Source of the DNA: Candidatus Nanosyncoccus sp.
GTDB lineage: Bacteria > Patescibacteriota > Saccharimonadia > Saccharimonadales > Saccharimonadaceae
Length of the DNA: 64,000 nt
Direction of reading: 5' to 3'
Assembly (NCBI GenBank): GCA_045589895.1
Contig: JAZNPY010000002.1
Span: 34,546-98,545, forward strand
Shown here: piece by piece, positions 1 to 64,000 of the stretch
How positions within the stretch are numbered: the first letter of the stretch is position 1
How the letters are laid out: each line of letters opens with the position of its first letter
The notes under the pieces: model-generated
What the model was told of the DNA's origin: nothing
Databases searched by the model: none
What the model saw: only the letters and a program-made list of their open reading frames with translations
Made by a program: the position numbers and the translations under genes

Positions 1-220
1 CGCGCGCGACGATACTATCGGGATGAGAAGTGCCAACAGTAATCATTTTTCTGACATCATTTAAATTGGCACGAGATATAATATCATCCGGCAAAAAATC
101 GGCTTTTTCATGAGGTATCTCTGGGTGGCGGCGCAGAAGTTTCTTCGAGATTTGCTGGCGATTAATCGCAAAATCGTAAGTTTCGCGATCGTGGATATGA
201 CAATGGGAATCTATTAGCAT
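1..220 (-). CDS. tatD: TatD family metallo-DNase, N-terminal part (runs off window start)
   Basis: Not in ORF track. Manual translation from ATG at 220: MLIDSHCHIHDRETYDF...VRKMITVGTS, with the TatD DxHxH start motif. TGC-TATAAT lies 6 nt upstream. Confidence 0.8.
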   Translation of the reverse strand, partial: MLIDSHCHIHDRETYDFAINRQQISKKLLRRHPEIPHEKADFLPDDIISRANLNDVRKMITVGTSHPDSIVAR

Positions 221-238
221 AGACTAATTATAGCACGA

Positions 239-2044
239 CTACTGGCGAGCTTCACGCTTGCGCTTAATCGGGTCGAGCTGGCGTTTCCTGAGCCTTAGGG
301 ATTTAGGTGTAACTTCGAGAAGTTCATCGTCAAGCAGAAAATCAAGACATTGTTCAAGGCTTAACTGAGTGTATGGGGTGAGCTGGATGGCGCCGTCACT
401 AGCATGAGTGCGCATATTTGTAAGCTGTTTTTCGCGACAGACGTTAATATCGAGATCGTCCTTTTTATTCGATAGACCGACGATCATACCTTGGTAAACT
501 GGAACCTGCGGCGGAATATAAAGCACGCCGCGAGCCTGAGCAGCATCTAGAGCATAGGCAGTCGAAACACCAGTTTCGAAGCTAATCAGAGCGCCGTTTC
601 GTTCGGGCTTATATTTACTATCAGCAGGTCGATAGCCATGAGGGATACTAGACATAATCACAGTACCCTTCGTGGCGGTAAGCAGATTATTGCGCAGACC
701 AATCAGGGCGGCAGTGGTGATTTCATAAGTGAAACGAGTAGTGTTCTGACTGGTTAATTCCTGGGATTTTAGCTCGGCTTTTCTGATACCCATTTCCTGA
801 CTGACGGCACCAACAAATTCGGAGTCGACTTCGATAGTTAAATCCTCGACTGGTTCGAGCTTCTGGCCGTTTTCTTCTTTGTAAACGACTTCTGGACGAC
901 CAGCTTCGAGTTCATAGCCCTCGCGGCGCATAGTTTCAATCAAGACGGAAAGATGAAGCTCGCCACGACCGGAAACTTTGTAGCCGAGACCGTCGGGCTG
1001 GATTTTTAAGGCGATATTCGTCTCGAGTTCTTTTTCTAGGCGCTCAGCAATTTGGCGAGAAGTAGTAAATTCGCCTTCCTTACCCTTGAGCGGGCTAGTG
1101 TTCGGGCCGATGTAAATAGATAAGGTTGGCGGCTCAAGCTCGATGGTTGGAAGAGCGGTCGGGTTTTCGCCGGTCGCAATAGTGTCGCCAATATTAGCGT
1201 CTTGGACACCGGTCAACGCAACAATGTCGCCAGCAATAACCTCGTCGGTTTCCTCTTTGCCAAGACCGCGGTAAGTAAAAATCTTATCAATTTTAGCTTG
1301 TTTGTTGTTTGGCAAAACTTTGACGGTTTCGCCTTTTTTGAGCTTGCCACGTGCGATTTTGCCGATAGCGTATTTGCCAAGATAATTATCAGCGGCAAGA
1401 GCGGCAACGAGAAGCTGGGCGCCCTTCTCGGCGTGTTCGTCGATTTTTGGGGCTGGAATATCGTTAATAATAGATTCAAAAATCACATGAAGGTCGTCAT
1501 CGAGATCTGTAGTTTTACCAGCTTTACCCTCGCGGGCAATAGCGTAATAAATTGGGTAGTTCAGCTGAGACTCGTCGGTTGCAAGTTCCAGGAAAAGACT
1601 TTCGATTTCGGATTTCACTTCTTCGATACGAGCAGCAGGCTTATCAATTTTATTTATTATTACAACAGGTTTTAGCTTCAAGTCAAGGGCTTTGCTCAGA
1701 ACGAACTTAGTCTGAGGCATCGGTCCTTCTTGAGCATCAACAATGAGTAGAACACCGTCAGCCATATTCAAAGTTCGTTCAACTTCGCCGGAAAAATCGG
1801 CGTGACCAGGGGTGTCAATAATATTAATCTTATAGTCGTCATAAAACACAGCGGTTTGCTTCGCGGTAATGGTAATTCCCCGCTCGTGTTCCTGATCCAT
1901 AGAGTCCATAATTAAAGTCTGAGACATTTCCGCTTGATTTTCGCGGAAAGTATGGGATTGCTTCAAAAGACCGTCGACGAGAGTAGTTTTACCGTGGTCG
2001 ACATGAGCAATAATAGCAACGTTTCGGATTCTGTCTTTGTTCAT
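239..2044 (-). CDS. typA: Translational GTPase TypA/BipA
   Basis: RNVAIIAHVDHGKTTLVD, ERGITI, DTPGHADF, NKID, GRGELHL and C-terminal LEQCLDFLLDDELLEVTP motifs; 601 aa. Confidence 0.98.
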   Translation of the reverse strand: MNKDRIRNVAIIAHVDHGKTTLVDGLLKQSHTFRENQAEMSQTLIMDSMDQEHERGITITAKQTAVFYDDYKINIIDTPGHADFSGEVERTLNMADGVLLIVDAQEGPMPQTKFVLSKALDLKLKPVVIINKIDKPAARIEEVKSEIESLFLELATDESQLNYPIYYAIAREGKAGKTTDLDDDLHVIFESIINDIPAPKIDEHAEKGAQLLVAALAADNYLGKYAIGKIARGKLKKGETVKVLPNNKQAKIDKIFTYRGLGKEETDEVIAGDIVALTGVQDANIGDTIATGENPTALPTIELEPPTLSIYIGPNTSPLKGKEGEFTTSRQIAERLEKELETNIALKIQPDGLGYKVSGRGELHLSVLIETMRREGYELEAGRPEVVYKEENGQKLEPVEDLTIEVDSEFVGAVSQEMGIRKAELKSQELTSQNTTRFTYEITTAALIGLRNNLLTATKGTVIMSSIPHGYRPADSKYKPERNGALISFETGVSTAYALDAAQARGVLYIPPQVPVYQGMIVGLSNKKDDLDINVCREKQLTNMRTHASDGAIQLTPYTQLSLEQCLDFLLDDELLEVTPKSLRLRKRQLDPIKRKREARQ

Positions 2045-2093
2045 AACTTAGCCATTATATCACAGATTACATATATAGTCAACAGGGGTGTTA

Positions 2094-2122
2094 TTGACAA
2101 AAAGAGAAATCTGTGGTATAAT
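2094..2122 (+). promoter_or_regulatory. Sigma70-type promoter upstream of tRNA-Lys
   Basis: TTGACA-N17-TATAAT. Confidence 0.75.
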
Positions 2123-2189
2123 TAGAGAATATTGTTTGAAATTAAGGGTTTTCAAAATATCCCCGATGTGTTATACTAGGTTAGACCGT

Positions 2190-2266
2190 GGGTCGGTAGC
2201 TCAGCTGGTTAGAGCACGGGCCTTTTAAGCCCGGTGTCGAGGGTTCGAGCCCCTCCCGACTCACCA
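2190..2266 (+). tRNA. tRNA-Lys(UUU)
   Basis: Cloverleaf: acceptor GGGTCGG/CCGACTC, anticodon arm CGGGC-CTTTTAA-GCCCG, T-loop TTCGAGC, encoded CCA. Confidence 0.97.
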
Positions 2267-2444
2267 TTTTTTGTGCTTTAAAAAAAGCTCGAACCCTCGG
2301 AACGTCCCAAGGGGTAAACGAGGGTTCGAGCCCCTCCCGACTCACCAAGATTTCGAGTAAAAAGAGAGCTTGCTCTCTTTTTTGAGAAATCGCAGGTGAG
2401 AAGAGGATGCGGAGCATCCGACTCACCATTTTTTGTGCTTTAAA
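2256..2444 (+). repeat. 162-bp miniature element with duplicated tRNA-Lys 3' end and internal palindromes
   Basis: 27-bp direct repeat CCGACTCACCATTTTTTGTGCTTTAAA at 2256-2282 and 2418-2444. 29-bp copy of the tRNA T-arm/acceptor (2238-2266) at 2319-2347. Inverted T-arm copy at 2287-2299. Confidence 0.9.
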
Positions 2445-2450
2445 TTTATC

Positions 2451-2479
2451 TGGACAAAAGCGCCCAGATTTGATATAAT
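2451..2479 (+). promoter_or_regulatory. Promoter facing the 3' end of the PemK-like gene
   Basis: TGGACA-N17-TATAAT with extended -10 (TGA-TATAAT); no ORF follows on this strand. Confidence 0.65.
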
Positions 2480-2484
2480 GGAGT

Positions 2485-2534
2485 CATATTCGGGAATACC
2501 CGCACCCTAGTTGAAAGACTAGGGGACATTTTTT
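2485..2534 (+). ncRNA. Candidate small two-hairpin RNA convergent with PemK-like toxin gene
   Basis: Follows the promoter. Hairpins CGGG-AATA-CCCG (2491-2502) and CCCTAGT-TGAAAG-ACTAGGG (2505-2524), then a T-run overlapping the toxin stop codon. Confidence 0.45.
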
Positions 2535-2940
2535 ATCTAGAGTATAGTCTATAGAATCCTTCCCAAATTTTATTAAAGTCTGTGGCCGGTAACTGGCCAA
2601 TACGGCTATATAACCTAGACGTGCTGTAAGTTCTGGCTTGAGAGAGCACAGCGGTCTCTAATCTACCTTGGAATTCAAATGGAACATACCATGATCCATC
2701 ATGGATTTGCGAGGTTAGCGGTACCCCCATAAAACCATATCTGCTTAATTTCTTCAAAACTACTACTGGTCGTGAAAAATACTCGCTTTTACCATTAATC
2801 TCTATGCCTACATTTTCACCAATTGCCACCCACCAAACTTCTCCATTGGCGATTTTTTGTAATTTACTTGAATTATGTTTTTTCTCTTTTATGGGAAACC
2901 AGTCAGATAATAGCTGCTGTTTATTATTTTCTTCGTGCAT
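2533..2940 (-). CDS. PemK/MazF-like toxin family protein, no adjacent antitoxin ORF
   Basis: GEVWWVAIGENVGIEINGK..FSRPVVVLKK..GVPLTS..AVLSQARTYSTSRL. Start moved to ATG 2940, which has SD-like AAGGAC. Confidence 0.8.
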   Translation of the reverse strand: MHEENNKQQLLSDWFPIKEKKHNSSKLQKIANGEVWWVAIGENVGIEINGKSEYFSRPVVVLKKLSRYGFMGVPLTSQIHDGSWYVPFEFQGRLETAVLSQARTYSTSRLYSRIGQLPATDFNKIWEGFYRLYSR

Positions 2941-3025
2941 ATTTTTAGTCCTTTTTAATTTTATACGCACGAGTATATATCAAATTTTGAAAAATTTACA
3001 AGCGCTAGCACCTAGACTTCTGAGT

Positions 3026-3787
3026 CTAAATGCAGGTGTAGCCGCCGTCGACTGGGAGGATTACGCCGGTGACGTAGCTAGCCTCTTTGCTCGCTAGGAA
3101 AACTGCAGCAGCGTCGAGTTCACCTGGCTTACCATAGCGTTCCATCGGGACATGGGTTTTTGCAAATTCTTGGAAACGTGGAGTGTCGAGTACTGGCTTT
3201 GTTAATTCGGTTTCGAAATAGCCTGGGCAAATTGCGTTGCAAGTAATTCCGTCGAGAGCCAATTCGGCGGCAACAGCACGGGTAAAGTTCACAACTCCGC
3301 CTTTCGAGGAATGATAGGCGACGGTATGAATTTCGGTGTTGCCGACTAAGCCGTACATGGAAGCGATATTAATAATGCGGCCATAATGGTTTTTCTGCAT
3401 GATTTTTGCGAACGCACGGGTCATCTTGAATACAGAAGTCATATCGGTGGCGATGGTGAAATCCCACTCATCGTCACTCATCTCAACCACACCTTTATCC
3501 TTCGAGGAACCGGCGCAGTTAAGCAAGATGTCGACGTGGCCAAACTCTTTTTCGGCAGCTTTGGCAGCGGCGTCAATATCCTCGGTCGAGGTCACATCAC
3601 ATTTGAGTGGTAAGACCTTAGTGTTGAATTCTTTTTTTAACTTCTCGGCTAGCTCTTCTAGACGTTCGACACGGCGAGCAAGAATCACAAGGCTGGCGCC
3701 CTGACGGGCAAAAGCGGTAGCCATCTGAACGCCGAGACCGGAACTGGCGCCTGTAACAACTGCAACTTTATCTTTTAAATCAAACAT
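3026..3787 (-). CDS. SDR family NAD(P)-dependent oxidoreductase (gluconate 5-dehydrogenase-like)
   Basis: TGASSGLG, NCAG, YHSSKGG catalytic YxxxK, NAICPG, VDGG. Confidence 0.92.
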   Translation of the reverse strand: MFDLKDKVAVVTGASSGLGVQMATAFARQGASLVILARRVERLEELAEKLKKEFNTKVLPLKCDVTSTEDIDAAAKAAEKEFGHVDILLNCAGSSKDKGVVEMSDDEWDFTIATDMTSVFKMTRAFAKIMQKNHYGRIINIASMYGLVGNTEIHTVAYHSSKGGVVNFTRAVAAELALDGITCNAICPGYFETELTKPVLDTPRFQEFAKTHVPMERYGKPGELDAAAVFLASKEASYVTGVILPVDGGYTCI

Positions 3788-3789
3788 TT

Positions 3790-4365
3790 TTACTCCTTTA
3801 CAATTACTGCTTCTTTAATGCTTTTACTGACTTCGTCGATATTATGCTTAATAATAATCGTATCGATCAGGCTTGAAACTCCATAGATAATCATCAGGAC
3901 TCCAGCGAAAGTAACCATGGCGATTTGGCCTTCCCAAGGATTGAGAATGAGCAAGATGCCGCAGATTAGCGATAGGATAGTGGTGACGATGGCGAAAGTG
4001 CCAGAGCTAGTGCCGCGGAGTGCCGCGGAGAAGCGACCAGAGGCGATTGCGCTCACGATGAACCAACAGCCGATGACGCTCGGGAAAATATTCATGACGG
4101 ACGGGCGGACGGCGAAAAGAAAACCGAGTACGAGCAAGACTACACCGACAAATGACGTGCTGAAGAAAGGCAGGATGCGACGACGGAAGTCAGAAACTAC
4201 GAGATAGGTACCGGACGCGAGACAGAAGATTGCGATAATCCAGCGGATAACATCTAGCGAAGTGTCTGGGGCTAATAGGAAAACGAGGCCCAAAACAACT
4301 AGCAGAAGTGCCGAGATTAAGGCAGTATTAATAAAGCCATTGATTTTCTTTTTCATTTCTTTCAT
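3790..4365 (-). CDS. DUF308/HdeD-like multi-pass membrane protein
   Basis: About six hydrophobic helices in two repeats (LGLVFLLAP / CGILLILNP); SD AGGAG upstream. Confidence 0.75.
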   Translation of the reverse strand: MKEMKKKINGFINTALISALLLVVLGLVFLLAPDTSLDVIRWIIAIFCLASGTYLVVSDFRRRILPFFSTSFVGVVLLVLGFLFAVRPSVMNIFPSVIGCWFIVSAIASGRFSAALRGTSSGTFAIVTTILSLICGILLILNPWEGQIAMVTFAGVLMIIYGVSSLIDTIIIKHNIDEVSKSIKEAVIVKE

Positions 4366-4462
4366 AGTAAAAAACTCCTTATGTTTCCTATTATAGCACT
4401 ACCCTATATAAAAAATAGCCTTTATTTTTGGAAAGATATATGATAGAATGATTTTAGGTCGT

Positions 4463-4539
4463 GGGCGGCTAGCTCAGTTGGCTAGAGCGCGTCTTTGACG
4501 TAGACGAGGTCAGGGGTTCGACTCCCTTGTCGCCCACCA
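4463..4539 (+). tRNA. tRNA-Val(GAC)
   Basis: Acceptor GGGCGGC/GTCGCCC, anticodon arm CGTCT-TTGACGT-AGACG, T-loop TTCGACT, CCA. Confidence 0.96.
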
Positions 4540-4547
4540 TTAACACT

Positions 4548-4570
4548 ATATCCCTTATGGGATATTTTTT
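4548..4570 (+). terminator. Intrinsic terminator after tRNA-Val
   Basis: ATATCCC-TTAT-GGGATAT followed by a T-run. Confidence 0.75.
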
Positions 4571-4589
4571 ATGTACTGAGCGCATCATT

Positions 4590-4620
4590 AAAAAGGCGTC
4601 CCACCTCGCATTGGGACGCC
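4590..4620 (-). terminator. Intrinsic terminator of the surface-protein operon
   Basis: GGCGTCCCA...TGGGACGCC hairpin with a T-run on the minus strand. Confidence 0.75.
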
Positions 4621-4670
4621 CAAAAGTTAGCCAAAAACAAACACTATTTTAAAGAGTAGTACCTCTTGAT

Positions 4671-5657
4671 TTACCTCTTATGACCATTCTTTTGCTTACG
4701 CAAGGCAACGAATGCCAAAACGGTAGCAACGGTGAAGATGATTAGGCCAGAAATCAGATAGTCGAATCTCGACATATTGAGTTCGGCAAGGAAGCCACCC
4801 GTCTTTGGGACGTCTGGCGCCACTTCGTCCTGGTCACCATCGGTATCCGGGATATCCGGCGTGTCTGGCTCGTCAGGCGTATCTGGAGTATCTGGTTCGT
4901 CAGGACCATCTGGGGAAACGTAGTTCGCTTCGCTACTCACTATACCAGTAGCCGAAGTTAGAACTTCGCCGGCAGCATTCTTAGCTATTGCAGCAATAGT
5001 GTATTGACCGCTACTAGCATGATTGTCTCTAAACGGCAACGTGATGGTTTGGGTGCCTATGACTCCTGGGTTAGTAATCTGAACGTTGATCGGGCTAGAG
5101 AATACTGGTCTATTCGAAGAATCGTAAGCTTGAAGGTCGACCGAATTGACGGCGGAAGCATATTCAATTTCTACCGTTGGGTCGCCATTCTCTGCATTGG
5201 CAACCGTATTCATCTTTAACGGTATGTAGTAAAATTCTACGCTTGCATAATCCGAGCCATCGTTCACGGAAGAATCAAAGCGATATCTACCAAAACCTAG
5301 TCCGTTGGCATTGAGGTCGATAGGCAGCGCATGTGTGCCGTTGAGCTCGGCCGGCAGATACTCGCCATTCTTGGACCCACCAGTAGTAGTGTTGGCGATA
5401 GTGTAGGAAATCTTAACAGCCTGCGAATAGAAGAGGCCGATTTCCATATTATTGTTTAAAGTAATTGTTCCGTTGGCTGGACTTGTGATGTCTAGGCTAG
5501 CCACACTATCGAAGACATTCACCCTGAGGTTGACTGCTCCGCTGGTGCTACCAACAGCATCAACGTCCGGCGTAGGAACAGCAAAGGCATAGGCGGTCAT
5601 AGCTCCAACTATAGCTAAGCCACCTATGCCAAGTATACGTTTTTTGCTTTTTTGCAT
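4671..5657 (-). CDS. Secreted beta-rich surface protein with Pro/Asp linker and sortase-like VPKTG anchor
   Basis: N-terminal signal peptide; Ig-like Asn/Thr/Ser-rich body; PDEPDTPDTPDEPDTPDIPD linker; VPKTG, then a hydrophobic helix and RKQKNGHKR tail. Confidence 0.8.
   Translation of the reverse strand: MQKSKKRILGIGGLAIVGAMTAYAFAVPTPDVDAVGSTSGAVNLRVNVFDSVASLDITSPANGTITLNNNMEIGLFYSQAVKISYTIANTTTGGSKNGEYLPAELNGTHALPIDLNANGLGFGRYRFDSSVNDGSDYASVEFYYIPLKMNTVANAENGDPTVEIEYASAVNSVDLQAYDSSNRPVFSSPINVQITNPGVIGTQTITLPFRDNHASSGQYTIAAIAKNAAGEVLTSATGIVSSEANYVSPDGPDEPDTPDTPDEPDTPDIPDTDGDQDEVAPDVPKTGGFLAELNMSRFDYLISGLIIFTVATVLAFVALRKQKNGHKR
4840..4915 (-). repeat. Degenerate 9-bp coding repeats (PD[E/T/I])n
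   Basis: CCAGATGAG/CCAGATACT/CCTGACGA-type units encoding the Pro-Asp linker. Confidence 0.7.
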
Positions 5658-5731
5658 ACTCTACACTCTTTCTTTTTATTTTTAGTTTTTGTTTTGGCTT
5701 CGCAGAGTAGCGTACTCGCAATTTTTCAAAT

Positions 5732-6712
5732 CTAGACGAGGAGTCTGGATTTGCGCTCTCTGCGCTTCCTGATTAGGATTATAACCCAGATGATAATCAA
5801 TGTCAAGAGGATTATGCTTAAAATCATTACAAATACTGGCATAATCACGACAATCTTAGTTCTCTCTTCTACTACGGAGTTATTTAAAGCACTCACTTTG
5901 TAATGGACTTTGTAAAAACCGAGTAGTGGAGTCTCTTCCCACTCGGTAGTAACGCGGCGGGCGGTGTCCGGAAGAATATTGTAGGAACTATTCTTCAAGA
6001 AGAGCTGCTTGCCGAAAAGAGATTGGATATCGAGCTCATAGACAGCTTCGAAATCAGTGTTACCATTGTTCTCTACGCGGGAGCTAGCCGAAATTTTACC
6101 GGAAGTCATAAAGGTTTTGAAGCCGAAATCGGTGATTTTTGCTTCATCGATAGTATCACCATCGGTGTGACCATAGACGATTAAGCCGACGCGAGAGACT
6201 GTCTTAATACCGGAGCCAGAAACTTTACCCTCGACTTCGTCAGATTCAGCAAAGATAGTAGCATACTGACCGCCAGCAGGAATGCTATCCGGAACAGAGA
6301 TGCGATAGCGAACGGTTTGTTTCTCGCCTTTTTTCAGCTTGAAGTGGGCATCGCTAGTTAAAGAGCCATCGTCCTTATAGAACTGGATCCAGCGTGAAAT
6401 TTGGGTACGATTAGTTTCGTTACTAAAGCTAACGTTGTAGTCTTCATCACTGACCGAATATGGGGCAGCGTAGACATGATAGCCAAAGTCTTCGGAGCCG
6501 ATGTTCGAAACAGTGAAACTATAATCGCTATCCTCGCCAGGAATCAAAGTTACCTTATTGGATACCGGAGAAATCTGGAGCCAGATAGCAGGCTTAGAAT
6601 CTTCGGAAGAAGAGTCGTCAGTATCCTCAGCGTGGACAGTCGGGACAGCGGCAACGAGCGAGCTCAGCACTACTGCGGCTGCAGCTAGAATACTTACTAA
6701 ACGTTTACTCAT
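5732..6712 (-). CDS. DUF916/DUF3324-like (WxL-partner, PapD-like Ig) membrane-anchored protein 2
   Basis: Signal peptide; ISPVSNKVTLIPGE..FTVSN, PAGGQYATIFA, RVENNGN; C-terminal TM plus RKRRERK. Start moved to ATG 6712 (SD AGGAGG, overlapping the upstream stop). Confidence 0.75.
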   Translation of the reverse strand: MSKRLVSILAAAAVVLSSLVAAVPTVHAEDTDDSSSEDSKPAIWLQISPVSNKVTLIPGEDSDYSFTVSNIGSEDFGYHVYAAPYSVSDEDYNVSFSNETNRTQISRWIQFYKDDGSLTSDAHFKLKKGEKQTVRYRISVPDSIPAGGQYATIFAESDEVEGKVSGSGIKTVSRVGLIVYGHTDGDTIDEAKITDFGFKTFMTSGKISASSRVENNGNTDFEAVYELDIQSLFGKQLFLKNSSYNILPDTARRVTTEWEETPLLGFYKVHYKVSALNNSVVEERTKIVVIMPVFVMILSIILLTLIIIWVIILIRKRRERKSRLLV

Positions 6713-7694
6713 TTTCAGTTTCCTCCTTTTTTTCAGAATCACCTTTCTTTTTGCGAGAAACCTTGCTTTCTTTTCCACTGCGCTTACGAGCGCGGGAGAT
6801 AAGCCAGAAGATCATGAAGAAGATGATGGCAAAGATGATGAATAATAGCCAAATTGGGCAAATAAATACTAACTTTTTGTTTGTAGAAACTTGATCAAGG
6901 AAGCTAACGGTTTGTTCGACCCAGAAGATGCCGAGTCTAGGTGCACCATCCCAACTCATCGTACCAAAGCGCCTGGTCTCTGGCATGACGTCGAGTGAGC
7001 CCTTATTATCTTCGTTGTTATAGATCGTCTCTTTGTCGAAAAGTGGCCAAATCTTAAAAGTATATTCAGCAGTTGCTTCGACGTTGCCGTTATTCTCTAC
7101 GAGCGAGGTAACCGTAAGTGGTGGCTCGAAGACGATGCTAGGGATACTATTACTAACGACCGAGCCTTCTTTACGAGTTTCACCAGCGATCGAAGCATAG
7201 AAGATCATACCGACGCGGGAAATAGTGCGAACGTTATTCGCCTCACTAGAACCGTCACCGGTAGAAGCCATAATCGCAGCATACTGACCACCAGCAGGGG
7301 CGTCTTTCGGAACATTAACGGTAAAGTTAACGTCGGCTGATTCTCCTGCGGCGAGCGTGCCGCTCTTAGCCTTCTCGTCGAACGTAATCCACTCAGCGAT
7401 CCGACTGTATGTTCCAACATTATTGTAATTCTGAGTATAATTTTCGTCGACCACACTATATGGTACCGCTTCGACGGTATAATTAAATTCACCCTCGCCA
7501 ATATTCTGAACCTTCATCGAAGAAGTATAACTTCCACCCGGTTCAATCGAAACCTTCTGTTTCGTAGGTGTAATTTGGATAAAAGCTGGCGGAACTCCTT
7601 CGGCGGCAGCGGTAACTGGCGTCAGAAGCGCGGAGCCAACTGATGCTAGTGCGAAAAGCACAGCGGAAAATAATTTTGTGTATTTTTTAGCCAT
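6705..7694 (-). CDS. DUF916/DUF3324-like (WxL-partner, PapD-like Ig) membrane-anchored protein 1
   Basis: Paralog of the previous gene: ITPTKQKVSIEPGG..KVQN, PAGGQYAAIMA, LVENNGN, C-terminal TM and basic tail. Start moved to ATG 7694 (SD AAGGAGG). Confidence 0.75.
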   Translation of the reverse strand: MAKKYTKLFSAVLFALASVGSALLTPVTAAAEGVPPAFIQITPTKQKVSIEPGGSYTSSMKVQNIGEGEFNYTVEAVPYSVVDENYTQNYNNVGTYSRIAEWITFDEKAKSGTLAAGESADVNFTVNVPKDAPAGGQYAAIMASTGDGSSEANNVRTISRVGMIFYASIAGETRKEGSVVSNSIPSIVFEPPLTVTSLVENNGNVEATAEYTFKIWPLFDKETIYNNEDNKGSLDVMPETRRFGTMSWDGAPRLGIFWVEQTVSFLDQVSTNKKLVFICPIWLLFIIFAIIFFMIFWLISRARKRSGKESKVSRKKKGDSEKKEETENE

Positions 7695-7780
7695 TAACCT
7701 CCTTGTTATACGTTCGATTATACACGAGCACAAAGCGAAAATCAACCACATTTTTTCATAAACTTTTTAGCATAAAGGTC

Positions 7781-7809
7781 TTGCTATTTGGTTTATGCTT
7801 TGGTAGAAT
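7781..7809 (+). promoter_or_regulatory. Promoter of pilin/WxL-like gene A
   Basis: TTGCTA-N17-TAGAAT, followed by a 5' UTR containing AAGGTCACATA and SD CAGGAG. Confidence 0.6.
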
Positions 7810-7854
7810 AAAGCTATACATAAGGTCACATAAATGGACAGGAGTTGTATTCCA

Positions 7855-8529
7855 ATGAAAATGAACACTATTCTAGCAGTATCTGGTATAGTAGCCACTT
7901 CTTGCGTTTCGATGCTGCCTTTGGCTGCGTATGGTACCGTAACCTGCACTAACAACGGTCGCCAATGTGCCGACAGTGTAGATGTCGACATTACCGTGAA
8001 TCCGGTTATCGCGATGCGTATTAAATCTAATGCAGATTTGACTTATGGTTTTATCGGGTACGGTCCTAATGGTTCAGAACCGAGCCCAGACGATTCAACT
8101 TCTGGTAATTCTCAGGCGACTGGTCTAAGTTTGGCCGCGAACCAAGTAGACCTAACAACTCTTAACTCCGAAATTGATGTTCGTTCTAATACTGGTGCAT
8201 TTACCTTGACCTTAAAGGATGCTGACGATAACACAAACTTAAACCTAGCAACTCCTAGTAATACAACTGGCGAATATATCCCAACTGCAAACGGAACACC
8301 GGTCGCAACTACCGCTTCTTGGGCGGTTAAAGGCGGTGATATTGCTAACTGGACGGCTATGCCAGCTTCGAGTGGGTCAGCACTTGTAATCGTCAATAAC
8401 GGTGAAAATGATGTTACCCCAGCAGCCGCTTACAGTGGTGTAACAACAGTAAATTACGGCGTAGCTTCTGGATCGGCTAAGGCTGGTACCTATAGTGATG
8501 TTGTAGTCTATACGGCAACGACAAAATAA
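7855..8529 (+). CDS. Secreted WxL-like / pilin-like protein A
   Basis: Signal peptide; no membrane anchor; ends in GTYSDVVVYTATTK; paralog of 8810-9640. Start at ATG 7855 after SD CAGGAG. Confidence 0.7.
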   Translation: MKMNTILAVSGIVATSCVSMLPLAAYGTVTCTNNGRQCADSVDVDITVNPVIAMRIKSNADLTYGFIGYGPNGSEPSPDDSTSGNSQATGLSLAANQVDLTTLNSEIDVRSNTGAFTLTLKDADDNTNLNLATPSNTTGEYIPTANGTPVATTASWAVKGGDIANWTAMPASSGSALVIVNNGENDVTPAAAYSGVTTVNYGVASGSAKAGTYSDVVVYTATTK

Positions 8530-8550
8530 AATAGTTGGAATATAAATAAT

Positions 8551-8578
8551 AAAGCCACCTGGAGACAGGTGGCTTTTT
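8551..8578 (+). terminator. Intrinsic terminator
   Basis: AAAGCCACCTG-GAGA-CAGGTGGCTTTTT. Confidence 0.85.
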
Positions 8579-8761
8579 ATTGATACTAGTGTTTGTGTGG
8601 AGGAGTATATTACTTTATAATTAGCGATGGCCTTAGTAGAAAAATGAGATTGTACGAGAGCGTGGACTTTATGAGGAGATATAATATGGTGGAATAGACG
8701 CATTAGACTACTGAGTGAGATAATAATGGGAGACGTACTTATTCGAGGTTAATCCGAGTTC

Positions 8762-8795
8762 AAAAAAAAGACCGCCATTTGCGGCGGTCTTTTTT
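8762..8795 (-). terminator. Intrinsic terminator (bidirectional)
   Basis: A-run, GACCGCC-ATTT-GCGGCGGTC, T-run. Confidence 0.8.
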
Positions 8796-8809
8796 AGCTA
8801 CTGGGTTAA

Positions 8810-9640
8810 TTAGTTGTTAGTAGCAGTGTAGACGATAGTATCGCTATAGGTACCAGTCTTGGTAGCACCGGAAGCAACACCGTATGCAACGTGGATGTCA
8901 TCGGAGAAGGCGCCTACGCTGTTGGTGCCAGCAGCGGCGATAGTAGCAGCAGGACTACCGGTAGTAGGAACTTCATTCCAAATATTGCCGCTAGCAGCAG
9001 TAGCGTCAGCAATAGTACCTACGTAATAACCCCAACCAGCAGTGGTGCGGACGAGGCCCTGGTTAGTGCCACTTACGGATGGGATGAAGTTACCTGCAAC
9101 TTCGCTAGCTTCAGCGAGGTCTAGATCGTTAGTAGCATCAGCATCTTGAACGGTAAGAGTGAAGTTACCAGTGTTCGAACGGACGGAAATATTGGAATAT
9201 AGTGTGTCGTAATTAAACTGGTTGCCAGCTAGAGAGAGGCCAGTAGCCTGGGATGGACCAGCGGCAAGAATATCAGTGGCGTTCTGGGTACCATCTGGAT
9301 TTACCTTGAAGACACCGTAGTATGGGCTTAGAGAGTAGTAAGTTTTTTCGTTATCAACTTCCGTGTCTTCTGAAAGGGTATAGGTGTATGATGGTGCTTC
9401 ACCACTGCGCTCATACCAACCTTGGGTGCTTGGATTGCCACTAGGTTCCTGAACTTCAGTGTAAGTATTTTCAGCTGCATCAGCGTTGGAGTGAATGCGC
9501 ATAGCGATAGAATCGGTGATCTGAGCCTGAACGAGGACATTACCCGAAGTAGTAGCAGCATAGGAGCTGAGAGGTAGAGCGGCGACGCCGAGACCAGCGA
9601 CAACACCTAATGCAGCAATAATTTTTGTAGATTTGGACAT
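8810..9640 (-). CDS. Secreted WxL-like / pilin-like protein B
   Basis: Signal peptide; shares IAMRI.SNAD, SQATGLSLA.NQ, VRSNTG.FTLT..DAD and YGVASG...GTYSD..VYTAT with protein A. Confidence 0.75.
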   Translation of the reverse strand: MSKSTKIIAALGVVAGLGVAALPLSSYAATTSGNVLVQAQITDSIAMRIHSNADAAENTYTEVQEPSGNPSTQGWYERSGEAPSYTYTLSEDTEVDNEKTYYSLSPYYGVFKVNPDGTQNATDILAAGPSQATGLSLAGNQFNYDTLYSNISVRSNTGNFTLTVQDADATNDLDLAEASEVAGNFIPSVSGTNQGLVRTTAGWGYYVGTIADATAASGNIWNEVPTTGSPAATIAAAGTNSVGAFSDDIHVAYGVASGATKTGTYSDTIVYTATNN

Positions 9641-9687
9641 TTTTTATTTCCTTTCTATTTTTTATATATGACCTTTTTGTACTTCCT

Positions 9688-9716
9688 ATTTTATATTGCC
9701 AAAAAGCTTGTGTCAA
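9688..9716 (-). promoter_or_regulatory. Promoter of pilin/WxL-like gene B
   Basis: TTGACA-N17-TAAAAT on the minus strand; 5' UTR contains AAGGTCATATA. Confidence 0.7.
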
Positions 9717-9861
9717 TAGTTTTTTAAGCTTTTTTTAACTTTTTTTACATGTGCGTTTTTCCACAATTTTACCCCTGTTGTTTTGTGTCTTTTGTTGGAA
9801 AAAAATAGTAGCTTCCCTGACGTAGATTTAGCAACAAAAAACGTCCCAAGCGGGACTTTTT

Positions 9862-9951
9862 TGGTGCGCCTGACTAGACTCGAACTAGCACAGCCAAAAA
9901 ACGGCCACTACCACCTCAAGGTAGCGTGTCTACCAATTCCACCACAGGCGC
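9862..9951 (-). tRNA. tRNA-Leu(GAG)
   Basis: Reverse complement: acceptor GCGCCTG/CAGGCGC, anticodon arm CTACC-TTGAGGT-GGTAG, long variable arm, CCA; terminator hairpin at 9836-9861. Confidence 0.95.
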
Positions 9952-9984
9952 AAATTTATAAGGTACAAGTTTAGTATAGCACAC

Positions 9985-11472
9985 TTAGTTGATTTTGTAA
10001 ATGCGGATTGCTAGGTCGTAGGCCTTGTTTTGCGGGGAGAAGGCTCTTATTTCTTCCCATTCTTCCCTGGTGTTAACCTCGCCCATAGGATTGCCGCATG
10101 CGTTGAATCTGGCGATGATATATGTCGGGCGATCTTGGAACTCTAGGATGGCCTCGTCTAGCTCATTGTCGTCGACGACCTTAGCTTCGGAGTCCCAAAT
10201 CATATAGTCGAACGGCTTTTTGTCTACTACGTCATAAATCATGCGACCGCCCTCCATAAAAGGAACGAAGCCAATAGCTTGCGTCAGGGTGTCATCGGAT
10301 CCAACTAAGATTACGGCGTTGTCCTCTAGCAAATTGAGGACGTCGGATACTTCTTTAGAGTAGCTATATTGGCTGTCTATATCGTAATAAGCTTCGGAAA
10401 TGGTGTGCGGTACAGAGAGGACAATCGGTACGAAGCAAAAAGTGCCGATTGGAACGTAGTAAGAAATGAGCTTATATAATTCAAGCTTGCCAGTTAGACG
10501 GTCCAAGATGCTGCGTTTTAGACGCTTCTCTGATTTGGTAAGCCAGATGGCTAAGATGATTAGAAGGATAAACATGGCTGGCTTATGTGGCATAATCGTG
10601 GTGTTATAAGTGATGAAGAGTACCGAGAAATAAAAGCCGAAGCCGAAAAGTGAGTAGACGAAAATCTTTGGGTAGCGTGCGAAGAGGTAAATCATGATAA
10701 ATAGGAGACTGAGCTCGGTAATCGGCATAGCTAGACCGAACAGGACCAGATTGAAAGATTGCATGTATTCTGTCAGGCTCATACGGTACTGACCGTTTAA
10801 TGAAGGAGTGATGATTTGGTGGCTGTGGAGGGTGGTGAATACTGCCGGTAGCAAGAGCGCGAGAGCGCCGACGAGAATGAATGCTGGGATAATCATCTGG
10901 GTGAATTTCTTTGCTTTGATGCATTCGACGAAGAAACCAATCGAGAGTAGGGCGACAAATCCGCCGGCTAGTATGTGAGACTGGGAGAGTAAGGCGAGTG
11001 AAAGAATATAACGTATCGGATGTTCGTGACGCCCGGCATAGGTCAGTCCGACTAGGACAACGCCGAGGGCGATGAAGCTATAGTCGCGCGCGAAGACTGA
11101 GTTATAGTAGAAGAAGCCGGCCGATAGGATGATGACGATTTTTTGCCACCATTTGAATGGCGATTTCCAGAGTAGGAGGAATACAGCCAGAGAGACTATC
11201 GCTAAAGATAGGAAGTTTGTAGTGATGAAGGGTAAGCCAGCTTGGGCAAACGGAGCGAGAAAGAGAGGGTAAAGCGGGGAGTGCGGCTCATATTTTGTAA
11301 CCTCGAAAAGGTTCTCGAAGTTGATAATCTTGGCTATTTGCCAAGGATTAGCCTCATCGCACCATGGTTCATGACGGAAAATTAGAAAAACACCAATCGC
11401 CGCAAAGATAATTGTTGTAGCTACTGCAAGCCAAAAATTGGCTTTTTTGTTATCCTTCACTCTACCTCGCAT
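9985..11472 (-). CDS. GT-C fold (PMT/ArnT-like) polytopic membrane glycosyltransferase
   Basis: HEPWCDEANPW and YEPHSPLY in the first loop, ARDYS motif, more than 10 TM segments, soluble C-terminal domain. Confidence 0.75.
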   Translation of the reverse strand: MRGRVKDNKKANFWLAVATTIIFAAIGVFLIFRHEPWCDEANPWQIAKIINFENLFEVTKYEPHSPLYPLFLAPFAQAGLPFITTNFLSLAIVSLAVFLLLWKSPFKWWQKIVIILSAGFFYYNSVFARDYSFIALGVVLVGLTYAGRHEHPIRYILSLALLSQSHILAGGFVALLSIGFFVECIKAKKFTQMIIPAFILVGALALLLPAVFTTLHSHQIITPSLNGQYRMSLTEYMQSFNLVLFGLAMPITELSLLFIMIYLFARYPKIFVYSLFGFGFYFSVLFITYNTTIMPHKPAMFILLIILAIWLTKSEKRLKRSILDRLTGKLELYKLISYYVPIGTFCFVPIVLSVPHTISEAYYDIDSQYSYSKEVSDVLNLLEDNAVILVGSDDTLTQAIGFVPFMEGGRMIYDVVDKKPFDYMIWDSEAKVVDDNELDEAILEFQDRPTYIIARFNACGNPMGEVNTREEWEEIRAFSPQNKAYDLAIRIYKIN

Positions 11473-11498
11473 ATATTATATATTGTAGCACAAAAAGC

Positions 11499-13226
11499 TT
11501 ACGGTGTGCGGTTTTTTATGATTTTCTCTGTGGACCAGTAGGAAATATCATTAAAGCGATCTACTGGCGTAACCAAACGGTCGTCTTCAGAGAAGCTGCG
11601 GACGTTTTTGTTAACGTAATATGACATATTGACCTGATAGATGCCAAGGGCCGGAGCATCGTCAACCCAGAGCTTCAGGAATGCTTCGTATTTGGCGTTT
11701 CTGACTTCGGCGTCCATAGTTCCACGGGCGGCGAGAATGAGGTCGGAGGCGATAGTGTTGTTGTAGTTTGAAAGGTTAAGCCCAGTGGAAGTGGCCTGGG
11801 AAGAGTGGTAGTAGGCGAAAAGATCTGGGTCTGCGCCAAGTTCGATCTCCTGGATTAGGATGTCGTAGTCGCGTGGACGGATGACGGCAAGTAGGAAGTC
11901 TTGGCCAGGTTCATAAACGGTAAGTTCAACCTTAAAACCTAGATTTTCGAGCTGATATTTCAAGTTTTCGGCGACGCTAGATAGGTAACCGGTACTAGTG
12001 GTGACGAGGCGCAACGTGTTTTCAACGTTAGCTTCGCTGACCTTTTCTTTGGCATGTTCTGGGTTATAATCTGGTAGGCTCGGGAAATCTTTAATATCGA
12101 CTTGGGTTTTAAGAAGCGGGTAATCTAGCGGCAGCTCATCACCAATTGGTGCGCGAAGCGAGCGCATATCGACACCTTCCTGGACTGCTTTACGTAAAGT
12201 TTTACTGCTGAAAATATCGCCAGTAGTGTTGAAGAAGGCATAGACGCCGCTAGAGATGGCTGCTTGTTTTTCGTAGATGAGGCCGGAGGCAACTTCTTGA
12301 GAATCGGATGGAAGAAGCTCGGCAGTGGCGGTCACCGATCCATTTTTGACGGCGGCAATAATATCCTCGGTTGTCATATAGGCGTGTACGGCAAAACTGG
12401 CAAGGCGTGGCTCACCGTTATAGTAAGCTGGGTTTGGAGATAGATAAACAATCTTTTCGCCGGCAGTGCCGATGACCTGAGTAGCGTTGTAAGAGAAGGC
12501 GCCAGATGTGACCGGAGAAAGACTAAACGAGTCCTCGAGGAGAAGATCTGGATTGACGTTCTTTAGAATGTGAGCTGGTAAAATCGGGAAGTTCAAAGCA
12601 GAGGAGAAACTGGCGTAGGCGGAAGGTAAGGTGAAGATGACTGCGCCGTCTTCTTCGGAGACTTTGACGTTTGTAAGGTTGGCGGCATACGTAGATTTGA
12701 CCGACGGATGCTGGAGAATTGAGACAGTGTAGAGGACGTCTTCGCTAGTAATCGGTTCCCCGTCTGACCACTTAACGCCTTCGCGGAGTTTTACAGTCCA
12801 AACAAGACCGGATTCATCGGTCTTAATCGAAGATGCGAGTTCTGGGCCAATATGACCTGAGTAATCTGGGGCCGAAAGAGTAGCAAACATGAGTTTAGAG
12901 AGAGTACGTTCGCTGCTGGTCGAAGCAAAAAGTGGGTTTAAGGAGCTGACTTTGCCGAGTGTGGCCTCAGTATAAGTACCGCCCTTACCCCAAGTGGTAA
13001 CGGCATAGGATTCTTTATACCAAAAAGCCTGCGTAATGGCAAGCATGATGAGCGCGGCGATTAATAGCGCCCATTCGAGGATTAGCAGCCGGATTTTGCG
13101 AATATGAGGAAGTTTTTCAACTACATTTTCTTGAATGTGTTCACGGCTATCAGTACTAGCTTTCTTCGAAAAACGAGAAAGATTTCTAACGATTCTCTGC
13201 CCACGCTTTTCCAGAAATTTCTTCAT
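11499..13226 (-). CDS. ABC transporter family 5 (peptide/nickel) substrate-binding protein, membrane anchored
   Basis: SLNPLFA, WTVKLREGVKWSDGEPITSEDVLYT, PVTSGAF, DPDLFAYYHSSQ motifs. Confidence 0.9.
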   Translation of the reverse strand: MKKFLEKRGQRIVRNLSRFSKKASTDSREHIQENVVEKLPHIRKIRLLILEWALLIAALIMLAITQAFWYKESYAVTTWGKGGTYTEATLGKVSSLNPLFASTSSERTLSKLMFATLSAPDYSGHIGPELASSIKTDESGLVWTVKLREGVKWSDGEPITSEDVLYTVSILQHPSVKSTYAANLTNVKVSEEDGAVIFTLPSAYASFSSALNFPILPAHILKNVNPDLLLEDSFSLSPVTSGAFSYNATQVIGTAGEKIVYLSPNPAYYNGEPRLASFAVHAYMTTEDIIAAVKNGSVTATAELLPSDSQEVASGLIYEKQAAISSGVYAFFNTTGDIFSSKTLRKAVQEGVDMRSLRAPIGDELPLDYPLLKTQVDIKDFPSLPDYNPEHAKEKVSEANVENTLRLVTTSTGYLSSVAENLKYQLENLGFKVELTVYEPGQDFLLAVIRPRDYDILIQEIELGADPDLFAYYHSSQATSTGLNLSNYNNTIASDLILAARGTMDAEVRNAKYEAFLKLWVDDAPALGIYQVNMSYYVNKNVRSFSEDDRLVTPVDRFNDISYWSTEKIIKNRTP

Positions 13227-13229
13227 AGG

Positions 13230-13457
13230 CTACGACGGAATTAATAATAGCCCCAAAATAGATAAGATGAAGACAACGACAAATACGACCGTAGCGTTAA
13301 ATAGCGACTTGTCGAGACCACGACGTGTAGTATAGAGTTCGCCGCTCGCGCCGAAACCAGCCCCGAGAGAAGCTCCGCGTTGTTGCAGTAAAATTAACAA
13401 AATCGACAAAATTGCTGAAATTAAAGTTGATGTCCGTAAAATAATATCCATACTCAT
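13230..13457 (-). CDS. secG: Preprotein translocase subunit SecG
   Basis: ILLQQRGASLGAGFG..TRRGLDK with two TM helices. Confidence 0.9.
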   Translation of the reverse strand: MSMDIILRTSTLISAILSILLILLQQRGASLGAGFGASGELYTTRRGLDKSLFNATVVFVVVFILSILGLLLIPS

Positions 13458-13458
13458 A

Positions 13459-13827
13459 CTATCTACTAGTATAAGGCGTAATCCAAAAATTTACAACCCC
13501 ATTTACGACACTCATGACTAGAGAGCTAAGGATGGCGCCAGCGAAGTTCATACCGACATTAGGGGTCAGCCAGATAGCAAGGGTAACCATGGCGGTATTG
13601 ATAATCAAAGTGAAAAGACCCATGGTAAAAATAATTAGCGGTAGAGTTAATGTAGTGGCGAGTGGACGGACGAAAGAGTTGACCAGGGAGAAGAATAGGC
13701 CGGCGAGAATAAAATCGAGTGGATTAGGCTGACCGGAAACTACGCCAAAAAAAGTAATACTGAGCCACATACCAAGCGTGGATAATGCCCAACGAGCAAC
13801 AAAACTAATCGTCCATTTTTTAAACAT
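13459..13827 (-). CDS. Phage-holin-like (YvlD-type) 4-TM membrane protein
   Basis: LVNSFVRPL..LTLPLIIFTMGLFTLIIN motif. Confidence 0.85.
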   Translation of the reverse strand: MFKKWTISFVARWALSTLGMWLSITFFGVVSGQPNPLDFILAGLFFSLVNSFVRPLATTLTLPLIIFTMGLFTLIINTAMVTLAIWLTPNVGMNFAGAILSSLVMSVVNGVVNFWITPYTSR

Positions 13828-13832
13828 ATGGA

Positions 13833-15107
13833 TTATTTTAGCATTTTTTTATTGCGGAGTAAACGGTGATAAGTAACAGCAAAGCGATGAGCCTCCTCGT
13901 CGATGCGTGCAATAAGGCGGGAAATATGATCGTCCGATCTAAGGTGAACAGTACGATACTGACCGTTCTTTTCTGGAACAATAATTTTTACCTCGGCATT
14001 TTTGGCGTGGTCGCCAGATTTATCGCGGCCGATAATTGGTATATTATCAGGGACTATGTCTTTCACCGCTTCAAGTTGAAGTTTGCCGCCATCAAGCACG
14101 ATGAGGTCTGGGTATGTCCATTCTTGATGTTTTAGACGACGCTCTAAGATTTCGCGTAGGTTGGCTAGGTCGTCATTTTTTTGGCGATGGAGCTTGAATT
14201 TTCGATATTCGGCACGGTCTGAGGCGCCATTAACAAAAACTACCATGCTACCGACGACGTCGGTTCCGTGGATATGTGAAATGTCGTAGCCCTCGATGCG
14301 TTTTGGGGGTTGTTTTAGGTCAAGCAAAACTTGGAGTTGGACTAATGCACGGTCAGAGGAAATATCGAGAAACTCTTTATCTGAGAAAACGATTTTCTTT
14401 TTTAGGCCTTTAAGCCCAAAAAGTTGATCGCGAATCCGAGCGGCCTCTTCAAAGTTGCCAATTTTTGCCTCCTCTTTCATGGTTTTTTCGAGATTTTTCA
14501 TAAGGGCGGCACGGTTCCCCTCTAGATAGGAAATTAGGCGCCGGAGTGATTTTTTGTAATCTTCTGATGTCATTTTGCCAATTTCGATACCGGGCGTTAA
14601 ACCGAGATCGGTGTTTAGGGTCTTTTTGCCGGTATACGGGCGATCATAGTATGGGAAAATTCTCCTCAAAATTCGGAGGGCAGACGAGATAGTATTTTTG
14701 GCGTAAAACGGACCAATATATTTCGCGCCATCGTCTAACGGAGTACGAGTAACTGAGACATACGGAACCTCTGATTTTAGGTCGATACGGACGTAGCTGA
14801 CATTTTTATCATCACGGAGTAAAATATTCCATTTCGGTTTGTAACGCTTGATCATCTCGTTTTCGAGAAAGAGGGCGTCCATCTCGGTATCGACTACTGT
14901 CCAATCAGTGTCGGCGATTTCTTCGACTAGGGCTGCAGTTTTCGGGTCTTTTTCAGTGTTTTGGAAATACTGACGAACGCGATTTTTTAAGACTGCGGCT
15001 TTGCCAACGTAAATAATCTTGCCGTTTTTATCCTTATGGAAATAAACCCCTGGACTGCTAGGTAAGGTTTTCAACTTCTCTCGTAATTTTTCGGATTTGT
15101 CGACCAT
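13833..15107 (-). CDS. uvrC: Excinuclease ABC subunit C
   Basis: GIY-YIG domain ([21 protein letters not shown]), [20 protein letters not shown]. Start moved to ATG 15107. Confidence 0.95.
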
Positions 15108-15149
15108 TTTTATTATTATAGCATCTTCTCTTGTGATATAATAATGCTT

Positions 15150-16466
15150 ATGGATAGTCTTATAATTTCGGATATTAAAGCACGGCAAATTTTGGATAGT
15201 CGTGGTAACCCTACGGTGGAGGCGGATGTATTTCTATCGTCTGGCCACGTAGGAAGAGCAGCAGTGCCATCTGGTGCTTCGACTGGTGCAGGCGAGGCAC
15301 TAGAACTGCGAGATGGCGACAAACATTATTATGATGGTAAAAGTGTGCTAAAGGCTGTATGGAACATTAATAATAAAATTCGAGACGTACTAGTCGAAAA
15401 TACCGCAGAACAAAAAACGGTGGATCAACTACTATTGGAGCTTGATGGAACTGAGAATAAATCTAGTCTCGGGGCAAATGCGATTTTGGCTGTGTCGCTA
15501 GCAACAGCAAAAGCAGTAGCAAAAGCGCGCCATATACATTTTTATGAATATATAGCGGAGCTGGCTGGGACAACGGAGCAGATGTCGCTGCCGATGCCGA
15601 TGATGAATGTGATGAATGGCGGCGCACACGCCGATTGGTCAACTGATTTTCAGGAATACATGATTATGCCGCTCGGGGCGGGAACGATGGACGAAGCAGT
15701 AAGGATGGGGGCCGATGTATTCCATACACTAAAGGAAGTACTAAAGGAGCGCGGCTACGCCACAACGGTAGGTGACGAAGGTGGTTATGCGCCACAGCTA
15801 CGTGACGGAGATAACGAACCGCTAGAATGTATTAAGCTGGCGATAGAGCGGGCAAAATATAAGCTTGGGGTCGATTTCTTTATTGCGATGGATATTGCGG
15901 CCTCGGAATTTTACCATGACGACCATTACGAATTAAAGACAAACGGCGACTGGAAGTGGTCTAACAATTTAATTGATTGGTATACCTGGATTCTAGATAA
16001 TTATCCGGTGGCCTCGATTGAGGATGGTCTGTCGGAAAATGATTGGGCGGGATGGAAAGATATGACTGAGAGGCTTAGCGGGCGCACGCAGCTAGTGGGC
16101 GACGACTTATTCGTAACAAATACTAAGCTCTTGAAGCGTGGGATTGATGAACATGTTGGCAATGCGATTTTGATTAAACCAAACCAGATTGGGACACTTT
16201 CGGAGACAATCGATGCGGTACTAATGGCAAAAGCGGCCGGATACAAAACTGTGATTTCACACCGCTCTGGAGAGACCGAAGACACTTCGATTGCACATCT
16301 GGCAGTCGGATTAGGTGCCGGACAGATAAAGACCGGATCGATGTCGAGATCGGAGCGTATCGCGAAGTATAATGAACTAATGCGCATCGAGGAAGGTAAC
16401 TCGAAACTACATTTTGATTTTAATTTGATTGACGATTTGCGTCATTTAAAGTTTGAACGAAATTAG
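15150..16466 (+). CDS. eno: Enolase
   Basis: [48 protein letters not shown]. Start likely the second ATG at 15150. Confidence 0.98.
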
Positions 16467-16665
16467 GTGCTTAGGCCAGATTTTATTAGCATGGAGTGAG
16501 AGATTATTCTGTGTGCTCAATATTTTTTGCAGTTTCCCCCAAGAGAGTTAGGTGTCTTTGGCCACTAATAGACAACTTGCCTAGAATTTTTAGTTCGCAG
16601 AGAGATTAAATTAATTTGCTAATATCTGATCTGGCCCACGCGCGAATTATAGAACAAAAAATTCA

Positions 16666-16722
16666 AAAATTACAAGCATAGGCATGATACTTTTTTAGTA
16701 TGATTTTTTGCTTGTAAGTTTT
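16666..16722. terminator. Long AT-rich hairpin between convergent eno and ligA
   Basis: AAAATTACAAGCA (16666-16678) / TGCTTGTAAGTTTT (16709-16722). Confidence 0.5.
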
Positions 16723-16729
16723 GCGATTT

Positions 16730-19781
<3,052 letters not shown>

Positions 19782-20605
19782 TCGGAGGATGAGTACTGAA
19801 AAGATGGGAAACGGCGGATTTTTTGAGTGGATTATTAATAAAGAGGGCTTCGGTTGCGGAATTTTGACGCTTCATCGGCTGAGCATGGGTGTCGAGTTTT
19901 TTGAGCGCGGCAATCATGCCTTCGGGATAGCGCGTAAGATTGACTGCACTTGCATCGGCGAGATATTCGCGTTCACGAGAAATACCAAGCTGGGCTAAAG
20001 CTGCAGCAATCGGAGCCAAAATCGAAGTAATAACCACGATGACCGTGCCGACTGGGCTACGATCGTCATCATTGCTAAGCCAGAGCATACGAATACCAAG
20101 ATCAGAAACATAGCCAATCAAACAAACTAGTCCAAAGACCAAAGTTGAAACACGAATATCATAATTCTTAACATGCGACATTTCGTGGGCCATGACAGCG
20201 GTGAGTTCCTTATTATCCATAATATCGAGAAGCCCAGTAGTAGCAGCGACGACAGAATGTTCCGGATCGCGACCAGTCGCAAAAGCATTTGGAGCGGGAT
20301 CATCAATAATATAAACCTTCGGCATAGGTAGACCAGCAGTCAAAGCTAGATTTTCGACCGTATTATAAAGCCGAGGGTTATCTTTTTTCTCTATCTCTTT
20401 TGCGCCAGTCATAGCCACAGCGAGGCTACTAGCAGCAAAATACTGAAACAGAGTATAGACAAGAGAAATCAGTGCGAACCAAAGTAATATATAGGTGTTG
20501 CCAAAAAAGTATGAAAACGCAGCACCGATTAGACCAATCACCAAAACGAAACCGATCATAATGATGACCGTGTTTCGTTTGTTAGCGGCGATTTGCTTGT
20601 ACATA

Positions 20606-21166
20606 TTAGAATTTTACTTCGGGAGCCTTGTCAATGCGCTGCTTTTCGGCTTCGTCGACCTCATAGTAATCACGCTTCTTAAAGCCAAAACCGTTGAACA
20701 AATTAATTGGGAAGAGCTTAATCTTAGTATTAATTTCCTTAGCGCCAGCATTATAAAAACGACGGGCAGCAACAATCTTATCCTCAGTATCGGAAAGCTC
20801 GGTCATGAGCTGCTGGAAATTCTTATCAGCCTTAAGCTCTGGATAGGCTTCGGTGACGGCCATAATACGAGAGAGCGCACCCATAAAGGAATTATCAGCC
20901 TCAGCGGTAGCCTTAACTGTGCGGGCACCCATCATCTTTGCGCGGGCTTCGGAAACAGCCTTGATCGCTTCGGTTTCATGTTTCGCGTAACCCTTAACCG
21001 TCTCTAGAAGATTCGGAATCAAATCGGCACGGCGCTTGAGCTGAACCGTAATGTCAGACCAGGCTTCGTTCACACGCTCGTCGAGCTTAACTAAACTATT
21101 ATACGTGCCCCAGATGTAGATAACTACAAGTAGGACAACTACTAAAATCACAATTCCAATGACCAT
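20606..21166 (-). CDS. lemA: LemA family protein
   Basis: EAWSDITVQLKRRADLIPNL, EAYPELKAD, ARRFYN. Confidence 0.97.
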   Translation of the reverse strand: MVIGIVILVVVLLVVIYIWGTYNSLVKLDERVNEAWSDITVQLKRRADLIPNLLETVKGYAKHETEAIKAVSEARAKMMGARTVKATAEADNSFMGALSRIMAVTEAYPELKADKNFQQLMTELSDTEDKIVAARRFYNAGAKEINTKIKLFPINLFNGFGFKKRDYYEVDEAEKQRIDKAPEVKF

Positions 21167-21213
21167 ATTTTCTCCTTAATTTATATATCTATTATAACAC
21201 TTGTCGTTAATTT

Positions 21214-22155
21214 TTAGAAGTCTTCTAATTCTTCAGCTTCATCGGATTTTTCAATATTATCTGGATTAACCTCTGGCTCAAAAATCACTTCGGTAATCTC
21301 GCCTTTCTTCAGCGGATTCAAATACTGGAGTGGTTTCGCCGCACTAAAATGTGTCGCCACAAGGCCAGTATTAATAATAAGTGTCGTATCCGTACTAAGC
21401 ATTTTAGCGCCGCGAGCCGTTTTCGGAAAAGGCTTCAGCTCCGGAGAGATTAAGCCCAGGTTCGAATGAGTAGCGTCTAGAAGTTTATCTAATCCAATCG
21501 GCACGCAGCCGCCATGCGTATGTCCAAAACTGATGACATCAAAATCTTTCAAAGCCTTAATCGACTTCCTAGTCAAATTTGGAGCATGGGCGGCAAACCA
21601 GTTAACCTTATCCGGTTTCGGTTTCAGATCAAGCGACTGTAATTTTTCCTGGAATGGGCGCGAATTATCCTTTCTATGGCCATCCTGGTCCATAACTGTA
21701 TCAGCTTCCTGAAAACAGCCAAAAACACGAATATTCTCAAGCTCAAACCACTCATCCTGCAGAAGCTTTACATCCGTTTCCTCGCAAATCTCACGCCAAA
21801 TTGACACCACGTCGAGTTCAACTCCGGGGTCGGTCGGAGTAATAAAATCATGACCGCCAAGGACAAGAACTGTCGGGGCAGAATCAGAACAAAGTTTCAT
21901 CGTGTCTTTCAGCTTCTTCAACGAATCATGGTCGAAAAGTTCGGTTGGACTATCAATAAGGTCACCCTGAAGGACGATTAAGTCCGGTTCAATCTTGAGT
22001 ATAGTCTGGTAAATCGCATATTTTTGGGACTCGGTAATAATCGGGCTAATATGCCAGTCGCCGGTCACTGCCACTCTGATTTTATCATCAATTTCCGCCT
22101 CTGGATGGACGTAAAAACGTTGGCGCTTATAGATTTTCGTTTCCTTCAGACTCAT
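21214..22155 (-). CDS. Calcineurin-like metallophosphoesterase
   Basis: GDWH, GDLID, GGHD (Asn of GNHD replaced), AH, GHTHGG. Start moved to ATG 22155. Confidence 0.85.
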   Translation of the reverse strand: MSLKETKIYKRQRFYVHPEAEIDDKIRVAVTGDWHISPIITESQKYAIYQTILKIEPDLIVLQGDLIDSPTELFDHDSLKKLKDTMKLCSDSAPTVLVLGGHDFITPTDPGVELDVVSIWREICEETDVKLLQDEWFELENIRVFGCFQEADTVMDQDGHRKDNSRPFQEKLQSLDLKPKPDKVNWFAAHAPNLTRKSIKALKDFDVISFGHTHGGCVPIGLDKLLDATHSNLGLISPELKPFPKTARGAKMLSTDTTLIINTGLVATHFSAAKPLQYLNPLKKGEITEVIFEPEVNPDNIEKSDEAEELEDF

Positions 22156-22241
22156 CAGTTTTATTATAGCAAATTGAGGGGGAAAGTGGGGGAAAAGATG
22201 GCTAGATTTAAAAAATCGCACGTAACGTGCGAATTCTGGTT

Positions 22242-22316
22242 TTTGGAGGCGCCGACTAAAAAAGGCGCTGAACAAAGCAAGGAAAGCTTGCTCTCATTTG
22301 CTTTGGAGGCGCCGAC
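22242..22316 (-). repeat. 60-bp unit with duplicated tRNA-Cys 3' end
   Basis: TTTGGAGGCGCCGAC at 22242-22256 and 22302-22316. Confidence 0.85.
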
Positions 22317-22377
22317 CGGAATTGAACCGGTGTACAAGGTTTTGCAGACCTCTGCGTAACCACTCCGCCACAGCGCC
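22304..22377 (-). tRNA. tRNA-Cys(GCA)
   Basis: Reverse complement: acceptor GGCGCTG/CGGCGCC, anticodon loop CTGCAAA, discriminator U, CCA. Confidence 0.96.
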
Positions 22378-22535
22378 ATGTCTATATTTTACCATAAATG
22401 TCGGTTTTTGGTGAATATTCGGTCGAGGCGCTCGAAAGTTTGACTCTTTTGACTGAAAATGTTAATATTAGGAGCGGAAAGCCAGAGGTTATACTGGTTT
22501 TAGAAACTTAGTGAGTCTGTTTGGAGGTGGTAGCT

Positions 22536-23057
22536 ATGTCAGAAGAGAAGAATAGCTCGGCGCGGACAGAGCTTGAATCGGTCAGAGATCGCCGCATGAC
22601 GATTCCGGAGTGCCAGATTCATACGATGTTACACATTGAAGAGGTTCGCAAGAATATTCGTTGGTTTACCGATAAACTAACGAGCCGTGGCGTGAATCAC
22701 GACAAGTCGAAGTTGAGGTCTCCCGAGGTGGAGGCTTTCGCCGAACATACTCCTAGGCTTGAATACCTGGAGTATGGTTCGGAGGCTTATGAACGTGAGC
22801 TTGAGGAGCTGCAGGCTACCATTGACCATCATTACGCAAAAAATCGCCATCATCCTGAGCATTTTGACAATGGAATCAACGATATGACGTTGGTCGATTT
22901 GGTTGAAATGCTTTGTGATTGGAGGGCGTCCGCGAAACGTAACAAAAATGGTAACTTGCTGAAAAGTATCGAAAAAAATGCGAAACGCTTTCATATCGAT
23001 AGTCAGCTGAAGCAGATTCTCGTAAATACCGCGAAAAGCATTGACGAAGCCGAATGA
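22536..23057 (+). CDS. DUF5662-like HD-type protein
   Basis: HDKSKL..E, HHYAKNRHHPEH, DLVEMLCDW motifs. Start moved to ATG 22536 after SD GGAGGT. Confidence 0.8.
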   Translation: MSEEKNSSARTELESVRDRRMTIPECQIHTMLHIEEVRKNIRWFTDKLTSRGVNHDKSKLRSPEVEAFAEHTPRLEYLEYGSEAYERELEELQATIDHHYAKNRHHPEHFDNGINDMTLVDLVEMLCDWRASAKRNKNGNLLKSIEKNAKRFHIDSQLKQILVNTAKSIDEAE

Positions 23058-23065
23058 CTCCGCCG

Positions 23066-23095
23066 ATCTCCCCTGCTATTTGGGGAGATTTTTTT
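23066..23095 (+). terminator. Intrinsic terminator
   Basis: ATCTCCCC...GGGGAGAT plus T-run. Confidence 0.75.
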
Positions 23096-23195
23096 GACGA
23101 AAAAAGTGGATTTAATAAGGGTTAAATATAAAAACCCCGGTTTTTATAAGGACCGGGGTATAAAAAATACTTCTTCCGAAGTATCAAGTCTATAA

Positions 23196-23272
23196 TGGTG
23201 CGAGCGAAGAGATTCAAACTCTCGACCTCTTCCTTGGCAAGGAAGCGCTCTAATCAGCTGAGCTACGCTCGC
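23196..23272 (-). tRNA. tRNA-Gly(GCC) with non-canonical A19/U56 elbow
   Basis: Reverse complement: acceptor GCGAGCG/CGCTCGC, anticodon arm CTTCC-TTGCCAA-GGAAG, D-loop AGCTGATTA, T-loop TTTGAAT, CCA. Confidence 0.93.
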
Positions 23273-23431
23273 ACGATATAGACATTATAGCACACTCGTA
23301 CGAGAAAATAAAGATTTTAGCTTCACTTTGTGAAGTTTTTTATTTGTTCAATCGGAGTGTTTAAGCGTCATCTAAACGCTCCGTAGAGAAAATTTACAGT
23401 ATAATAAGGGGAAAGATGGTAAACTAAATAT

Positions 23432-23815
23432 ATGAAACGTAAAGGTAAAATTACACCAAACGGTGTTATACTGAAAACACACGAAAATATTACAGTGGTT
23501 TTTCTAACTGAGCAAGGATTCGATATTGAGCTCATTCCAAAAAGTAATATTAAAGGGATTCATACGCCAGATATCATAATGAACAATTTAAAATGGGAAA
23601 TGAAAGCTCCAATAGGTAGTGGAAAATATCTTATAGCAAATACTATCCAGAGAGCAGTTAGACAGTCGCCAAATATTATTATAGACCTTCGCCACACAAA
23701 AAGACATCAAGTAAAGTGCTTGAAAGAGATAGAGAATGAATTTAGAAAATCTAACAGTGTAAAGCGAATAAAAATCATTACGAAAGCCAAGAAGATGCTT
23801 GACTATGAGAAATAG
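23432..23815 (+). CDS. CdiA C-terminal-like PD-(D/E)xK nuclease, stand-alone
   Basis: TPDIIMNNLKWEMKAP, NTIQRAVRQSPNIIIDL; AT-rich; no signal peptide and no adjacent immunity ORF. Confidence 0.7.
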   Translation: MKRKGKITPNGVILKTHENITVVFLTEQGFDIELIPKSNIKGIHTPDIIMNNLKWEMKAPIGSGKYLIANTIQRAVRQSPNIIIDLRHTKRHQVKCLKEIENEFRKSNSVKRIKIITKAKKMLDYEK

Positions 23816-23827
23816 ATAAGTTATAAT
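23799..23827 (+). promoter_or_regulatory. Promoter embedded in the last codons of the nuclease gene
   Basis: TTGACT (23799-23804)-N17-TATAAT (23822-23827). Confidence 0.7.
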
Positions 23828-23833
23828 AGTAGT

Positions 23834-23885
23834 TAACGAGGGCAGGACCTGCATTGGATATATGCGGGACACCGCCCTCAAAATT
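23834..23885 (+). ncRNA. Candidate small hairpin RNA downstream of CdiA-CT-like gene
   Basis: GAGGGC/GCCCTC outer stem enclosing CCTGCAT-TGGATAT-ATGCGGG, a GC-rich patch in AT-rich DNA immediately after a promoter. Confidence 0.5.
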
Positions 23886-23960
23886 TATTTAGAAAAATAC
23901 ACAACTGTCAGAACAATTATACACGCCTGAAACAAAAGTAATTATTTCGATGAAAATGTT

Positions 23961-24776
23961 TCAGATGTTTTTTATACCAGAGAGGAACTTAGTAAGAAAG
24001 AGAACAATGAGGTTAACAAGGACAATGGTAGAACTGGTAGGGGTGGAGTAGAAGTAAGAAATTATAAGTCCGAGGATGAACGAAATGACAGAAATGAAAG
24101 CTCCGGAGATGACGACGGATTTGAAGTTTTTGAAAATTTGCGAGCTGGAGAGAGTTGGAAAAATGATTAGACTGGAGATGAGTAAGGCACCCATAAGTCT
24201 CATGCCGAGTACAACCACAACTGAGCACAGAATTGCAAAGATTGCGTTATAGATCCCAACGCGTACACCGATGGACTGAGCGAATTTTTGATCAAAGGTG
24301 ATAGCGAAAATCTTATGGTAAGATAAGATGTATAGTGCAAGGACAGTGATGGAAAGAATAATGCTAATAATAACATCACTATTGCTAAGCGATAGGATAC
24401 TACCAAAGAGATAACTGTTCAAATCGATGTTGACACCTTTGGTGATGGAAATAGCAAAAGTACCGATGGCAAGGGCACTGGCAGAAACAATGGCGATAGC
24501 GGAGTCACCATGGATTTTGCTGTTTTCACTAAGCCTTAAGATGAAAAATGAGGCCAAAATTACGACTGGAAGAGCAAATTCAACTGGTGCAAATCCGAGT
24601 ACTGTAGCGATAGCAAAAGCGCCGAAAGCAACGTGGGAGAGTCCGTCGCCAATCATGGAATTTTTACGAAGCACAAGCGGTACGCCGATAAGCGCAGAGC
24701 ATAGCGCGATTAGGCCGCCAACGATGAACGCACGAACCATAAAAGAGTACGAAAACATCTCGATTAAACTATTCAT
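23961..24776 (-). CDS. Zn/Mn ABC transporter permease (ZnuB/MntB-like)
   Basis: SMIGDGLSHVAFGA, YLFGSIL, MGALLISSLIIFP. Confidence 0.93.
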   Translation of the reverse strand: MNSLIEMFSYSFMVRAFIVGGLIALCSALIGVPLVLRKNSMIGDGLSHVAFGAFAIATVLGFAPVEFALPVVILASFFILRLSENSKIHGDSAIAIVSASALAIGTFAISITKGVNIDLNSYLFGSILSLSNSDVIISIILSITVLALYILSYHKIFAITFDQKFAQSIGVRVGIYNAIFAILCSVVVVLGMRLMGALLISSLIIFPTLSSSQIFKNFKSVVISGAFISVISFILGLIISYFYSTPTSSTIVLVNLIVLFLTKFLSGIKNI

Positions 24777-25449
24777 GGTGCACCTTCTTATAAAAATCTT
24801 TCACGCTACCGAAGAAAATACTGCCAGGTCTGAGGGATAGGACTTTATTGCCGATAAGAGTATCATGGTCAAGGTCATGCGTAATCATTAAAATCGTAAT
24901 TCCCTGCTTATTGAGGTCGGTTAAGGTCTGATAGAAGCTAGTCTTAGCGTCGCGATCGAGATTATTGGACGGCTCGTCAAGAACTAAGAGTTTTGTCGTG
25001 GCGGCGAGACTGCGGGCGAGCAAAACTTTTTGACGTTGGCCACCGGAGAGGTCGCAAAAATTTTTCCTGGCAAGATGCTCGATTTTTAGGGTTTTAAGAG
25101 CGTTCTTGGCGAGAGTTTTTTCCGATTTTTGATAGAATGGGCGTGCGCCAAGACGATTTAGGGTGCCGGACAATACGATTTCGTAAACTGAAGCTGGGAA
25201 ATTCGCATCAACTTTTGTTTCCTGGGGCATGTAGCCGATAAAATTTTGTTTTAGATTTTTATTATAAATGATTTTACCTTCTTGCGGCTTTAGAAGTTTC
25301 AGAATCCCTTTGACCAGAGTTGATTTACCAGCGCCGTTCGGACCAACAATACAAATAAAGTCGCCTTCATCAATTGCGAAATCAAGTTTCTCTAGAACAG
25401 CTTGGCCGTTATAGCCGAGCGACAAATTTTTGACTTTGATTAAGTTCAC
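24769..25449 (-). CDS. Zn/Mn ABC transporter ATP-binding protein (ZnuC-like)
   Basis: GPNGAGKST, LSGGQRQ, LDEP, ITHD. Real start likely GTG 25449; the longer ORF runs through the tRNA-Leu gene. Confidence 0.92.
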   Translation of the reverse strand: MNLIKVKNLSLGYNGQAVLEKLDFAIDEGDFICIVGPNGAGKSTLVKGILKLLKPQEGKIIYNKNLKQNFIGYMPQETKVDANFPASVYEIVLSGTLNRLGARPFYQKSEKTLAKNALKTLKIEHLARKNFCDLSGGQRQKVLLARSLAATTKLLVLDEPSNNLDRDAKTSFYQTLTDLNKQGITILMITHDLDHDTLIGNKVLSLRPGSIFFGSVKDFYKKVHHE

Positions 25450-25522
25450 CTTATAATTATAGATGGTTTGAGAAGTCGGCGCAAGTGTGGTATAATTGGT
25501 TTGTTCGTGGTTTAACGAGCTG

Positions 25523-25607
25523 GCCCGAGTGGCGGAATTGGTATACGCGTTCGACTTAAAATCGAATGGAGCAATCCATATGGGTTCAAGTCCCATCTCG
25601 GGCACCA
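25523..25607 (+). tRNA. tRNA-Leu(UAA)
   Basis: Acceptor GCCCGAG/CTCGGGC, anticodon arm TTCGA-CTTAAAA-TCGAA, variable arm, CCA; terminator hairpin at 25609-25634. Confidence 0.96.
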
Positions 25608-25632
25608 GAAAGTCCTCTTTAGAGAGGATTTT

Positions 25633-26583
25633 TTATGGGTTAAAGAACTCTGTTAGAATTTTGAGGTTATTTTTCATAATGTCGACATAGGTGATGCCGG
25701 ATTCAAAGTCGGAGACGGAGATGTTATGAGCGGCGTTCAACTCTTTAATTTCTGCGCCGGTGGCTTCGGAGATGGTTCGTGCGAGTTTGTCTGAGGTGAA
25801 TTCGGTTTTGAAAATTGTCTTGAGGTTTTCTGATTTGACTTTGTCGACCAGGAAAGCTACCGTACTACTGCTGGCTTCGGTTTGTTCAGAGCAACCAGGG
25901 AAAGCTGCGAAGTATTCGAGTCCATACTCGTCCACGAAGTAGCGAAAAGGAAAACGATCGGCAAAAATTAAAATTTTATTATTTGTGGTTAAATCGCGGA
26001 AAGATTGGTCAAGTTTAATGATTTCGGCGGCGTATTGGTCAGTGTTTGACTGATATTTTTCAGAGTTTTCCGGATTGTTTTCGGATAGTTTTTGGTGGAT
26101 AACTGCTAATAGCTTTTCGGTGTTTTTTGGGCTAGTCCAGATATGTTCATCGTATTCCGAGCTATCGTTTTCCGATTCATCTGATTCCATGCCCTCGACG
26201 AGTTCCTCAGTTTTTAAGTCAATAAAGTCCATAAGACGTAGGGTTTTTTCGCGCGGGATATTATTATCGGCGAGAAGCCGATCAACCCATGCTTCTGATT
26301 CCCCGCCATTATAAATAAAGAGGTCGGATTTAGAGATATCAATAATATCCTGTGGGGTAGGTTCAAAGCCGTGCATGTCGCCGCCGGGTTTGATCAGCAA
26401 CTTTACGGAATTCGAGTCGCCAGTTATGGCACGAGCGAGGTCATAGCCGATAAAATTCGTAGCAATAATCGATGCCGGCGGATTATCGATTGGTTTAAGC
26501 TTGGAGATTACAAAAAAACCACCGACTATTAATAGGATGCAGAAAATAGTAGTCAATAGTGTCCTGATTGTATTTTTCAACAT
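25633..26583 (-). CDS. Zn/Mn ABC transporter substrate-binding protein (ZnuA/AdcA-like)
   Basis: GGDMHGFEPTP, YNGGESE, YDEHIWTSP, DRFPFRYF. Start moved to ATG 26583. Confidence 0.92.
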   Translation of the reverse strand: MLKNTIRTLLTTIFCILLIVGGFFVISKLKPIDNPPASIIATNFIGYDLARAITGDSNSVKLLIKPGGDMHGFEPTPQDIIDISKSDLFIYNGGESEAWVDRLLADNNIPREKTLRLMDFIDLKTEELVEGMESDESENDSSEYDEHIWTSPKNTEKLLAVIHQKLSENNPENSEKYQSNTDQYAAEIIKLDQSFRDLTTNNKILIFADRFPFRYFVDEYGLEYFAAFPGCSEQTEASSSTVAFLVDKVKSENLKTIFKTEFTSDKLARTISEATGAEIKELNAAHNISVSDFESGITYVDIMKNNLKILTEFFNP

Positions 26584-26599
26584 ATATCTTATTATAGCA

Positions 26600-26718
26600 T
26601 AAAGAAAATGCGCCCGGGTCGAGGACGCATTTTTTTTGATAGTCTTTCTAGGCATATTAGCCAGAAACACTCCTAACTCGGGAGATCGGGCGGCTCTCAA
26701 CTTTCGTCCGATATCCTT
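26600..26718 (-). ncRNA. Candidate structured RNA upstream of the metal-binding protein gene
   Basis: TTGACA-N18-TAAAAT promoter (26754-26725), three predicted hairpins, then a terminator-like hairpin at 26605-26632. Confidence 0.4.
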
Positions 26719-26912
26719 ATTTATATTTTAAGCTATTCAGATAAGGCTTGTCAAGATTGAAATTTGGTTTTTTTCTGTTTTAGCTAAAACGTTTTCCACA
26801 GATTTTTTGTTATGCTATAACAGGGGAAAACCGAACAGTTTATGCTTGACTTTTTCCTGTTTTATGTTTATGTATACTAGACAATTCTGTATGCTTTTGT
26901 TATACTGAGAGC

Positions 26913-27506
26913 ATGACAAGTGGAGGAAAAAAGTCCTGGTTGGACAAGTGGCTAGAAGGCCTAAACCTGGCTTTTACTGGACTAAAATCAGCAATGCGAA
27001 CGCGAAGATTTTGGGTATTCTTCGTACCAACTTTTGTGGTTTTTGGAACGCTATTAAATTTACTAGGTGGCGGAACGGCAGCTTTTAGTCTAATCGCCGT
27101 ATCTAGCTTTGGTGGAAAAATGAAGATTATATTAGATGGTTTTTTGGGGCTATTTGGAGTCGGCCAGTTCTTTTTGGACTGGCTAATAGTTTTTGTGGTA
27201 ACTTTTTTGCAGGCTACTTTAATCGGAGCGATTGGAGTGGCATGGAAACGAAATAAAGATCAGGAGAGCCTGCAAAGTTCTGGGATTGTAGCAGGGCTTG
27301 CGATTCTCGGAAGTGGTTGCCCGACGTGTGGTACGGCTCTAATTACCCCTATCTTGGCGACGGTTTTTTCAACTGGCGGATATGCAATTGCTGGTGTGGT
27401 CTCGCGCATTATTACCTTGTTGTCAGTCGTAGTGGCGTTATTTGCTCTATATAAAGTTGGTAATGGGCTGAACGGATGTAAGCTAAATCTTAAGGAGAAA
27501 AAATGA
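26913..27506 (+). CDS. Membrane protein with CxxC motif (GCPTCG)
   Basis: Four to five TM segments; GSGCPTCG; 4-nt ATGA overlap with the downstream thioredoxin-fold gene. Confidence 0.75.
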   Translation: MTSGGKKSWLDKWLEGLNLAFTGLKSAMRTRRFWVFFVPTFVVFGTLLNLLGGGTAAFSLIAVSSFGGKMKIILDGFLGLFGVGQFFLDWLIVFVVTFLQATLIGAIGVAWKRNKDQESLQSSGIVAGLAILGSGCPTCGTALITPILATVFSTGGYAIAGVVSRIITLLSVVVALFALYKVGNGLNGCKLNLKEKK

Positions 27507-28216
27507 AACAGGCTGGGAAGATTGTACGTATAGTTGGGCTAATAGTAGTAAGCGTAGCGGTTCTAATGCTTATCGTACTCAGCGCAGCGACGAAGCCTTC
27601 TAGCGGAGATAAAGTTTGGGATTCGCGAACTACTATTGGGAGCCTTGATGCAAAAAATTATTATGTGCAATACACTGATCTTGCTTGTCCGTATTGCAGC
27701 GTATTTTCTAGAGAGTTGATGGACAATTTCGAGGAATTTAAACGTGATTATATTGAAGGTAAGGACATTTTATATGAGGTACGCGTGACAGATTTTCTAT
27801 ACGAGTATGGCGAGCATAAGACTGGAATGTCTCGTTGGGGAGCAACTGGTGCGTACTGTGCAACACAAGAGGACAAGTTCTGGGAATATTATCACGCGGC
27901 GTTGAAATCGCTCTGGAAAGATTACCATTCTAAGGGGATAGGCGTATCGAAAGAGTCACCAATGATTGAAGATATGACTAAGGACTATTGGGTAAAAATT
28001 GGCGAAAAAGTAGGGTTTGATAAGGCTGAATTTGCTAGCTGCATGGATAGCGGTGAGACCATTGAAGCGGTGCAGAAAAATACGGCAAAAGCGGCGAAAA
28101 CTGCGGATGGAATGCCGTATTTTGTATTCAACAAGTTTGTTTCTAGTGGATTCGACAATAATTGGGGGTGGGACTATGTGAAGAAATACCTAGACGCTGG
28201 GCTAGAGACTAATTAG
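27503..28216 (+). CDS. DsbA-like thioredoxin-fold protein, membrane anchored
   Basis: N-terminal TM, YTDLACPYCS, cis-Pro motif GMPYF. Confidence 0.85.
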   Translation: MKQAGKIVRIVGLIVVSVAVLMLIVLSAATKPSSGDKVWDSRTTIGSLDAKNYYVQYTDLACPYCSVFSRELMDNFEEFKRDYIEGKDILYEVRVTDFLYEYGEHKTGMSRWGATGAYCATQEDKFWEYYHAALKSLWKDYHSKGIGVSKESPMIEDMTKDYWVKIGEKVGFDKAEFASCMDSGETIEAVQKNTAKAAKTADGMPYFVFNKFVSSGFDNNWGWDYVKKYLDAGLETN

Positions 28217-28756
28217 TTTAGCTTCAAATAGGACCGTAGGGACGGCTGGCGGCGGCGTAAAATCAGTAGGCTTCATAGGATAGCGAATTTTGGTTTGATA
28301 TTTTTGGATGAGCTCTTGACCGAGCTTAGAGGTATAATGCCGGTCGGTGTTAAGAAGCTTAAGTGCGAATTGCTTCTGCAAAATAAGGTAAAAACTTTCT
28401 GGTGGATTTTTGGCTGATAAAAGTTTGTGGACTATTTTTGAGCTAAGATGAAAGGGTGGGTTGGCGAAAATTTTATATGACGTTTCATCAGGGAGGTTAT
28501 AGTCGAGAAAATCCTGTTCGATAACTTCTACATTGTCAAATTTTTTAGTATTTTGACGAAGCTTGGCCGCAGTTTCATGATCTGGCTCAATAGCGATAAC
28601 TTTACGGCAGCGTTTTGCTAGAGCTGACGTAATTACACCGGAACCAGCACCAATATCGATTACCGTATCACGTTTTTTAATATTAGAATGACCAATCAGA
28701 AAAAGTGCTAGTCGTGGGCTGCTTAAGAAATGTTGTGAGAGAAGATGATTTCGCAA
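28202..28756 (-). CDS. Short Erm/KsgA-family rRNA adenine N6-methyltransferase
   Basis: SQHFL, IDIGAGSG, ANPPF, FTPPPAV; 184 aa; TTG start 3 nt after the hisS stop. Confidence 0.82.
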   Translation of the reverse strand: MRNHLLSQHFLSSPRLALFLIGHSNIKKRDTVIDIGAGSGVITSALAKRCRKVIAIEPDHETAAKLRQNTKKFDNVEVIEQDFLDYNLPDETSYKIFANPPFHLSSKIVHKLLSAKNPPESFYLILQKQFALKLLNTDRHYTSKLGQELIQKYQTKIRYPMKPTDFTPPPAVPTVLFEAKLISL

Positions 28757-28759
28757 AAA

Positions 28760-30055
28760 CTATGCTCCAAGTTTAGATTGTTCCCCAGTTTCGAAGTTTT
28801 TCAGAGTTAGATCTCCGGTTTTGACTTCGTCTTCGCCGATAACTATGCCGTACTTTGCGATTCTGGCAGCGTGAGTAAGCTTATCACCAAGCTTTTTGTC
28901 GGTCAAAATAACATCCACCGAGTTATTTTTAGTGCGAAGCTCGCTAGCAACTTTCAAGGCATAGGCTTGCTCATTCTCCGAAATCGGGACAATAGCGATA
29001 TCGATGAGATTATGTTTGATGTCGCTAAGTAGATCGTGCTCGCTAAGGACGTAAAACAGGCGTGTAAGGCCAATCGATCCACCGATGCCTGGGAAGTTTT
29101 GATCTGTATAGTGCCCAGCAAGATTCTCATAGCGGCCACCAGATCCAACCGAGCCGATTTCCCGATATTCGGGGAGAAAAGTCTCGAAAACTGTACCGGT
29201 GTAATAATCTAAGCCACGTACGATCAGCATATCTGCGGAAATCTGAGACTTGAGGCCTTGTAACTCGAGTAGGCTCATAACTTGATTGAGCTCGGATACG
29301 CCCTGCAGGTAGATCTCATCCTCGATATTAAGTGATTTAAGTTTGGCGACAGCCTCTTCCCTTTCACCCTGAATAGCCATAAATTTATTTAAGATATCTA
29401 TTTGACTTCCTGTCAAGTTTATTTCATTAAGGGATTGCTGGGTTTTTTCCGGAGAGACTTTTTCGACATGATCGATGATACTGAAAATTTCCTTCGATTT
29501 TGACTCTAGATTCTGAGAATTTAGGAGACCAGTTAAGAGTTTACGATTAGAGATACGAATCAGCATCTTGGGCTTCAAAAAGGTGCTAAGTGCCTCATGG
29601 AGTGTAGCAATAGCCTCAGCGTCATAAGCAATACTCAAGTTATTCCGGCCAACAATGTCGATATCACACTGATAGAATTCACGAAAGCGGCCTTTCTGGG
29701 CACGTTCGCCACGAAAGTTGCGACCAATTTGAGTAACCTTGAACGGAAAATACAGATCACTCTCATGTTCGACGACATACCTGGCAAGCGGAACAGTATG
29801 ATCAAATCTCAGGGCCTGGTCGGCATCCTGATCTGTTTCGGCGGTTTTAATTACTTTGTAAATTTGTTTTTCGGTATCACCACCAGCTTTTGCAAAAAGA
29901 ACTTCGGTGCGGTCGATGGTCGGGGTCTCGATATTCTGGAAACCGTGTTTTTGATATACCTCGCGGATTCTAGATTTAATCTCGTCAAAAATAGCCTGCT
30001 TCTCAGGTAAAAGTTCCTGTGTACCAGAAATCGGCGTAGTATTCATCTTTTTCAT
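28760..30055 (-). CDS. hisS: Histidine--tRNA ligase
   Basis: LRFDHTVPLARY, FRGERAQKGRFREFYQCD, RGLDYYTG, GGRY. Confidence 0.98.
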   Translation of the reverse strand: MKKMNTTPISGTQELLPEKQAIFDEIKSRIREVYQKHGFQNIETPTIDRTEVLFAKAGGDTEKQIYKVIKTAETDQDADQALRFDHTVPLARYVVEHESDLYFPFKVTQIGRNFRGERAQKGRFREFYQCDIDIVGRNNLSIAYDAEAIATLHEALSTFLKPKMLIRISNRKLLTGLLNSQNLESKSKEIFSIIDHVEKVSPEKTQQSLNEINLTGSQIDILNKFMAIQGEREEAVAKLKSLNIEDEIYLQGVSELNQVMSLLELQGLKSQISADMLIVRGLDYYTGTVFETFLPEYREIGSVGSGGRYENLAGHYTDQNFPGIGGSIGLTRLFYVLSEHDLLSDIKHNLIDIAIVPISENEQAYALKVASELRTKNNSVDVILTDKKLGDKLTHAARIAKYGIVIGEDEVKTGDLTLKNFETGEQSKLGA

Positions 30056-30161
30056 GTCATAATTATACCAAAAAATGAGCCAGAGGTCTATCGCTAGAAC
30101 TAAATATTTGAAGCTATGATTCTTTCATGTTAGAATAAAATCATAGAAAAGGAGCTACGTA

Positions 30162-30473
30162 GTGAAAGTTATCGAACTTGATACTGAAAATTTTGAAAAA
30201 GAGGTCCTGGAATCGGACAAACCCGTACTAGTTGATTTTAATGCAGATTGGTGCGGTCCATGCCAAATGATGCGGCCGATTATTGAAGAATTTGCTGGCG
30301 AATACGAGGAATATAAAGTAGCTTCCCTTAATATAGATGGGGCAGAATCTCTTGCTGAGGAATACGAAATTTCCAGCATTCCATGCCTAGTCGTATTTAA
30401 AAACGGTGAGGAAACTGTTCGTGCTATAGGTATCCAGTCGAAAAGAAAGCTCAAAAAACTAATGGAAAAATAG
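30162..30473 (+). CDS. trxA: Thioredoxin
   Basis: DFNADWCGPC, SIP; GTG start with SD AGGAG. Confidence 0.96.
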   Translation: MKVIELDTENFEKEVLESDKPVLVDFNADWCGPCQMMRPIIEEFAGEYEEYKVASLNIDGAESLAEEYEISSIPCLVVFKNGEETVRAIGIQSKRKLKKLMEK

Positions 30474-30478
30474 CTATT

Positions 30479-31384
30479 ATGTACGATATAATTATCATTG
30501 GCGCTGGCACCGCTGGACTAACTGCTGCAATTTATGCTTGCCGTGCTAATAAAAAAGTTCTTGTTCTTGAATCTGATGTCTATGGCGGTCAAATTACAAA
30601 GACTCTAAGAATAGAAAATTATCCTGCTGCGCCGCATATTTCTGGCGTTGATTTTGCGAAGTCTCTTTATGAACAGGCTACTAATCTCGGTGCAGAAATT
30701 GAATTCGAAGAAGTTGTTAAGATTGAAAACTATGATGATCACAAAGTCGTAGTCACCGCCGATGACGCGTACGAAGCTGCGACTGTTATTATCGCTACTG
30801 GTTCGCACGACAAAAAACTTGGGCTTAGTCGCGAAGATGAGTTATTCGGTCATGGAATTTCCTACTGTGCAACTTGCGACGGTGCACTATATAGCGACAA
30901 GGATGTCGCTATTATTGGTGGAGGCAATACCGCCCTTTATGAAGCGCTTTATCTTTGTGATATCGCAAAAAAGGTTTACCTTATTCATCGCCGCGATGAA
31001 TTTCGTGGCGATCCGGCACTGATTGACAAAGTTCGCAAAAAACCAAACATCGAGTTCATCATGAGTAGTAGTGCTACTGGTTTATTTGGCGACAAAAAAT
31101 TAGATGAGATTGAAATTACCGATACTAATGGAAAAGTTTCTAGACTAAAAATTGCTGGACTTTTTGTGGCCATCGGTCGCGAGCCGTCTACTAGGACATT
31201 TAGAGATATTATCGAGCTTGATTCTAATGGCTATATAAAAACGGATGAAGCTTGTCATACTAATGTTTCTGGTATTTTTGCCGCTGGTGATGTTCGTACA
31301 AAAGATCTTCGTCAGCTCGTTACCGCCACATCGGATGGTGCAATTGCAGCAACTGAGGCCGTGAGATACTTGAATCATAAATAG
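30479..31384 (+). CDS. trxB: Thioredoxin-disulfide reductase
   Basis: GAGTAG, YCATCDG, GGGNTA, HRRD, AAGDV. Confidence 0.96.
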   Translation: MYDIIIIGAGTAGLTAAIYACRANKKVLVLESDVYGGQITKTLRIENYPAAPHISGVDFAKSLYEQATNLGAEIEFEEVVKIENYDDHKVVVTADDAYEAATVIIATGSHDKKLGLSREDELFGHGISYCATCDGALYSDKDVAIIGGGNTALYEALYLCDIAKKVYLIHRRDEFRGDPALIDKVRKKPNIEFIMSSSATGLFGDKKLDEIEITDTNGKVSRLKIAGLFVAIGREPSTRTFRDIIELDSNGYIKTDEACHTNVSGIFAAGDVRTKDLRQLVTATSDGAIAATEAVRYLNHK

Positions 31385-31430
31385 AAGTGTGGTATACTTG
31401 AATTCAGCAGGATAGTTTGTTTCCTCGTTT

Positions 31431-31506
31431 GGCTCTGTAGCTCAGTTGGTAGAGCAGAGGCCTGAAGAGCCTTGTGTCACTGGTTCAAGTCCAGTCGGAG
31501 CCACCA
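31431..31506 (+). tRNA. tRNA-Phe(GAA)
   Basis: Acceptor GGCTCTG/CGGAGCC, anticodon loop CTGAAGA, CCA; hairpin terminator at 31523-31547. Confidence 0.96.
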
Positions 31507-31564
31507 AATTCTTGCAAAAATCAAAATGAGACCTTGTCTCATTTTTTCATGTTATAATGTTCTC

Positions 31565-32743
31565 ATGAATAGAGTACCGCTTGCGGAGCGAATGCGTCCG
31601 CATGAGCTTTCTGAGGTTGTGGGGCAGGACGACATTATTGGGGATGGGAAGATTTTGACGGAGATTGTGAAACGTGGTGAACCGGTGAACCTGATTTTTT
31701 GGGGTCCTCCGGGAACGGGCAAGACTACGCTAGCGCGAATTTTGGCGCGAGAATACAAGGCGGATTTTGTGGAACTTTCGGCAGTGACAGCTGGAAAAAA
31801 AGATATCGAACAGGTCGTAGAGCGGGCGCGACAGAATTGGAACTTGCAGACACGAACGGTTTTATTTGTGGACGAAATTCACCGTTTTAATAAGGCACAG
31901 CAAGATGCATTTTTACCACATGTAGAATCAGGCTTAATAATTTTAATTGGTGCGACGACAGAAAATCCATCGTTCGAAGTAATTTCACCACTTTTGTCAC
32001 GATCACGAGTAGTAATAGTTTCACCGTTATCAAAAGATGATATTATAACGGTTTTGAAACGAGCAGTAAAGGCAGAAAAAGCATCGAAACGAGTTTCTGC
32101 TAAGGCGCTTGATTATTTGGCGGAGCTTTCTGGCGGTGATGCTAGAAGTGCGCTTGGTGATTTGGAGTTGGCGTTAAGCTTGGCGGATAAAGTTGATGTT
32201 GATATCGTGAAGGAAGCAGCTGGGCGGAAAGTACCTGGTTATGATAAATCTGGCGATAGACATTATGATAATATATCGGCGTTTATTAAATCGATGCGCG
32301 GTAGCGATGTTGATGCGACATTATATTATCTTGCGCGAATGGTGGAAGCGGGTGAAGATCCGAAATTTATCGCGCGACGAATGGTAATCTTTGCGTCTGA
32401 AGATATTGGTCTGGCTGGGAATGGAGCTTTACCGATTGCAGTTTCCTGTTTTCAGGCGATTGAACGCGTAGGCATGCCGGAGGGAGGAATTATTCTCGCG
32501 CATTGTGCCTGTGCGCTTGCGAAGTCGAAGAAGAGTCGAGCATCGTATGATGCTTGGACTAGGGCGAAGGATTTAGCTCATAAATCTATGGGGCTGCCAG
32601 TGCCAGTATGGTTGAGAAATGCACCGACTAAATTAATGAAAGATTTAGGGTTTGGTAAAGGCCAGAAATGGGAAGCGGGATTTCATCTCGATAAAAATTA
32701 TTTACCGGATGAAATCGCTGGCCAAAAAATTTTTGAAGATTAA
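31565..32743 (+). CDS. rarA: Replication-associated recombination protein A (RarA/MgsA)
   Basis: PLAERMRP, WGPPGTGKTT, DEIHRFNKAQQD, ATTENP, SAFIKSMRGSD. Start moved to ATG 31565. Confidence 0.95.
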   Translation: MNRVPLAERMRPHELSEVVGQDDIIGDGKILTEIVKRGEPVNLIFWGPPGTGKTTLARILAREYKADFVELSAVTAGKKDIEQVVERARQNWNLQTRTVLFVDEIHRFNKAQQDAFLPHVESGLIILIGATTENPSFEVISPLLSRSRVVIVSPLSKDDIITVLKRAVKAEKASKRVSAKALDYLAELSGGDARSALGDLELALSLADKVDVDIVKEAAGRKVPGYDKSGDRHYDNISAFIKSMRGSDVDATLYYLARMVEAGEDPKFIARRMVIFASEDIGLAGNGALPIAVSCFQAIERVGMPEGGIILAHCACALAKSKKSRASYDAWTRAKDLAHKSMGLPVPVWLRNAPTKLMKDLGFGKGQKWEAGFHLDKNYLPDEIAGQKIFED

Positions 32744-34533
32744 TCTTCGTCTAGGAAACCACCGGATTGACGATTCCAGAGTTTTGCGTAGGCACCTTTT
32801 TTAGCAAGAAGTTCTTTATGCGTACCTTGTTCAACAATTTTGCCGCCGTCAAGAACGACGATGCGGTCGAGGTTTGCAACAGTGGAAAGACGGTGAGCAA
32901 TCACGATAGATGTGCGACCTTTCATGAGTCTAATGAGGGCATCTTGGATCATGGCTTCGGATTCGGAATCAAGTGCAGAAGTAGCTTCGTCGAGTACTAG
33001 AATCGGAGCATCTTTTAGGATTGCGCGAGCGATGGCAACCCGCTGGCGCTGACCACCAGAAAGTTTAATTCCCCGCTCACCGACCATAGTCTCGTAATTG
33101 TCTGGAAGTTTTTCGATGAACTCGTCGGCATTAGCGAGTTTTGCGGCGTGCTCAATCTCGGATTTGGTTGCGTTTAGTTTTCCGTAGGCGATATTTTCGG
33201 AAATGCTGCGGTGGAAAAGTGCGGTTTCCTGTGGAACGTATGCGATATTTTCGCGCAAAGATTTTTGAGTGACGTGCTTAATATCGTTGCCATCGATTGT
33301 AATTGTGCCCTGATCCACATCTGCGAAACGTAGGAGAAGCTTAGTTAGAGTAGTCTTGCCGGATCCAGACACACCAACTAAGCCAATACGCTCACCAGGT
33401 TTTACGTCAAGCGAAAAATCTTCAAAAATCGCATCTTTAGCGTCGCTATGTTTGAAGTAGATATGGTTGAAGAGAATTTCTGAATTTTTGACTTTTAGAG
33501 TTTTAGCGTCTGGCAAATCAACGACATCATCTTTTAGGTCGAGAATTTCAGTCATATTACGAGCATCGCCGAAAATCTTGTTAAATTTGCGCATGATTTG
33601 ACCGAGATTTCGAAGTTGGTCGATAATCTGTCGAGAATAGCTCCAAATCAGAATTAGTACGCCAGCAGAAAAACCAAACCAATGAGAACCGATGAGCATG
33701 AAGAAAATGCAGGCAGCAATATTAACTGAGCCGGTGAGGTCAAAAAGTGTATTACGAGTTAAATAAGAGTTTATCATTTTATACATCACTTTTTTCCAAT
33801 CGCCACAAATTTTAGTATAGCGCTTGATTTCGTAGTCTTCGCGAGCATATGATTTGACCGAAGAAACATTGGAAATTGCATCGGATAGTTGACCGATGGC
33901 TTTCGAGTGGGCAGTAGCTTCAGCTTCATTAATATCGATGATTTTAATTGAGGAACGAATGGCGATGATAGAATAGATAATCGCAAGGACAATCACGATT
34001 ACGGCCACGACTGGAGCGATGATAAAAAGTGCGATAGTACAGGGAATCACTGTGAAAATCATTGGAATGACGCTAAACATTAGCTCGTCGATTAAATTTT
34101 CGTAGGCACCCACAAAGCGACTAGTCTGCGAAACAAGCGAGCCAGAAAAATGGTCAGAATGAAACTGCATCGACTGCGATTCGATAGCGGAAAAACACAT
34201 AATGCCAAGATCGGTCGTGGCCTTTACTTCCATTTTCCAGGAAACATACCAGCGAACTTGATGTAAAATCACCTGGCAAACAATTTGCAGGACGATGACC
34301 ATAATGGCAGGAAAAGTGAGGCGTTGAAAAATCTCGGCTTGGGTCGGATCCTGTGCCACGACATCGATAATTTCGGCGATAAAATATGGAATGACGAGCG
34401 AGTTTGTTAAAATCACAATTGGCGTTAACAAAAAACCAACTGCGTTTGCGGCTTTGTACTTTTTTGTAATCTGCCAGTAGTAGTGCAGAGTGCGGCGAAT
34501 AAGCGACCTCGACTTTTTGCTTGATTTTGTCAT
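32740..34533 (-). CDS. ABC exporter, fused permease/ATP-binding protein
   Basis: TM domain plus GVSGSGKTT, LSGGQRQR, LDEATSALD. Confidence 0.95.
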   Translation of the reverse strand: MTKSSKKSRSLIRRTLHYYWQITKKYKAANAVGFLLTPIVILTNSLVIPYFIAEIIDVVAQDPTQAEIFQRLTFPAIMVIVLQIVCQVILHQVRWYVSWKMEVKATTDLGIMCFSAIESQSMQFHSDHFSGSLVSQTSRFVGAYENLIDELMFSVIPMIFTVIPCTIALFIIAPVVAVIVIVLAIIYSIIAIRSSIKIIDINEAEATAHSKAIGQLSDAISNVSSVKSYAREDYEIKRYTKICGDWKKVMYKMINSYLTRNTLFDLTGSVNIAACIFFMLIGSHWFGFSAGVLILIWSYSRQIIDQLRNLGQIMRKFNKIFGDARNMTEILDLKDDVVDLPDAKTLKVKNSEILFNHIYFKHSDAKDAIFEDFSLDVKPGERIGLVGVSGSGKTTLTKLLLRFADVDQGTITIDGNDIKHVTQKSLRENIAYVPQETALFHRSISENIAYGKLNATKSEIEHAAKLANADEFIEKLPDNYETMVGERGIKLSGGQRQRVAIARAILKDAPILVLDEATSALDSESEAMIQDALIRLMKGRTSIVIAHRLSTVANLDRIVVLDGGKIVEQGTHKELLAKKGAYAKLWNRQSGGFLDED

Positions 34534-34575
34534 AAAATTATTATATCATAAGGGGGTAATTAACGTGGAGAAAAT

Positions 34576-35106
34576 ATGGCAGATTTTAATAAAATCTTAA
34601 AACCAGGCGACTATGAAAACGGCGAAATTAATGTTGTAGTTGAGATTCCGACTGGTTCGAATCATAAAATTGAATGGGATCGCAAAAATGCATGTTTTAT
34701 GCTAGATCGCGTAGAGCCGATGGCGTTTGCAAAGCCTTGCAACTACGGTTTTATTCCGCAGACTTTGGACGAAGATGGTGATGAGTTAGACGTATTACTA
34801 ATTACTGATCAGCCACTCACGACTGGAATTTACACTTCCGCCAAAATTCTTGGCGTGATGAAGTTTGTAGACGATGGTGAAGTTGATGATAAAATCATCT
34901 GCGTGCCAGCAGACGACCGTAATAATGGTGATAAATACCAGACATTAGAAGATTTGCCGAAACGCACGCTCGAACAAATCGAGTTCCACTTCAACCACTA
35001 CAAGGATTTGAAGAAGCCTGGTACAACAAAAGTTGAAAAATTCGGTGACATCGCCGAAGCAAAACAAGTCATCAAAGACGCCATCGAACGTTGGAATAAG
35101 AAATAA
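34576..35106 (+). CDS. ppa: Inorganic pyrophosphatase (family I)
   Basis: EIPTGS, NYGFIPQT, DGDELD, DDK. Confidence 0.96.
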   Translation: MADFNKILKPGDYENGEINVVVEIPTGSNHKIEWDRKNACFMLDRVEPMAFAKPCNYGFIPQTLDEDGDELDVLLITDQPLTTGIYTSAKILGVMKFVDDGEVDDKIICVPADDRNNGDKYQTLEDLPKRTLEQIEFHFNHYKDLKKPGTTKVEKFGDIAEAKQVIKDAIERWNKK

Positions 35107-36177
35107 TTATTTTCTGCGGCGAGCCGCAAGGTAGGATCTGATTAATCGCTTTACAGCATCAGTGACAACCTTGCGGTCTTTTTTTGATACGGAACGATAA
35201 GTTTTTAGTACGGCAGGAAGGCTCTTGGTCCACGTTTCGGCAAATTCGCGTGGGGTGTTGAGATCGTTTTTTGAAAAAAGCCGAAAAATGACGTCTACAA
35301 AAATCTTCTTTTGCTCGATGCTCATGCTTTCGATCCAATCCGTCAAAGTTTTGTCAATAATATCACTGCGTTTTGTAATCTCCGCTCTAACCATTTCGGT
35401 TCCGGATATTTCCCAAGAATAAATATCGTGTTGATAGAAATGCTCGGCATTACTTTTTACGACTTCGAATTTTTCGACATGGTCAAGTAGACGGCCAACA
35501 ATTGAATCTTGAGGAATAAAGCTCTGAATTTTAGGGAGAATGATACTAAGATTGGTATCATCATAGACCTTTTTATGTAGTCCTGGTCCGTCAAAATTAT
35601 AAACTTTCACGATGCGACACTGCAATAATTCTGGAGACATAATCGCAGAATACATGGAAATATTACCGCCTTTAGAATGGCCGCCAATCCAAATTCTCTT
35701 CCAGGGGTATTTTTTAGCAATGCATTTAAGATATTTCAGGGCTTCTTTCTGTGCAGGGACACTTTCCATGAAAGCCATATTAAAATCTTCTTTCCAGCCA
35801 AAAAGATGTTCATCGGTACCCATGAAAGAAACATAAAGATCGCGACGATTGATATGGAGTGTAACTGCGGAAAACTGCTTTGCTATTTCGGGATTATTTT
35901 TTCGAATATAGTCTGTAACTTTTAGTCGACTAAAACGCTGGCTCTTCCCCATGAGTGCAATGAATTTTTGATCGTCTGGCCAAACATAGACACTTATGGG
36001 CAACTTTTCCATTTTTTTGGCAATGCTTGAAACGGTTTCAGTATGACTGACCCTGATATGATTAAACGGCATATAAGAAAAGCGAGCGAGAGCTAAGCCA
36101 TCAACGTCATTGACCGGCTCTTTTCTGCTAATTTTTAAGTCGCCGCGCCAAGTTAGGTAATCGTTAAGATTCGCCAT
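35107..36177 (-). CDS. DUF2974 / Mbeg1-like alpha-beta hydrolase
   Basis: FMGTD, GWKEDF, GGHSKGGN nucleophile elbow, NFDGPG, QHD. Confidence 0.88.
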   Translation of the reverse strand: MANLNDYLTWRGDLKISRKEPVNDVDGLALARFSYMPFNHIRVSHTETVSSIAKKMEKLPISVYVWPDDQKFIALMGKSQRFSRLKVTDYIRKNNPEIAKQFSAVTLHINRRDLYVSFMGTDEHLFGWKEDFNMAFMESVPAQKEALKYLKCIAKKYPWKRIWIGGHSKGGNISMYSAIMSPELLQCRIVKVYNFDGPGLHKKVYDDTNLSIILPKIQSFIPQDSIVGRLLDHVEKFEVVKSNAEHFYQHDIYSWEISGTEMVRAEITKRSDIIDKTLTDWIESMSIEQKKIFVDVIFRLFSKNDLNTPREFAETWTKSLPAVLKTYRSVSKKDRKVVTDAVKRLIRSYLAARRRK

Positions 36178-37497
36178 CTAGAGTTCTTCAATTTTTATAC
36201 GAGTCTGTTTGGCGGTATCGCGATCACGAACCGTGACGGTATCATCTTCTAGCGTATCAAAATCGATAACTACGCATTTTGGCGTACCAATTTCATCTTG
36301 CTTGCGATAGCGTTTGCCGATGTTCCCGGAATCGTCCCAAGTAACATTACCGTATTTTTCGCGTAGTTTAGCGTAGACAGACTTAGCTTTTTCGACCAAC
36401 TCGGATTTATTTTTCAGAAGTGGCGAAACACAAAGACGGAACGGAGCAAGATTTTCTGGTAGACGTAATACGACACGGCGACTACCATCAATTTCGTCTT
36501 CGTCGTAGGCAGCAGATAGGACTGCAAACATCAGACGCTCAACGCCAATCGAAGGCTCAATTACGTGAGGCACAAAAGCTTCTTTGGTATTCTTATCGCG
36601 ATACTCCATATTTTTTCCGGAAGCTTTCATAATATTCTGCAAATCGAAATCAGAACGATAGGCAATACCCATCAACTCTTCACGACCATTCGGATAATCA
36701 AACTCGATATCAACAGTGCGCTTAGAATAGTGTGCGCGATCCTCGGCTGGGACTTCAAGATCATGAAGTTTAGACTTTGGTAATTTCATGATATCCGTGA
36801 GGAAATAGTGAGTTTCGTCTAGCAATTTTTCAAAATTCTCTTCCCAAGTATCCGGGCGTACAAAATATTCTATTTCCATTTGAGAACATTCACGATCGCG
36901 TAAGATAAAATCACGTGGTGAGATTTCATTACGAAAAGCTTTGCCTTGTTGGGCAAGACCGAAAGGAATATCTGGGTAAATACTGTCAACAACGTTTTTG
37001 TAATTGGTGAAAATTCCCTGCGCAGTTTCTGGACGAAGATAAGCAACACTAGTATCATTCTTGACGGCGCCAACATGGGTCTCAAACATCATATTAAATT
37101 GACGGACTTCGCCCCAGTCACATTGACGACAAGTAGGACATTTTGTGGCGGCATCCATGAGTTCTTGTTTTGTGACATGTTCGGAAAAATCACCAAGATG
37201 ATCAGCGCGAAAACGACCATGACAATTGCCGCATTCTACTAGAGGATCGGAAAAAGTGGCAGTGTGACCGGAGGCGACCCAAGTGCGCGGATTCATAAGG
37301 ATGGCAGCGTCAATACCGTACATATCATCGCGTTTTTCAACCCAAAAATTCCACCATTCATCCATGATTTTCTTTTTAATCGCGACGCCAAGCGGTCCGA
37401 AGTCCCAAGTACCAGCCATTCCGCCATAGACATCACTACCCGGAAAAATAATGCCGCGGCGCTTACATAAACTTACAATTTCTTCTGTATTATTCAT
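36178..37497 (-). CDS. glyS: Glycine--tRNA ligase (homodimeric alpha2 type)
   Basis: LRPETAQGIF, GKAFRNEI, IEPSIGVER, IGKRYRKQDEIGTP. Confidence 0.96.
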   Translation of the reverse strand: MNNTEEIVSLCKRRGIIFPGSDVYGGMAGTWDFGPLGVAIKKKIMDEWWNFWVEKRDDMYGIDAAILMNPRTWVASGHTATFSDPLVECGNCHGRFRADHLGDFSEHVTKQELMDAATKCPTCRQCDWGEVRQFNMMFETHVGAVKNDTSVAYLRPETAQGIFTNYKNVVDSIYPDIPFGLAQQGKAFRNEISPRDFILRDRECSQMEIEYFVRPDTWEENFEKLLDETHYFLTDIMKLPKSKLHDLEVPAEDRAHYSKRTVDIEFDYPNGREELMGIAYRSDFDLQNIMKASGKNMEYRDKNTKEAFVPHVIEPSIGVERLMFAVLSAAYDEDEIDGSRRVVLRLPENLAPFRLCVSPLLKNKSELVEKAKSVYAKLREKYGNVTWDDSGNIGKRYRKQDEIGTPKCVVIDFDTLEDDTVTVRDRDTAKQTRIKIEEL

Positions 37498-37506
37498 ATC
37501 TTTATT

Positions 37507-38190
37507 TTACAACTGATTCAGAGATTTCGCAATGTATAAGACTTCCGGTATCATCTCGTTGACATTATTAATACGGCCAACAAGACTAAGTGGGCTGGCT
37601 AAGATGAGTCGCATCAACTTAATCTCGTCGGCATGAATTTTACCTTGGGGCAAAGGTCTTAGAGCTTTATCTGTGCTATCCCAAGCATAATTAGTATTAG
37701 GGTCAAGCTTCATACCAGAAGTATCGGTCGACAAATTGATTTGCTCGCCGTTAATACTAGCGAAGTTAAAATAAAACCAAGCAGTAACCAAATTTGTTGA
37801 TATGTGTGGATTATTTAGACCCTCATGGCATTCTTTGACTAGATTGAAATATTCCTTAGTCTCGACTTGTTCGGCAGCACGACTGATTTTACGAATAATT
37901 TCCGAAGCAAGTTCAAGGCGATCAAGGTCAGACAAAATACGCTGATAGAACTTCAACATTTTTGCAGACGTGAGGATATTTTTTTCGGTCTTTGGATTTT
38001 GGTGGATGGTGATTTCTGATAGACAGAACATTTCGATGCCACCGGCTAGACGAGATTTTTCCCTTCTGACTGAACGAGCAAGAACAGTAACTTTTCCGCC
38101 TGGAGTTAAAAAATCGAGAAGACGATCAGCTTCGCCAATGTTTGTACGGCGAAGTACAAAAGCTTCGGTCTTAAGATCGGTCCCAGCCAC
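37507..38190 (-). CDS. recO: DNA repair protein RecO
   Basis: VLRRTNIGEADRLLDFLT..GKVTVLARSVRREKSRLAG. Confidence 0.92.
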   Translation of the reverse strand: MAGTDLKTEAFVLRRTNIGEADRLLDFLTPGGKVTVLARSVRREKSRLAGGIEMFCLSEITIHQNPKTEKNILTSAKMLKFYQRILSDLDRLELASEIIRKISRAAEQVETKEYFNLVKECHEGLNNPHISTNLVTAWFYFNFASINGEQINLSTDTSGMKLDPNTNYAWDSTDKALRPLPQGKIHADEIKLMRLILASPLSLVGRINNVNEMIPEVLYIAKSLNQL

Positions 38191-38533
38191 TTACATAATC
38201 CTCTGCATATTTTCGAATATCGGCTGGGAGCATCGTGGCCTTATTTAAAATTCCGACCACACCGTATTCTTCAAGGTGACAATCAGCTAATCCTAGTGAA
38301 GATATAATAACAACCGGAATTCTTGACGTGTCACTATAGGAAGCAAGTTCGTTTAGAAAAGTGAAGCCGTCTGGACCATCAAGCATAATGTCTAAGAAAA
38401 TTAGTCCTGGTAGAGTGTCTTCAAGGCTATGAACGGCATCAATGGCGTTCGGGAAAATTTTAGTGGCATAGGGCTTACAGGCGGATTCTATACATTCAGC
38501 CATGATTGGGTCGTCATCTATAATAAAAATCAT
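38171..38533 (-). CDS. Single-domain response regulator (receiver only)
   Basis: IIDDD, FLDIMLDGPDG, IISS, LNK. Confidence 0.9.
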   Translation of the reverse strand: MIFIIDDDPIMAECIESACKPYATKIFPNAIDAVHSLEDTLPGLIFLDIMLDGPDGFTFLNELASYSDTSRIPVVIISSLGLADCHLEEYGVVGILNKATMLPADIRKYAEDYVSGWDRS

Positions 38534-39219
38534 TAGAATAACCTCGCTTGTTTAGACACTTTAAGATCGACGAAAAAACTAGTTCCATCACGATGTCTGA
38601 TAGCCCCAACTTCGGCAGACATATATTGCGAAAATTTCGAAGCGATGTAGAGACCGAGACCGGAACTACCTGGGCGCATAGCGATTGAGGTTGGTTTTTC
38701 AATCCAACCCTTTTTTAGGCTCCTCCAAACATCGGTTGGGAGAGTCGGACCAAAGTCGCGGACAGAGAGACGAACCTTGTCGTAATAATCTTTAACAACG
38801 AGTTCAGAACGGCTTTCTTCGTTAGAATAGTGCATAGCATTCAGACAGAAGTTATAGATAATACTATAGAGTAAATCTCGGTTTGCCACGACTAGGCGAG
38901 AGCGATTAGTGTAGGAGACTTCGAGGTTGCGGTGATTAAAACGAAATAAATTAGCAAGTTCATATGTAACATCATCACAAACTGCGCGCACGGCTACTGG
39001 CTCCATCTGGAATAAGCCATCATCAAGACGGGCAATTTTTGTAAGGTCGTTAACTTGGCGGATGGCACGGTCGGAAACATTAATCATCTGCGACTGGATT
39101 CTCTGACGGTCGGAATCGTCTTTAGCGAGCTCAAGAGAAAAAGCGAGTTGACGCAAAAGGGCTAACGGAGCTTTTAGCTCATGTGCAGCCACCAAAATAC
39201 CATTTACCTCGCTTTCCAT
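38533..39219 (-). CDS. Histidine kinase without input domain
   Basis: AAHELKAPL H-box at residue 13, NAMHYS, RDFGP, SGLGLYI. Confidence 0.88.
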   Translation of the reverse strand: MESEVNGILVAAHELKAPLALLRQLAFSLELAKDDSDRQRIQSQMINVSDRAIRQVNDLTKIARLDDGLFQMEPVAVRAVCDDVTYELANLFRFNHRNLEVSYTNRSRLVVANRDLLYSIIYNFCLNAMHYSNEESRSELVVKDYYDKVRLSVRDFGPTLPTDVWRSLKKGWIEKPTSIAMRPGSSGLGLYIASKFSQYMSAEVGAIRHRDGTSFFVDLKVSKQARLF

Positions 39220-39258
39220 ATTCTTATTTTAGCACAGGAAAAATTTTATGAAAAATGA

Positions 39259-40041
39259 TTATGAATTATAAGAAACAGTATCGAGAAGTTTAAAGAAGTC
39301 TTCTTGGAAAATCATAGCATCGGTCTGGATAATGGCGGCTTTATCGCGAATTTTAATCATGGCGAACATGCCCTGAAGCTTGTTGTCGAGAAGACCAGTG
39401 TAAATATTAACGTTGCCGCCGCCAACTTGACGAACGGAAATAGAAAGCTTGCCATCCTTCACGTTTTTTTCAAAAGATTGAGCGACCGTATCGTAAGATG
39501 AATCATAGATGATGACGCGTAGAGCGTTAATACTATCCTTGCCGACAGGGTTAACTGCAACTGGATTGAAGTAGGCTTCGTAGTCTCCACCAGAAGTAGC
39601 ATCCTTAGCGATATAGAGACTCCAGGTTTTCGGATATTCAAAAGAAAGTTCACCATAGTCGGCCGGGCCAGCGAAAGTCTTGTACGGAGATTTTTCACGC
39701 TCGGCAAAATCCTCTTCGAGTTTAACGGTATTATCATTAACGGCAATCGCAACAGCTTCCTGAACCTGACCATCAACATTGTTCTGGGCTTCGGACCAAC
39801 GCACGTACATCCAGATGAAGAGACCGATGAAAGTCACTGCGGCTAAGGTAGAGACAATAGCTAGTACCATGAGCCAACGTGGAGAGTGGCTTTCGTTGCT
39901 AGTAACCGCGGCGGCAGTAAGGTTATTCGGACTAGTCTGCGGAGGTAGGGCGCTGCCAGCACTAAAAACTGGGGTGGTGGCGTTAGCACTGCTAAATTGG
40001 AAAGTTTGATTGGGCTGGGTCTCCCCAAAATTATTATCCAT
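39259..40041 (-). CDS. Hypothetical single-pass membrane protein (possible PsbP-like domain)
   Basis: Disordered N-terminus, one TM, coiled segment, SFEYPKTW-type domain. Confidence 0.65.
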   Translation of the reverse strand: MDNNFGETQPNQTFQFSSANATTPVFSAGSALPPQTSPNNLTAAAVTSNESHSPRWLMVLAIVSTLAAVTFIGLFIWMYVRWSEAQNNVDGQVQEAVAIAVNDNTVKLEEDFAEREKSPYKTFAGPADYGELSFEYPKTWSLYIAKDATSGGDYEAYFNPVAVNPVGKDSINALRVIIYDSSYDTVAQSFEKNVKDGKLSISVRQVGGGNVNIYTGLLDNKLQGMFAMIKIRDKAAIIQTDAMIFQEDFFKLLDTVSYNS

Positions 40042-40055
40042 GGTTTTATTATAGC

Positions 40056-40262
40056 TTATGCTTCTTCTTTTGAAAAGTCCTGATTTATGACTTCAATTTT
40101 ATTTTTTAGATTTTCAAGATCTTTTTGAATATCTTTCGCAAGCTCAACGGTGAAACGATATTTATCTGGAGCCTTCTCGAGTACAAAGTCTTCACCATAA
40201 AACCATTCGACGGCTTGATTTAAATCTTCAATTTTTTGATTGATGGATTTTTTTTCGGTCAT
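40056..40262 (-). CDS. xseB: Exodeoxyribonuclease VII small subunit
   Basis: 68-aa helical ORF directly after xseA. Confidence 0.8.
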   Translation of the reverse strand: MTEKKSINQKIEDLNQAVEWFYGEDFVLEKAPDKYRFTVELAKDIQKDLENLKNKIEVINQDFSKEEA

Positions 40263-40263
40263 A

Positions 40264-41427
40264 TTATTCCCTTTCTTTAACTGCTTTAATTTCGGCAGTA
40301 ATTTCTTGCTTTTCTGTTGTAATATTTACAACACTTCCAGGACTAATTTTGCCCGATAGGATGGCATAACCGTGAGATAGAACATGCTCTGGATTTAGCC
40401 CATCGAGAATTCTTAGAGTATGTTTGACGTCATTTTCGATTCTTGAAATTTCTTCAGAAATTTTGCGATTAATATCAGAAAGATAGTCGACAATTTTACT
40501 CGATAGGGTTTCGAGGTGACGACGAAAAGTTGCATTGACCGAATGGACCTGCGAATTCAAACGATTCTCCTCGGTTGCGATGCGCTGCACGAGACTAGAA
40601 TGAGTATGAGAAACAAGTTTGCTAAGGTTGGCTATCTCAGCCTTGCGATCCTTAGTCAACATTTCAGCACAGTTGCTAGGTGTGGAGGCGCGAAGGTCGG
40701 CGACGAGATCAGCAAGAGATTCGTCGACTTCATGGCCAATGCCGGTAATGACCGGAATGCGTGAAGCAGCAATACTGCGAGCAAGCAATTCGTCGTTAAA
40801 ACACGAGAGGTCGTCGGCCGAGCCACCGCCACGAATAATGGCAATGACTTGAACTTCAGCGTGTTCATTTAAATAATTTAAGGCTCTGATGATTTGATCC
40901 GGAGCGGCAAGCCCTTGAACCTGAGTATGACAAACTTGAATATCGAGTCCGCCCCACCGGCTATTAATAATTTTACAAAAATCAGCATAGCCGGCAGCAC
41001 CGGTGGATGAAATGACACCAATTTTGGTTAAATCTTTAGGGAGTGAACGTTTTTTAGCTGGGTCGAAGAGGCCTTCTTTTTCGAGCTTTTTCTTTAATAG
41101 CTCGTAACTCTTCTTAATACTACCTTCACCGACTGGCGAAATTTGACGAACAGTAAAAGAAAACTTGCCCCAATTTGTAATTTTTGGTGCACCTTTGACC
41201 ATAACTTTCATACCGTCTTCGAGCTCAATTCGCAAATCCCAAATCGGCATAAAACAGCTGATGCTGCCATCTTCGTCTTTAAGATCAAAAAATACCCATT
41301 TATTCTGGTTGACTTTAAATCCGGAAACTTCGCCCTCGATAATGCAGCTAGAAAAAGAGTACTCAAGTTCCTGGTTGCAGATGGCAATAAACTCGGAGAC
41401 AGAAAGTTTTGTATCCTCGTTAGTCAT
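40264..41427 (-). CDS. xseA: Exodeoxyribonuclease VII large subunit
   Basis: IEGEVSGFK, IGVISS..AAGYAD, RGGGSADDL.CFN, TGIGHEVD, ASTPS. Confidence 0.96.
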   Translation of the reverse strand: MTNEDTKLSVSEFIAICNQELEYSFSSCIIEGEVSGFKVNQNKWVFFDLKDEDGSISCFMPIWDLRIELEDGMKVMVKGAPKITNWGKFSFTVRQISPVGEGSIKKSYELLKKKLEKEGLFDPAKKRSLPKDLTKIGVISSTGAAGYADFCKIINSRWGGLDIQVCHTQVQGLAAPDQIIRALNYLNEHAEVQVIAIIRGGGSADDLSCFNDELLARSIAASRIPVITGIGHEVDESLADLVADLRASTPSNCAEMLTKDRKAEIANLSKLVSHTHSSLVQRIATEENRLNSQVHSVNATFRRHLETLSSKIVDYLSDINRKISEEISRIENDVKHTLRILDGLNPEHVLSHGYAILSGKISPGSVVNITTEKQEITAEIKAVKERE

Positions 41428-42496
41428 AAAAATTCTGCTCGTTTATACGTTCTATCTCGGCTTTGTCTTTGCGACCAATTTTTGAGATAGCGTGTTGGTA
41501 AAAACCATAACCAGAAGTAACAGTGCCAAGCAAAACTACGATACGTGTAGTAATGACGACAGCAGTAGCGAGGCCGGTTTCGACGCCAAGTGCAGACATG
41601 ATAAAGATCATCGCACCCTCGTAACCACCAACGCCCCCAGGAGTTACTAATACTGCACCTACGACAGAGCCAATGGCTTCGGCAACCATGACCTGAGGCA
41701 AGATTTCTGGATGCCCCATACTAATGCCAACAATCCAATAGGTAGCAACTTCGAGAAAGCTATAAATAATACCCCAAACAATCGGCCGGCGAATGATACG
41801 GCGATCTTTTTTTGCTTCGAGGAGATCCTTATGGATATCAAGAAAATACGCATGGACGGTTTCATCTTTAATTACCTGCTTTTTGTGACCGAAAGTAATT
41901 TTTTCAACGAACCAGTTGATAAATCGCGAAGATTTTTTAGCAAAACTATCTATACGTTTGCGACTGCTGGCAATAATTACAAGTGCAACAACAAGTGCAA
42001 TTACGGCGACACAAGTCGCACCGACTATACCAAGCATCCAGATTGCACCCGAAGTAAGTCCGCCCAGGAAGAAGAGTACAACAATTGCGATAATTGTTTG
42101 GATCTGATTAGCAAGAACAGTAATAACATAGCGAAGGAGATACATAAAACTGGTCTGGCCAGGAGTAGCGCCATAAGGTTTTAATCGCCAGGCAATATAA
42201 CCAAGGCCAGAGACGCCGCCGGATGGAACGGCATGGTTGACAAAATTGAGCTCGAGCGAAATGCGCATTAGATCCCATTGGCGAATCTTTTTGGCGTCTT
42301 TTTTTGCTGCCATGTATGAGAAAAACATCTGACCGCAGCAATAGTACATAAATAACTGCTCAGGGATAAGTAATAGAATGACTACGATATTAGTCTGACC
42401 AAGAAAAGTGAAGGCCTGAAAAACTTGGTCACGAACATTCCAAATAACAAAAACTAACAGAATCAAAGTGATGACCGACAGGATTTTCCTAAACAT
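41420..42496 (-). CDS. Lysylphosphatidylglycerol synthase TM-domain / flippase-like protein (UPF0104)
   Basis: NHAVPSGGVSG, TPGGVGGYEG, multi-TM. Confidence 0.85.
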   Translation of the reverse strand: MFRKILSVITLILLVFVIWNVRDQVFQAFTFLGQTNIVVILLLIPEQLFMYYCCGQMFFSYMAAKKDAKKIRQWDLMRISLELNFVNHAVPSGGVSGLGYIAWRLKPYGATPGQTSFMYLLRYVITVLANQIQTIIAIVVLFFLGGLTSGAIWMLGIVGATCVAVIALVVALVIIASSRKRIDSFAKKSSRFINWFVEKITFGHKKQVIKDETVHAYFLDIHKDLLEAKKDRRIIRRPIVWGIIYSFLEVATYWIVGISMGHPEILPQVMVAEAIGSVVGAVLVTPGGVGGYEGAMIFIMSALGVETGLATAVVITTRIVVLLGTVTSGYGFYQHAISKIGRKDKAEIERINEQNFYD

Positions 42497-42531
42497 AAGA
42501 TTATTATAGCATATTCTGGTATAATAATTAC

Positions 42532-43629
42532 ATGGAATATTTAGCAGTTCTAGGTAGGCAGCCAGAAATTTCGCTGGCGGAGCTTCGGGCGCAATTTCGA
42601 AAAGTCTCGCGAGTAAATGATTCTACGGCGACTTTCGAGTCCGACGAGGTACCAGATTTGTCACGTTTTGGCGGCAGTTTAAAGTTTGCTAGCAAATTAA
42701 CTACCTCACCACTAGAATACTTATCACATCTGCCGGAAGGTAAAATTACACTCGGAGTTTCAGACTATTCACGACGCGGATTGGCACGATCGGCTCAGTC
42801 CGAAGCTCTGCGCCTGAAAAAAATTTTGAAACGACATGAGCGGAGCGTAAGAGTTCTGCCAAATACTGCAGCAACGATTTCGACGGCCGCGGCGCATCAT
42901 AATTTCTTGGGCGAAAAGCCCTGTCGAATCGAATTGTTATTGGTGGACGGAAAATGGTTTACGTCGCTCGGTGCACAAAATATTACTGCCTATGCTAAGC
43001 GCGATCAAGCGAGACCTTTCCGCGATGCCAAAGTCGGAATGCTACCGCCAAAGTTGGCGCAGATTCTAATTAATCTTTGTGGCAAATTGCCGGATGAAGC
43101 ACGAATTTTAGATCCGTTCTGTGGGACTGGAGTAGTACTGCAAGAGGCATTATTGATGGGGTACAGGGCTTACGGTACAGATTTAGAGCCACGGATGATT
43201 GAATATACAGAGAAGAACTTGACTTTTCTAGAAAAGTATAGTATAATTAAGAGATGGGATGTCGCTGTGGGGGATGCGACAAAATTTACTTGGGACTCGC
43301 CGATAGATGCGGTAGCCTGCGAAACTTATCTTGGACCACCGATGTCTACGCCGCCAGTGGAGATAAAATTAAAATCGGCAAAACAGGAGTGTGGTGGGAT
43401 TTTGCTTGGGTTTTTGAAAAATGCTTCTAGTCAGCTTTCTTCCGGTACGCCATTAGTACTAGCGATTCCGGCCTGGCTGCGTCCAGACGGGTCATATTCA
43501 CGTCTGAATTTGCTTGACAAAATAGAGGAGCTGGGCTATAATGTAGAAAAGAACTTTGGGTCTGACTTGTTGTATGCGCGAGCGGGACAGGTTGTGGCTC
43601 GAGAAATAATAATATTAAGGAAGAAATAA
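42532..43629 (+). CDS. Trm11/TrmG10-like SAM-dependent RNA methyltransferase
   Basis: MLPPKLAQILIN, LDPFCGTG, GTD, DAT. Confidence 0.8.
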   Translation: MEYLAVLGRQPEISLAELRAQFRKVSRVNDSTATFESDEVPDLSRFGGSLKFASKLTTSPLEYLSHLPEGKITLGVSDYSRRGLARSAQSEALRLKKILKRHERSVRVLPNTAATISTAAAHHNFLGEKPCRIELLLVDGKWFTSLGAQNITAYAKRDQARPFRDAKVGMLPPKLAQILINLCGKLPDEARILDPFCGTGVVLQEALLMGYRAYGTDLEPRMIEYTEKNLTFLEKYSIIKRWDVAVGDATKFTWDSPIDAVACETYLGPPMSTPPVEIKLKSAKQECGGILLGFLKNASSQLSSGTPLVLAIPAWLRPDGSYSRLNLLDKIEELGYNVEKNFGSDLLYARAGQVVAREIIILRKK

Positions 43630-43630
43630 G

Positions 43631-43903
43631 ATGTCACATGTTAAAGCAGGTGGTAGTTCAAAAAACATCCACAATAACGCTGGCCAACGCCTAGGCGTGA
43701 AGCGCTTTGGTGGTCAGAAAGTCCGCAATGGTGAAGTACTCGTGCGTCAGACTGGTAGCACCAAGATTGCTGGTCCTGGTACTTATATGTCTCGTAACTT
43801 TACGATTCATGCTGCAAAAGATGGTATCGTTACTTTTGTAAAGACGAAGAAGACCCATTTTTCAGGCAAGTCTGTTCCTCGCGTACGTGTAGAAGTACGT
43901 TAA
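43631..43903 (+). CDS. rpmA: 50S ribosomal protein L27
   Basis: SHVKAGGSSKN..GQRLGVKRFGGQ, LVRQ. Confidence 0.97.
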   Translation: MSHVKAGGSSKNIHNNAGQRLGVKRFGGQKVRNGEVLVRQTGSTKIAGPGTYMSRNFTIHAAKDGIVTFVKTKKTHFSGKSVPRVRVEVR

Positions 43904-43921
43904 GTAAATATTTTACATTAT

Positions 43922-43954
43922 AAAAAAATAACCCCTTAAAGGGGCTATTTTTTT
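43922..43954. terminator. Bidirectional intrinsic terminator
   Basis: A-run, TAACCCC-TTAAA-GGGGCTA, T-run. Confidence 0.75.
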
Positions 43955-43956
43955 AG

Positions 43957-45762
43957 CTAGGCCTTGAGTGCATCGGTATTGGCGATTAGGCGCTCTTTGA
44001 AAGCGACACGAGCTTTGTCTACATTCTCATTATCACCTTTCCAGGCAAAAAGTGCTGGATCTTGAAGTGCGCGGGCAAACGAGAAAGTAACTGGCCATGG
44101 GAAGGGACCGTTTCTAAGGATCGCACGAAGGTTTTCAGTGGCCTGCTCGACGGTTTGACCGCCAGATAGGAAAACTACGCCAGCCAGAGTTTCTGGCACA
44201 TGCGCCCTGAGAATATCTGCAGTAGCACGACCGACTTCTTCGGTAGTACTTTGGATTGGGTATTGCTTACCAGCAAGAATCATATTACATTTTAAGATGC
44301 AGCCGTCCAGTCTGACATTGGCCTTCGAAAGTTCATCAAAGAGTGCATCGAGAACTTTGCTAGTAACATCAGCGCATTGTTCAATAGTGTAATTACCATC
44401 ATAAACAACTTCCGGTTCGACGATTGGAACAATATTAGCTTGCTGACAAGCTTTAGCGTACTTAGCTAAGATCTCGGCATTCTTGGTAATAGCCATCTCG
44501 CTAGGGGTATCATTCGTGACTTCAAAAGCAGCGCGCCACTTTGCAAAACGCAATCCCTGCTGATAATAATCATCTAGGCGTTTAGCTAGGCCATCTAGCC
44601 CTTCAGTGTATTTTTCATTAGAATCGGCAAAATTTACTAGACCCTGATCAACTTTGACACCAGGTATAATGCCATGAGCAGTGAGATAGGCGACAAAATC
44701 ACGACCATCGTCGGACATTTGTCTAGTGGTCTCGTCAAATAAGATTACACCGTTGATATAACGTTCGAGTTCAGGAGTACCGATAAAGATATTACGGTAA
44801 TCGCGGCGATGCGGTTCGTCGTCTGGGATATTAAGCTGCTCGAATTTTTTATGGATAGAACCGCCAGATTCATCAGCGGCAAGAATACCCTTGCCCGCCG
44901 TCATCAGCTGAGCGGCGACTAGGTTAATGTCGGCTTCTACGTCGTCGTAGTTTTTGGCTAGATTTTCGAGCTTTTCGAGTGAAATTGTACCAGAAAGCGA
45001 GGAATTTTCAACGTTGAGCTTGGCTAGTTTCAGGGCCTCGCGAACAGATTTGCCGTAAAGTAAATAACTAAAGACTGAGGCAGCAATAATAGAATGCGTG
45101 GTGGAACGAGTCATGAGATCGGTACGTTCAACTCGCCAATTTTGAGTAACTTCTCCGAGAACAATCTCGCTATCAGAAATTTCACAGACGGAACCAGGGC
45201 GCTTAATGTCGTGGCCGAGTTTGCCATCTACAAAGAGCATGCTGGCAATATCAAGAAGTGGCTTTTCGGCTTCAGTGAGATTCTCGGAAACATAGGCAGC
45301 CACACGAGTATGTGAAGACATAGAAAGGAAATTTTTGATTTCTCTAACTAGGTCCGGGGTAACGCCGGCAGAATGGTCAACGTAAATCCAGTCGATTGCT
45401 TCGCTAGGGTTTGCCCAGACAGTATCTTCACGATCGTTAGACGTGAGATAGGCGATTTTATTACCGCGGCAAAGAATATAGCGATAGCCAGCAGCAATCT
45501 GGTCGTTCGGAACGACTTCACCACCAACGAAACCAAGACGGGCACCAGCGATATGGGCATCATGACCAAAACGGTTCATAACTTCGAGAGCAACCGCTGC
45601 ACCGCCATAGATAGAAGAGCGGCGAAAGAAATTGTAGTTACTGCCATTAAAAGCGAAATCTAGCCAAGGAGTTCCCTGCTCGTCGATTTCAAAATTGTTT
45701 AGTCTCTCGTCCAACCGAAGGTAGACGTCTTTAAAGATATTCCCAACTATAAGCACATTCAT
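43957..45762 (-). CDS. Fusion: degenerate PfkB-like domain plus class I fructose-bisphosphate aldolase
   Basis: C-terminal about 330 aa: KGILAADES, GVKVD, AKWR, IVPIVEPE, ILKCNM, FLSGGQ, FSFARAL. N-terminal about 270 aa resembles the ribokinase fold. Confidence 0.88.
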   Translation of the reverse strand: MNVLIVGNIFKDVYLRLDERLNNFEIDEQGTPWLDFAFNGSNYNFFRRSSIYGGAAVALEVMNRFGHDAHIAGARLGFVGGEVVPNDQIAAGYRYILCRGNKIAYLTSNDREDTVWANPSEAIDWIYVDHSAGVTPDLVREIKNFLSMSSHTRVAAYVSENLTEAEKPLLDIASMLFVDGKLGHDIKRPGSVCEISDSEIVLGEVTQNWRVERTDLMTRSTTHSIIAASVFSYLLYGKSVREALKLAKLNVENSSLSGTISLEKLENLAKNYDDVEADINLVAAQLMTAGKGILAADESGGSIHKKFEQLNIPDDEPHRRDYRNIFIGTPELERYINGVILFDETTRQMSDDGRDFVAYLTAHGIIPGVKVDQGLVNFADSNEKYTEGLDGLAKRLDDYYQQGLRFAKWRAAFEVTNDTPSEMAITKNAEILAKYAKACQQANIVPIVEPEVVYDGNYTIEQCADVTSKVLDALFDELSKANVRLDGCILKCNMILAGKQYPIQSTTEEVGRATADILRAHVPETLAGVVFLSGGQTVEQATENLRAILRNGPFPWPVTFSFARALQDPALFAWKGDNENVDKARVAFKERLIANTDALKA

Positions 45763-45787
45763 GCTTTGATTATACCATAGTCTGTAT

Positions 45788-45817
45788 AAAAAATATCCCC
45801 TTTCGGGGATATTTTTT
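45788..45817 (-). terminator. Intrinsic terminator after rplY
   Basis: A-run, ATATCCCC-TTTC-GGGGATAT, T-run. Confidence 0.8.
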
Positions 45818-45824
45818 ATTAATC

Positions 45825-46502
45825 CTACTCAGATTTTTCTTCTGGTTTAGAACCATTATCAGCAGGAACATCAGTGGCGTCAGTTTCTCCTTCGGCAGCT
45901 GCCTTAGCATCTTCAGCTTCACGAGCAGCAGCTTCAGCGGCTGGATCGTAGACGATGGCGATAGCCTGGTCAGCGGCAAGCTCCTTATCAGCGAACTCAA
46001 CGCCTTTTGGTAAAACAATGTCGGCGACGGTAATTTTATCTTCTACGGTTGCAAGTTTCGAAGCGTCAATCTCAATCTCTTTTGGAAGATCGGCTGGTTT
46101 TGCTTTAACCTCAATTTCTTCCATAATCTGAGAAAGGACGAAGTGGAACTTTGTAGCCTCAGAATTTTCGTAGCCTACTAGTACGATAGGAGTAGTAGCT
46201 TCGACCGCCTTATTTGCGGAAACTTCTTGAAATTCGATATTGTCGATGCGACGAGTGACCGGATTAAGGTCAATTGCCTTAACGATAGCCATATGACTTT
46301 TACCGTCAACGGTTAAATCGATAGTGGAGTGATAGCCGGCGGCTTTTAAGACTTTTTCAGTCTCATTATAAGCGGATTGTGCAAGCATCGGTTCGCCCTT
46401 ACCACCGTAGATGACCGACGGAATTAGGCCATCAGCACGCAAGCTGGCAGTCTTTTTACCAGAAACAGTGCGCTTTTCTAGAGATAACTTATTTTCAGAC
46501 AC
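45825..46502 (-). CDS. rplY: 50S ribosomal protein L25 / Ctc
   Basis: LRADGLIPSVIYG, Ctc-type C-terminal domain; GTG start. Confidence 0.95.
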   Translation of the reverse strand: MSENKLSLEKRTVSGKKTASLRADGLIPSVIYGGKGEPMLAQSAYNETEKVLKAAGYHSTIDLTVDGKSHMAIVKAIDLNPVTRRIDNIEFQEVSANKAVEATTPIVLVGYENSEATKFHFVLSQIMEEIEVKAKPADLPKEIEIDASKLATVEDKITVADIVLPKGVEFADKELAADQAIAIVYDPAAEAAAREAEDAKAAAEGETDATDVPADNGSKPEEKSE

Positions 46503-46607
46503 AGTAATATAATCCTTGTTATTAGTTATTAACTTACTTCCAACTATTATAGCACAGTTTTTTGTTTTTGGCTAGTACTAATCACAAATTGAACCGAAAG
46601 ATAAAAG

Positions 46608-49484
46608 TTAAGCTTTTAGATATTCTTTGAGATATCTTCCGGTAGGGGTTTCAACATTTTTTGCAAGTTCCTCTGGAGTGCCAGTAGCTATAACGGTACC
46701 ACCATTTTGACCACCTTCTGGCCCCATATCAATAATATAATCAGCAGATTTTATGATATGGAGGTTATGTTCAATAATAATCATAGAATTACCACCATCG
46801 ACAAGTTTATTTAAGATTTGGAGGAGTTTTTTGACATCGGCAGTATGAAGACCAGTAGTCGGCTCATCCAAAATATAAAGGGTTTTACCGGTCGAGCGAC
46901 GGCTGAGTTCGGTGGCGAGTTTAATACGTTGGGCCTCACCACCAGAAAAAGTGGTAGCTGGTTGACCAAGACGGATATAGCCAAGACCGACTTCTTGGAT
47001 GGTTTTAAGCTTTTCAGCAATTTTTGGAATATTTTCGAAGAATTCTACGGCCTCATCGATAGTCATATTGAGAACCTCGGAAATATCTTTGCCTTTATAT
47101 TTAATTTCTAGAGCTTCGCGATTATAGCGTTTACCATGACAAGTTGGACAAGTAACATAGACATCAGGAAGAAAATGCATCTCAATTTTGTTAACGCCGT
47201 CGCCCTGACAGTTTTCACAGCGACCACCCTTAACATTGAAACTAAAACGGCCGGCTTTATAGCCACGAACTTCAGCTTCTGGCTGAGCGGCAAAAAGCTC
47301 GCGGATAGCATTAAAAACGCCAGTATAAGTTGCAGGATTAGAGCGCGGCGTACGACCGATTGGCGATTGGTCAATCACAATACACTTATCAAGATTCTCG
47401 ATACCTTCAATCTCATCATGTGCTCCGGAAACGGTCTGAGCGCGGTGGAGCCGAGCAAGGAGTTCGTTCGCGAGAATATCATTTACGAGTGTCGATTTAC
47501 CAGATCCAGACACGCCAGACACGACCGTCATAACGCCGAGCGGGAATTTTACGTCGATATTTTTTAAATTGTTTTCACGTGCGCCTTTAACAATTAGAGC
47601 TTGGTCCTTTTTCGGTTGGCGACGTTTCTTTGGGGTATCAATTTTAGCTTTACCACTAAGATATTTGCCAGTTAGTGACTCTGGGTTGTTCATGATTTCT
47701 TCTGGCGTACCGGCAGCAACAACTCGACCGCCGTTTATTCCGGCACCGGGACCGATATCGATTATGTAGTCGGACTGAAGCATAGTATCCTCATCGTGCT
47801 CGACAACTAAAACGGTATTTTTGAGATCGCGAAGATGTTTTAAGGTTGCAATAAGTTTGTCGTTATCGCGTTGATGAAGACCGATAGAAGGTTCATCAAG
47901 AACATAAAGAACGCCCTGCAGGCCGGAGCCAATTTGGGTGGCAAGACGAATACGCTGCGCCTCGCCACCAGAAAGTGTGTTTGCAGCACGACCGAGCTCC
48001 ATGTAACCGAGCCCGACGTCCTGCATGAATTTTACGCGCTCTTTGATTTCTTTGATAATCGGTGCGGCAATTTGATTTTCTTCGTCGGTAAATTTTAAAT
48101 CTTGGTTTAGGACCTGCAAAGTTTGATCAACGTCGAAATTGCACATATCAACAATATTTAAATCGTGGACCGTAACTGCGAGAACGACTGGCTTTAGACG
48201 AGCGCCGTGACAAGTTTGACATTCTTTTAGACGCATGAAGCGCTCAATATCTTTTCTAATGAAATCAGAGTCGGTTTCACGATGACGTCGTTCTAGAGTC
48301 GGGATCACACCTTCGTAGGTCGATTCGTAAGTGGCACCTTCAGACCATTTGCCAGTACCTGAAACCTTGACCTGATATTTTTCATCACCAGTGCCGTATA
48401 AAATCAAGTGCTTAGCTTCGGGACTGAGCGCACGAATCGGCTCGTAAACTGAAAAACCATGTTTTTCACCAACGACCTTTAGACGTTTCAGCCACCAAGA
48501 ATCCTGATTAACACGGTTGAATGGACGAATACCGCCTTCGGCAATAGTGAGGTTTTCGTTAAAAACTAGGTCGGGATCGATTTCCATGCGAGTGCCAAGA
48601 CCGGTACAAGTCGGACAAGCACCTTGTGGAGCGTTGAAAGAGAAAAGGCGTGGTTCAAGTTCTGGAATTAATTCATCGGGATGATTTGGGCAGGCATAGC
48701 GCTGGGAAAAAGTGTAGATTTCATTTTTAATCTCCCCTTTTTGATCTACGGCAGTAGAGTTGTCGGTGATTTTTAGAAGCGTGATGATTCCCTGTCCGAG
48801 ATCTAGAGCCTGCTCAACGGAACTAGCAATCCTGGATCTTAGATCGGGACTAAGAATAAAGCGGTCAACGACGATTTCAATATCATGTCTTTCCTGCTTC
48901 TCTAATTCTGGAAATTCATCTAGGGCGTAAACGATACCATCAACGCGAACACGCGAGAAACCTTTGACTATGTACTGGTCCGGGATGTGTTGGAATTCAC
49001 CTTTTTTCTGCTGAACGATTGGAGCAAGCAGCATGAGCTTGGACCCTAGCGGAAGTTTCATAACTTCCTCAACGATATCTTCGGTAGTTCTTCTTGATAC
49101 TTTCGAATGACAAATTGGACAATGTGGCACGCCGACACGAGCAAATAAAAGGCGGAGATAGTCGTAAACTTCGGTTACCGTAGCAACGGTGGAGCGAGGG
49201 TTACGAGAAGTAGATTTTTGATCGATAGAAATTGCAGGACTGAGGCCAGTAATCGTATCAACATCTGGCTTGTCCATTACGCCGAGGAACATACGAGCGT
49301 AGCTACTTAGCGATTCAACATATCTGCGCTGACCTTCGGCGTAAATAGTGTCGAAAGCTAAGCTCGATTTACCAGAGCCAGAAAGTCCGGTTAAAACTAC
49401 GAGCTTATCGCGCGGAATATCAACATCGATATTTTTTAGATTATGTTGACGCGCACCACGAATGCAAATTTTGTTATCGTCCAC
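46608..49484 (-). CDS. uvrA: Excinuclease ABC subunit A
   Basis: [18 protein letters not shown], two ABC cassettes, zinc fingers. Confidence 0.99.
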
Positions 49485-49540
49485 TCTATTTTCCTCTGCT
49501 TTTTAGTTCGATATATTATACATCTTTTCTCGGAAAAAGT

Positions 49541-50701
49541 CTAGGACTTAAGCAGGCGTTCCTGTTCAGAATTAATAGCGGCGGCGATACATTCGGCAGC
49601 GAGGCGAATTTGAGCCTCGTCGTTTAGTGCACCAAATGAAACTCTGAGGCTGCCGGCAATCTCCTCATCAGAGAGACCGATAGCTTTTAAGACGTGAGAT
49701 TTTTCGCCTTTGGAGGCGGCACAGGCGGCTCCAGTGGACAAATAGATTTCTTCGTCTTCGAGTTTATAGATTATTCTTTCGGCGTCAATACCTGAAAAGC
49801 TGACTGGACAAAAGTTGGCGAGCTGATGTTTTTCAGCTTTTTCGCCAAGAAAAATCGGCTGAATTTTTGAATTGGCGCTGAGTGTAGTTTTAAAAATTTT
49901 CTTGAAATTCTCGAAAGTTCGGCGATGACTTTCTAGATGTTTTTTCGCCTCTTCGGCTGCAACGGCGAAAGCCATAGTACCAGGAACATTTTCAGTCCCA
50001 GAACGCAGGCCACGTTCCTGGCCGCCACCAGTAGTGATTGGGCTAAGTTTGATTCGATGCGCAATGTAAAGAGCGCCAACACCTTTCGGGCCATAGATTT
50101 TTGCGGCGTTTAATGTCAGAAGATCAGTTTTTAGTCTGGCAACATTGATATTAACTAGATTCATAGCCTGTGAAGCGTCAGAGTGGAGGTAGAGTGGAAG
50201 TTTGTTATTGTTTTTTAAACGATTTTCTCGAATTTTTTCAATAATTTCTGCAACCTCGTTTAGCGGCTGAATGATACCAAGCTCGTTATTAGCAAGAGAA
50301 ACGGAAATTAAAATCGTATCGTCGGTAATTTTGTTTTTTAAATCATCGAGATTGATTAAACCAGTTTTTTCGTGCACCCTAACAATATCGTGATGAAATT
50401 TTTTAGCGGTATTCAGCACAGAGGCATGCTCGGTTTCAAGAACTAGAACCTGATGCTCGCCGACCACGGTGAAAGCTAAGTTCGTAGCTTCGGTAGCCCC
50501 AGACGTAATAACTAAATCGTTTCCTTTTGCGCCAATAGTATGGGCAATCCTCGACTTTGCATCCTCGTAGGCTTCACGCACACGTTTGGCTGGGAGATAA
50601 GGACTAGACGGGTTGAAAAATTGATCCGAAAGATACGGCTCCATAGCAGCCCTAGCTTTTTCGGATAGTGGCGTAGCGGAAGCGTGGTCGAGATAAATCA
50701 T
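49541..50701 (-). CDS. Cysteine desulfurase (IscS/NifS family)
   Basis: YLDHASATP, HSDASQ, AAKIYGPKG, RSGTENV, STGAACAA. Confidence 0.93.
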   Translation of the reverse strand: MIYLDHASATPLSEKARAAMEPYLSDQFFNPSSPYLPAKRVREAYEDAKSRIAHTIGAKGNDLVITSGATEATNLAFTVVGEHQVLVLETEHASVLNTAKKFHHDIVRVHEKTGLINLDDLKNKITDDTILISVSLANNELGIIQPLNEVAEIIEKIRENRLKNNNKLPLYLHSDASQAMNLVNINVARLKTDLLTLNAAKIYGPKGVGALYIAHRIKLSPITTGGGQERGLRSGTENVPGTMAFAVAAEEAKKHLESHRRTFENFKKIFKTTLSANSKIQPIFLGEKAEKHQLANFCPVSFSGIDAERIIYKLEDEEIYLSTGAACAASKGEKSHVLKAIGLSDEEIAGSLRVSFGALNDEAQIRLAAECIAAAINSEQERLLKS

Positions 50702-50703
50702 AT

Positions 50704-52794
50704 TTAAACCTTATTGATGACTGGAATAACAATTGGGGTATGGCCAGTGGCATCAAAGAGAATATGAGTGACGTCCTCTTTGATTTCATCTTTCAAGACC
50801 CTGAGCTCTGGATCGGTAGAAATTGATTTGTCGGTTTTTTGACGAAGATAGTGACGGATTTTACCGATTAATTCTTCGGAATTATCAAGATAGATAAAAG
50901 CACGAGAAACAATGTCTGGAGTTTTGACAAGATGACCATTCTTCTTCGAGATGGTGAGAATAATGACGAAAATACCTTCACGAGAAATGTGGATACGATC
51001 TTTCACTACTGCTTCATGAACTGGTTGATCGGCATCATCGAAAAGTTTGTTACCGGCGTGGATACGACCGTTTTTACGAATAGTTTTATCTGGCAAAAGT
51101 TCAACAATATCGCCATCATCAGAAAGAATAATACGTTCGCGCGGGATGCCAATCACATTTTCTGCCATCTCGGCATTATGCTCGAGCATGTAAAATTCAC
51201 CATGGTATGGCATGTAGTTCAACGGACGAGTGCGTTCCAAGAAATCAACGTGATCTTCATAGTAAGCATGGCCAGAAAGATGGAGCGGACCAATATTCGT
51301 AAGGTGAGTTTTGCCATTCTGGATAACCTGAGCGCCTTCACGGAGGAGACCATCGACCGTATTCACAACGTGTGGCTCGTTGCCAGGAATCGGGTTCGAG
51401 CTGAAAACAATAGTATCGGTAGATTTAATCTTAATATACTTATGTGCGCCGGTGACCATGCGATTTAGAACTGCATTCAGCTCACCCTGAGAACCAGTAC
51501 AGACGATTGTAACTTTATCGTCTGGAAGTTTGATAATGTCTTCCATTTTCACGATTGTGTCTTTTGGAATTTTAATTTGTTTAGTGCGAAGAGCTACTTC
51601 GACGTTATTAATCATGGAGAAACCAGCAAAAGCGACTTTGCGGCCACGCTTGGCAGCTTCTTTTAGGACGAGCTCGATGCGAGAGATTTGGGACGAGAAA
51701 CATGAAACGATGATACGACCCGTCGCATAGTGATCCATGACCATACCCATACTATCACCGACATCAAATTCGGAATGTGGGTGGTGACCCGGGGAATCAA
51801 TATTGGTTGATTCGTTGAGCATGAGGGTGATTCCCTCGTTCTTCACAATTTCATCAATGCGCTCAAGGTCGGCTGGAGTGCCGATTGGATTAGCTTCGTG
51901 ACGCCAGTCTCCAGAAAGATAGATGACACCGTTCGGAGTACGAATAACAATGGCGGTGCTACCAGGGATAGAGTGGAGAACATGAATAAATTCAACACTA
52001 AAATGCTCGGAAATCTGGAATTTTTCATGTTTCAAAGGATTGACGACCTGATAGTTCAAATCTGGGACCTCGTCTAGTTCGGACATCTGTTTTTTGATCA
52101 TGCCAAGAGTAAAATCAGTGCCGTAAATTGGAGTTAGAGGGTTAAATTTCGGGAGGAGATGGCGACAAGCACCAATGTGATCAAGATGAGCGTGAGTAAA
52201 GAGAATTGCCTTTACTTTGTCACGATTGTCTTCGAGGTATTTGATGTCTGGGATGAGGTAGTTAACACCTGGGTAGTCGTCGCCAGCAAAAAGTACACCC
52301 ATATCGACAACTATCATTTCGGATTTATATTCGATAATCGTCATGTTCTTGCCGATGCCAAATTCGCCAACGCCGCCGATAGGAATGATGCGGACGGCAT
52401 CAGGATTAGGGCGAGCCGCTTTTAGCTGGGCGTTAGTAACTTGTGAACCCTGGTAGCCATTGTAGCGGGATTTGTTGACTGGGACACCGATAATGTGCTG
52501 AGTGGCCTGGGCATTAACATCCTGAGAAAGCATACGTTGATGATGAACCATCTCACCTTTTCTGGTTGAAACGGAAAGATTAACCTTACGCTCATCTGGA
52601 ACGACAGCTTTCTTTTTCGACTTTTTAGCGGCAGGTTTAGCCGTCGATTGCTTTTTTGTCAGCTTAGCATTCTTGACAGTAGGTTTCTGCTTTGAAACCT
52701 TCTGGCGTTCCTCGAACTCCTTTCTAATTTTTGGCAAACGCTCTTTGCTCATTTCTAGCAAACGTGCGCGACGTTCTTGTTCTTGTTGATTCAC
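50704..52794 (-). CDS. rnj: Ribonuclease J with basic N-terminal extension
   Basis: GKNM, THAHLDHIG, ESTN, TGSQGE, HLSGH. Confidence 0.95.
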   Translation of the reverse strand: MNQQEQERRARLLEMSKERLPKIRKEFEERQKVSKQKPTVKNAKLTKKQSTAKPAAKKSKKKAVVPDERKVNLSVSTRKGEMVHHQRMLSQDVNAQATQHIIGVPVNKSRYNGYQGSQVTNAQLKAARPNPDAVRIIPIGGVGEFGIGKNMTIIEYKSEMIVVDMGVLFAGDDYPGVNYLIPDIKYLEDNRDKVKAILFTHAHLDHIGACRHLLPKFNPLTPIYGTDFTLGMIKKQMSELDEVPDLNYQVVNPLKHEKFQISEHFSVEFIHVLHSIPGSTAIVIRTPNGVIYLSGDWRHEANPIGTPADLERIDEIVKNEGITLMLNESTNIDSPGHHPHSEFDVGDSMGMVMDHYATGRIIVSCFSSQISRIELVLKEAAKRGRKVAFAGFSMINNVEVALRTKQIKIPKDTIVKMEDIIKLPDDKVTIVCTGSQGELNAVLNRMVTGAHKYIKIKSTDTIVFSSNPIPGNEPHVVNTVDGLLREGAQVIQNGKTHLTNIGPLHLSGHAYYEDHVDFLERTRPLNYMPYHGEFYMLEHNAEMAENVIGIPRERIILSDDGDIVELLPDKTIRKNGRIHAGNKLFDDADQPVHEAVVKDRIHISREGIFVIILTISKKNGHLVKTPDIVSRAFIYLDNSEELIGKIRHYLRQKTDKSISTDPELRVLKDEIKEDVTHILFDATGHTPIVIPVINKV

Positions 52795-52927
52795 TTTATT
52801 TTCCCTTTTATTGTTAACGATTTTAGATTAACTTGCGTGCCCCCCGCAAATATAATACAAGCAAATATTAGTACTTTAATTTTATCGCTTTAGCCAAGAT
52901 TTGTCAAGAGGCTGAAGGGAAAACTAA

Positions 52928-54688
52928 CTAGTCTTCTTCGACGATTTCGAGGTGTAAATCTTCCAGCTGGTCTTCGTCTACTACGGAAGGCGAGTTCATC
53001 ATCAGATCGATACCAGAGCCATTCTTCGGGAAGGCGACAATATCGCGAATGTTTTTTGCGTCAGTTAAGACCATGAAGATACGCTCAATACCAAAGGCAC
53101 AACCAGCATGAGGTGGAGCTCCGAATTTGAAGGCATTTAACATACCACCAAAGCGTTCCTCAACGTATTTTTTATCATAGCCTAAAATGCCAAATACTTT
53201 GTACATAATGTCTGGATTATGGTTGCGGACGGCACCGGAACAGATCTCGTAACCGTTCATGACCATGTCATATTGGTCGGCGACAATGGCAAGTTTTTCT
53301 TCGTCAGTCTTGGCGGCCTCCAAAGTCTCGAGTCCACCTTTTGGCATAGAGAATGGGTTGTGGCCAAAATCAATCTTCTTTTCGCCGTCATTAAACTCAT
53401 AGAACGGAAAGTCAACGACCCAACAGAGGGCGACTTTATTATCATCTTTAAGATTAAAGTGATCAGCGAAGCTAATGCGTAAAGCACCTAAAACTTTGTT
53501 GACCTTTTCGCGTGTATCGGCGCCGAAGAAAACTGCATCGCCATTTTCAGCTTTTGTTAGCTCTTTGATTTTTGCAAGCTCTTCTGGCTTGAGGAATTTG
53601 GCGATCGGCGATTTTTCAGTGTCGTTTTCATAAATAATGTAAGCGAGGCCGCCAGCACCAAGTTTTCTGGCTTGGTCGGTAAAGCCGTCAATCTGGGAAC
53701 GAGTGAGTGAGGCGCCGCCTTTGACGCAAAGTGCCTTTACGCATGGACTCTGGAAAACTTTGAAATCTGTATCTTTTAAGGCATCAGTTAGCTCAATCAG
53801 TTCCATGTCATAGCGAAGATCAGGTTTATCTGTGCCATATTTTTCCATAGCTTCAACATATGGGATGCGTGGAATATCCTCGGAGACCAACTCTTTGTGT
53901 GCAAAATCTTTAACTAGATTTTTAATTAGAGGCTCAACCTCTCGACGGACGATTTCACCATCGTCAACGAAGGCCATCTCAAGATCAAGCTGATAGAAGT
54001 CACCGTAAAGACGGTCAGCACGTGGATCCTCATCGCGGAAACATGGGGCGATTTGGAAGTAACGTGGCACGCCACCAACCATGAGCAGCTGCTTGAACTG
54101 TTGTGGGGCTTGAGGGAGAGCGTAAAACTTGCCAGGATGGATACGCGAAGGAACTAGAAAATCACGGGCGCCTTCTGGAGACGAGTTAGCAAGAATCGGA
54201 GTAGTAACCTCGATAAACTCGTGATCAAGCATATATTTTCGCATGAATTGGTAGAAATCAGAGCGGCGACGAATCAAGTTCTGCATGCTCGGACGGCGAA
54301 GATCAAGATAGCGGTATTTTAGACGGAGGTCTTCACCGGTCTCTGGACCGTCGTCGTGAGTGTTAACTGGAAGGGTTTCAGACTTATTCAAAAGCTCGAG
54401 AGTATCTACAACGAGTTCAATATCGCCCGTTTCGATATTTGGATTCTTTAGTTCTGGAGCACGCTCGCGAATTTTGCCGGTCGCAGTAATTACAAATTCG
54501 TCACGTAGACTCTCCGCAAGCCTAAAAGCGTCTTTAGTATCAGGGGTAATGACGAGCTGGATAAGGCCTTTGTGGTCGCGAAGATCAATGAAGATTAGTC
54601 CACCATGGTCACGTCGAGAGTTGACCCAGCCGGCTACGGTTACATTCTTACCAAGATAGTTTTTTAACTCTGTAGATAGTGTTCTCAT
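52928..54688 (-). CDS. aspS: Aspartate--tRNA ligase
   Basis: RDHGGLIFIDLRD, RYRYLDLRR-like, PEGARDF, ALPQAPQ, GAPPHAG. Confidence 0.98.
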   Translation of the reverse strand: MRTLSTELKNYLGKNVTVAGWVNSRRDHGGLIFIDLRDHKGLIQLVITPDTKDAFRLAESLRDEFVITATGKIRERAPELKNPNIETGDIELVVDTLELLNKSETLPVNTHDDGPETGEDLRLKYRYLDLRRPSMQNLIRRRSDFYQFMRKYMLDHEFIEVTTPILANSSPEGARDFLVPSRIHPGKFYALPQAPQQFKQLLMVGGVPRYFQIAPCFRDEDPRADRLYGDFYQLDLEMAFVDDGEIVRREVEPLIKNLVKDFAHKELVSEDIPRIPYVEAMEKYGTDKPDLRYDMELIELTDALKDTDFKVFQSPCVKALCVKGGASLTRSQIDGFTDQARKLGAGGLAYIIYENDTEKSPIAKFLKPEELAKIKELTKAENGDAVFFGADTREKVNKVLGALRISFADHFNLKDDNKVALCWVVDFPFYEFNDGEKKIDFGHNPFSMPKGGLETLEAAKTDEEKLAIVADQYDMVMNGYEICSGAVRNHNPDIMYKVFGILGYDKKYVEERFGGMLNAFKFGAPPHAGCAFGIERIFMVLTDAKNIRDIVAFPKNGSGIDLMMNSPSVVDEDQLEDLHLEIVEED

Positions 54689-54709
54689 ATCTATAAATTA
54701 TATTACATC

Positions 54710-54738
54710 TTGACAAATTTGTAAATGTTTGATACAAT
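54710..54738 (+). promoter_or_regulatory. Promoter divergent from aspS
   Basis: TTGACA-N17-TACAAT. Confidence 0.8.
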
Positions 54739-54816
54739 AGATAGGTCGTCTTTTGCGGAACGTCATTTTTGTAGATGGCACGGTCGGTCGTAAAGACGAT
54801 GCAATTAAACAGGAGT

Positions 54817-54921
54817 ATGAACTTTAATATGCGTATCGGACTTAAGCGAGCTTACGCTCGTAAAAAGTTACAGATTCCTCCTGCCCCATGGCAAGAGTTT
54901 ATCGAAACGAAAATTGCATAA
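54817..54921 (+). CDS. Unannotated 34-aa small protein MNFNMRIGLKRAYARKKLQIPPAPWQEFIETKIA
   Basis: Own promoter, SD CAGGAG 6-7 nt upstream, and stop immediately before a terminator; below the ORF-track size cutoff. Confidence 0.6.
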   Translation: MNFNMRIGLKRAYARKKLQIPPAPWQEFIETKIA

Positions 54922-54949
54922 AAAATACCACCCTTCGGGGTGGTATTTT
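54922..54949. terminator. Bidirectional intrinsic terminator
   Basis: AAAATACCACCC-TTCG-GGGTGGTATTTT. Confidence 0.9.
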
Positions 54950-54950
54950 G

Positions 54951-55682
54951 CTATTCCTGAGCCTTTAGCTTGGCATCGATTTTTTTGCGCATAGTGTTAT
55001 AAAAATCTTCTTCGGTCTTACCGCTAGAAAGATCGATATATTCACCGTCAAGATAGAAGGCTGGGGTGCCAGGAAGATCGACTTTTTTGCCAATACCCAT
55101 GTCGAAACTGATTTTTTTCGAGACTTCTTTGGATTTCATGTCGGCTTTAAATTTATCAACATCACCCTGACCGTCTGAGACTCCCTCAAATAAGCTGGAG
55201 AAGGTCATTTCCCTTTCGTCGGCATCAATGTCCTCCCAGTTTGACTGATTAGCAAAGAGCATATCAGTATACTCTTTCCAGTAGCCTTGCAAGCCAGCAG
55301 CTTCGGCAGCAGAGGCGGCCGCAGTGCCATTCTGATGATAGGACAACAGATAGTTACGATAGACGACGGCAAGCTTACCCTTGTATTCTTCGACGAGTTT
55401 ATTTACGCGTGGATTAACAGAAGCACAACCTGGACACTGAAAGTCAGCATACTCAACTATAATAACTGGGGCGTTCTTGTCGCCTTTCACATGGTCGCCG
55501 ATTCCACCGTTGTCATCGTTGCCAGAGATAATGCTGTTGAAATCATATTTGCTGTAGTCAACTTCGTTCGCTTTTTTATCCATCAAACTCCAAGTGGCAA
55601 GGCCGATCAAAACGGCTAGTGCTAGGACAGCAGCAATAACCCCAAGTACCGAAAACCCAGATTTCGAGAAACTTCTTTTCAT
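54951..55682 (-). CDS. DsbA family thioredoxin-fold protein
   Basis: N-terminal TM, EYADFQCPGC, GTPAF. Confidence 0.92.
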   Translation of the reverse strand: MKRSFSKSGFSVLGVIAAVLALAVLIGLATWSLMDKKANEVDYSKYDFNSIISGNDDNGGIGDHVKGDKNAPVIIVEYADFQCPGCASVNPRVNKLVEEYKGKLAVVYRNYLLSYHQNGTAAASAAEAAGLQGYWKEYTDMLFANQSNWEDIDADEREMTFSSLFEGVSDGQGDVDKFKADMKSKEVSKKISFDMGIGKKVDLPGTPAFYLDGEYIDLSSGKTEEDFYNTMRKKIDAKLKAQE

Positions 55683-55735
55683 CTTACTCCTAATTTATGC
55701 TATACTAATTAATATAATACCATAAAAAATGGCAG

Positions 55736-56455
55736 GTGACTATGCAAGAATTTATGAAAAAACTTGTGAAAAACCTCGATCCAAAGTTGGAACGCTATCG
55801 CGAAACTGGTAGCCAAAAGGATGAGGACAAACTGCCGACTTATAGTCCAAAAACGCTTGAGGCTTTTCTGCAGATTATCAAAAATACGCCGTTCTCGGTA
55901 TTGTCGAGAGAGGATCGAACGACGATTGCTTCGGCAATTAGTTTTCGCGACCGCAAAGTCAGCAGTATAATGCTACCAAAAAATAAAATTACTTTTGTGT
56001 TTGAACATGATTTTCTGGGGCCGCTAATGTTAGATCGTTTATATCAGTCTGGATATTCGAGATTTCCGGTGCTGAGCTCGGACGGGCGGCAAGTGGTAGG
56101 CGTGATTGAAACTAAAAAGTTGAATTCGCTAGAAATCCGTGCGAATGATCGAGCTTCGAGCTATATGAGCAAAACAGTATATTACTTGCGAGATGATTAT
56201 ACTCTCAAGCAGGCTTTTGCGGCGTTTTTGAGGACAAATTCATTCTTTTATATCGTAGTAAATGATCAGGGCCAGGTGGTGGGGCTTTTGACTTATAAAA
56301 TGCTTGTCACGCAACTTTTGGGATATGAACCGGAAGATGATTTTTCGAGCGATAGTAATCTAGCGGCGGTGATGAAGCGTGGGCGGACTAAAGAAGTAGC
56401 TGAAAAACCAGAACAATCCCAGCCAGAACCAAGCGATAATAACCAAACGTCCTAA
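55736..56455 (+). CDS. CBS-domain protein (CorC/HlyC-like cytoplasmic part)
   Basis: SIMLPK, SGYSRFPV, second CBS domain with IVVNDQGQVVGLLT. Confidence 0.8.
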   Translation: MTMQEFMKKLVKNLDPKLERYRETGSQKDEDKLPTYSPKTLEAFLQIIKNTPFSVLSREDRTTIASAISFRDRKVSSIMLPKNKITFVFEHDFLGPLMLDRLYQSGYSRFPVLSSDGRQVVGVIETKKLNSLEIRANDRASSYMSKTVYYLRDDYTLKQAFAAFLRTNSFFYIVVNDQGQVVGLLTYKMLVTQLLGYEPEDDFSSDSNLAAVMKRGRTKEVAEKPEQSQPEPSDNNQTS

Positions 56456-57194
56456 GACTGCCAGGGCGCTTGAGGTATTTTAAGACAAAACTAATTGCAA
56501 AAAGACCAGCAATAAGAGCAACCAGATTCGATGCCGCAAGCGTCGCAAAATTGGCAAAGAGATACTCACGTGCAGATGAGCTAATAAGTGTCTTTAGGCA
56601 AACAGCGGTCATGAGAGGGATTGAAACCAGAAAGGAATAATCGGCGGCAGACTCGGAATCTAGCCCAGCAATACGGCCAGCGACGATGGTGGAGCCAGAG
56701 CGCGAAACACCAGGAATGAGCGCTAAAGTCTGAGCGAGACCAATACCAAGAGCGCGAGACTTAGTCAGTTCGTTTTCGTTTTTGAGTTTCGAAAAATGTG
56801 GAAGCTTGTCCGCAATTATCATCAAAAAGCCGATAATACCCATAGCGATAGCAATAGTCGTGAGTGATGAGAAAAATGAAGCATTTTCAATAAGGTCGCC
56901 GAGGAGTAGTCCAGCGAGTCCTGCTGGGATACAAGTGATAATGATATTGATTGCGAGTTTAAAATTCCGCTTTTTAAATATGTCCGCTAAGATTGCGACG
57001 ATTTTTTGACGATAATAAGTAATCAATGCGAGAAGGGTACCAAAATTAATCAGCTCGAGAAAGTAGTGAAAGTCGTCGGGACGAGTGCTGCTTAGGATAT
57101 GCTGGATAATTTCAAGATGTCCAGAGGAAGATACTGGAATAAATTCGGTAAGGCCCTGAACGAGGCCAAGAATAATAGCAATAAATAAACTCAT
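56388..57194 (-). CDS. uppP: Undecaprenyl-diphosphate phosphatase
   Basis: GLVQGLTEFIPVSSSGH, PGVSRSG. Confidence 0.96.
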   Translation of the reverse strand: MSLFIAIILGLVQGLTEFIPVSSSGHLEIIQHILSSTRPDDFHYFLELINFGTLLALITYYRQKIVAILADIFKKRNFKLAINIIITCIPAGLAGLLLGDLIENASFFSSLTTIAIAMGIIGFLMIIADKLPHFSKLKNENELTKSRALGIGLAQTLALIPGVSRSGSTIVAGRIAGLDSESAADYSFLVSIPLMTAVCLKTLISSSAREYLFANFATLAASNLVALIAGLFAISFVLKYLKRPGSLRTFGYYRLVLAGIVLVFQLLL

Positions 57195-57212
57195 GGTTTA
57201 ATTATAACACGG

Positions 57213-57914
57213 CTAGGCCATATTAGTGTGAACGGCGACCACATCATCAAGATCGTCAACGGCGTCGAGGAGCTTTTCGGCTTTTTCGGCATCGTCACCT
57301 TCGAGCGTAACGTTATTGCTGGCGACATATTTTAGCTCGGCAGATTGGATATCCATACCAGAATCCACAAGTGCCTGACGAACCTTGGCAAGATCGGAAG
57401 GAGCGGTAATGATTTCAATACCGTCATCTTCCTCAGTCGCATCTTCAGCACCAGCATCGAGAGCAGTCATGAGTGCATCTTCGCCTTTATTACTAATGAA
57501 AATCACACCTTTACGCTCGAACTGGAACATAACGCTGCCCGGATCGGCCATGCGACCACCATTTTTCTGAAGAGTGTTTCTAACTTCTGGCATAGTACGA
57601 TTTTTATTGTCGGTAGCAACTTCGATAATTACGCCGATACCGCCAGGGCCGTAAGCCTCATAAGTTTCCTCAATCAAAGCTGCACCCTCTTTCGAGCTAG
57701 CACGAGCAATAGCACGTTCAATATTTGCCTTAGGCATATTTGCATGACGTGCTTTTTCAAGCACCATGGCGAGACTTGGGTTCATGGCTGGGTCTGCGCC
57801 AGCGCGAGCAGCAATTGCAATCTGATTACCAATCTTAGTGAAAAGTGCGCCACGCTTTGCGTCGACGACGGCTTTCTGGCGCTTAGTGGTTTCCCATTTA
57901 CTGTGTCCTGACAT
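57213..57914 (-). CDS. yebC: YebC/PmpR family protein
   Basis: MSGHSKW, EAYGPGG, TDNKNRT. Confidence 0.96.
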   Translation of the reverse strand: MSGHSKWETTKRQKAVVDAKRGALFTKIGNQIAIAARAGADPAMNPSLAMVLEKARHANMPKANIERAIARASSKEGAALIEETYEAYGPGGIGVIIEVATDNKNRTMPEVRNTLQKNGGRMADPGSVMFQFERKGVIFISNKGEDALMTALDAGAEDATEEDDGIEIITAPSDLAKVRQALVDSGMDIQSAELKYVASNNVTLEGDDAEKAEKLLDAVDDLDDVVAVHTNMA

Positions 57915-57990
57915 TTTAGCTCCTTAGTTATTGTTGAAATACTTACATTTATTATAACATAATTCTAGGTTTTGTGATATAATTATAGAT

Positions 57991-58076
57991 GGAAAGGTGG
58001 CCGAGTGGTTGAAGGCACTGGTCTTGAAAACCAGAGATGGAAACATCCGCAGGTTCGAATCCTGTCCTTTCCGCCA
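57991..58076 (+). tRNA. tRNA-Ser(UGA)
   Basis: Acceptor GGAAAGG/CCTTTCC, anticodon arm CTGGT-CTTGAAA-ACCAG, variable arm, discriminator G, CCA. Confidence 0.96.
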
Positions 58077-58098
58077 AGTCGAATAAAAAACTATTCGA

Positions 58099-58815
58099 TT
58101 ATTTTGTTTTACAGTTATTCGTTAAGACTTCCTGCATTTTATCTTTTTCGGCTTGTCTAACCGATAGGTTGTAAAAATTTTTAATTTCTATCTGCTGAAT
58201 TATATATTTACACCAATATTCTGTATTTTCTGGTAGCCAATCGGCAGCATCTTTACTACCTTTGCTTCGATTTGCAGAATCGGAAGTAGCTATTAAAACT
58301 CTGTCTTCATCATTAACGTAACTTATCCAAGTTTCTTGGTTCCATAAATACCCACCGCTATCCCAAGCGTTTTTCTTGGCAACAATGTGGTCTATGTCAA
58401 TTCCATCTTTAAGGGAAATAGTTTTTCCGGTATAGTAGTCAAAGAGTTCGCCGGATTGAATCTCGCAACTATCATTTATCATATTTTCTAAAGAATTTAG
58501 TAAAATATCAGAACGAGTTTTACAACCACTATTATTTATGTTAGTCCAATCAGTAGGAACATTGCCGTTGGAATTGTATTTTATAGGTGCATTGTCAGTT
58601 GTTCTAACTTTTAGAATAGTAAGAGTATTTTTAGCTTTGTGCAACCCATAATAGGTAACCGTATAAATTGAACCTGGCGGACTAACAATCTCGTTGTAGA
58701 CATAACCAGTGCCACCCGCTACGACGGCTAGACCAATCGTACCAGCAACGATTTTTGTTTTGCCATTTGTGGTTGATTTGACTTTACTGCTAGCGTTGGT
58801 TTTTTTGGTTGCCAT
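58099..58815 (-). CDS. Membrane-anchored HNH nuclease (DUF1524 / GmrSD C-terminal-like)
   Basis: N-terminal TM; CKTRSDIL, IDIDHIV..NAWDSG, SANRSKG..DAADWLP, CKY. Start likely ATG 58815. Confidence 0.85.
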   Translation of the reverse strand: MATKKTNASSKVKSTTNGKTKIVAGTIGLAVVAGGTGYVYNEIVSPPGSIYTVTYYGLHKAKNTLTILKVRTTDNAPIKYNSNGNVPTDWTNINNSGCKTRSDILLNSLENMINDSCEIQSGELFDYYTGKTISLKDGIDIDHIVAKKNAWDSGGYLWNQETWISYVNDEDRVLIATSDSANRSKGSKDAADWLPENTEYWCKYIIQQIEIKNFYNLSVRQAEKDKMQEVLTNNCKTK

Positions 58816-58862
58816 AACCATATTATAGCACAGTTAGGATGAAAGATCTTATGCCTTAACAG

Positions 58863-58928
58863 TGTCCGGATAATGTCCGGATAATTTTATTCTACAGGGG
58901 TAGTTTTGTCCGGATAATGTCCGGATAG
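58863..58928. repeat. Four 11-bp repeats TGTCCGGATA(A/G) in two tandem pairs
   Basis: Copies at 58863, 58874, 58907 and 58918. Confidence 0.95.
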
Positions 58929-60344
58929 GATATATTTTGTTCCGGGGCCAACACCAATAACCGAAATAAGCTTATTGTTAACGAGTTCATTTAATTCTCT
59001 TCTCGCGCGACGGTCGTCATTTCGTTCATTCATATGATTTATTTCACAATATTGTTTATTAGAAATTGACCCGGTATTTTTTATATATACTAACGCGTTT
59101 TTCTGAGTATCTTTGAGATGAAATTTCTTGGAGATATTTTCAATCCAAAGCCTATCACCACTAGTGTGCGGGGAAGAGAAGAACAAAGTCGCTTTAAAAC
59201 ATCCAGATATATTTTCAAATTTAGGGGCAAGAAGACCGCGGTTCCTGGCGGCTTGATAAATAGTAGGAATACCACGAGCGGTTTTGTCGGTAATATTGCA
59301 AACTTTCAAAAATTCCATTAGATTAGGATTTCTTGATTTTGATGAGGCTTTTTCTAGGTCTTTTATGGCAACCAGACTTTCGCCAGGATTAGATAGCTCA
59401 ATTCTATCTGAGAAGAGATCAATATTTATGCAAGAGCTTTGGATTAGATAGTCTCTGTGAGCTATAGCATTGGCAAGAGCTTCGCGAATTGCTTCTTCTG
59501 GAATTATATATCTGTTTTCTCGTAGTCCAGTGCTACTATTTAGCACCGCCTCAATAGGTAATTTCGTTTTGATATATTCAAAGGCAAGTAAAAACTGAGT
59601 TTTGACATCGCCGTGAAATTCTTTTCTATCTAAGTATATCACCTCTGGGTTATCTGGCAAGGCTTTACTTGTTCCTGGAAAGACTCTAAAGTCAATGTAG
59701 ACATTATTTAGTTTTTCGTCGATCTTTTCTGGCTTCCCAAACGCAATGAGACCGAATATAGTTAAGCCTTGATCATTCTGAGCTTTAATTTTAAATAATT
59801 TAGCTTTAGTATCTTTAATGCCTACTGAATTTAGACCAGTTTTTGAGATATATTCATCGACTTTTGTTTCGTCTATTAATTCTATTGTGCTACCAGTTAC
59901 TGGCTGGTTTTCTCCACCACCAGCCGCTCCAGCAAATAGACTACGCATTTCTTCATCTGAGGCTCGTACGTTGGTAGAACCTTGGCGTATCCAAATTTGT
60001 TTTGGTCCAATTTTTTTACTATATATAGGCTTATTATAAAATTCTGATTCCGCAATCAACACCTCGATATAACCATTATGTGTACACATGGTTACTTTAG
60101 GCTTATTATTAAAAAAATTATTAGATAGCAGCGTGGATAAATCCTTCTGAAGTTTATCCATGTCAGTGGTAGGAAGATTTAATATGGATCCATCGTCCTC
60201 AATGCCAAGGAAAATTCTACCGCCATGAGAATTGGCGAAGGCTGCAATACTCTGCCACAGATCACTCGGTAATTTTGCTTTTTTCACGCCGCGACAGTCC
60301 TTAAACTCTACCTGTTCACTTTCATTAAGATTAAATTTCTTCAT
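58887..60344 (-). CDS. Schlafen/AlbA_2 domain + HATPase_c_4-like + wHTH protein (RecG C-terminal-like family)
   Basis: EQVEFK..AAFANSHGGRIFLGIEDDG; REALANAIAHRDY, SNPG, SRNPNL; C-terminal wHTH ending GPGTKY. Confidence 0.88.
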   Translation of the reverse strand: MKKFNLNESEQVEFKDCRGVKKAKLPSDLWQSIAAFANSHGGRIFLGIEDDGSILNLPTTDMDKLQKDLSTLLSNNFFNNKPKVTMCTHNGYIEVLIAESEFYNKPIYSKKIGPKQIWIRQGSTNVRASDEEMRSLFAGAAGGGENQPVTGSTIELIDETKVDEYISKTGLNSVGIKDTKAKLFKIKAQNDQGLTIFGLIAFGKPEKIDEKLNNVYIDFRVFPGTSKALPDNPEVIYLDRKEFHGDVKTQFLLAFEYIKTKLPIEAVLNSSTGLRENRYIIPEEAIREALANAIAHRDYLIQSSCINIDLFSDRIELSNPGESLVAIKDLEKASSKSRNPNLMEFLKVCNITDKTARGIPTIYQAARNRGLLAPKFENISGCFKATLFFSSPHTSGDRLWIENISKKFHLKDTQKNALVYIKNTGSISNKQYCEINHMNERNDDRRARRELNELVNNKLISVIGVGPGTKYILSGHYPDKTTPVE

Positions 60345-60411
60345 GGTGTAATTTTAGCATGTTTTTCGGGGGGTTTTCAAGATGAGAGCGTTATGATATA
60401 ATTGGTGAAGT

Positions 60412-60488
60412 GGCACGGTAGCTCAGTTGGTTAGAGCGTGGGACTCATAAGCCCAAGGTCACTGGTTCAATCCCAGTCCGTGCTACCA
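60412..60488 (+). tRNA. tRNA with CAU anticodon (elongator Met or Ile2)
   Basis: Acceptor GGCACGG/CCGTGCT (paired 1:72, so not initiator), loop CTCATAA, CCA. Confidence 0.9.
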
Positions 60489-60515
60489 TTTTTTATTTTG
60501 TGATATAATTAGATT

Positions 60516-60908
60516 ATGAGAAAAAGCAAAACTGGTTTTACGATTTTGGAACTTGTAATAGTGATTATGTTTGCATCGCTAGCGGTAGTATTATTCTTTG
60601 TGCAGAAAGCAAATGTCGATGCGATGGATCGCGACGACGATAGGAAAACCGCCATAAACGCTATGTATTATGCATTAGAGGAAGGTTTCTATACCGAGAA
60701 TGGCTATTATCCAGAAACGATTTCAGAGAAGAATTTAACTGTAATTGACCCAGCACTGTTTACAGACCCGTCCGGAATTAATCTTGGCGAAGAAGGGTGT
60801 TCTTATACTTATGATCCAGCGAACTGCGAAGATGGAAAGTGTAAGGAATATGTCCTGCGGGCAACGCTGGAAAAAGAAGAAGTCTACGTAAAGAAAAACC
60901 GAAGCTAA
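60516..60908 (+). CDS. Type IV pilin / pseudopilin-like protein
   Basis: Class III signal MRKSKTG|FTILELVIVI; C-terminal Cys pairs. Confidence 0.88.
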   Translation: MRKSKTGFTILELVIVIMFASLAVVLFFVQKANVDAMDRDDDRKTAINAMYYALEEGFYTENGYYPETISEKNLTVIDPALFTDPSGINLGEEGCSYTYDPANCEDGKCKEYVLRATLEKEEVYVKKNRS

Positions 60909-60911
60909 AAA

Positions 60912-61496
60912 CTATTTTTTCTTATTTTCCTTAGCAACATGAACTAGATGCGTGATAGCGTCTAGTTCTTTTTTCGGGATAGCGGCATATTTAAAAGTAT
61001 ACGTCGTTTCCTCGCCGACAGTAGATAGACGAATCGTGCCGATATGAAAGATATGGTCGATAAGGCCAACTTGGCGGTAGCTCACATCCTCAATGGAGGA
61101 AAGATCGATAACATTGGTCGAGCGTGAAAATAGCGAGAGTGCCTGATAATGGAAGAGGCGGTTGTTCGATACGACAAGGCGGTTGCTGCGATAGACATAC
61201 TGCGCAATAAAGGCTGCCATAACACTTACGCCAAGCAAAATGAAGATGATCAAATAGAGATATGCAACAGCGGTAGAATTCAGACCAAGTGTAGCCGAAG
61301 TATTAGCATCGGTCCACATCAAAGTAAGACATAGCGAGAGTATAAAAATCGCCAAAAATGCTAATCCCCAAATCAAGGTTAAACCAATCGGTGCACGATG
61401 AATATCAAATTCAACATATTCCCCCTCTTCAAGGTTCAAGCCAGGAAAATCTTTCTGGCTGCGGGCGTGATGAAGTTTTATCAAATCTTCTTTCAT
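60912..61496 (-). CDS. Bacterial PH-domain membrane protein
   Basis: Two TM helices followed by IDLSSIEDVSYRQ.G...IFHIGTI. Confidence 0.8.
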   Translation of the reverse strand: MKEDLIKLHHARSQKDFPGLNLEEGEYVEFDIHRAPIGLTLIWGLAFLAIFILSLCLTLMWTDANTSATLGLNSTAVAYLYLIIFILLGVSVMAAFIAQYVYRSNRLVVSNNRLFHYQALSLFSRSTNVIDLSSIEDVSYRQVGLIDHIFHIGTIRLSTVGEETTYTFKYAAIPKKELDAITHLVHVAKENKKK

Positions 61497-61561
61497 AGCC
61501 TACTCCTGCTTTTTCTAATTATATCACAAGTTGCAAAAAAAGAAAATGGTATCGTCTTAAA

Positions 61562-62596
61562 TTATTGAGATATCTGCTTGGTCTTTTCGAGATGTCTTTC
61601 GGCTTTTTTGGTGACGCGACGGCCGCGCGGAGTGCGTTCGATGAGGCCAAGTTGGAGAAGGTATGGCTCATAATAATCCTCAACGGTCGAAGCTTCGTCT
61701 CCAGTAAGGGCGGCAATAGTAGTAAGACCAACTGGGCGGTCGCCGTAATTTTCAAGCATGAGGCTCAGCATATTACGGTCGGCCGGATCAAGACCAAGAT
61801 CGTCGATTTCCATAAGGGCGAGAGATTTTTCGGCAATTTTTTGATCGATGATGCCGTCACCATTGACATCGGCATAGTCACGGACTCTTCTAACCAGGCG
61901 ATTGGCGATGCGTGGAGTGCGACGAGAGCGTGTGGCGAGGAGGTTGACTGCTTCGGGTTGAATTTTGGTATCAAGAATCGAAGATGTGCGCTCGATGATT
62001 TTTTCGATCTCGTTTTCACGATAGTACTCAAGACGATGAAGCATACCAAAACGATCACGAAGCGGACCAGCCAATGAGCCGGTTCTAGTCGTAGCACCAA
62101 TAACCGTAAAATGCGGAAGGTCAAGTCGAACACTGCGGGCGGCAGGACCTTTACCAATAACGATATCGAGTTTATAGTCTTCCATCGCAGAGTATAAGAC
62201 CTCTTCAACGGCACGGCGCAAACGATGAATTTCGTCGATAAAAAGTACATCGCCTTCTTGGAGATTGGTAAGAATACTAGCAAGATCGCCAGCACGTTCG
62301 ATTGCTGGGCCAGAGGTAACTCTTAAGTTTGCGCCAAGTTCATGAGCAATGACGTTAGCCATAGTAGTCTTACCGAGACCGGGAGGGCCATATAATAAAA
62401 TATGGTCGAGGGCGGCAGTTTTATCGTCTTTTAATCTACGTTTTTTAACAGCATCAATAGCGAGCTTGAGGTTGCTTTTCATACGTTCCTGACCAATGTA
62501 GTCCTCAAAATTCAGCGGCCTAAGGGATTTCTCGATAATTTCCTCTGTTTGGTCGTCTTCATGAATCGTAGTATCAATAACACGCTCAATTCCCAT
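61562..62596 (-). CDS. ruvB: Holliday junction DNA helicase RuvB
   Basis: LRP..FEDYIGQ, GPPGLGKTT, FIDEIHR, GATTR, RTPRGR. Confidence 0.98.
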   Translation of the reverse strand: MGIERVIDTTIHEDDQTEEIIEKSLRPLNFEDYIGQERMKSNLKLAIDAVKKRRLKDDKTAALDHILLYGPPGLGKTTMANVIAHELGANLRVTSGPAIERAGDLASILTNLQEGDVLFIDEIHRLRRAVEEVLYSAMEDYKLDIVIGKGPAARSVRLDLPHFTVIGATTRTGSLAGPLRDRFGMLHRLEYYRENEIEKIIERTSSILDTKIQPEAVNLLATRSRRTPRIANRLVRRVRDYADVNGDGIIDQKIAEKSLALMEIDDLGLDPADRNMLSLMLENYGDRPVGLTTIAALTGDEASTVEDYYEPYLLQLGLIERTPRGRRVTKKAERHLEKTKQISQ

Positions 62597-62671
62597 TTGT
62601 CTTATTATAGCTTAGCTTGATAATTTTGTCCAAGATGCTTGGGAGTGTTGATGAGGAGGTAATTTTTATGC

Positions 62672-62728
62672 TTGACAACGCTTGACTAGCTAGATATAAT
62701 AGTAGTAAGACCGACCCGGAAGGGCCGG
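62672..62728 (+). promoter_or_regulatory. nusA promoter and leader hairpin
   Basis: TTGACA-N17-TATAAT, then CCG-A-CCC-GGAA-GGG-C-CGG. Confidence 0.7.
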
Positions 62729-62753
62729 CGATTTTAATATGAAAGGATTTTAA

Positions 62754-63923
62754 ATGGAAGGTTTAGACCTGAAACAAATGGCGACGATGGTAAAAGTTAT
62801 CGCCGATGAAAAAGATTTGCCAGAAGAGACCGTGCTAGAGGTGATTGAGACTGCAATTGCAGCGGCTTGGCGACGTGATAATGGCGACCGCGACATGAAT
62901 GTGCGTGCTGAGTTGAATACGAAAACTGGCGAAGCGACGGTTTACGTCTCCCGCGAAGTAATCGAAGATGGTTTGGCTTATAATCCAGCAACTGAAATTC
63001 CTGAGGGTGAAGCTGGTGGTAAAAAAGTCGGTGAGACTGTAGAGGAAGCTTTCAAGGTTACCTCGTTTGGGCGCGTGGCCAGCATGACCGCAAAGCAAGT
63101 TGTGGTCCAGAGATTGCGCGAGGCAGAACGCGATGCCGTGCTTGCGGCGTTCGAAGATAAGGTTGGGACTGTTGTAACTGGCATGATTGCGCGTGTAGAG
63201 CCAAAACTTGTACGTATTGATATTGGTAAGGCTTCCGGTATTATGCCGAAGTCTGAACAAATCGAAGGCGAATATTATTCCGTTGGTTCGCGTATCAAGG
63301 TGATGATTAAAGAGATTGAGCGTAATGACCGCGGTGCACAGTTAATTTTGACTCGTGGCTCGGCTGAGTTTGTTGAATACCTATTCCGCCAGGAAGTACC
63401 AGAAGTTGAAAATGGAACCGTAGAAATTCGAGCAATTGCTCGTGAAGCTGGAAAGCGTACTAAGATTGCTGTGATGTCGACCGTACCAGGCGTGGATCCA
63501 GTTGGAACCTTCGTGGGTGGTCGCGGTGTACGTGTTCAGGCCGTAATGAACGAAATTGGCGATCGTGAAAAAATTGACGTAATAAACTGGAGTGACAATG
63601 CTTCTGAATATATCCGCGAGGCACTGTCTCCAGCTGAGATTTCGAAGGTTGAAATTGATGGTAAGAAGGCCAAAGTTTACGTAACTGAAGACCAGCAATC
63701 GATTGCTATTGGTCGTCAGGGGCAAAACGTCCGACTTGCCTCTAAGTTAACTGGCTACGATTTAGATATTGAGTTAGCTGAGACGCCAAAGAAAAAGAAG
63801 CGTGCAAACGTGGAAGATTCCCTGCTTTCGGCGCTTGAAGATGCGGAAGGCGAGAATGAAATTTCTGAGGATGCGGCTGAAGCTAAGGCTGAAGCGGCAG
63901 AGACCTCTGAAGAAACTAAGTAG
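62754..63923 (+). CDS. nusA: Transcription factor NusA
   Basis: FGRVASMTAKQ, S1 domain, AREAGKRTK, VGGRGVRV, AIGRQGQNVRLA. Confidence 0.98.
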   Translation: MEGLDLKQMATMVKVIADEKDLPEETVLEVIETAIAAAWRRDNGDRDMNVRAELNTKTGEATVYVSREVIEDGLAYNPATEIPEGEAGGKKVGETVEEAFKVTSFGRVASMTAKQVVVQRLREAERDAVLAAFEDKVGTVVTGMIARVEPKLVRIDIGKASGIMPKSEQIEGEYYSVGSRIKVMIKEIERNDRGAQLILTRGSAEFVEYLFRQEVPEVENGTVEIRAIAREAGKRTKIAVMSTVPGVDPVGTFVGGRGVRVQAVMNEIGDREKIDVINWSDNASEYIREALSPAEISKVEIDGKKAKVYVTEDQQSIAIGRQGQNVRLASKLTGYDLDIELAETPKKKKRANVEDSLLSALEDAEGENEISEDAAEAKAEAAETSEETK

Positions 63924-63936
63924 TAAAGCTTGTGGC

Positions 63937-63995
63937 TGTCGCTCATTTGTGATACAATTATAAGTATAAGAGTTATATATAACAGATGAGCGACA
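63937..63995 (+). repeat. 14-bp inverted repeat covering the next start codon
   Basis: TGTCGCTCATTTGT (63937-63950) / ACAGATGAGCGACA (63982-63995), 13 of 14 complementary. Confidence 0.8.
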
Positions 63996-64000
63996 AGACG

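What the first reader, a model, noticed from the sequence alone, without database searches (positions are those of the whole stretch)
1..62609. Pervasive leaderless gene architecture: -10 hexamer 6-7 nt before the start codon
At least 23 genes have TATAAT/TAAAAT/TACAAT/TATACT exactly 6-7 nt upstream of the start codon, with no SD. Starts: 220, 11472, 13827, 15107, 15150, 22155, 25449 (GTG), 26583, 26913, 30055, 31565, 34533, 37497, 39219, 40041, 42496, 42532, 45762, 57194, 58815, 60344, 60516, 62596. Nineteen of these have the extended TGn-10. That spacing puts the expected transcription start on the first base of the start codon. A second class (surface proteins, lemA, trxA, ppa, rplY, nusA, the sORF) has a real 5' UTR and SD, suggesting two translation-initiation regimes. 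The pattern also corrects several starts in the ORF track. Leaderless mRNAs are established in Actinobacteria and Deinococcus; their dominance in this lineage is inferred here.
Basis: partly seen in the sequence, partly recalled or inferred. Interest (0 to 1): 0.65.

Follow-up and report, generated by a model that had tools for sequence, protein, structure and literature searches.

The report
Leaderless gene starts in a Saccharibacteria genome
In this tiny-genome Saccharibacteria (TM7) bacterium, about a quarter of all genes and nearly half of clear operon-first genes have a strong promoter box exactly 6-7 bases before the ATG, so their mRNAs very probably begin at the start codon; the mechanism is known from Actinobacteria, and I found no description of it for this lineage.

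Summary
All 23 listed starts carry TAnAnT upstream: 22 at 6-7 nt and one (11472) at 9 nt.

In the 692-kb genome, 102 of 459 TGnTAnAAT sites have an ATG opening an ORF of at least 60 aa exactly 6 nt downstream, against 0-5 at other offsets. By gene, 177 of 644 genes (27%) are of this type (about 13-14 expected by chance), as are 73 of 164 divergent first genes.

Features I did not select on support a transcription start on the A of ATG:
- Position -1 is a pyrimidine in 93% of cases.
- The start codon is almost always ATG.
- The -35 element is nearly absent.
- The spacing is kept in 20 of 20 orthologous loci whose upstream sequence has otherwise diverged.
- The same motif precedes 38 of 45 tRNA genes, so it is a promoter and not a ribosome-binding site.

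The 16S anti-SD is intact, and operon-internal and leadered genes use SD. The two-regime reading therefore holds.

The trait is not specific to this genus. A degenerate-motif analysis finds it in three other Saccharimonadales genomes and in one unrelated Patescibacteria genome. This genus has one of the sharpest consensus motifs. The architecture matches GeneMarkS-2 "group C".

The parts
218..235 (-). Extended -10 + 6-nt spacer + ATG (start 220): TGCTATAAT-TAGTCT-ATG
11470..11490 (-). TGCTACAAT + 9 nt + ATG (start 11472); near-leaderless (predicted 2-4 nt leader), not 6-7 nt as claimed
13825..13843 (-). TGCTAAAAT + 7 nt + ATG (start 13827; holin-like, PF04020). The promoter lies inside the 3' end of the upstream uvrC gene (5-nt gap).
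15105..15123 (-). TGCTATAAT + 7 nt + ATG (start 15107; UvrC). Corrects the longest-ORF TTG at 15188.
15134..15152 (+). TGATATAAT + 7 nt + ATG (start 15150; enolase). Divergent partner of 15107, with only 42 nt between the two ATGs.
22153..22171 (-). TGCTATAAT + 7 nt + ATG (start 22155; metallophosphoesterase). Corrects TTG 22275.
25447..25464 (-). TATAAT + 6 nt + GTG (start 25449; ABC ATPase). No TGn; the only GTG case. ABC_tran domain starts at residue 19, which fits this start.
26581..26599 (-). TGCTATAAT + 7 nt + ATG (start 26583; ZnuA-type binding protein). Corrects TTG 26700.
26898..26915 (+). TGTTATACT + 6 nt + ATG (start 26913; membrane protein, no Pfam hit)
30053..30070 (-). TGGTATAAT + 6 nt + ATG (start 30055; histidyl-tRNA synthetase)
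31550..31567 (+). TGTTATAAT + 6 nt + ATG (start 31565; MgsA/RarA-type AAA+ ATPase), preceded by a terminator-like hairpin and T-run. Corrects TTG 31472.
34531..34548 (-). TGATATAAT + 6 nt + ATG (start 34533; ABC exporter)
37495..37512 (-). TAAAAT + 6 nt + ATG (start 37497; class II aminoacyl-tRNA synthetase). No canonical TGn; 9 nt after the upstream stop.
39217..39234 (-). TGCTAAAAT + 6 nt + ATG (start 39219; histidine-kinase core)
40039..40056 (-). AGCTATAAT + 6 nt + ATG (start 40041; no Pfam hit); 14 nt after the upstream stop
42494..42511 (-). TGCTATAAT + 6 nt + ATG (start 42496; LPG_synthase_TM protein)
42517..42534 (+). TGGTATAAT + 6 nt + ATG (start 42532; methyltransferase). Divergent partner of 42496: 35 nt between the ATGs, essentially two back-to-back extended -10 boxes.
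45760..45777 (-). TGGTATAAT + 6 nt + ATG (start 45762; 601-aa protein used as the ortholog query). The spacing is conserved in 20 of 20 orthologous loci at 43-95% aa identity.
57192..57209 (-). TGTTATAAT + 6 nt + ATG (start 57194; UppP/BacA, domain starts at residue 6)
58813..58830 (-). TGCTATAAT + 6 nt + ATG (start 58815; GmrSD_C-domain protein). The longest-ORF ATG at 58821 directly abuts the -10 box and would lie upstream of the predicted TSS.
60342..60359 (-). TGCTAAAAT + 6 nt + ATG (start 60344; 485-aa protein)
60501..60518 (+). TGATATAAT + 6 nt + ATG (start 60516; 130-aa protein, no Pfam hit)
62594..62612 (-). AGCTATAAT + 7 nt + ATG (start 62596; RuvB)
57975..57983 (+). Same promoter motif (TGATATAAT) 7 nt before the mature 5' end of tRNA-Ser (57991-58076). 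Shows that the motif is a promoter, not a ribosome-binding element.
60394..60402 (+). TGATATAAT 9 nt before tRNA-Met (60412-60488)
22386..22394 (-). TGGTAAAAT 8 nt before tRNA-Cys (22304-22377)
23284..23292 (-). TGCTATAAT 11 nt before tRNA-Gly (23196-23272)
20606..21166 (-). Example of the second class: lemA with SD AAGGAG 5 nt before the ATG
30162..30473 (+). Second class: thioredoxin, GTG start, SD AAGGAG with 7-nt spacing
62754..63923 (+). Second class: nusA, SD AAGGA with 6-nt spacing

Best explanation
These are leaderless transcription units. Steps 1-2 rest on sequence evidence; steps 3-5 are inferred from known systems.

1. The genome has one full-length primary sigma-70-type factor. I infer that its holoenzyme recognises an extended -10 promoter (T-17 R-16 T-15 G-14 n TATAAT) that has almost no -35 element.
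2. Six (less often seven) bases separate the hexamer from the ATG, and -1 is a pyrimidine. RNA polymerase should therefore start on the A of the ATG.
3. The mRNA then begins 5'-AUG with no Shine-Dalgarno sequence. It would be translated by the leaderless route known from Actinobacteria, Deinococcus and E. coli cI (direct binding of the 5' AUG by a 70S ribosome, or by 30S with IF2 and fMet-tRNA).
4. Downstream cistrons of the same mRNAs, and a second set of leadered first genes, use ordinary SD pairing with the intact anti-SD of 16S rRNA.
5. The layout saves space. Promoters sit in the last codons of the upstream gene or back-to-back in divergent spacers of 29-45 nt. tRNA genes are built the same way, with the promoter a few bases from the mature 5' end.

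The architecture is shared across Saccharimonadales and at least one other Patescibacteria lineage. This genus has one of the sharpest consensus motifs.
For: **Spacing**
- Genome-wide spike at d=6/7 in an annotation-free test.
- 177 of 644 genes have the motif, against about 14 expected. Shuffles give 179 against 12.8 +/- 3.5.

**Signals not used in selecting the sites**
- -1 is a pyrimidine in 93%, against 48% for SD genes. TG at -15/-14 is present in about 80%. T-17 and R-16 are enriched. The -35 region is nearly information-free. Positions -6 to -4 are A-rich and C-poor.
- Start codons at d=6 after TATAAT are ATG:GTG:TTG = 106:5:1. SD genes give 226:29:14.

**Promoter rather than RBS**
- 38 of 45 tRNA genes have the same motif upstream. 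In 23 of them it lies 7-13 nt from the mature 5' end.

**Selection on the spacing**
- 20 of 20 orthologous loci keep TGnTAnAnT + 6-7 nt + ATG although the flanking sequence has diverged.
- Leaderless status of orthologs is 42% in the sister genus and 36% in another genus of the family. SD-class controls give 9% and 4%.

**Start positions**
- Pfam domain boundaries fit the leaderless starts.

**Dual regime**
- The anti-SD is intact.
- AGGAG peaks 5-8 nt before starts.
- Of the 201 genes lying within 15 nt of an upstream same-strand gene, 149 are SD-type.

**Compaction**
- 54 of 90 strict leaderless genes start within 40 nt of the upstream stop.
- 13 of 19 divergent leaderless pairs have 29-78 nt between the ATGs.

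**Published context**
- GeneMarkS-2 'group C' describes the same layout (PMC6028130).
- TSSs are centred 7 bp downstream of -10 elements (PMC12641261).
Against: - There is no RNA evidence.
- For the d=7 class, -1 is A in 31% of cases, so some transcripts may carry a 1-nt leader. A minor class at d=8-10 would have leaders of 1-4 nt.
- Transcripts reading through from upstream genes must also exist where there is no room for a terminator (gaps of 40 nt or less). How the ATG is used on those transcripts is unknown.
- My gene model is home-made: there is no Prodigal or GeneMark in the box, and only ORFs of 60 aa or more are called. The percentages are therefore estimates.
- The SD class was called permissively, taking the best match among several candidate starts.
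Confidence: 0.87

Rival explanations
1. The AT-rich motif 6-7 nt upstream is a non-Shine-Dalgarno ribosome-binding or translation-enhancer element on longer, leadered mRNAs (as in GeneMarkS-2 'group B' Bacteroidetes-type genomes), not a promoter.
For: The motif occupies the position where an RBS would sit. bS1 is present as a short four-domain form and could bind A/U-rich leaders.
Against: - The motif is the exact sigma-70 extended -10 consensus, including TRTG at -17 to -14.
- It precedes 38 of 45 tRNA genes, which are not translated.
- It is uncommon among genes that closely follow an upstream same-strand gene: 23 of 201 carry it, while 149 have SD-type matches. A group B motif is present before all genes (PMC6028130).
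- A -1 pyrimidine followed by A(+1) is a transcription-start signature, not a translational one.
- The anti-SD is intact, and SD motifs are used elsewhere in the genome.
Confidence: 0.03
2. The promoters are real, but transcription usually starts a few bases before the ATG or at variable positions. Most of these mRNAs would then have very short leaders (1-5 nt) rather than none. Translation would still be SD-independent, though not strictly 5'-AUG-dependent.
For: The d=7 class (39 genes) often has A at -1. There is a modest excess at d=8-10. In the one Saccharibacteria species with RNA-seq-derived TSSs (N. lyticus), the TSS-to-(-10) distance was reported as more variable than in other bacteria (PMC12641261). 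Site 11472 has d=9.
Against: The dominant class is d=6 with a Y(-1)/A(+1) dinucleotide (93% pyrimidine), which is the optimal geometry for starting on the A. The near-exclusive use of ATG argues for a 5'-terminal AUG requirement. The field in any case counts UTRs of 5 nt or less as leaderless.
Confidence: 0.08
3. The pattern is a by-product of a repeated, mobile promoter cassette, or of start-codon mis-annotation, and not a genome-wide expression design.
For: Earlier scan notes on other Saccharibacteria genomes describe portable promoter modules and cassette arrays. These are unchecked leads.
Against: - Upstream of -17 and in the 6-nt spacer there is essentially no sequence conservation among the 138 d=6 sites, so they are not copies of one repeat.
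- The genes are mostly unrelated core housekeeping genes: enolase, HisRS, RuvB, UvrC, UppP.
- The main test is annotation-free.
Confidence: 0.02

Closest known systems
GeneMarkS-2 'group C' genomes: leaderless transcription in Actinobacteria (Mycobacterium tuberculosis, Streptomyces, Corynebacterium) and Deinococcus-Thermus (Lomsadze et al. 2018, PMC6028130)
   Same: - A Pribnow box sits 6-8 nt before the start codon of first genes in operons.
- 25-50% of transcripts are leaderless. Here the figures are 27% of genes, 45% of divergent first genes and about half of consensus promoters.
- The remaining genes and internal cistrons use SD.
- The anti-SD is retained.
   Different: - The lineage is Patescibacteria/CPR (Saccharibacteria) with a 0.7-Mb genome. 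I found no description of the trait for this lineage in the searchable literature.
- The promoter is a near-perfect TG-extended -10 with almost no -35.
- The start codon is almost only ATG, whereas to my knowledge mycobacterial leaderless genes also use GTG often.
- Extreme compaction: promoters lie inside upstream genes, and divergent spacers are as short as 29-45 nt.
- tRNA genes follow the same promoter-abutting design.
Sigma-70 extended -10 (TGn) promoters, including the Gram-positive 'TRTG' -16 region
   Same: TRTGnTATAAT consensus with a weak or absent -35. The expected TSS is 7 nt downstream of the hexamer (PMC12641261).
   Different: Here this class appears to be the default promoter type of the genome. 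TGnTATAAT occurs 265 times against 42 for the reversed-pattern control, while other families of the order have 34-86 against 20-83.
Leaderless mRNAs of E. coli phage lambda cI and Tn1721 tetR (70S/IF2-dependent initiation on a 5'-terminal AUG)
   Same: The inferred translation mechanism: recognition of a 5'-terminal AUG without SD, and a strong preference for AUG (my own knowledge of that literature).
   Different: In E. coli these are rare exceptions. Here there are about 160-180 genes of this type. The mechanism was not tested here.

Membership tests
Leaderless 'group C' genome architecture (GeneMarkS-2 definition, PMC6028130) | Bacterial -10 (Pribnow) box localised about 6-8 nt upstream of start codons of first genes in operons | tested here: met
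   Spike at d=6 (102) and d=7 (29) of 459 TGnTAnAAT sites, with 0-5 at most other offsets. Logo. Shuffles.
Leaderless 'group C' genome architecture (GeneMarkS-2 definition, PMC6028130) | A substantial share of transcription units is affected (reported range 25-50% for group C) | tested here: met
   177 of 644 genes. 73 of 164 divergent first genes. 91 of 265 TGnTATAAT sites lie at d=6-7, 12 at d=8-11 and 81 are leadered.
Leaderless 'group C' genome architecture (GeneMarkS-2 definition, PMC6028130) | Other genes (internal cistrons, leadered first genes) carry an SD-type RBS | tested here: met
   16S 3' end reads GGAUUACCUCCUUUCU. AGGAG peaks 5-8 nt before starts. 149 of 201 genes lying within 15 nt of an upstream same-strand gene have SD-type matches. 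lemA, trxA, nusA and yebC in the window are examples.
Leaderless mRNA (experimental definition: primary 5' end at or within 5 nt of the start codon) | Mapped TSS coincides with the start codon | not testable with these tools
No TSS data for this genus were found in the literature searches.
Leaderless mRNA (experimental definition) | Strong bias to AUG as the 5'-terminal start codon | tested here: met
   ATG:GTG:TTG = 106:5:1 at d=6 after TATAAT, against 226:29:14 for SD genes.
Sigma-70 extended -10 promoter | TG at -15/-14, a consensus -10, a dispensable -35, and use before non-coding genes as well | tested here: met
   T-15 78%, G-14 80%; -35 information 0.25 bit or less per position. 38 of 45 tRNA genes are preceded by the motif. 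One full-length RpoD with regions 2-4 intact.
Non-SD RBS genomes ('group B', Bacteroidetes type) | The same upstream motif is present before all genes, including operon-internal ones, and is not a promoter | tested here: not met
   The motif is rare among closely following genes (23 of 201), precedes tRNAs, and equals the sigma-70 -10 consensus.

The most novel reading that the evidence does not exclude
'Zero-leader' transcription may be a general design principle of Saccharibacteria and several other Patescibacteria/CPR lineages, and not a quirk of one genus.
- Promoters abut the functional 5' end of both mRNAs (at the AUG) and tRNAs.
- Leaderless initiation would be the main route for first cistrons.
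- The layout is tied to genome streamlining, since promoters are embedded in upstream genes and divergent spacers are about 30 nt.
- Which genes are leaderless turns over quickly between families.

If CPR branch deeply in Bacteria, this would bear on whether leaderless initiation is ancestral.
Probability: 0.4. Interest if true: 0.65.

Novelty: new member of a known kind. Interest (0 to 1): 0.5.

Why it matters
- **Annotation:** gene callers that take the longest ORF or expect an SD will misplace starts in Saccharibacteria/CPR MAGs.
- **Genetics:** Saccharibacteria have recently become culturable and, to my knowledge, genetically tractable. Expression constructs should use a TRTGnTATAAT-N6-ATG module without an RBS for first genes.
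- **Evolution:** this adds a reduced-genome, host-dependent CPR lineage to the phyla with abundant leaderless genes. It also shows a link to intergenic compaction and a gene-by-gene turnover of leaderless status.
- **Regulation:** with no 5' UTR, these genes cannot be controlled by riboswitches, sRNA-SD pairing or leader structures. That narrows the regulatory repertoire expected in these organisms.

Tried and rejected
1. **'Genus-specific trait' (rejected).** Exact-pattern surveys suggested that only this genus has the spike (36-106 against 3-11; 151 genomes of the order). However, the consensus TGnTATAAT is itself rare in the other families. A degenerate-motif analysis on fetched sequence showed the d=6/7 spike in a sister genus, in another genus of the family, in another family and in an unrelated Patescibacteria genome. 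Within the family the strict count is a continuum, and genus g433 is equally extreme.

2. **Loss of ribosomal protein bS1 as a correlate (rejected).** A short bS1 of about 360 aa (four domains) is present in nearly all 41 genomes, inside and outside the genus.

3. **Loss of the anti-SD (rejected).** CCUCC is present.

4. **Loss of sigma-70 region 1.1 as the cause of the sharp, -35-less leaderless promoters (not supported).** Region 1.1 is absent from all 25 genomes of the genus and all 61 sampled genomes of the family, and present in 16 of 16 other families. But 15 of 16 high-scoring Patescibacteria genomes outside the family keep it, as do 15 of 16 low-scoring ones.

5. **Terminator-promoter-ATG cassettes as the general rule (minority).** Only 11 of 61 leaderless genes with room for it have a strict hairpin plus T-run upstream.

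7. **Literature.**
- The N. lyticus transcriptome paper (PMID 35975994) is not held.
- The GeneMarkS-2 supplementary genome lists are not held. I therefore could not check whether any Saccharibacteria genome was already listed as group C.

Full report
**1. What the window is**

The 64-kb window is C2:34546-98545 of a 692-kb, 15-contig genome with 44.5% GC and 96.9% estimated completeness. Orthologs of a window protein lie in MAGs titled 'Candidatus Saccharibacteria bacterium' and 'Candidatus Nanosyncoccus sp.' from goat, sheep and buffalo gut and other metagenomes. The organism is therefore a host-associated Saccharibacteria (TM7, Patescibacteria/CPR). The genus name is inferred from those neighbouring record titles only.

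**2. Checking the observation**

All 23 listed starts were read on both strands.
- 22 have a TAnAnT hexamer ending 6 nt (16 sites) or 7 nt (6 sites) before the start codon.
- At 11472 the TGn-extended TACAAT ends 9 nt before the ATG.
- 22 starts are ATG and 25449 is GTG.
- 19 of 23 have a pyrimidine at -1.

**3. Is it more than chance?**

Three tests agree.

(a) Annotation-free, motif-anchored test. Of 459 TGnTAnAAT sites on both strands of the genome, 102 have an ATG that opens an ORF of at least 60 aa exactly 6 nt downstream, and 29 have one at 7 nt. Most other offsets give 0-5, and there is a small excess at 8-10 nt (9, 20 and 12).

(b) Gene-anchored test. My own gene model has 644 genes covering 90.6% of the genome. 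In it, 177 genes have an early in-frame ATG with TAnAnT at d=6/7. In-frame ATGs in the second half of genes carry the motif at 0.7%, which predicts about 14 chance hits.

(c) Dinucleotide-preserving shuffles of the upstream 60 nt. The window has 25 against 1.5 +/- 1.1 (maximum 5 of 300). The genome has 179 against 12.8 +/- 3.5 (maximum 25).

**4. Anatomy**

The logo of the 138 d=6 genes reads T-17 (61%), R-16 (82%), T-15 (78%), G-14 (80%), n, then TATAAT.
- The -35 region is almost information-free. The best position is T at -35 (56%).
- The discriminator (-6 to -4) is A-rich and C-poor.
- Upstream of -17 and inside the spacer nothing is conserved, so these are not copies of one repeat.
- -1 is a pyrimidine in 93% of d=6 genes (T 66%, C 27%), against 48% before SD-led starts. 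A pyrimidine at -1 followed by a purine at +1 is the classical start-site dinucleotide.
- A 6-nt spacer puts the A of ATG at the 7th base after the hexamer, where TSSs are centred in mapped bacteria (PMC12641261).
- Start codon usage at d=6 after TATAAT is ATG:GTG:TTG = 106:5:1. SD-led genes give 226:29:14. This fits the known dependence of leaderless translation on a 5'-terminal AUG (my own knowledge of that literature).

**5. Promoter or ribosome-binding element?**

ARAGORN finds 45 tRNA genes. 38 of them have TGnTAnAnT within 120 nt upstream, and in 23 it lies only 7-13 nt from the mature 5' end. Nine of these tRNA genes are in the window. A motif that precedes untranslated genes with the same geometry is a promoter. 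It also shows that placing the promoter against the functional 5' end is a general habit of this genome.

The genome encodes one full-length RpoD with regions 2-4 intact. That fits the single, homogeneous promoter consensus.

**6. Evolutionary support**

The ortholog of window gene 43957-45762 was recovered in 20 loci at 43-95% protein identity. All 20 have TGnTAnAnT followed by 6-7 nt and the ATG, although the rest of the upstream sequence and the spacer itself have diverged.

Across genomes I asked how often the ortholog of a G000 gene also carries a leaderless-type motif:

| Genome | Relationship | Orthologs of leaderless genes | Orthologs of SD-class genes (control) |
|---|---|---|---|
| G428 | sister genus | 42% | 9% |
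| G170 | another genus of the family | 36% | 4% |
| G029 | another family | 15% | 5% |
| G351 | unrelated Patescibacteria | 17% | 27% |

The geometry is under selection. Which genes use it turns over with evolutionary distance.

**7. How pervasive is it, and is there a second regime?**

- Leaderless-type starts are 27% of genes.
- They are 73 of 164 (45%) unambiguous first genes, meaning members of divergent pairs.
- Of 265 TGnTATAAT sites, 91 lie at d=6-7 and 12 at d=8-11. A further 81 are intergenic with predicted leaders of 7-290 nt, 47 are other intergenic sites (tRNA and rRNA genes, small ORFs) and 34 are in coding sequence.

These values lie inside the 25-50% range that GeneMarkS-2 reports for bacterial 'group C' (PMC6028130). 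'Pervasive' is accurate; 'dominant' overstates it.

The 16S rRNA 3' end reads GGAUUACCUCCUUUCU, so the anti-SD is intact. AGGAG peaks 5-8 nt before ORF-opening start codons. 149 of the 201 genes that follow an upstream same-strand gene within 15 nt have SD-type matches. In the window, lemA, thioredoxin, nusA, yebC, uvrA and the RNase J gene belong to this class.

The leaderless set in the window is mostly core housekeeping: enolase, UvrC, HisRS, a second class II aaRS, RuvB, MgsA, UppP, ZnuA and two ABC proteins. It also includes a histidine-kinase core, a methyltransferase and a GmrSD_C-domain protein. Pfam domains begin at residues 6-25 of the proposed proteins. That supports the six start corrections (15107, 22155, 25449, 26583, 31565, 58815).

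**8. Compaction**

- Of 90 strict leaderless genes with a same-strand upstream neighbour, 54 start within 40 nt of the previous stop and 17 within 14 nt. The promoter then lies partly or wholly inside the upstream gene.
- Of 19 divergent pairs in which both genes are leaderless, 13 have 29-78 nt between the two ATGs. Two back-to-back extended -10 boxes with their spacers need about 30 nt. Window examples are 42496/42532 (35 nt) and 15107/15150 (42 nt).
- Divergent upstream gaps have a median of 109 nt for leaderless genes and 189 nt for SD genes.

**9. Phylogenetic scope, with a correction to my own first reading**

Exact-pattern surveys first suggested a genus-specific trait.
- TGNTATAAT-N6-ATG occurs 36-106 times in 24 of 24 same-genus genomes, against 3-11 in 16 other families of the order.
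- TATAAT-N6-ATG peaked only in this genus among 151 genomes of the order.
- It ranked highest in this genus among 401 genomes of the phylum.

However, the consensus TGnTATAAT is itself over-represented only in this genus: 143-384 per genome against 11-65 for the reversed control. Other families have 34-86 against 20-83. The exact patterns were therefore blind to weaker promoters.

On fetched sequence, the degenerate motif TGnTAnnnT followed by an ORF-opening ATG still spikes at d=6/7 against a background of 0-5 at most offsets:

| Genome | Relationship | Sites at d=6/7 | Sequence analysed |
|---|---|---|---|
| G000 | own | 145 | 692 kb |
| G428 | sister genus | 88 | 485 kb |
| G170 | same family | 39 | 334 kb |
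| G029 | another family | 30 | 398 kb |

An unrelated Patescibacteria genome (G351, 40% GC) shows TAnAAT at d=6 and d=7 in 38 and 18 cases, against a background of 2-4, in 282 kb.

Within the family the strict count is a continuum from 10 to 126 across 60 genera, and one other genus is equally extreme.

Conclusion: the leaderless architecture is order-wide and occurs elsewhere in CPR. This genus stands out for a near-perfect extended -10 and a strict 6-nt spacer.

Earlier notes of this scan on other Saccharibacteria genomes say much the same. I treat them as leads. The order-wide claim rests.

**10. Mechanistic correlates tested**

- bS1 is a short form of about 360 aa (four S1 domains) in nearly all 41 genomes. 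This agrees with the CPR-wide shortening reported in PMC9297842. It does not distinguish the genus.
- RpoD in this genus lacks an N-terminal block that other families keep. Pfam identifies that block as sigma-70 region 1.1 (PF03979: 37 bits in G029, none in G000).
- Six-frame searches show region 1.1 absent from 25 of 25 genus genomes and 61 of 61 family genomes (60 genera), and present in 16 of 16 other families.
- I tested whether this loss explains the sharp, -35-less leaderless promoters by comparing 16 high-scoring and 16 low-scoring Patescibacteria genomes outside the family. Both groups keep region 1.1 (15 of 16 each).
- There is therefore no general association. The loss stands as a separate family-level observation.

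**11. Comparison with what is known, and novelty**

The architecture meets every sequence-level criterion of GeneMarkS-2 'group C' (Actinobacteria, Deinococcus-Thermus; PMC6028130) and of extended -10 promoters. The experimental criterion, a mapped TSS on the start codon, could not be tested.

Full-text searches for 'leaderless' with Saccharibacteria, Patescibacteria or candidate phyla radiation, and for Saccharibacteria with Shine-Dalgarno, returned no paper describing this. That library is incomplete, the GeneMarkS-2 genome lists were not available, and the N. lyticus transcriptome paper was not held.

I classify the finding as a new member of a known kind. Three features distinguish it:
- a near-consensus TG-extended, -35-less promoter as the default type;
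- near-exclusive use of ATG;
- strong coupling to intergenic compaction, with the same design at tRNA genes.

**12. Verdict**

Confidence that these are genuine leaderless or near-leaderless transcription units is 0.87. What is missing is RNA 5'-end data.

Noticed in passing
Outside the window: G000 contig C3:63884-64603 (-), rpoD; compared with L104-L107: The primary sigma factor lacks region 1.1 (PF03979). Region 1.1 is absent from 25 of 25 genomes of this genus and 61 of 61 genomes (60 genera) of the family. It is present in 16 of 16 other Saccharimonadales families and in 30 of 32 other Patescibacteria genomes. No link to leaderless abundance was found in an independent comparison. The functional consequence is unknown.
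   Followed up: partly
Genome-wide; in the window e.g. 57975-57983 (tRNA-Ser), 60394-60402 (tRNA-Met), 22386-22394 (tRNA-Cys), 23284-23292 (tRNA-Gly): In 23 of 45 tRNA genes the extended -10 box lies only 7-13 nt from the mature 5' end. The primary tRNA transcripts would then have 5' leaders of roughly 0-6 nt, leaving very little for RNase P to remove.
   Followed up: partly
window 42494-42534 and 15105-15152: Minimal divergent intergenic regions: 35 and 42 nt between two ATGs, made of little more than two back-to-back extended -10 promoters. Genome-wide, 13 of 19 such pairs have 29-78 nt.
   Followed up: yes
window 13825-13843, 37495-37512, 40039-40056, 57192-57209, 218-235: Leaderless promoters embedded in, or directly abutting, the 3' end of the upstream same-strand gene (gaps of 5-18 nt). 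There is no room for a terminator, so read-through transcripts must carry these ATGs internally without an SD.
   Followed up: no
window 52928-54688 (-), aspS: The AspRS start has TATAAT 8 nt upstream (…TGTAATATAATTTATAGAT|ATG). It likely belongs to the minor d=8-10 near-leaderless class. My classifier left it as 'none'.
   Followed up: no
window 31520-31567, 45777-45810, 26599-26625: Compact terminator-like hairpin + T-run + extended -10 + ATG modules, for example GAGACCTTGTCTC-TTTTTT-CATGTTATAAT. Genome-wide, 11 of 61 leaderless genes with room for it have such a module, with the T-run beginning 21-45 nt before the ATG.
   Followed up: partly
Outside the window: G000 C13:7032-8057 (+): Ribosomal protein bS1 is a short form of about 360 aa matching only positions 6-343 of the 516-position rpsA model (four S1 domains). 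The same form occurs across the order. This is consistent with PMC9297842.
   Followed up: partly
Phylum survey: G540 and G351 (f157), G478 (f190), G384 (f82), G276 and G490 (f135), G421 and G448 (f176): Several unrelated Patescibacteria families have 50-96 TATAAT-N6-ATG sites, against 6-18 for the reversed control. Only G351 was examined, and there the d=6/7 spike was confirmed.
   Followed up: partly

Follow-up and report, generated by a model that had tools for sequence, protein, structure and literature searches.

The locus lies near the start of the window, a stretch of 64,000 nucleotides from the genome of a ruminant-gut Candidatus Saccharibacteria (TM7) of the Nanosyncoccus-like group. 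The TypA protein of the window is ~100% identical to that of a MAG labelled 'uncultured Candidatus Saccharibacteria bacterium'. Exact-protein look-ups for TypA, the SDR protein and the toxin returned no record. For comparison, 80 related loci were fetched. The tRNA-Lys(ttt) gene is followed by a region of repeats and by a promoter-like site, beyond which lie a toxin gene without a partner, two further protein-coding genes and tRNA-Val (Table 1). In many relatives (L004, L007, L035, L053, L085 and L093) tRNA-Val stands immediately before tRNA-Lys. The window (2190-4539) and L001 instead have Lys, then ~2.2 kb containing the toxin, SDR and DUF308 genes, then Val; the locus has been rearranged.

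Table 1. Features of the tRNA-Lys locus and of the related tRNA-Cys unit. Positions are those of the window; L numbers are loci and contigs used for comparison.
Feature	Positions	Strand	Remarks
TypA gene	239-2044	-	
tRNA-Lys(ttt), CCA encoded	2190-2266	+	ARAGORN; Rfam tRNA, 68.5 bits
Segment S, copy 1	2238-2266	+	Last 29 nt of tRNA-Lys, position 48 to CCA
Repeat region	2267-2444		
Unit X, 81 bp	2267-2347	+	Strain-variable insertion or deletion; absent from L001 and L084, present in runs X5/X6, variants in runs X4 and X2
T1 trailer, TTTTTTGTGCTTTAAAAAAA	2267-2286	+	First 16 nt identical to trailer A (2429-2444)
X left arm, GCTCGAACCCTCG	2287-2299	+	Reverse complement of tRNA positions 48-60; inverted repeats, 13/13 complementary
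X loop, GAACGTCCCAAGGGGTAAA	2300-2318	+	19 nt; family signature
Segment S, copy 2	2319-2347	+	29-nt tRNA 3' part (positions 48-76); first 13 nt are the right arm of the X hairpin
Unit Y, 81 bp	2348-2428	+	In all close relatives examined (L001, L084, L085)
Palindrome, AAAAAGAGAGC-TT-GCTCTCTTTTTT	2359-2383		Terminator-like, same reading on both strands; in the minimum-energy fold of both strands
Y hairpin	2384-2428	+	GAGAAATC..GGTGAG is an inverted copy of CTCACCAAGATTTC; inner hairpin GGATGC-GGA-GCATCC at 2405-2419
Copy 3 of tRNA end, CCGACTCACCA	2418-2428	+	Within the Y hairpin
Trailer A, TTTTTTGTGCTTTAAA	2429-2444	+	T run directly 3' of the Y hairpin; copy 3 plus this trailer make up the second 27-bp repeat
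Strong promoter-like site	2451-2479	+	3' of trailer A
PemK/MazF-like toxin gene, orphan	2533-2970	-	
SDR gene	3026-3787	-	
DUF308 gene	3790-4365	-	
tRNA-Val	4463-4539	+	
tRNA-Cys with a second copy of its last 15 nt (GTCGGCGCCTCCAAA) 60 nt downstream	22242-22377	-	Loop-less unit, built as Y

Two neighbouring features were observed in passing. The promoter-like site is near consensus (TGGACA-17-TATAAT, with TG) and is paired with a terminator hairpin at 2505-2524 and a T run, the whole spanning 2451-2534. The predicted transcript of ~50 nt would be antisense to the 3' end of the PemK/MazF-like toxin gene, alongside which there is no antitoxin gene. This small promoter-terminator unit is conserved in L001, whose toxin gene carries an internal deletion, and it could be an RNA antitoxin. 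Further downstream, a gene of the Phage_holin_4_2 family adjoins uvrC (13459-13827, minus strand), and no further phage genes were seen nearby.

All of the repeats and hairpins described in the initial annotation were present in the sequence. The 29 bp at the 3' end of the tRNA (2238-2266) are identical to 2319-2347, and the 27-bp direct repeats 2256-2282 and 2418-2444 are identical to each other. For the inverted T-arm copy GCTCGAACCCTCG, complementarity is complete (100%) with 2238-2250 as well as with 2319-2331. The palindrome AAAAAGAGAGC-TT-GCTCTCTTTTT lies at 2359-2382, and the GGATGC-GGA-GCATCC hairpin required only a small correction of its position, to 2405-2419. Two features had been missed, namely that CCGACTCACCA occurs three times, starting at 2256, 2337 and 2418 with a spacing of exactly 81 + 81 bp, and that GGTGAG (2395-2400) pairs with CTCACC (2422-2427) around the small hairpin. 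Given this regular spacing, the region is best read as two stacked 81-bp units, X and Y, rather than the single 162-bp unit bounded by 27-bp repeats that had been proposed, and it is the 81 bp of X that vary between strains.

The sequence between the repeats (52 and 70 bp) is non-coding. The absence of a nearby integrase held up in a recombinase-domain test of the flanking ORFs: neither the ORFs of at least 110 aa to ~15 kb downstream nor TypA upstream gave a recombinase domain, the view on the upstream side being partial as the window begins ~2.2 kb before tRNA-Lys. In unit X, the right arm (CGAGGG...) corresponds to tRNA-Lys from position 48 onward, the copy being identical to the gene at 29/29 nt, and the two arms form a perfect stem of 13 bp. 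The distance from the end of tRNA-Lys to the X loop is 33 nt. The register of X is ambiguous within the 29-bp repeat, and 2238-2318 fits equally well.

In unit Y a spacer and a palindromic terminator come first. They are followed by sequence that repeats the spacer and the tRNA end in inverted form, then by a small hairpin and by the 11-nt third copy of the tRNA end. By eye and in folds, the palindrome (2359-2383) and the Y hairpin with its T6 run have terminator-like features; the X hairpin has a T7 run on the minus strand only. A terminator scan called none of the three, their loops lying outside its 3-8 nt range (the palindrome loop is 2 nt). An origin of X and Y as diverged tandem copies of a single unit was considered and rejected, as 25/70 positions are alike outside the core, which is marginally above shuffles.

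Strain variation at the tRNA-Lys locus

The initial annotation had called for a comparison of filled and empty sites, and both were found. Exactly the 81 bp of X are missing from L001, which is of the same species (TypA DNA 96.3% identical), and from L084, a further strain (88.5%). In both, the tRNA CCA runs directly into unit Y (trailer B). L085, with TypA DNA at 78%, is also without X. Public sequencing runs gave a similar picture: X-specific sequence was found in runs X5/X6, X4 and X2, and run X1 contains the locus (0.57 of sampled words) without it. In run X5, an independent public run listed again as X6, a 97-nt unitig covers 2252-2347 with 0 mismatches and one extra A, and a 147-nt unitig covers 2319-2462, thereby spanning the X-Y junction. 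Run X4 carries a diverged X variant over 2243-2327.

These unitigs also bear on whether the region was correctly assembled, which the initial annotation had wished to see checked. Repeats of 27-29 bp are near assembler k-mer sizes and might suggest an artefact, through collapse or expansion of tRNA-derived repeats; however, since unitigs from an independent run give both X junctions and the X-Y junction exactly, and the same build is seen in many assemblies from different groups, such an explanation can be given next to no weight. Of the observations that bear on mobility, the comparisons gave this presence and absence between strains and differences in copy number between contigs.

On these comparisons, X is strain-specific, and Y is old and common to relatives. 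The Y hairpin matches between the window and L085 at 43/45 nt (96%), against 78% for TypA DNA. In L001, 5/15 hairpin positions differ from the window, the changes partly compensating, and CCA has become CTA. The Y-like unit of L085 has a 50-bp block (tRNA end, spacer and terminator) directly repeated around an inverted copy and the small hairpin. The initial annotation had proposed searching the genome for the internal palindrome. The palindrome is not a signature of the family, since it belongs to unit Y and occurs only at the tRNA-Lys locus in close relatives; a metagenome scan with a 27-nt piece of it gave no match. The Y hairpin was also rejected as a second widespread family, being found only at this locus in close relatives. 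Unit Y is best described as an older, locus-specific unit with the same build as X and a different loop, and it now looks like a terminator pair insulating the tRNA gene from the promoter at 2451-2479. In L093 (reverse complement, 5839-6030), a decayed tRNA-Lys end, GCCCCTCCCGACTCGCTA, with a hairpin 5' of it lies ~160 nt behind tRNA-Lys, which suggests that a displaced tRNA-Lys end at this locus is old and common across the clade.

A family of loop-bearing units behind tRNA genes

Metagenomic contigs were scanned for exact copies of the loop, GARCGTCCCAAGGGGYAAA, which were found on at least 120 contigs. The same scan of viral contigs gave no match. The window and the fetched loci together contain at least 138 exact instances, the requirement for an exact loop inflating its apparent conservation. 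Among the matches listed, 101 instances had enough upstream sequence to be evaluated and 96 of these lie no more than 400 nt downstream of a tRNA gene on the same strand. Units with the loop follow genes for tRNA-Leu, Pro, Met, Thr, Asp, Trp, Phe, Val, His and Lys, covering at least 14 anticodon species. Homology to genes of the window, at 64-75% DNA identity, was seen for at least 34 metagenome loci, and the family therefore spans Saccharibacteria well beyond the species of the window.

The units share a common order: first a trailer piece, then a short inverted repeat of sequence from the beginning, or close to the beginning, of the tRNA fragment that comes next, then the loop, and lastly segment S to the CCA. 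In 88/96 cases (matches listed) the bases 3' of the loop match the adjacent tRNA's own 3' part, the copy starting at the T-arm in 56 of them and at the acceptor 3' strand in 32. The left arm is the reverse complement of the right arm, for which at least 30 different 8-mers were seen. Among the matches listed, the right arm begins with CG or CA nearly always, and of 73 distinct hairpins 62-72 are paired at each of stem positions 1-6. The dependence of the arms on the local tRNA is illustrated by L093 and L006, where the trailer behind tRNA-Val leads into an inverted local T-arm and the loop GAGCGTCCCAAGGGGCAAA, after which 29 nt of the tRNA-Val end are repeated. The two loops are identical (19/19) and the trailers unalignable, and the left arm follows the T-loop difference between the two loci (TCGAA versus TTGAA). 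There are two main loop haplotypes, GAG..C and GAA..T, with counts of 66, 66, 1 and 1 among the matches listed. This pattern hints at a base pair between loop positions in a single-stranded form, either RNA or ssDNA.

Unit X carries all of the features that define the family, namely the exact loop (its version, GAACGTCCCAAGGGGTAAA, is one of the two main haplotypes), matched arms with a tRNA copy, and a tRNA gene on the same strand within 400 nt upstream. Its membership, as judged from sequence, is almost certain, and half of the repeat region can in this sense be assigned to a large family of tiny non-coding tRNA-end hairpin units. The initial suggestion of a mini-element targeting tRNA ends gains strong support from the recurrence of the X loop behind many other tRNA genes, with the difference that the element is the 81-bp X and not the 162-bp unit. 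Sizes range from 48 to 112 bp in >100 units, none of which contains a gene remnant, and the direct repeats vary from 7 to 90 bp. Two or more units are present in 14/123 loci (matches listed), with a 72-bp period behind tRNA-Leu. The family is apparently undescribed, being matched neither in Rfam nor in the searched literature. Against Rfam, only tRNAs matched window 1-6000 at E <=1, and the same was true of six related loci at gathering score. Phage records gave only weak tRNA-like matches (E ~0.2), and a literature search for the motif and for Saccharibacteria tRNA repeats found nothing relevant except a paper on REP repeats (PMC3733652).

The distribution of the units was assessed in an unbiased set comprising the window and 93 loci (856 kb, 57 tRNA genes). 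A copy of the tRNA's own end lies downstream of 8/57 genes and the loop is found at only 3/57, giving a loop copy number of 1 in the 64 kb window and 3 in the 856 kb. No loop copy with 1-4 mismatches was found next to a tRNA in this set. Distal tRNA-end copies are often without CCA, ending in CGACA, CTACA or CACTA, which argues against a need for the CCA end, and some arms are broken. In L085 only AAGGGGAAAC, a decayed loop, and a decayed tRNA-Val end are left where L093 and L006 have intact units. Patchiness and decay of this kind have the appearance of sequence that was gained, was unneeded and is now eroding.

Units with the same direct-inverted-direct layout, no loop and unrelated fillers are found behind tRNA-Val in L002, tRNA-Glu in L044, tRNA-Cys in the window and tRNA-Lys (Y, in the window and L085). 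Between the two copies of the tRNA-Cys end there are a terminator-like hairpin and a GCGCC...GGCGC hairpin. Units behind tRNA-Leu have kept an internal terminator stem, the loop of which varies.

Sequences akin to the loop core were also observed in other settings. The terminator behind tRNA-Leu(gag) in the window (9836-9861) is AAAAAGTCCCGCTTGGGACGTTTTTT, which on the opposite strand reads CGTCCCAAGCGGGAC, 1 base from the X loop core CGTCCCAAGGGG. GCGTCCCAAGGGGC, a core also present in the X loop, recurs in G+C-rich palindromic insertions of ~90-250 bp (L003 ~6257, L006 ~3755, L035 ~8436). In L051 (5950) and L066 (6179), insertions with this core lie, apparently in frame, at the TatD N-terminus just after the TypA stop codon, and recall the Rickettsia palindromic elements.

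Origin of the units

Unit X is read here as a duplicative, probably selfish insertion, rather than as a host element or a scar, with a probability of roughly one half. The family as a whole is non-coding and probably represents non-autonomous, selfish duplicative insertions, for which we infer both the selfishness and the direction of the event. A new unit would arise at a CG or CA dinucleotide, where either the T-arm (position 48) or the acceptor 3' strand has its 5' edge. The most likely route is a template switch, made by a polymerase or reverse transcriptase where the DNA is nicked or broken. From a 3' end at the T-arm edge, synthesis would proceed over the loop, copied from an existing unit, with the CG or CA flanking the loop as possible switch points. 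The new 3' end would then snap back and copy 5-13 nt of its own strand, producing the left arm, before returning by microhomology to the original template tens of bases downstream, by which S and the trailer would be duplicated. The working tRNA would retain an intact 3' end, with the older copy displaced downstream and left to decay there. Units could spread between strains by ordinary homologous recombination, and recombination between direct repeats could enlarge arrays or remove units.

The junction in L093 is informative in this respect. It contains a 58-bp direct repeat (the tRNA part and 29 nt of trailer) in which the sole new sequence is CCCCTG and the loop, and the native trailer ends TCGAA, completing the left arm TCGAACCCCTG. 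This junction, and the identity of window T1 with the first 16 nt of trailer A, fit a snap-back followed by a microhomology return. However, many units among the matches listed have a direct repeat with CCA as its exact end and a T1 unlike the native trailer. This is not what a simple local duplication would give, so that either later exchange between strains or another route is needed, and the snap-back route is held with less confidence still than the insertion itself. The order of events for X and Y in the window requires at least two steps under any model. More tentatively, and with the odds somewhat against it, the 19-nt core may be a new kind of mobile or self-copying DNA that reaches the 3' part of many different tRNA genes, with a stem built each time as a copy of the target's opposite strand, a tRNA end restored by duplication and no gene of its own, served by a host or trans-acting polymerase, reverse transcriptase or HUH-type nuclease.

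Three further candidates were tried and rejected. Reverse transcription of mature tRNA halting at modified U47 does not fit copies that start at 48, 51 and ~66, nearly always at CG or CA, nor direct repeats that in several cases extend into the trailer. The loop is not a kink-turn or hammerhead, as the order of conserved bases is unfit and Rfam gave no match. A leader or riboswitch for a downstream gene was dismissed as the AGGAGG after the copy in L171 sits in an A+T hairpin and no ORF follows.

Of the alternatives to an insertion, selection for a host function survives best, though we regard it as unlikely. The hairpin would then act as RNA or ssDNA, either as a back-up or bidirectional terminator insulating tRNA genes or as a protein-binding site, with gene conversion holding the tRNA copy to the sequence of the gene. 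Identity of the loop across genera in which flanking genes are only 64-75% identical is what such a function would lead one to expect, as are the covariation of loop positions 3 and 16 and the tracking of the local tRNA by the arms of L006 and L093. The hairpins are also suitably placed: on the minus strand, that of X is followed by T7, faces the toxin gene and could shield the tRNA from antisense read-through, and that of Y, which is followed by T6 just 5' of the promoter, is better conserved in L085 (96%) than is TypA DNA (78%). The terminator stem inside tRNA-Leu units is kept despite a variable loop. Moreover, one metatranscriptome contig spans a tRNA-Leu unit, but at depth 3 and with possible DNA carry-over this single contig is too weak to use. 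A host function sits poorly with the patchy distribution (loop at 3/57 tRNA genes in the unbiased set, absence from strains of the same species), and with arms, CCA ends and loops that decay in place. In addition, the copy starts at varying tRNA positions, such that there is no single common RNA fold, and many units already sit behind a terminator.

Passive scarring offers another explanation, and one that seems improbable for the family as a whole. Here replication slippage, or the repair of breaks, would leave templated-insertion scars at tRNA genes because these are strongly structured and highly transcribed; the scars would not propagate themselves, and the shared loop would be one recurrent filler. 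Such scars may account for the loop-less units, which have the same layout and unrelated fillers, and the microhomology at the L093 junction is in keeping with them; they would not account for reuse of the loop. An identical 19-nt filler at a minimum of 14 tRNA species and on at least 120 contigs is beyond random template choice, and among the matches listed no conserved gene carries the loop, so that the only visible source of a loop is another unit.

The initial annotation had also raised the possibility of an island scar. In this case islands or prophages carrying an integrase would have entered the tRNA 3' end and then lost nearly all of their DNA, with the repeats as their remaining attL/attR sites. 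Such integration produces a second copy of the tRNA 3' end, as in the 29-bp and 27-bp repeats, restores a working tRNA and displaces the old end downstream at a strain-variable site; at T-loop att sites the repeat starts at the T-arm, as it does in these units. Viral contigs with an integrase at such a fragment exist: in the IMG/VR contigs L081 (2476-3572) and L083 a tyrosine integrase adjoins a tRNA-Lys(ttt) 3' fragment, anticodon arm to CCA, whose last 25 nt are identical to window 2242-2266, and which by its sequence appears to be a genuine attP for tRNA-Lys(ttt) in some host. An island at tRNA-Leu(gag) exists too, in L135 (334-3470) and L172, where 3.2 kb separate the gene from a displaced tRNA 3' fragment. 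However, the genuine L135 island looks quite different from the units and lies upstream of a pre-existing one. Of the features of an island or prophage, the units show the tRNA 3' direct repeat and neither an integrase nor element genes or their remnants, although >100 units of 48-112 bp were available in which to see them. The units also form tandem arrays with a 72-bp period and carry the target in inverted copy. A conserved loop whose arms match the local tRNA is not a known att feature, and the loop occurs in no viral contig of the collection scanned. Scars of this kind are therefore very improbable as the source of the family.

The L135/L172 island carries the gene for a large serine recombinase. 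The C-terminal ~50 residues of this protein match ribosomal protein S13 and may be a captured piece of a former target gene. This recombinase was rejected as the enzyme that mobilises the units, having no homologue in the window and only a partial match of 26% identity in L013.

Comparison with known systems

The nearest tested analogue for copies of tRNA ends in a trailer is the E. coli tyrT/tyrV trailer (rttR/tpr), which contains 178-bp repeats each ending with the last 19 nt of tRNA-Tyr. In a check of this locus, the tRNA-Tyr 19-mer recurred three times with 178-bp spacing. As in the units described here, exact copies of the tRNA 3' end including CCA stand in tandem in the trailer of the same operon. 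In contrast to the units, tyrT/tyrV is a single locus in one lineage, without a shared-loop hairpin or an inverted tRNA copy, and does not extend to many tRNAs.

REP-type repeats, with which the Rickettsia palindromic elements are grouped here, are small, non-coding, hairpin-forming and probably selfish, some of them lying inside larger local palindromes (PMC3733652). A class tagged with CGTC has no dedicated transposase and has a CCA tail; the tag is followed by its own stem of 8-9 bp with a loop of 4-5 nt, and there are many scattered copies (PMC3733652). The units share with REPs the idea of a small selfish hairpin, and the X loop also contains CGTC (2303-2306), but it is followed only by a CCC/GGG mini-stem, and the unit does not belong to the REP/CGTC class. 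Moreover, the stem of the units is made of local tRNA sequence, their copies are found almost only behind tRNA genes and their copy number is low. The units also differ from MITEs, in that the arms differ with the local tRNA and the direct repeats, at 7 to 90 bp, are not a target duplication of fixed length.

Folded single-strand sites are found in integron attC and in the CTX phage attP, which have conserved arms and variable loops and need a tyrosine recombinase. By analogy, the units resemble these sites in that one hairpin arm is target-like and would stand beside the target junction after insertion. However, their loop is conserved and their arms are variable, and no recombinase was identified in the ORFs tested. 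Snap-back templated insertions, of the type produced in alternative end joining by polymerase theta, are described in eukaryotes and have idiosyncratic fillers. The units are suggestive of these in their mixture of direct and inverted flank copies and in microhomology at the switch points; unlike them, they reuse one 19-nt filler at many sites, and a polymerase of the theta type was not identified in these genomes.

In practical terms, the loop is a sharp strain-typing marker, and the units are a warning for island-finding software, which takes tRNA fragments as att sites. In Saccharibacteria, whose genomes are tiny and streamlined and in which few mobile elements are known, one would not expect non-coding DNA to remodel the sequence 3' of single-copy tRNA genes time and again, as these units do. 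If the units serve the host, they would constitute a new conserved tRNA-operon element in a phylum in which RNA processing is poorly known. If instead they copy themselves, a stem rebuilt from each target would represent a new route to target-matched insertion.

Follow-up and report, generated by a model that had tools for sequence, protein, structure and literature searches.

A MazF-fold toxin gene of Saccharibacteria is accompanied by a conserved convergent small RNA, a putative antitoxin

MazF is the textbook type II toxin and is treated in the field as neutralised by a protein. How might a MazF-like gene be held in check where no such protein is encoded beside it? The question is raised by a locus in a 64,000-nucleotide stretch of the genome of Candidatus Nanosyncoccus sp. 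(GCA_045589895.1 JAZNPY010000002.1:34546-98545; the whole stretch is referred to below as the window), for which a reading of the sequence alone had proposed that a small RNA, transcribed towards the toxin gene from the opposite strand, might take the place of the protein antitoxin and form a candidate new toxin-antitoxin architecture. The answer towards which we lean, with modest conviction, is that the locus combines a MazF-fold toxin with a cis-encoded, convergent RNA antitoxin of about 50 nt, which would act mainly as an antisense RNA and possibly with a binding component. The toxin gene and its expression signals are located in the window as follows.

2533–2940, (−) strand: MazF/PemK-fold toxin gene encoding 135 aa; coding sequence 2536–2940, ATG at 2940, TAA stop codon at 2533–2535.
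2949–2953, (−) strand: Shine-Dalgarno sequence AAGGA, 8 nt before the toxin ATG, read directly from the sequence.
2972–3001, (−) strand: weak promoter-like site for the toxin, TTGTAA-18-TATACT (9/12).
2359–2382: palindrome AAAAAGAGAGC/GCTCTCTTTTT, with A/T runs on either side.

The toxin open reading frame matches the Pfam family PemK_toxin (PF02452; E 2e-8, 34.9 bits against a curated cut-off of 23.1) and the PHROG profile phrog_9567, 'MazF-like growth inhibitor' (E 3.4e-19); none of the NCBIfam and PADLOC models with which the protein was compared fits it. An AlphaFold2 model was computed with 30 homologues as input (mean pLDDT 80.4), and its best Foldseek matches are MazF of S. aureus, B. 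cereus, B. subtilis, M. tuberculosis and E. coli, with E-values against the solved MazF structures of 1e-7 to 1e-6 and TM-scores of about 0.6–0.75; the closest folds in this search are MazF, not ToxN. R57-P58, which is invariant in the family, and a PLTSQ/PLSTQ motif align in a profile-to-PDB alignment to the VRPV and ITAQ motifs of B. subtilis MazF, within which we take the catalytic Arg25 and Thr48 of that enzyme to lie. On the evidence of the modelled fold and these motifs, the protein is MazF-like and a putative endoribonuclease. Unlike canonical MazF, the family carries an extra N-terminal helix (residues 2–21, with W14, K18 and H22 conserved), which is modelled at low confidence (pLDDT about 60). 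Close relatives of the protein number more than 200, those with names all being 'Candidatus Saccharibacteria', and a profile search of 1.84 billion representative proteins returned 1,483 clusters at E <= 1e-10, in which the matches include the N-terminal helix.

Upstream of the toxin, a gene for a short-chain dehydrogenase (SDR) ends at 3026, and the resulting gap of 85 bp bears out the earlier contention that there is no room here for a MazE-type antitoxin. The toxin gene had also been credited with a promoter and a Shine-Dalgarno sequence of its own. The latter is plainly present, but the promoter comes down to the weak 9/12 site, which is not conserved as such in the toxin homologues; many of these have instead a TATAAT 7 nt upstream of the ATG and therefore look leaderless. 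Downstream, the toxin gene is followed in the window by the small RNA element and then by tRNA-Lys. The G+C content of the toxin and small RNA module is 35.5%, compared with 46–50% around it in the window. The window is matched by bovine gut metagenomes.

The small RNA gene itself comprises the following elements, for which the 5′ end of the RNA was inferred from the position of the −10 box and from the mapped start of the Campylobacter small RNA CJpv3 (discussed below) at the 7th nucleotide after its −10.

2451–2479, (+) strand: promoter of the small RNA, with −35 TGGACA at 2451–2456, a 17-nt spacer, TG at 2471–2472 and −10 TATAAT at 2474–2479 (11/12).
2486–2534, (+) strand: small RNA of about 49 nt, sequence AUAUUCGGGAAUACCCGCACCCUAGUUGAAAGACUAGGGGACAUUUUUU, with inferred 5′ end.
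2486–2490, (+) strand: 5′ tail AUAUU of the small RNA.
2491–2502, (+) strand: hairpin 1, CGGG-AAUA-CCCG, with the linker CA after it.
2505–2524, (+) strand: hairpin 2 and terminator, CCCUAGUU-GAAA-GACUAGGG.
2525–2534, (+) strand: 3′ tail GACAUUUUUU, with a T-run at 2529–2534.
2529–2535: overlap of the U-tail of the small RNA with the toxin stop codon, the toxin strand reading TAA and then an A-run.

The sequence-only reading had described both the near-consensus promoter on the opposite strand and the RNA of about 50 nt with two hairpins and a U-tail lying over the toxin stop codon, and both are found as it placed them. The predicted fold of the RNA has a minimum free energy of −17.5 kcal/mol (z = −3.75), a value that 1/200 shuffled sequences equals. 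Hairpin 2 and its U-run form the sole convincing intrinsic terminator nearby, and past the hairpins on the toxin strand there is no U-run, so the hairpins would act as a terminator for the small RNA but leave the toxin mRNA unterminated. A search of Rfam with positions 2451–2540 gave no match, even at E <= 1.

Conservation of the element was assessed at 80 Saccharibacteria genome loci carrying toxin relatives at 48–66% identity, by reading the DNA past each stop codon. In 77/80 loci the element is present after the stop codon and has the same order on the toxin strand: TAA with an A-run, a variable GC-rich hairpin, UGCGGG-loop-CCCGAAUAU, and then the reverse promoter, which consists of six bases, the complement of TATAAT, 17 bases and the complement of TTGACA. 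Across 77 elements (the window and 76 of the loci), the −10 box is TATAAT in 53 and TACAAT in 17, a TG precedes it in 61, the spacer is 17 nt long in 62, and the gap between the −10 box and AUAUUCG is exactly 6 nt in 73. A covariance model, R1, built on 66 distinct RNAs from Saccharibacteria only, matches 91 copies in 81 sources; in the 64-kb window it has one match, at 66.5 bits (E 3e-14), the next scoring 16 bits. Within the R1 alignment 94.8% of cells are standard pairs, 11/12 pairs show double changes, and the covariation score is reached by 0/500 shuffles and collapses when the pairing partners are slid against each other. These pairing numbers lean towards structure because the alignment was fitted to the R1 model; an alignment of the RNAs by MAFFT only gives the same pairing picture. 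G.U pairs outnumber A.C pairs (50 vs 17), which indicates that the fold is selected on the strand of the small RNA and not on that of the toxin mRNA. Hardly any variation is seen in the 5′ tail and hairpin 1, in contrast to hairpin 2, whose sequence changes freely, with compensating substitutions. The conserved 5′ element reads AUAUUCGGG..CCCGC (ACAAUUUGGG..CCCAC in the distant clade described next), and the stem of hairpin 1 occurs in the compensated variants CGGG/CCCG, CGAG/CUCG, CGGC/GCCG and UGGG/CCCA.

A second clade was obtained by scanning metagenome contigs with six toxin members that are ~30% identical to the window protein, and comprises 75 loci, mostly from groundwater and aquifers. 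At 69/75 of these a −10 box is followed, six bases further on, by an RNA that directly adjoins the toxin stop codon, with the RNA consensus ACAAUUUGGG-loop-CCCAC-UGAU-GC hairpin-GUGAnnAUUUU. R1 detects 51 of the second-clade elements at the expected position, with scores of 17–31 bits; 94% of cells are paired, and the covariation is again reached by 0/500 shuffles. Where one clade has C-G as its first stem pair, the other has U-A. With the element kept in both clades, the RNA is a conserved gene of long standing, still linked to the toxin family where the proteins have diverged to ~30% identity. A look among homologues for a conserved reverse promoter followed by hairpins, by means of a covariance model, had been suggested at the outset, and the 77/80 and 69/75 loci, with their strong covariation, speak for both parts of that proposal.

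Protein partners were sought by clustering all open reading frames of at least 40 aa within 1–1.2 kb of the toxin in both sets (80 + 75 loci), and no conserved open reading frame was found within that distance. The commonest neighbour family, a large surface protein, occurs at 15/80 loci in varying positions and orientations, and in the second clade no neighbour family is common to more than 5/75 loci. Nor does a MazE, PemI, AbrB or RHH gene lie beside the toxin, upstream or downstream, in any of the 155 loci. Among the loci compared, the convergent small RNA is thus, to judge from sequence, the only constant partner of the toxin. The loci differ in genomic context, and more than one copy is present in several genomes; the toxin and small RNA together behave as a small mobile two-part unit. 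An origin in phages was considered and rejected: IMG/VR contigs contain no relatives of the module, no PADLOC model fits it, and relatives in the phage collection are restricted to Campylobacter prophages.

The pattern of decay is asymmetric. Additional R1 matches fall beside further toxin paralogues, in tandem second copies (L031 and L064 only), beside toxin fragments or pseudogenes (L032 twice, L077), and in orphans that keep the last codons of the toxin (L022, ...GGFKRLYC*; L007, ...HLE*) and have intact promoters. Intact copies of the small RNA thus stand beside toxin remnants or pseudogenes at L022, L007/L009, L032 (twice) and L077. The reverse, an intact toxin with no RNA adjacent to it, was seen once, in the metagenome-assembled genome L039, where a copy of the RNA lies 1.56 kb from the toxin, past an apparent insertion. 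Retention of the RNA after loss of the toxin, and almost never of the toxin after loss of the RNA, fits what would be predicted of an antitoxin.

Beyond Saccharibacteria, a tblastn search of phage and plasmid records found relatives of the toxin in Campylobacterota only.

C. jejuni prophages CJIE4: 39% identity, E 6e-14.
Nitratiruptor plasmids: 42% identity, E 9e-20.
Helicobacter plasmids: 36–39% identity.
Plasmid pVir of C. jejuni 81-176: 31.8% identity over 76% of the query, E 3e-9.

The pVir match includes the N-terminal W..K helix. Five Campylobacterota loci were read, and at four of these (pVir, Nitratiruptor, H. suis and CJIE4) a convergent TGnTATAAT promoter is present; at three of the four, hairpins at the toxin stop codon form the end of the RNA. 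The fifth, on a C. coli plasmid, has a small HTH open reading frame downstream instead, and an RHH-like open reading frame also lies downstream of the toxin on the Nitratiruptor plasmid. Expression of an RNA at such a locus has been reported for pVir, where the small RNA CJpv3 was detected by dRNA-seq and Northern blot on the minus strand (31119->31043, 77 nt; Dugar et al., 2013, PMC3656092 Table S12). The published probe maps just downstream of the PemK/MazF gene CJJ81176_pVir0047 at 30634–31038, and from the probe and the coordinates it follows that 5 nt separate the end of CJpv3 from the toxin stop codon, and that this RNA begins with the 7th base after its −10 box. An antisense RNA antitoxin, CjrA, of a type I system cjrA/cjpT has been described on the same plasmid (Shen et al., 2016, Mol Microbiol 101:909, as cited in PMC10470494 and PMC7826846). 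In the literature searched, we found no text equating CjpT with pVir0047. CJpv3 is the one of the three pVir small RNAs that can be placed beside a toxin-like gene, so CjrA/CjpT is very likely the same locus, and cjrA/cjpT probably corresponds to CJpv3 and the pVir PemK-like gene.

CJpv3 and its PemK neighbour resemble the window locus in having a homologous toxin, a convergent small RNA with its own TGnTATAAT promoter and no adjacent protein antitoxin. The RNAs themselves share a start at the 7th nucleotide after the −10 box, a layout of one or more 5′ hairpins, a 3′ CCC..GGG hairpin and an A/U tail, and the placement of the terminal GC hairpin near the stop codon. They differ in length (77 nt against ~49 nt) and have no detectable common sequence, and a search of the Campylobacterota loci (L081–L085) with R1 gave no match. 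The pVir module is borne on a plasmid of a proteobacterium, whereas the Saccharibacteria modules are chromosomal and multi-copy.

How would such an RNA act? We favour antisense action. As the toxin strand is without a U-run past the hairpins, the toxin mRNA is expected to read through the small RNA gene; its 3′ UTR would then be fully complementary to the small RNA, and the two transcripts would overlap beyond the stop codon. In the window the read-through transcript may reach the palindrome at 2359–2382, a possible bidirectional terminator at which the toxin mRNA could end once past the small RNA gene. An abundant small RNA, made from its near-consensus extended −10 promoter, would pair with the 3′ region of the toxin mRNA, after which the duplex would be cut by an RNase III type of activity or the protective 3′ hairpins would be lost, so that the levels of toxin mRNA and protein are kept down. 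Loss of the module, or of the supply of small RNA, would let the toxin accumulate and cleave cellular RNA. The RNA-type sequencing runs that match the locus hold a few low-depth contigs without strand information, and a Nanosynbacter locus compared with sequencing runs had only 4% of its words matched.

Antisense action does not account for the whole of the RNA. A cis-antisense RNA is complementary to its target whatever its sequence, so the invariant AUAUU tail and the YGGG/CCCR hairpin 1 are left unexplained. Two observations count against an antisense mechanism: the strong conservation of the 5′ sequence, which is atypical for pure cis-antisense RNAs, and the 1.56 kb separating RNA and toxin at L039, a distance unworkable by 3′ overlap in what is a single case. 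A second function for the 5′ tail and hairpin 1 is probable, the simplest being that the toxin or an RNase recognises them. That the tail pairs in trans with the start region or 5′ UTR of the toxin was rejected, the leaders being unconserved, with many genes leaderless-looking and others having a Shine-Dalgarno sequence. Pairing inside the toxin coding sequence, for example at the KSEYFSRP codons, was rejected as well, an exact complement being present in 6/76 loci only. Matches to the tail in coding sequences that tolerate G.U pairs are scattered and occur in 44/76 loci, compared with 29% for equally long flanking segments, and depletion differences for tail-derived k-mers (ATATT, TATTC and others) in the toxin coding sequences are small and inconsistent. 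With no conserved pairing target in leaders or coding sequences, recognition by a protein is the simplest remaining reading of the 5′ part, and the toxin, as the only partner that co-occurs everywhere, is the candidate for that protein.

It is a short step from here to the view that the RNA neutralises the toxin protein directly, much as in type III systems, with the 5′ tail and hairpin 1 lying as a pseudo-substrate or decoy in the RNA-binding groove of MazF, hairpin 2 serving merely as terminator and stabiliser, and pairing with the mRNA being incidental. Such binding would suit a tail and hairpin 1 that stay near-invariant across toxins diverged to ~30% identity, with compensated changes in the hairpin 1 stem and a variable hairpin 2; the orphan and tandem copies and L039 suggest action in trans, and ToxN toxins generally share a MazF/Kid-like fold. 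However, there is no tandem repeat array, the RNA is neither upstream of the toxin nor co-transcribed with it as in ToxIN, CptIN and TenpIN, and the fold search yields MazF in place of ToxN. With the stop codon tightly overlapped and any read-through transcript fully complementary to the RNA, pairing could hardly be avoided, and the Campylobacter relative is described, in the papers that cite the original study, as type I. We consider direct neutralisation as the principal mechanism unlikely.

Both of these readings take the RNA to be an antitoxin. It could instead be a transcriptional-interference element for the 3′ end of the toxin gene, or an independent regulatory RNA travelling with the gene, in which case the protein would be controlled by its N-terminal helix acting as a lid or by a protein antitoxin encoded elsewhere, or would be non-toxic at native levels. 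The helix with W14, K18 and H22, conserved here and absent from canonical MazF, can be read in this sense (though it is the region modelled at a pLDDT of about 60), and so can the small RHH- or HTH-type open reading frames downstream of the toxin in some Campylobacterota relatives, which could encode protein antitoxins. Against this, the 155 loci hold no conserved protein neighbour, and the RNA is kept beside decayed toxins with the reverse near-absent, as expected under addiction; an element that served only in termination or interference should decay together with its gene. On these grounds we hold a role other than that of antitoxin to be distinctly improbable. Even less credit, in effect almost none, is due to the idea that the hairpin and T-run are a bidirectional terminator of the usual kind, beside a promoter that is no more than a chance match in AT-rich sequence. 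In the window alone it would have some appeal, since promoter-like sites are common (10 found vs 4.6 expected in shuffles, with terminator-like sites at chance level) and a lone 11/12 promoter is unremarkable in such AT-rich DNA. Yet the U-run is on the small RNA strand only, the R1 match stands far apart from the next best in the window, a homologous RNA was seen by Northern blot in C. jejuni (PMC3656092), and promoter, spacing, start distance and hairpin 1 are kept at the same position in ~146/155 loci, with covariation. An element found at the same place in some 150 homologous loci and covarying there is more than chance, and the comparative data refute this idea.

Antisense regulation of the kind that we favour has well-known counterparts. 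In the type I systems txpA/RatA and bsrG/SR4 of B. subtilis and par fst/RNA II of E. faecalis, convergent RNAs overlap by their 3′ ends at a shared hairpin, a strong constitutive promoter drives the antitoxin and the expected outcome is duplex-dependent decay of the mRNA; the same convergent 3′-overlap logic is proposed for the window locus. Type I toxins are typically small hydrophobic membrane peptides of <60 aa (SymE and RalR are exceptions), in contrast to the soluble MazF-fold protein of 135 aa encoded here, and antisense RNAs of the txpA/RatA type are not conserved in sequence over distances such as those spanned by the window RNA family. Type III systems (ToxIN, CptIN, TenpIN) resemble the proposed module in that an endoribonuclease of Kid/MazF-like fold is held by a small structured RNA, but there the RNA is a set of tandem repeats upstream on the same strand, whereas in the window one unit lies downstream of the toxin and on the other strand, with no transcript common to RNA and toxin and no sign of RNA processing. 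The conserved RNA motif nevertheless suggests, by comparison of the sequences, protein recognition as in type III. With the type II systems MazEF, PemIK and Kis-Kid the window toxin shares the MazF fold and the Arg-Pro and Thr/Ser-Gln motifs, but a convergent small RNA stands where those systems have a protein antitoxin.

As to novelty, the initial proposal has to be divided. An antitoxin role for the RNA is well supported by the comparison of loci; the claim that the locus is a candidate new toxin-antitoxin architecture does not survive, since the same layout is found on plasmids and prophages of Campylobacterota, with CJpv3 expressed on pVir, and, according to the citing literature, a Campylobacter plasmid carries what has apparently been characterised as a type I system of this layout. 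The new elements here are an RNA family that spans Saccharibacteria and CPR, is unannotated and is absent from Rfam, together with the demonstration from aligned loci that a whole MazF subfamily is partnered by RNA and that this RNA has a conserved 5′ hairpin. In the ~150 relatives examined and at the pVir locus, this MazF subfamily travels with a convergent small RNA and with no protein partner.

One further proposal, which we put forward tentatively and think rather unlikely, is that a large MazF-fold clade is neutralised, in place of MazE-type proteins, by a conserved, non-repetitive hairpin RNA of ~50 nt that is transcribed convergently, binds the toxin directly and is also antisense to the toxin 3′ UTR. 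If true, this would be a hybrid of type I and type III mechanisms without a described equivalent, the AUAUUCGGG..CCCGC element would be the recognition or pseudo-substrate site of the toxin, and the clade concerned would amount to about 1,500 clusters at 50% identity, common in Saccharibacteria and in other groundwater and gut lineages. The conserved 5′ hairpin makes it testable whether an RNA can inhibit a MazF-fold nuclease by binding. To our knowledge, few regulatory RNAs and few addiction or defence modules are known from Saccharibacteria and other small-genome episymbiotic lineages, and for these the present result provides a well-defined, multi-copy RNA family and a covariance model with which to annotate it.

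The convergent two-hairpin sRNA lies next to a series of repeats derived from a tRNA gene. Downstream of tRNA-Lys(UUU), two further partial copies of the tRNA 3' end are found at a spacing of exactly 81 nt, and the last of these directly precedes the start of the sRNA promoter. The following features were located in this part of the window:

2190-2266, tRNA-Lys(UUU) gene
2190-2451, long hairpins near tRNA-Lys, including pairing of 2287-2299 with 2319-2331
2256-2282 and 2418-2444, direct repeat of 27 nt (CCGACTCACCATTTTTTGTGCTTTAAA)
2319-2347, first partial copy of the tRNA-Lys 3' end (identity over 29 nt)
2359-2382, palindrome and possible terminator between tRNA-Lys and the sRNA gene
2400-2428, second partial copy of the tRNA-Lys 3' end

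The repeats across 2190-2451 look like leftovers of repeated integration at the tRNA-Lys 3' end. The G+C content of the toxin-sRNA module is 35.5%, versus 46-50% in its surroundings. Metagenome contigs from other samples carry the variants G2452A (inside the sRNA -35 box), C2463T, C2710T and G2713A; at low depth, the strain is therefore polymorphic at the module.

Two near-consensus promoters are also placed back to back in the window, at 2054-2122, forming a 29-nt imperfect inverted repeat:

minus strand, TTGACT-17-TATAAT with upstream TG, facing typA/bipA (239-2044)
plus strand, TTGACA-17-TATAAT with upstream TG, facing tRNA-Lys

Elsewhere, at 4671-7751, the minus strand holds three genes whose products are secreted or anchored at the cell surface. 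The 328-aa product combines a C-terminal membrane anchor with a PDTPDEPDTPD repeat; the remaining two are paralogues of 348 aa whose reading frames overlap by ~70 nt.

Only one intact toxin homologue, that of Saccharibacteria locus L039 (3983-4378), is without an adjoining sRNA. A copy scoring 61.8 bits against the covariance model is nevertheless present at 5938-5990, 1.56 kb downstream of the toxin and separated from it by a block of minus-strand repeat-protein ORFs. Either DNA has inserted between the two genes or the gap is an artefact of MAG assembly; an insertion would make the locus a natural test of sRNA action in trans. Two further loci carry two tandem sRNA copies 3' of a single toxin gene (L031, 625-800; L064, 6921-7051).

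The start regions of the toxin genes take two forms. In many homologues (L023, L036, L043, L050, L051, L053, L056, L060, L061, L063, L069, L074 and others) TGnTATAAT ends 7 nt upstream of the ATG, and for this reason leaderless toxin mRNAs are predicted at these loci. Other homologues, the window toxin among them, have a Shine-Dalgarno sequence in its place.

Small ORFs lie 3' of the toxin at two Campylobacterota loci, both on plasmids:

L082, 1186-1374, RHH-like ORF of 62 aa (…TIRVEDDLWDKFKKIA…), Nitratiruptor plasmid
L085, 1241-1375, HTH 'transcriptional regulator' of 44 aa, C. coli plasmid

Since these RHH-like and HTH ORFs follow the toxin, some Campylobacterota members of the family may have protein partners, alone or in addition. 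A distant family member recovered by profile search, P0268 (397 aa), combines an N-terminal MazF-like domain with a long C-terminal extension, which terminates in an HNH-like motif (…HFDHILPFSKGGTS…NIQLLCQKHNLQKSDK).

Follow-up and report, generated by a model that had tools for sequence, protein, structure and literature searches.

A conserved five-gene cell-surface module of Saccharibacteria and its possible role as an usher-less donor-strand appendage system

In the genome of a ruminant-gut Saccharibacterium five genes (P1 to P5) lie between tRNA-Val and tRNA-Leu, and the question is what their products build at the cell surface. The locus was analysed within a 64,000-nt stretch of DNA (the window) and holds two secreted acidic paralogs (P4 and P5), two two-domain paralogs with a C-terminal membrane helix (P3 and P2) and a protein with a VPKTG sortase-type signal (P1). 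On balance we think it probable that these genes encode an usher-less donor-strand surface-appendage system of a monoderm Saccharibacterium. Its most likely product would be a wall-tethered adhesive fibre or complex, involving small pilin-like subunits and membrane-anchored chaperone-like proteins.

Layout and conservation of the locus

The five genes form a cell-surface module that is conserved across host-associated Saccharibacteria (see Table 1 for coordinates). Among 79 species-level loci of other Saccharibacteria, about 70 have the same order (one to three secreted genes, two anchored genes, then P1), which goes well beyond chance. Without exception (73/73 loci) the first anchored gene is of the P3 type and the second of the P2 type, frequently with overlapping start and stop. 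An earlier note had described the five-gene architecture and expected the genes to co-occur in relatives. Both hold: each ORF lies where it had been placed, and the two flanking tRNAs and the two paralog pairs are confirmed. The description "tRNA-bounded" stands for the presence of the tRNAs but not for island edges, since the flanks represent conserved ancestral synteny: of the 31 related loci scanned, most have tRNA-Val after their P1 ortholog and many keep the tRNA-Leu flank.

The MAG also encodes another, smaller cluster of this type, which makes these modules multi-copy paralogs. ATP-synthase genes are absent from the window and from within 10 kb at all 79 related loci, and the window contains no sortase gene.

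Table 1. Features of the locus, in window coordinates. Promoter-like sites are predicted and scored as matches out of 12 to a sigma-70-like TTGACA-17-TATAAT consensus.
Feature	Position	Strand	Basis or remark
tRNA-Val(GAC)	4463..4539	+	ARAGORN; conserved flank downstream of module
Terminator-like hairpin after P1, ends P3-P2-P1 unit	4594..4621	-	10-bp stem, 7 GC pairs, then T run
P1, VPKTG sortase-type protein	4671..5657	-	ORF, 328 aa
P2, second membrane-anchored two-domain WxLIP/chaperone-like protein, acidic N-terminal tail	5732..6712	-	ORF; P3 paralog
Predicted sigma-70-like promoter ahead of P1, inside P2 3' end	5778..5806	-	TTGACA-17-TATAAT, 12/12
P3, first membrane-anchored two-domain WxLIP/chaperone-like protein	6705..7694	-	ORF; AF2, Foldseek, hhalign
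Promoter-like site, P3-P2-(P1) operon	7717..7745	-	TTGATT-17-TATAAT, 10/12
Promoter-like site, P4	7781..7809	+	TTGCTA-17-TAGAAT, extended TG
P4, secreted acidic pilin-like subunit	7855..8529	+	ORF 7834/7855-8529; homologs begin at MKMN
Terminator-like hairpin after P4, bidirectional	8551..8576	.	11-bp stem, scored on both strands
Terminator-like hairpin after P5	8771..8785	-	GC-rich stem, then T8
P5, secreted acidic pilin-like subunit	8810..9640	-	ORF; P4 paralog
Promoter-like site, P5	9688..9716	-	TTGACA-17-TAAAAT, 11/12
tRNA-Leu(GAG)	9862..9951	-	ARAGORN; conserved flank upstream of module

The anchored, secreted and sortase-type proteins

The ORFs of P3 and P2 were called as 6705-7751(-) and 5732-6778(-), with the real starts at 7694 (MAKKYT, AGGAGG upstream) and at the ATG at 6712 (MSKRLV, GGAGG upstream). 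The two proteins are 31% identical (E 1e-52), and the P3 stop (6705-6707) and P2 start (6710-6712) give an 8-nt overlap as read off the sequence, in agreement with the earlier proposal of translationally coupled paralogs. The AF2 model of P3 (pLDDT 89.3) consists of two beta-sandwich domains and a C-terminal helix (281-323). Both likenesses suggested before, to DUF916/DUF3324 proteins and to PapD, are recovered by Foldseek: the top PDB match is EfmWxLIP1, a WxLIP of E. faecium (9i1y, E 2.4e-13), and the chaperone-usher chaperones CfaA and CsuC also match (~1e-9), with RbmA in fourth place. Outside the signal peptide and membrane helix, we consider the sequence link to WxLIP modest: an hhalign comparison with WxLIP ectodomains yields P 4e-5, or 1e-5 when domain 1 is taken by itself, and an unrelated Ig-like control pair reaches 5.6e-5. 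Weak matches to PF06030 occur in 20 of the 34 family members.

P4 and P5 are likewise paralogs, as had been claimed (36% identity, E 2e-39). Mature P4 measures 20.0 kDa (pI 4.06) and has the N-terminal strand DSVDVDITV; in mature P5 (25.8 kDa, pI 4.05) the N-terminal strands are followed by a variable insert of about 75 aa. The C-termini read GTYSDVVVYTATTK and GTYSDTIVYTATNN. In the AF2 model of P4 (pLDDT 84) the N-terminal 50 residues are of low confidence; they include the conserved strand, as would be expected if that strand pairs in trans. The pilin likeness proposed for the secreted pair is borne out by the identity of the best fold matches, which are all chaperone-usher pilins (CfaB, CS17, CsuA/B, PapA, FimA), but less so by their strength (E ~1e-2, none at or below 1e-3, probability 0.97, TM-score 0.33-0.5). 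For the secreted pair no WxL membership could be detected: no member among the 140 scanned matches PF13731, and the profile-profile comparison with WxL gives P = 0.2.

P1 begins with a signal peptide and an N-terminal V-x-V-x-V strand, continues with one or more Ig-like regions (weak Pfam/NCBIfam matches) and a Pro/Asp-rich stalk, and ends in VPKTG, a membrane helix and basic residues (...APDVPKTGG, hydrophobic stretch, RKQKNGHKR). The combination of [VIL]PxTG, TM and basic tail is kept in 53 of 73 orthologs, which fits the VPKTG-anchored Ig-like protein of the earlier reading, and we propose that P1 is a cell-wall-anchored base or terminator subunit. The alternating-valine strand is common to P1 and the secreted families (consensus G-x-V-x-V-x-V-x-V in subunits). 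It co-varies between lineages, with a similarity of 1.35 within a locus against 1.02 between loci, a value reached by 0 of 2000 permutations in a statistic that ignores phylogeny. Such sharing and co-variation would fit donor strands that enter a common groove.

It might be argued that the five genes merely lie side by side and encode surface proteins of independent function that do not assemble together, such as generic Ig-like adhesins, S-layer or matrix components. No Pfam or NCBIfam model reaches its cut-off for any of them, and Ig-like folds match promiscuously (697 PDB matches at E <= 1e-3 for P3). Nonetheless, we regard this as very unlikely given the strict conservation of order and orientation in about 70 species, the invariant succession of the anchored genes with their frequent overlap, and the co-varying motif of P1 and subunits. 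Furthermore, the top fold matches form pairs (chaperone with pilin, WxLIP with partner) and not a random set of Ig domains.

Proposed assembly and comparison with known systems

For the donor-strand system we infer every step from the genes, the models and the likeness to known systems. Sec would export all of P1-P5. P3 and P2, held in the membrane by their C-terminal helix, would serve either as chaperones or as platforms for assembly: the final hairpin of Ig-like domain 1 (...PAGGQYAAI...RVGMIFYA) would complete the incomplete beta-sandwich of a new P4 or P5. The N-terminal strand of a subunit would then displace the chaperone strand in its neighbour, resulting in a chain with non-covalent links. 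P1 may plug the last subunit with its strand of the same kind, and its sortase signal would lead to a covalent link to peptidoglycan, tethering the fibre or complex to the wall. Some relatives encode larger proteins in which the subunit core is fused to BspA-LRR, DUF1566 or Fib_succ domains; these LRR or lectin-like parts could serve as adhesive ends. The likely role would be attachment to a host bacterium or to gut surfaces.

The locus had been put forward as a candidate undescribed system, a label that is outdated since the 2026 preprint on the Pam pili of the Saccharibacterium Ca. Mycosynbacter amalyticus (bioRxiv 10.64898/2026.03.03.709456); the idea of an usher-less fibre with membrane-tethered chaperones has gained, such a pilus having been seen by cryo-EM. 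Pam filaments form by donor-strand exchange from the pilins PamA/B/E/T, with PapD/FimC-like chaperones that carry C-terminal membrane helices (PamC/D), an anchor with RbmA fold (PamR), a membrane-anchored terminator that inserts its N-terminal strand, and no usher (bioRxiv 10.64898/2026.03.03.709456). By analogy, our locus would work most like the Pam system, and it also has ties to the Firmicutes WxL/Csc clusters. It has the same kinds of parts in the same phylum: Sec-exported pilin-like subunits of the truncated Ig-like chaperone-usher type, two-domain PapD/FimC-like proteins with a C-terminal membrane helix, and a cell-bound terminator proposed to donate its N-terminal strand.

This shared logic, together with the RbmA match of P3, might indicate a direct ortholog of the pam operon that is already known in full, with P3/P2 as PamC/PamD or PamR and P4/P5 as reduced Pam pilins or PamT. 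We consider that improbable. Pam pilins, PamA and PamB among them, are two-domain proteins (NTD-linker-CTD) of 38.7 and 55.3 kDa, whereas P4 and P5 have a single domain, 20-26 kDa and a putative donor strand at the N-terminus. The proposed base P1 is of the sortase type, whereas the Pam base is a membrane-helix RbmA-like protein and the preprint describes no LPXTG component. Going by the published description, Pam has three anchored paralogs against two here. The pam operon is reported to adjoin ATP-synthase genes across CPR lineages (bioRxiv 10.64898/2026.03.03.709456), in contrast to our locus, which has no ATP-synthase, CorB or MFS neighbourhood. The multi-copy nature of the modules also argues against simple orthology.

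Csc clusters of Lactobacillales, Listeria and Bacillus encode CscA (a WxLIP with DUF916, DUF3324 and TM), CscB (small WxL), CscC (large WxL) and CscD (small LPXTG). Here too the products could form a non-filamentous complex, in which WxLIP-like anchors retain P4 and P5 at the wall (1:1 or in a small complex) and P1 is the peptidoglycan-linked partner in the CscD role, offering adhesion or nutrient-capture surfaces without polymerising. The best structural match of P3 points this way, and so does its domain plan, which is identical from the signal peptide through the two Ig-like domains to the C-terminal helix. The PF06030 matches agree, as do the make-up and gene order of actual WxL clusters (small secreted proteins, then DUF916/DUF3324 protein, LPXTG protein alongside). 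Both systems have several clusters per genome and a short N-terminal strand motif common to secreted and LPXTG proteins, and P4/P5 are as small and acidic as CscB (190-280 aa, pI 4-5; PMC1534035). In the non-significant WxL alignment (P 0.2), two motif pairs (ITVyTN..GYTLxV on VQVTDNRGT..GWTLxV and GTYxDTIvYTAT on Y..TLTWtLsD) keep their order and are similarly spaced.

Still, we rate this alternative as possible but rather unlikely. WxL homology has no statistical support, and P4/P5 have F/Y-T-L and Y-T-A instead of Trp-x-Leu motifs. The NQIDKxxxYFDLK motif is not conserved, two WxLIP-like genes are present against one in Csc clusters, and P1, at ~300 aa, is roughly three times as large as CscD (90-140 aa). 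A large WxL (CscC) protein or adhesin with C-terminal WxL is lacking, the adhesin-like fusions of relatives having the subunit core at the N-terminus. Serial strand donation accounts better for the co-varying strand on subunits and P1, and the related Pam organism demonstrably makes filaments. The two readings are partly compatible, given that WxLIP and WxL proteins themselves bind by strand complementation.

The favoured donor-strand reading also draws on chaperone-usher systems (Csu, archaic; CFA/I and CS17, alternate class 5), which supply the top pilin matches of P4 and chaperone matches of P3. At the C-terminus of the subunits, the G-x-Y-x-D-x-v-x-Y strand is similar to the SCPU/Csu type; at the N-terminus, the alternating-hydrophobic extension looks like a donor strand. 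In contrast, our organism lacks an outer membrane and the locus an usher; the base would be sortase-anchored, P3/P2 are membrane-tethered whereas Gram-negative chaperones are soluble in the periplasm, and sequence similarity is undetectable (SCPU matches 2 of 118 secreted-family members, E 0.07).

Among monoderms, TasA/TapA of Bacillus subtilis forms usher-less donor-strand fibres with an accessory protein that acts by strand complementation (PMC10151520). Our locus would be similar in this respect, but it has no SipW-type peptidase and its accessory proteins P3/P2 are two-domain and membrane-anchored; its proteins gave no match to TasA in fold or in sequence. With SpaA-type sortase pili it shares the monoderm envelope and one component with an LPXTG-like signal that would be wall-linked. 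Covalent sortase polymerisation of that type is excluded: the candidate major subunits P4 and P5 carry no sorting signal and the cluster no pilus-specific sortase.

Transcription signals and expression

Separate promoters and terminators had been claimed for P4 and P5, and promoter-like and terminator-like sites are indeed found at these places (Table 1). Expression is represented by a single low-depth metatranscriptome contig, which covers the 5' end of P5. One metagenome contig skips positions 9250-9478, corresponding to the P5 insert.

Gene order, transcription signals and distribution

The five open reading frames, the two flanking tRNA genes and the sequence details described in an earlier note were all found in the window. 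The genes encode a sortase-type protein (P1), two membrane-anchored two-domain paralogs (P2 and P3, together family A1; 31% identity, E 1e-52) and two secreted acidic paralogs (P4 and P5, together family A3; 36% identity, E 2e-39); no additional A1 or A3 paralogs are present elsewhere in the window. GGAGG-type Shine-Dalgarno sequences precede the true starts of both anchored genes, and the P2 start overlaps the P3 stop codon by 8 nt. Promoter-like and terminator-like sites divide the module into two single-gene transcription units, P5 and P4, and a third that joins P3, P2 and P1. A perfect consensus promoter inside the last of these suggests that P1 may also be transcribed separately from both anchored genes.

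Coordinates of features in the window and in related loci
Feature	Position	Strand	Remarks
P1	4671-5657	minus	C-terminal end is a VPKTG sorting signal, then a hydrophobic helix and a basic tail
Sigma-70 consensus promoter TTGACA-17-TATAAT	5778-5806	minus	12/12 match; in the 3' end of P2, ~120 nt 5' of the P1 start
P2, true start	6712
P3, true start	7694
Cys-x7-Cys loop of P4	7900-7935		Residues TVTCTNNGRQCAD
Segment lacking from a bovine-gut metagenome contig (run X1)	9250-9478		227 nt inside P5
Bovine-gut metatranscriptome contig	9529-9725		4.5x; P5 5' end and leader
495-aa ORF	9985-11472	minus	Many hydrophobic segments; adjoins the module and an SBP_bac_5 gene
350-aa ORF	18729-19781	minus	Upstream of an M48 peptidase gene
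Large A3-core fusions in relatives	L067:13383-16049; L070:12849-15200; L029:17715-19781		P0143, P0242/P0371; some directly downstream of the module

Metatranscriptome contigs lie nearly all on the tRNAs, with one more on the 5' end of P5, and are too sparse for use. The bovine-gut contig over the P5 leader extends beyond the predicted -35 box, which means either that transcription starts farther upstream or that the library contains carried-over DNA. Housekeeping genes surround the module (BipA, SDR, DUF308, solute-binding protein, UvrC, enolase and LigA). The 495-aa and 350-aa ORFs of the table have no Pfam match at E <= 1e-3.

All homologs that carry a name belong to Candidatus Saccharibacteria. 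An uncultured Saccharibacterium MAG contig (L003) is 97% identical over P3, and the locus is also found in bovine and goat gut metagenomes. The A1 family counts 378 word-index matches and 369 relatives among species-representative genomes; for A3, 21 matches were obtained at first, 367 proteins by profile search and 623 clusters at 50% identity with an exhaustive HMMER search. Of 79 loci taken from different species of Saccharibacteria, about 70 keep the order A3 (1-3 copies), A1, A1, P1 on one strand; they span gut, mouse and oral lineages and include Nanosyncoccus and Nanosynbacter (a single A3 gene is inverted in some loci, among them the window). Within the A1 pair the P3-type gene comes first and the P2-type second in 73/73 loci, frequently with overlapping start and stop codons. 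Given that the same genes, tRNA-Leu(GAG) and tRNA-Val(GAC), border the module in many species, the locus is inherited vertically, and a mobile island with the tRNAs as its edges is ruled out. The closest related genome, that of the L003 MAG, holds on another contig (L030, CAMVNH010000007.1) a second, smaller cluster of a subunit-like gene, one A1 gene and another subunit-like gene, showing that the modules are multi-copy, like the WxL clusters of lactobacilli.

Folds and family relations of the anchored and secreted pairs

None of the five proteins scored above the cut-off of a curated Pfam or NCBIfam model, and the profile searches with A1 and A3 against PDB sequences gave no meaningful match (the A1 profile did not recover 9i1y, the best structural match of P3). 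The AF2 model of P3 (pLDDT 89.3) consists of two beta-sandwich domains and a C-terminal helix at residues 281-323. Its top Foldseek matches in the PDB are WxLIP structures of E. faecium (9i1y, EfmWxLIP1, E 2.4e-13; 9i25, 'WxLIP bound to long WxL', 1.5e-12), followed by RbmA and then by the chaperone-usher chaperones CfaA and CsuC at about 1e-9. At the sequence level, PF06030 (DUF916) matches A1 weakly (20 of 34 members, best family E-value 8e-5; P3 itself reaches 16.4 bits, below the cut-off of 27.3), and PF11797 (DUF3324) has zero matches among the same number of members.

For a direct comparison we used six annotated WxL clusters on plasmids of Enterococcus, Bacillus and Listeria (L082-L087). 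With the membrane helix included, hhalign aligned A1 to WxLIP at 96% probability (1e-9), a figure inflated by the helix; the ectodomains only, after removal of signal peptide and helix, gave 70% (P 4e-5). Of the two domains aligned singly, domain 1 reached 82% (P 1e-5) and domain 2 no significance; a control alignment of WxLIP with an Ig-like domain of P1 gave P 5.6e-5. The most conserved A1 motif, PxDAPAGGQYAAI followed by RVGMIFYA, sits in the last hairpin of domain 1, about residues 135-169 of P3. Altogether, A1 is both WxLIP-like and chaperone-like, probably a remote homolog, and stands outside the family by curated thresholds.

Mature P4 (20.0 kDa) and P5 (25.8 kDa) are acidic (pI about 4.05) and single-domain, and they end in YTATTK and YTATNN, respectively, with no sorting signal. 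The AF2 model of P4 (pLDDT 84) is a single beta-rich domain, in which the conserved N-terminal G-x-V-x-V-x-V-x-V-x-P, the candidate donor strand of both proteins, is modelled at low confidence. Its best fold matches in the PDB are all chaperone-usher pilins (CfaB, CS17, CsuA/B, PapA, FimA and Caf1), at weak scores (E about 1e-2, probability up to 0.98, TM-score 0.33-0.5).

Membership of A3 in the WxL family is rejected: PF13731 matched 0/140 members (22 + 118, at E <= 1-10), and hhalign against 12 genuine small WxL proteins gave P 0.2. At the positions of the WxL motif A3 has (F/Y)-T-L and Y-T-A, and V/Y-x-T/S-N replaces D-x-R. The best local alignment, non-significant at that same P value, places ITVyTN..GYTLxV on VQVTDNRGT..GWTLxV and, when extended, GTYxDTIvYTAT on Y..TLTWtLsD, with order kept and similar spacing. 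We regard this order-preserving, motif-level resemblance between the sequences as a lead. A sequence search of the PDB found no small-WxL structure, so the missing fold match to WxL carries little weight.

Some further variation was seen within A3. In P4 and the closely related orthologs P0001-P0005, the N-terminal valine strand is immediately preceded by a Cys-x7-Cys loop, which may form a disulfide-bonded cap; the loop is absent from P5 and most of A3. The segment lacking from the bovine-gut metagenome contig corresponds to a variable insert of P5 relative to P4, and L003 likewise has a shorter P5 ortholog (241 against 276 aa). Indels appear to have a strain-level hot spot in the loop that follows the N-terminal strands of P5. 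In relatives, proteins of 366-888 aa fuse an N-terminal A3 core to BspA-type leucine-rich repeats, Fib_succ_major or DUF1566/Lcl_C, and the only Pfam annotation in A3 members is the C-terminal Fib_succ_major, DUF1566 or Lcl_C of such fusions. The large fusion proteins are candidate adhesive tip subunits.

A common N-terminal strand and the proposed assembly

P1 orthologs are about 300 aa long (against 90-140 aa for CscD, the small LPXTG protein of WxL clusters), and 53 of 73 keep a [VIL]PxTG sorting signal. About 12 residues past the predicted signal-peptide cleavage site, mature P1 shows the motif of the secreted subunits, G-x-V-x-V-x-V-x-V. From locus to locus the two versions vary in step, for example GDVDVVVEV in the subunit and GNVDVVVQV in P1 of the gut clade, KNVTVKVNV and SNVTVRLTV in the oral clade. 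Mean subunit/P1 similarity of the motif is 1.35 within loci against 1.02 between loci, a value reached in 0/2000 permutations, with species relatedness left uncontrolled. Together with the low pLDDT of the conserved strand in the P4 model, the strand's presence in P1 and this co-variation give indirect support to donor-strand exchange.

The proteins are exported, the two anchored paralogs are fixed, the sorting signal and the operon structure are conserved, and the N-terminal strand is common and co-varying; the modelled folds are pilin-like for the secreted and chaperone/WxLIP-like for the anchored components. We propose that the last domain 1 hairpin of P3 and P2 provides strand complementation to P4 and P5, and that the two anchored proteins in this way hold and prime the subunits. 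The subunits would then chain through donation of their N-terminal strands, and P1, attached to peptidoglycan by a sortase from some other locus, would give the last strand. In relatives, the fusion proteins with LRR or lectin-like domains would form the adhesive ends.

Saccharibacteria live by attachment to host bacteria and, to our knowledge, little is known of how they bind them apart from type IV pili. Its wide distribution, its strict gene order and its occurrence in gut and oral lineages, cultivable genera among them, make the module a strong and testable candidate for an attachment organelle.

Comparison with known surface systems

The earlier note read the locus either as a WxL/DUF916-like cluster or as an usher-less chaperone-pilin system; each reading is partly right, and the two are probably convergent. 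In WxL/Csc clusters, WxLIP is defined by a signal peptide, PF06030, PF11797 and a C-terminal membrane helix (Siezen 2006; Hassan & Williamson 2022/2023), and the P3 model has the corresponding layout, although PF06030 stays below its cut-off and PF11797 has no match. Mature P4 and P5 fall within the size and charge range reported for the small WxL protein CscB (PMC1534035). P1, with its VPKTG signal, transmembrane helix and basic tail, has the features of the LPXTG partner CscD, which was proposed to anchor the complex 'through as yet unknown interactions' (PMC1534035). Nonetheless, the module, with its two WxLIP-like and two small secreted genes, has no WxL domains and no large protein with a C-terminal WxL domain.

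As for the second reading, two filaments of Ca. Mycosynbacter amalyticus, also a Saccharibacterium, have been solved and are Pam pili, polymers formed by donor-strand exchange (bioRxiv 10.64898/2026.03.03.709456). In the pam operon, which has no usher gene, the chaperones are PapD/FimC-like and carry C-terminal membrane helices, and there is an RbmA-like membrane-anchored protein whose proposed N-terminal strand insertion leads to fibre termination (same preprint). The P3 model and its matches to CfaA and CsuC agree with such a two-domain chaperone with a retained C-terminal helix, and no usher-like or other large beta-barrel gene was found at the locus. The module is real and conserved, and the usher-less donor-strand principle is already described in the Pam preprint. 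The two systems differ, however, in several respects. Pam pilins are two-domain proteins of 38-55 kDa, with a nine-strand NTD, a linker donor strand and a truncated Ig-like CTD (bioRxiv 10.64898/2026.03.03.709456), whereas P4 and P5 are single-domain. The Pam base is RbmA-like and membrane-anchored, that of the module (P1) sortase-type. Pam genes are reported to neighbour ATP-synthase genes, whereas an ATP-synthase alpha/beta Walker motif was found neither in the window nor within 10 kb in the 79 related loci. Matches of 366 and 529 aa, candidate Pam proteins by their size, turned out to be gut-Saccharibacteria fusions of a subunit domain with DUF1566 or Fib_succ_major.

Other pilus types fit less well. 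Classical, alternate and archaic chaperone-usher pili use an outer-membrane usher and a soluble periplasmic chaperone, unlike the module, which belongs to a monoderm and has membrane-anchored chaperone-like proteins. Sortase-assembled Gram-positive pili have an LPXTG major pilin and a cluster sortase; a sortase-polymerised pilus is rejected since P4 and P5 lack a sorting signal, and a TLxTC (sortase) ORF was found in 1 of the 79 related loci and not in the window. A type IV pilus is likewise rejected, as neither secreted protein has a class III signal peptide.

Among the papers searched, the Pam preprint aside, none connects Saccharibacteria to WxL or LPXTG proteins or this module to donor strands. 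The module would extend the Pam principle of donor-strand fibres with no usher to small single-domain subunits and a sortase-anchored base. The main additions are the proposed sortase-anchored donor-strand protein and a bridge, the first both structural and genomic, from a Pam-type system to the WxL/WxLIP clusters of enterococci, listeriae and lactobacilli.

It might even be argued, though we think it rather unlikely, that one ancient class of monoderm appendages unites the Firmicutes WxL/Csc clusters with the CPR Pam pili, the Saccharibacterial module being the missing link. If so, a membrane-anchored WxLIP/PapD-like chaperone would prime incomplete beta-sandwich subunits, N-terminal donor strands would polymerise them, and a sortase-anchored protein with the same donor strand (P1 here, CscD in Firmicutes) would end the fibre and fix it to peptidoglycan. 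This would constitute a third pilus route in Gram-positive-type cells, besides sortase-polymerised and type IV pili, and explain at last how CscD and the WxL proteins work.

In real WxL clusters, the small WxL proteins and the CscD encoded with them have a common short N-terminal motif just past the signal peptide (for example YTSNGAITF and YDSNGVTSF in L082; DSKGIVKF and TSKAGVIF in L087). P1 and P4/P5 with their common strand are a parallel case, a hint that strand donation may extend to CscD.
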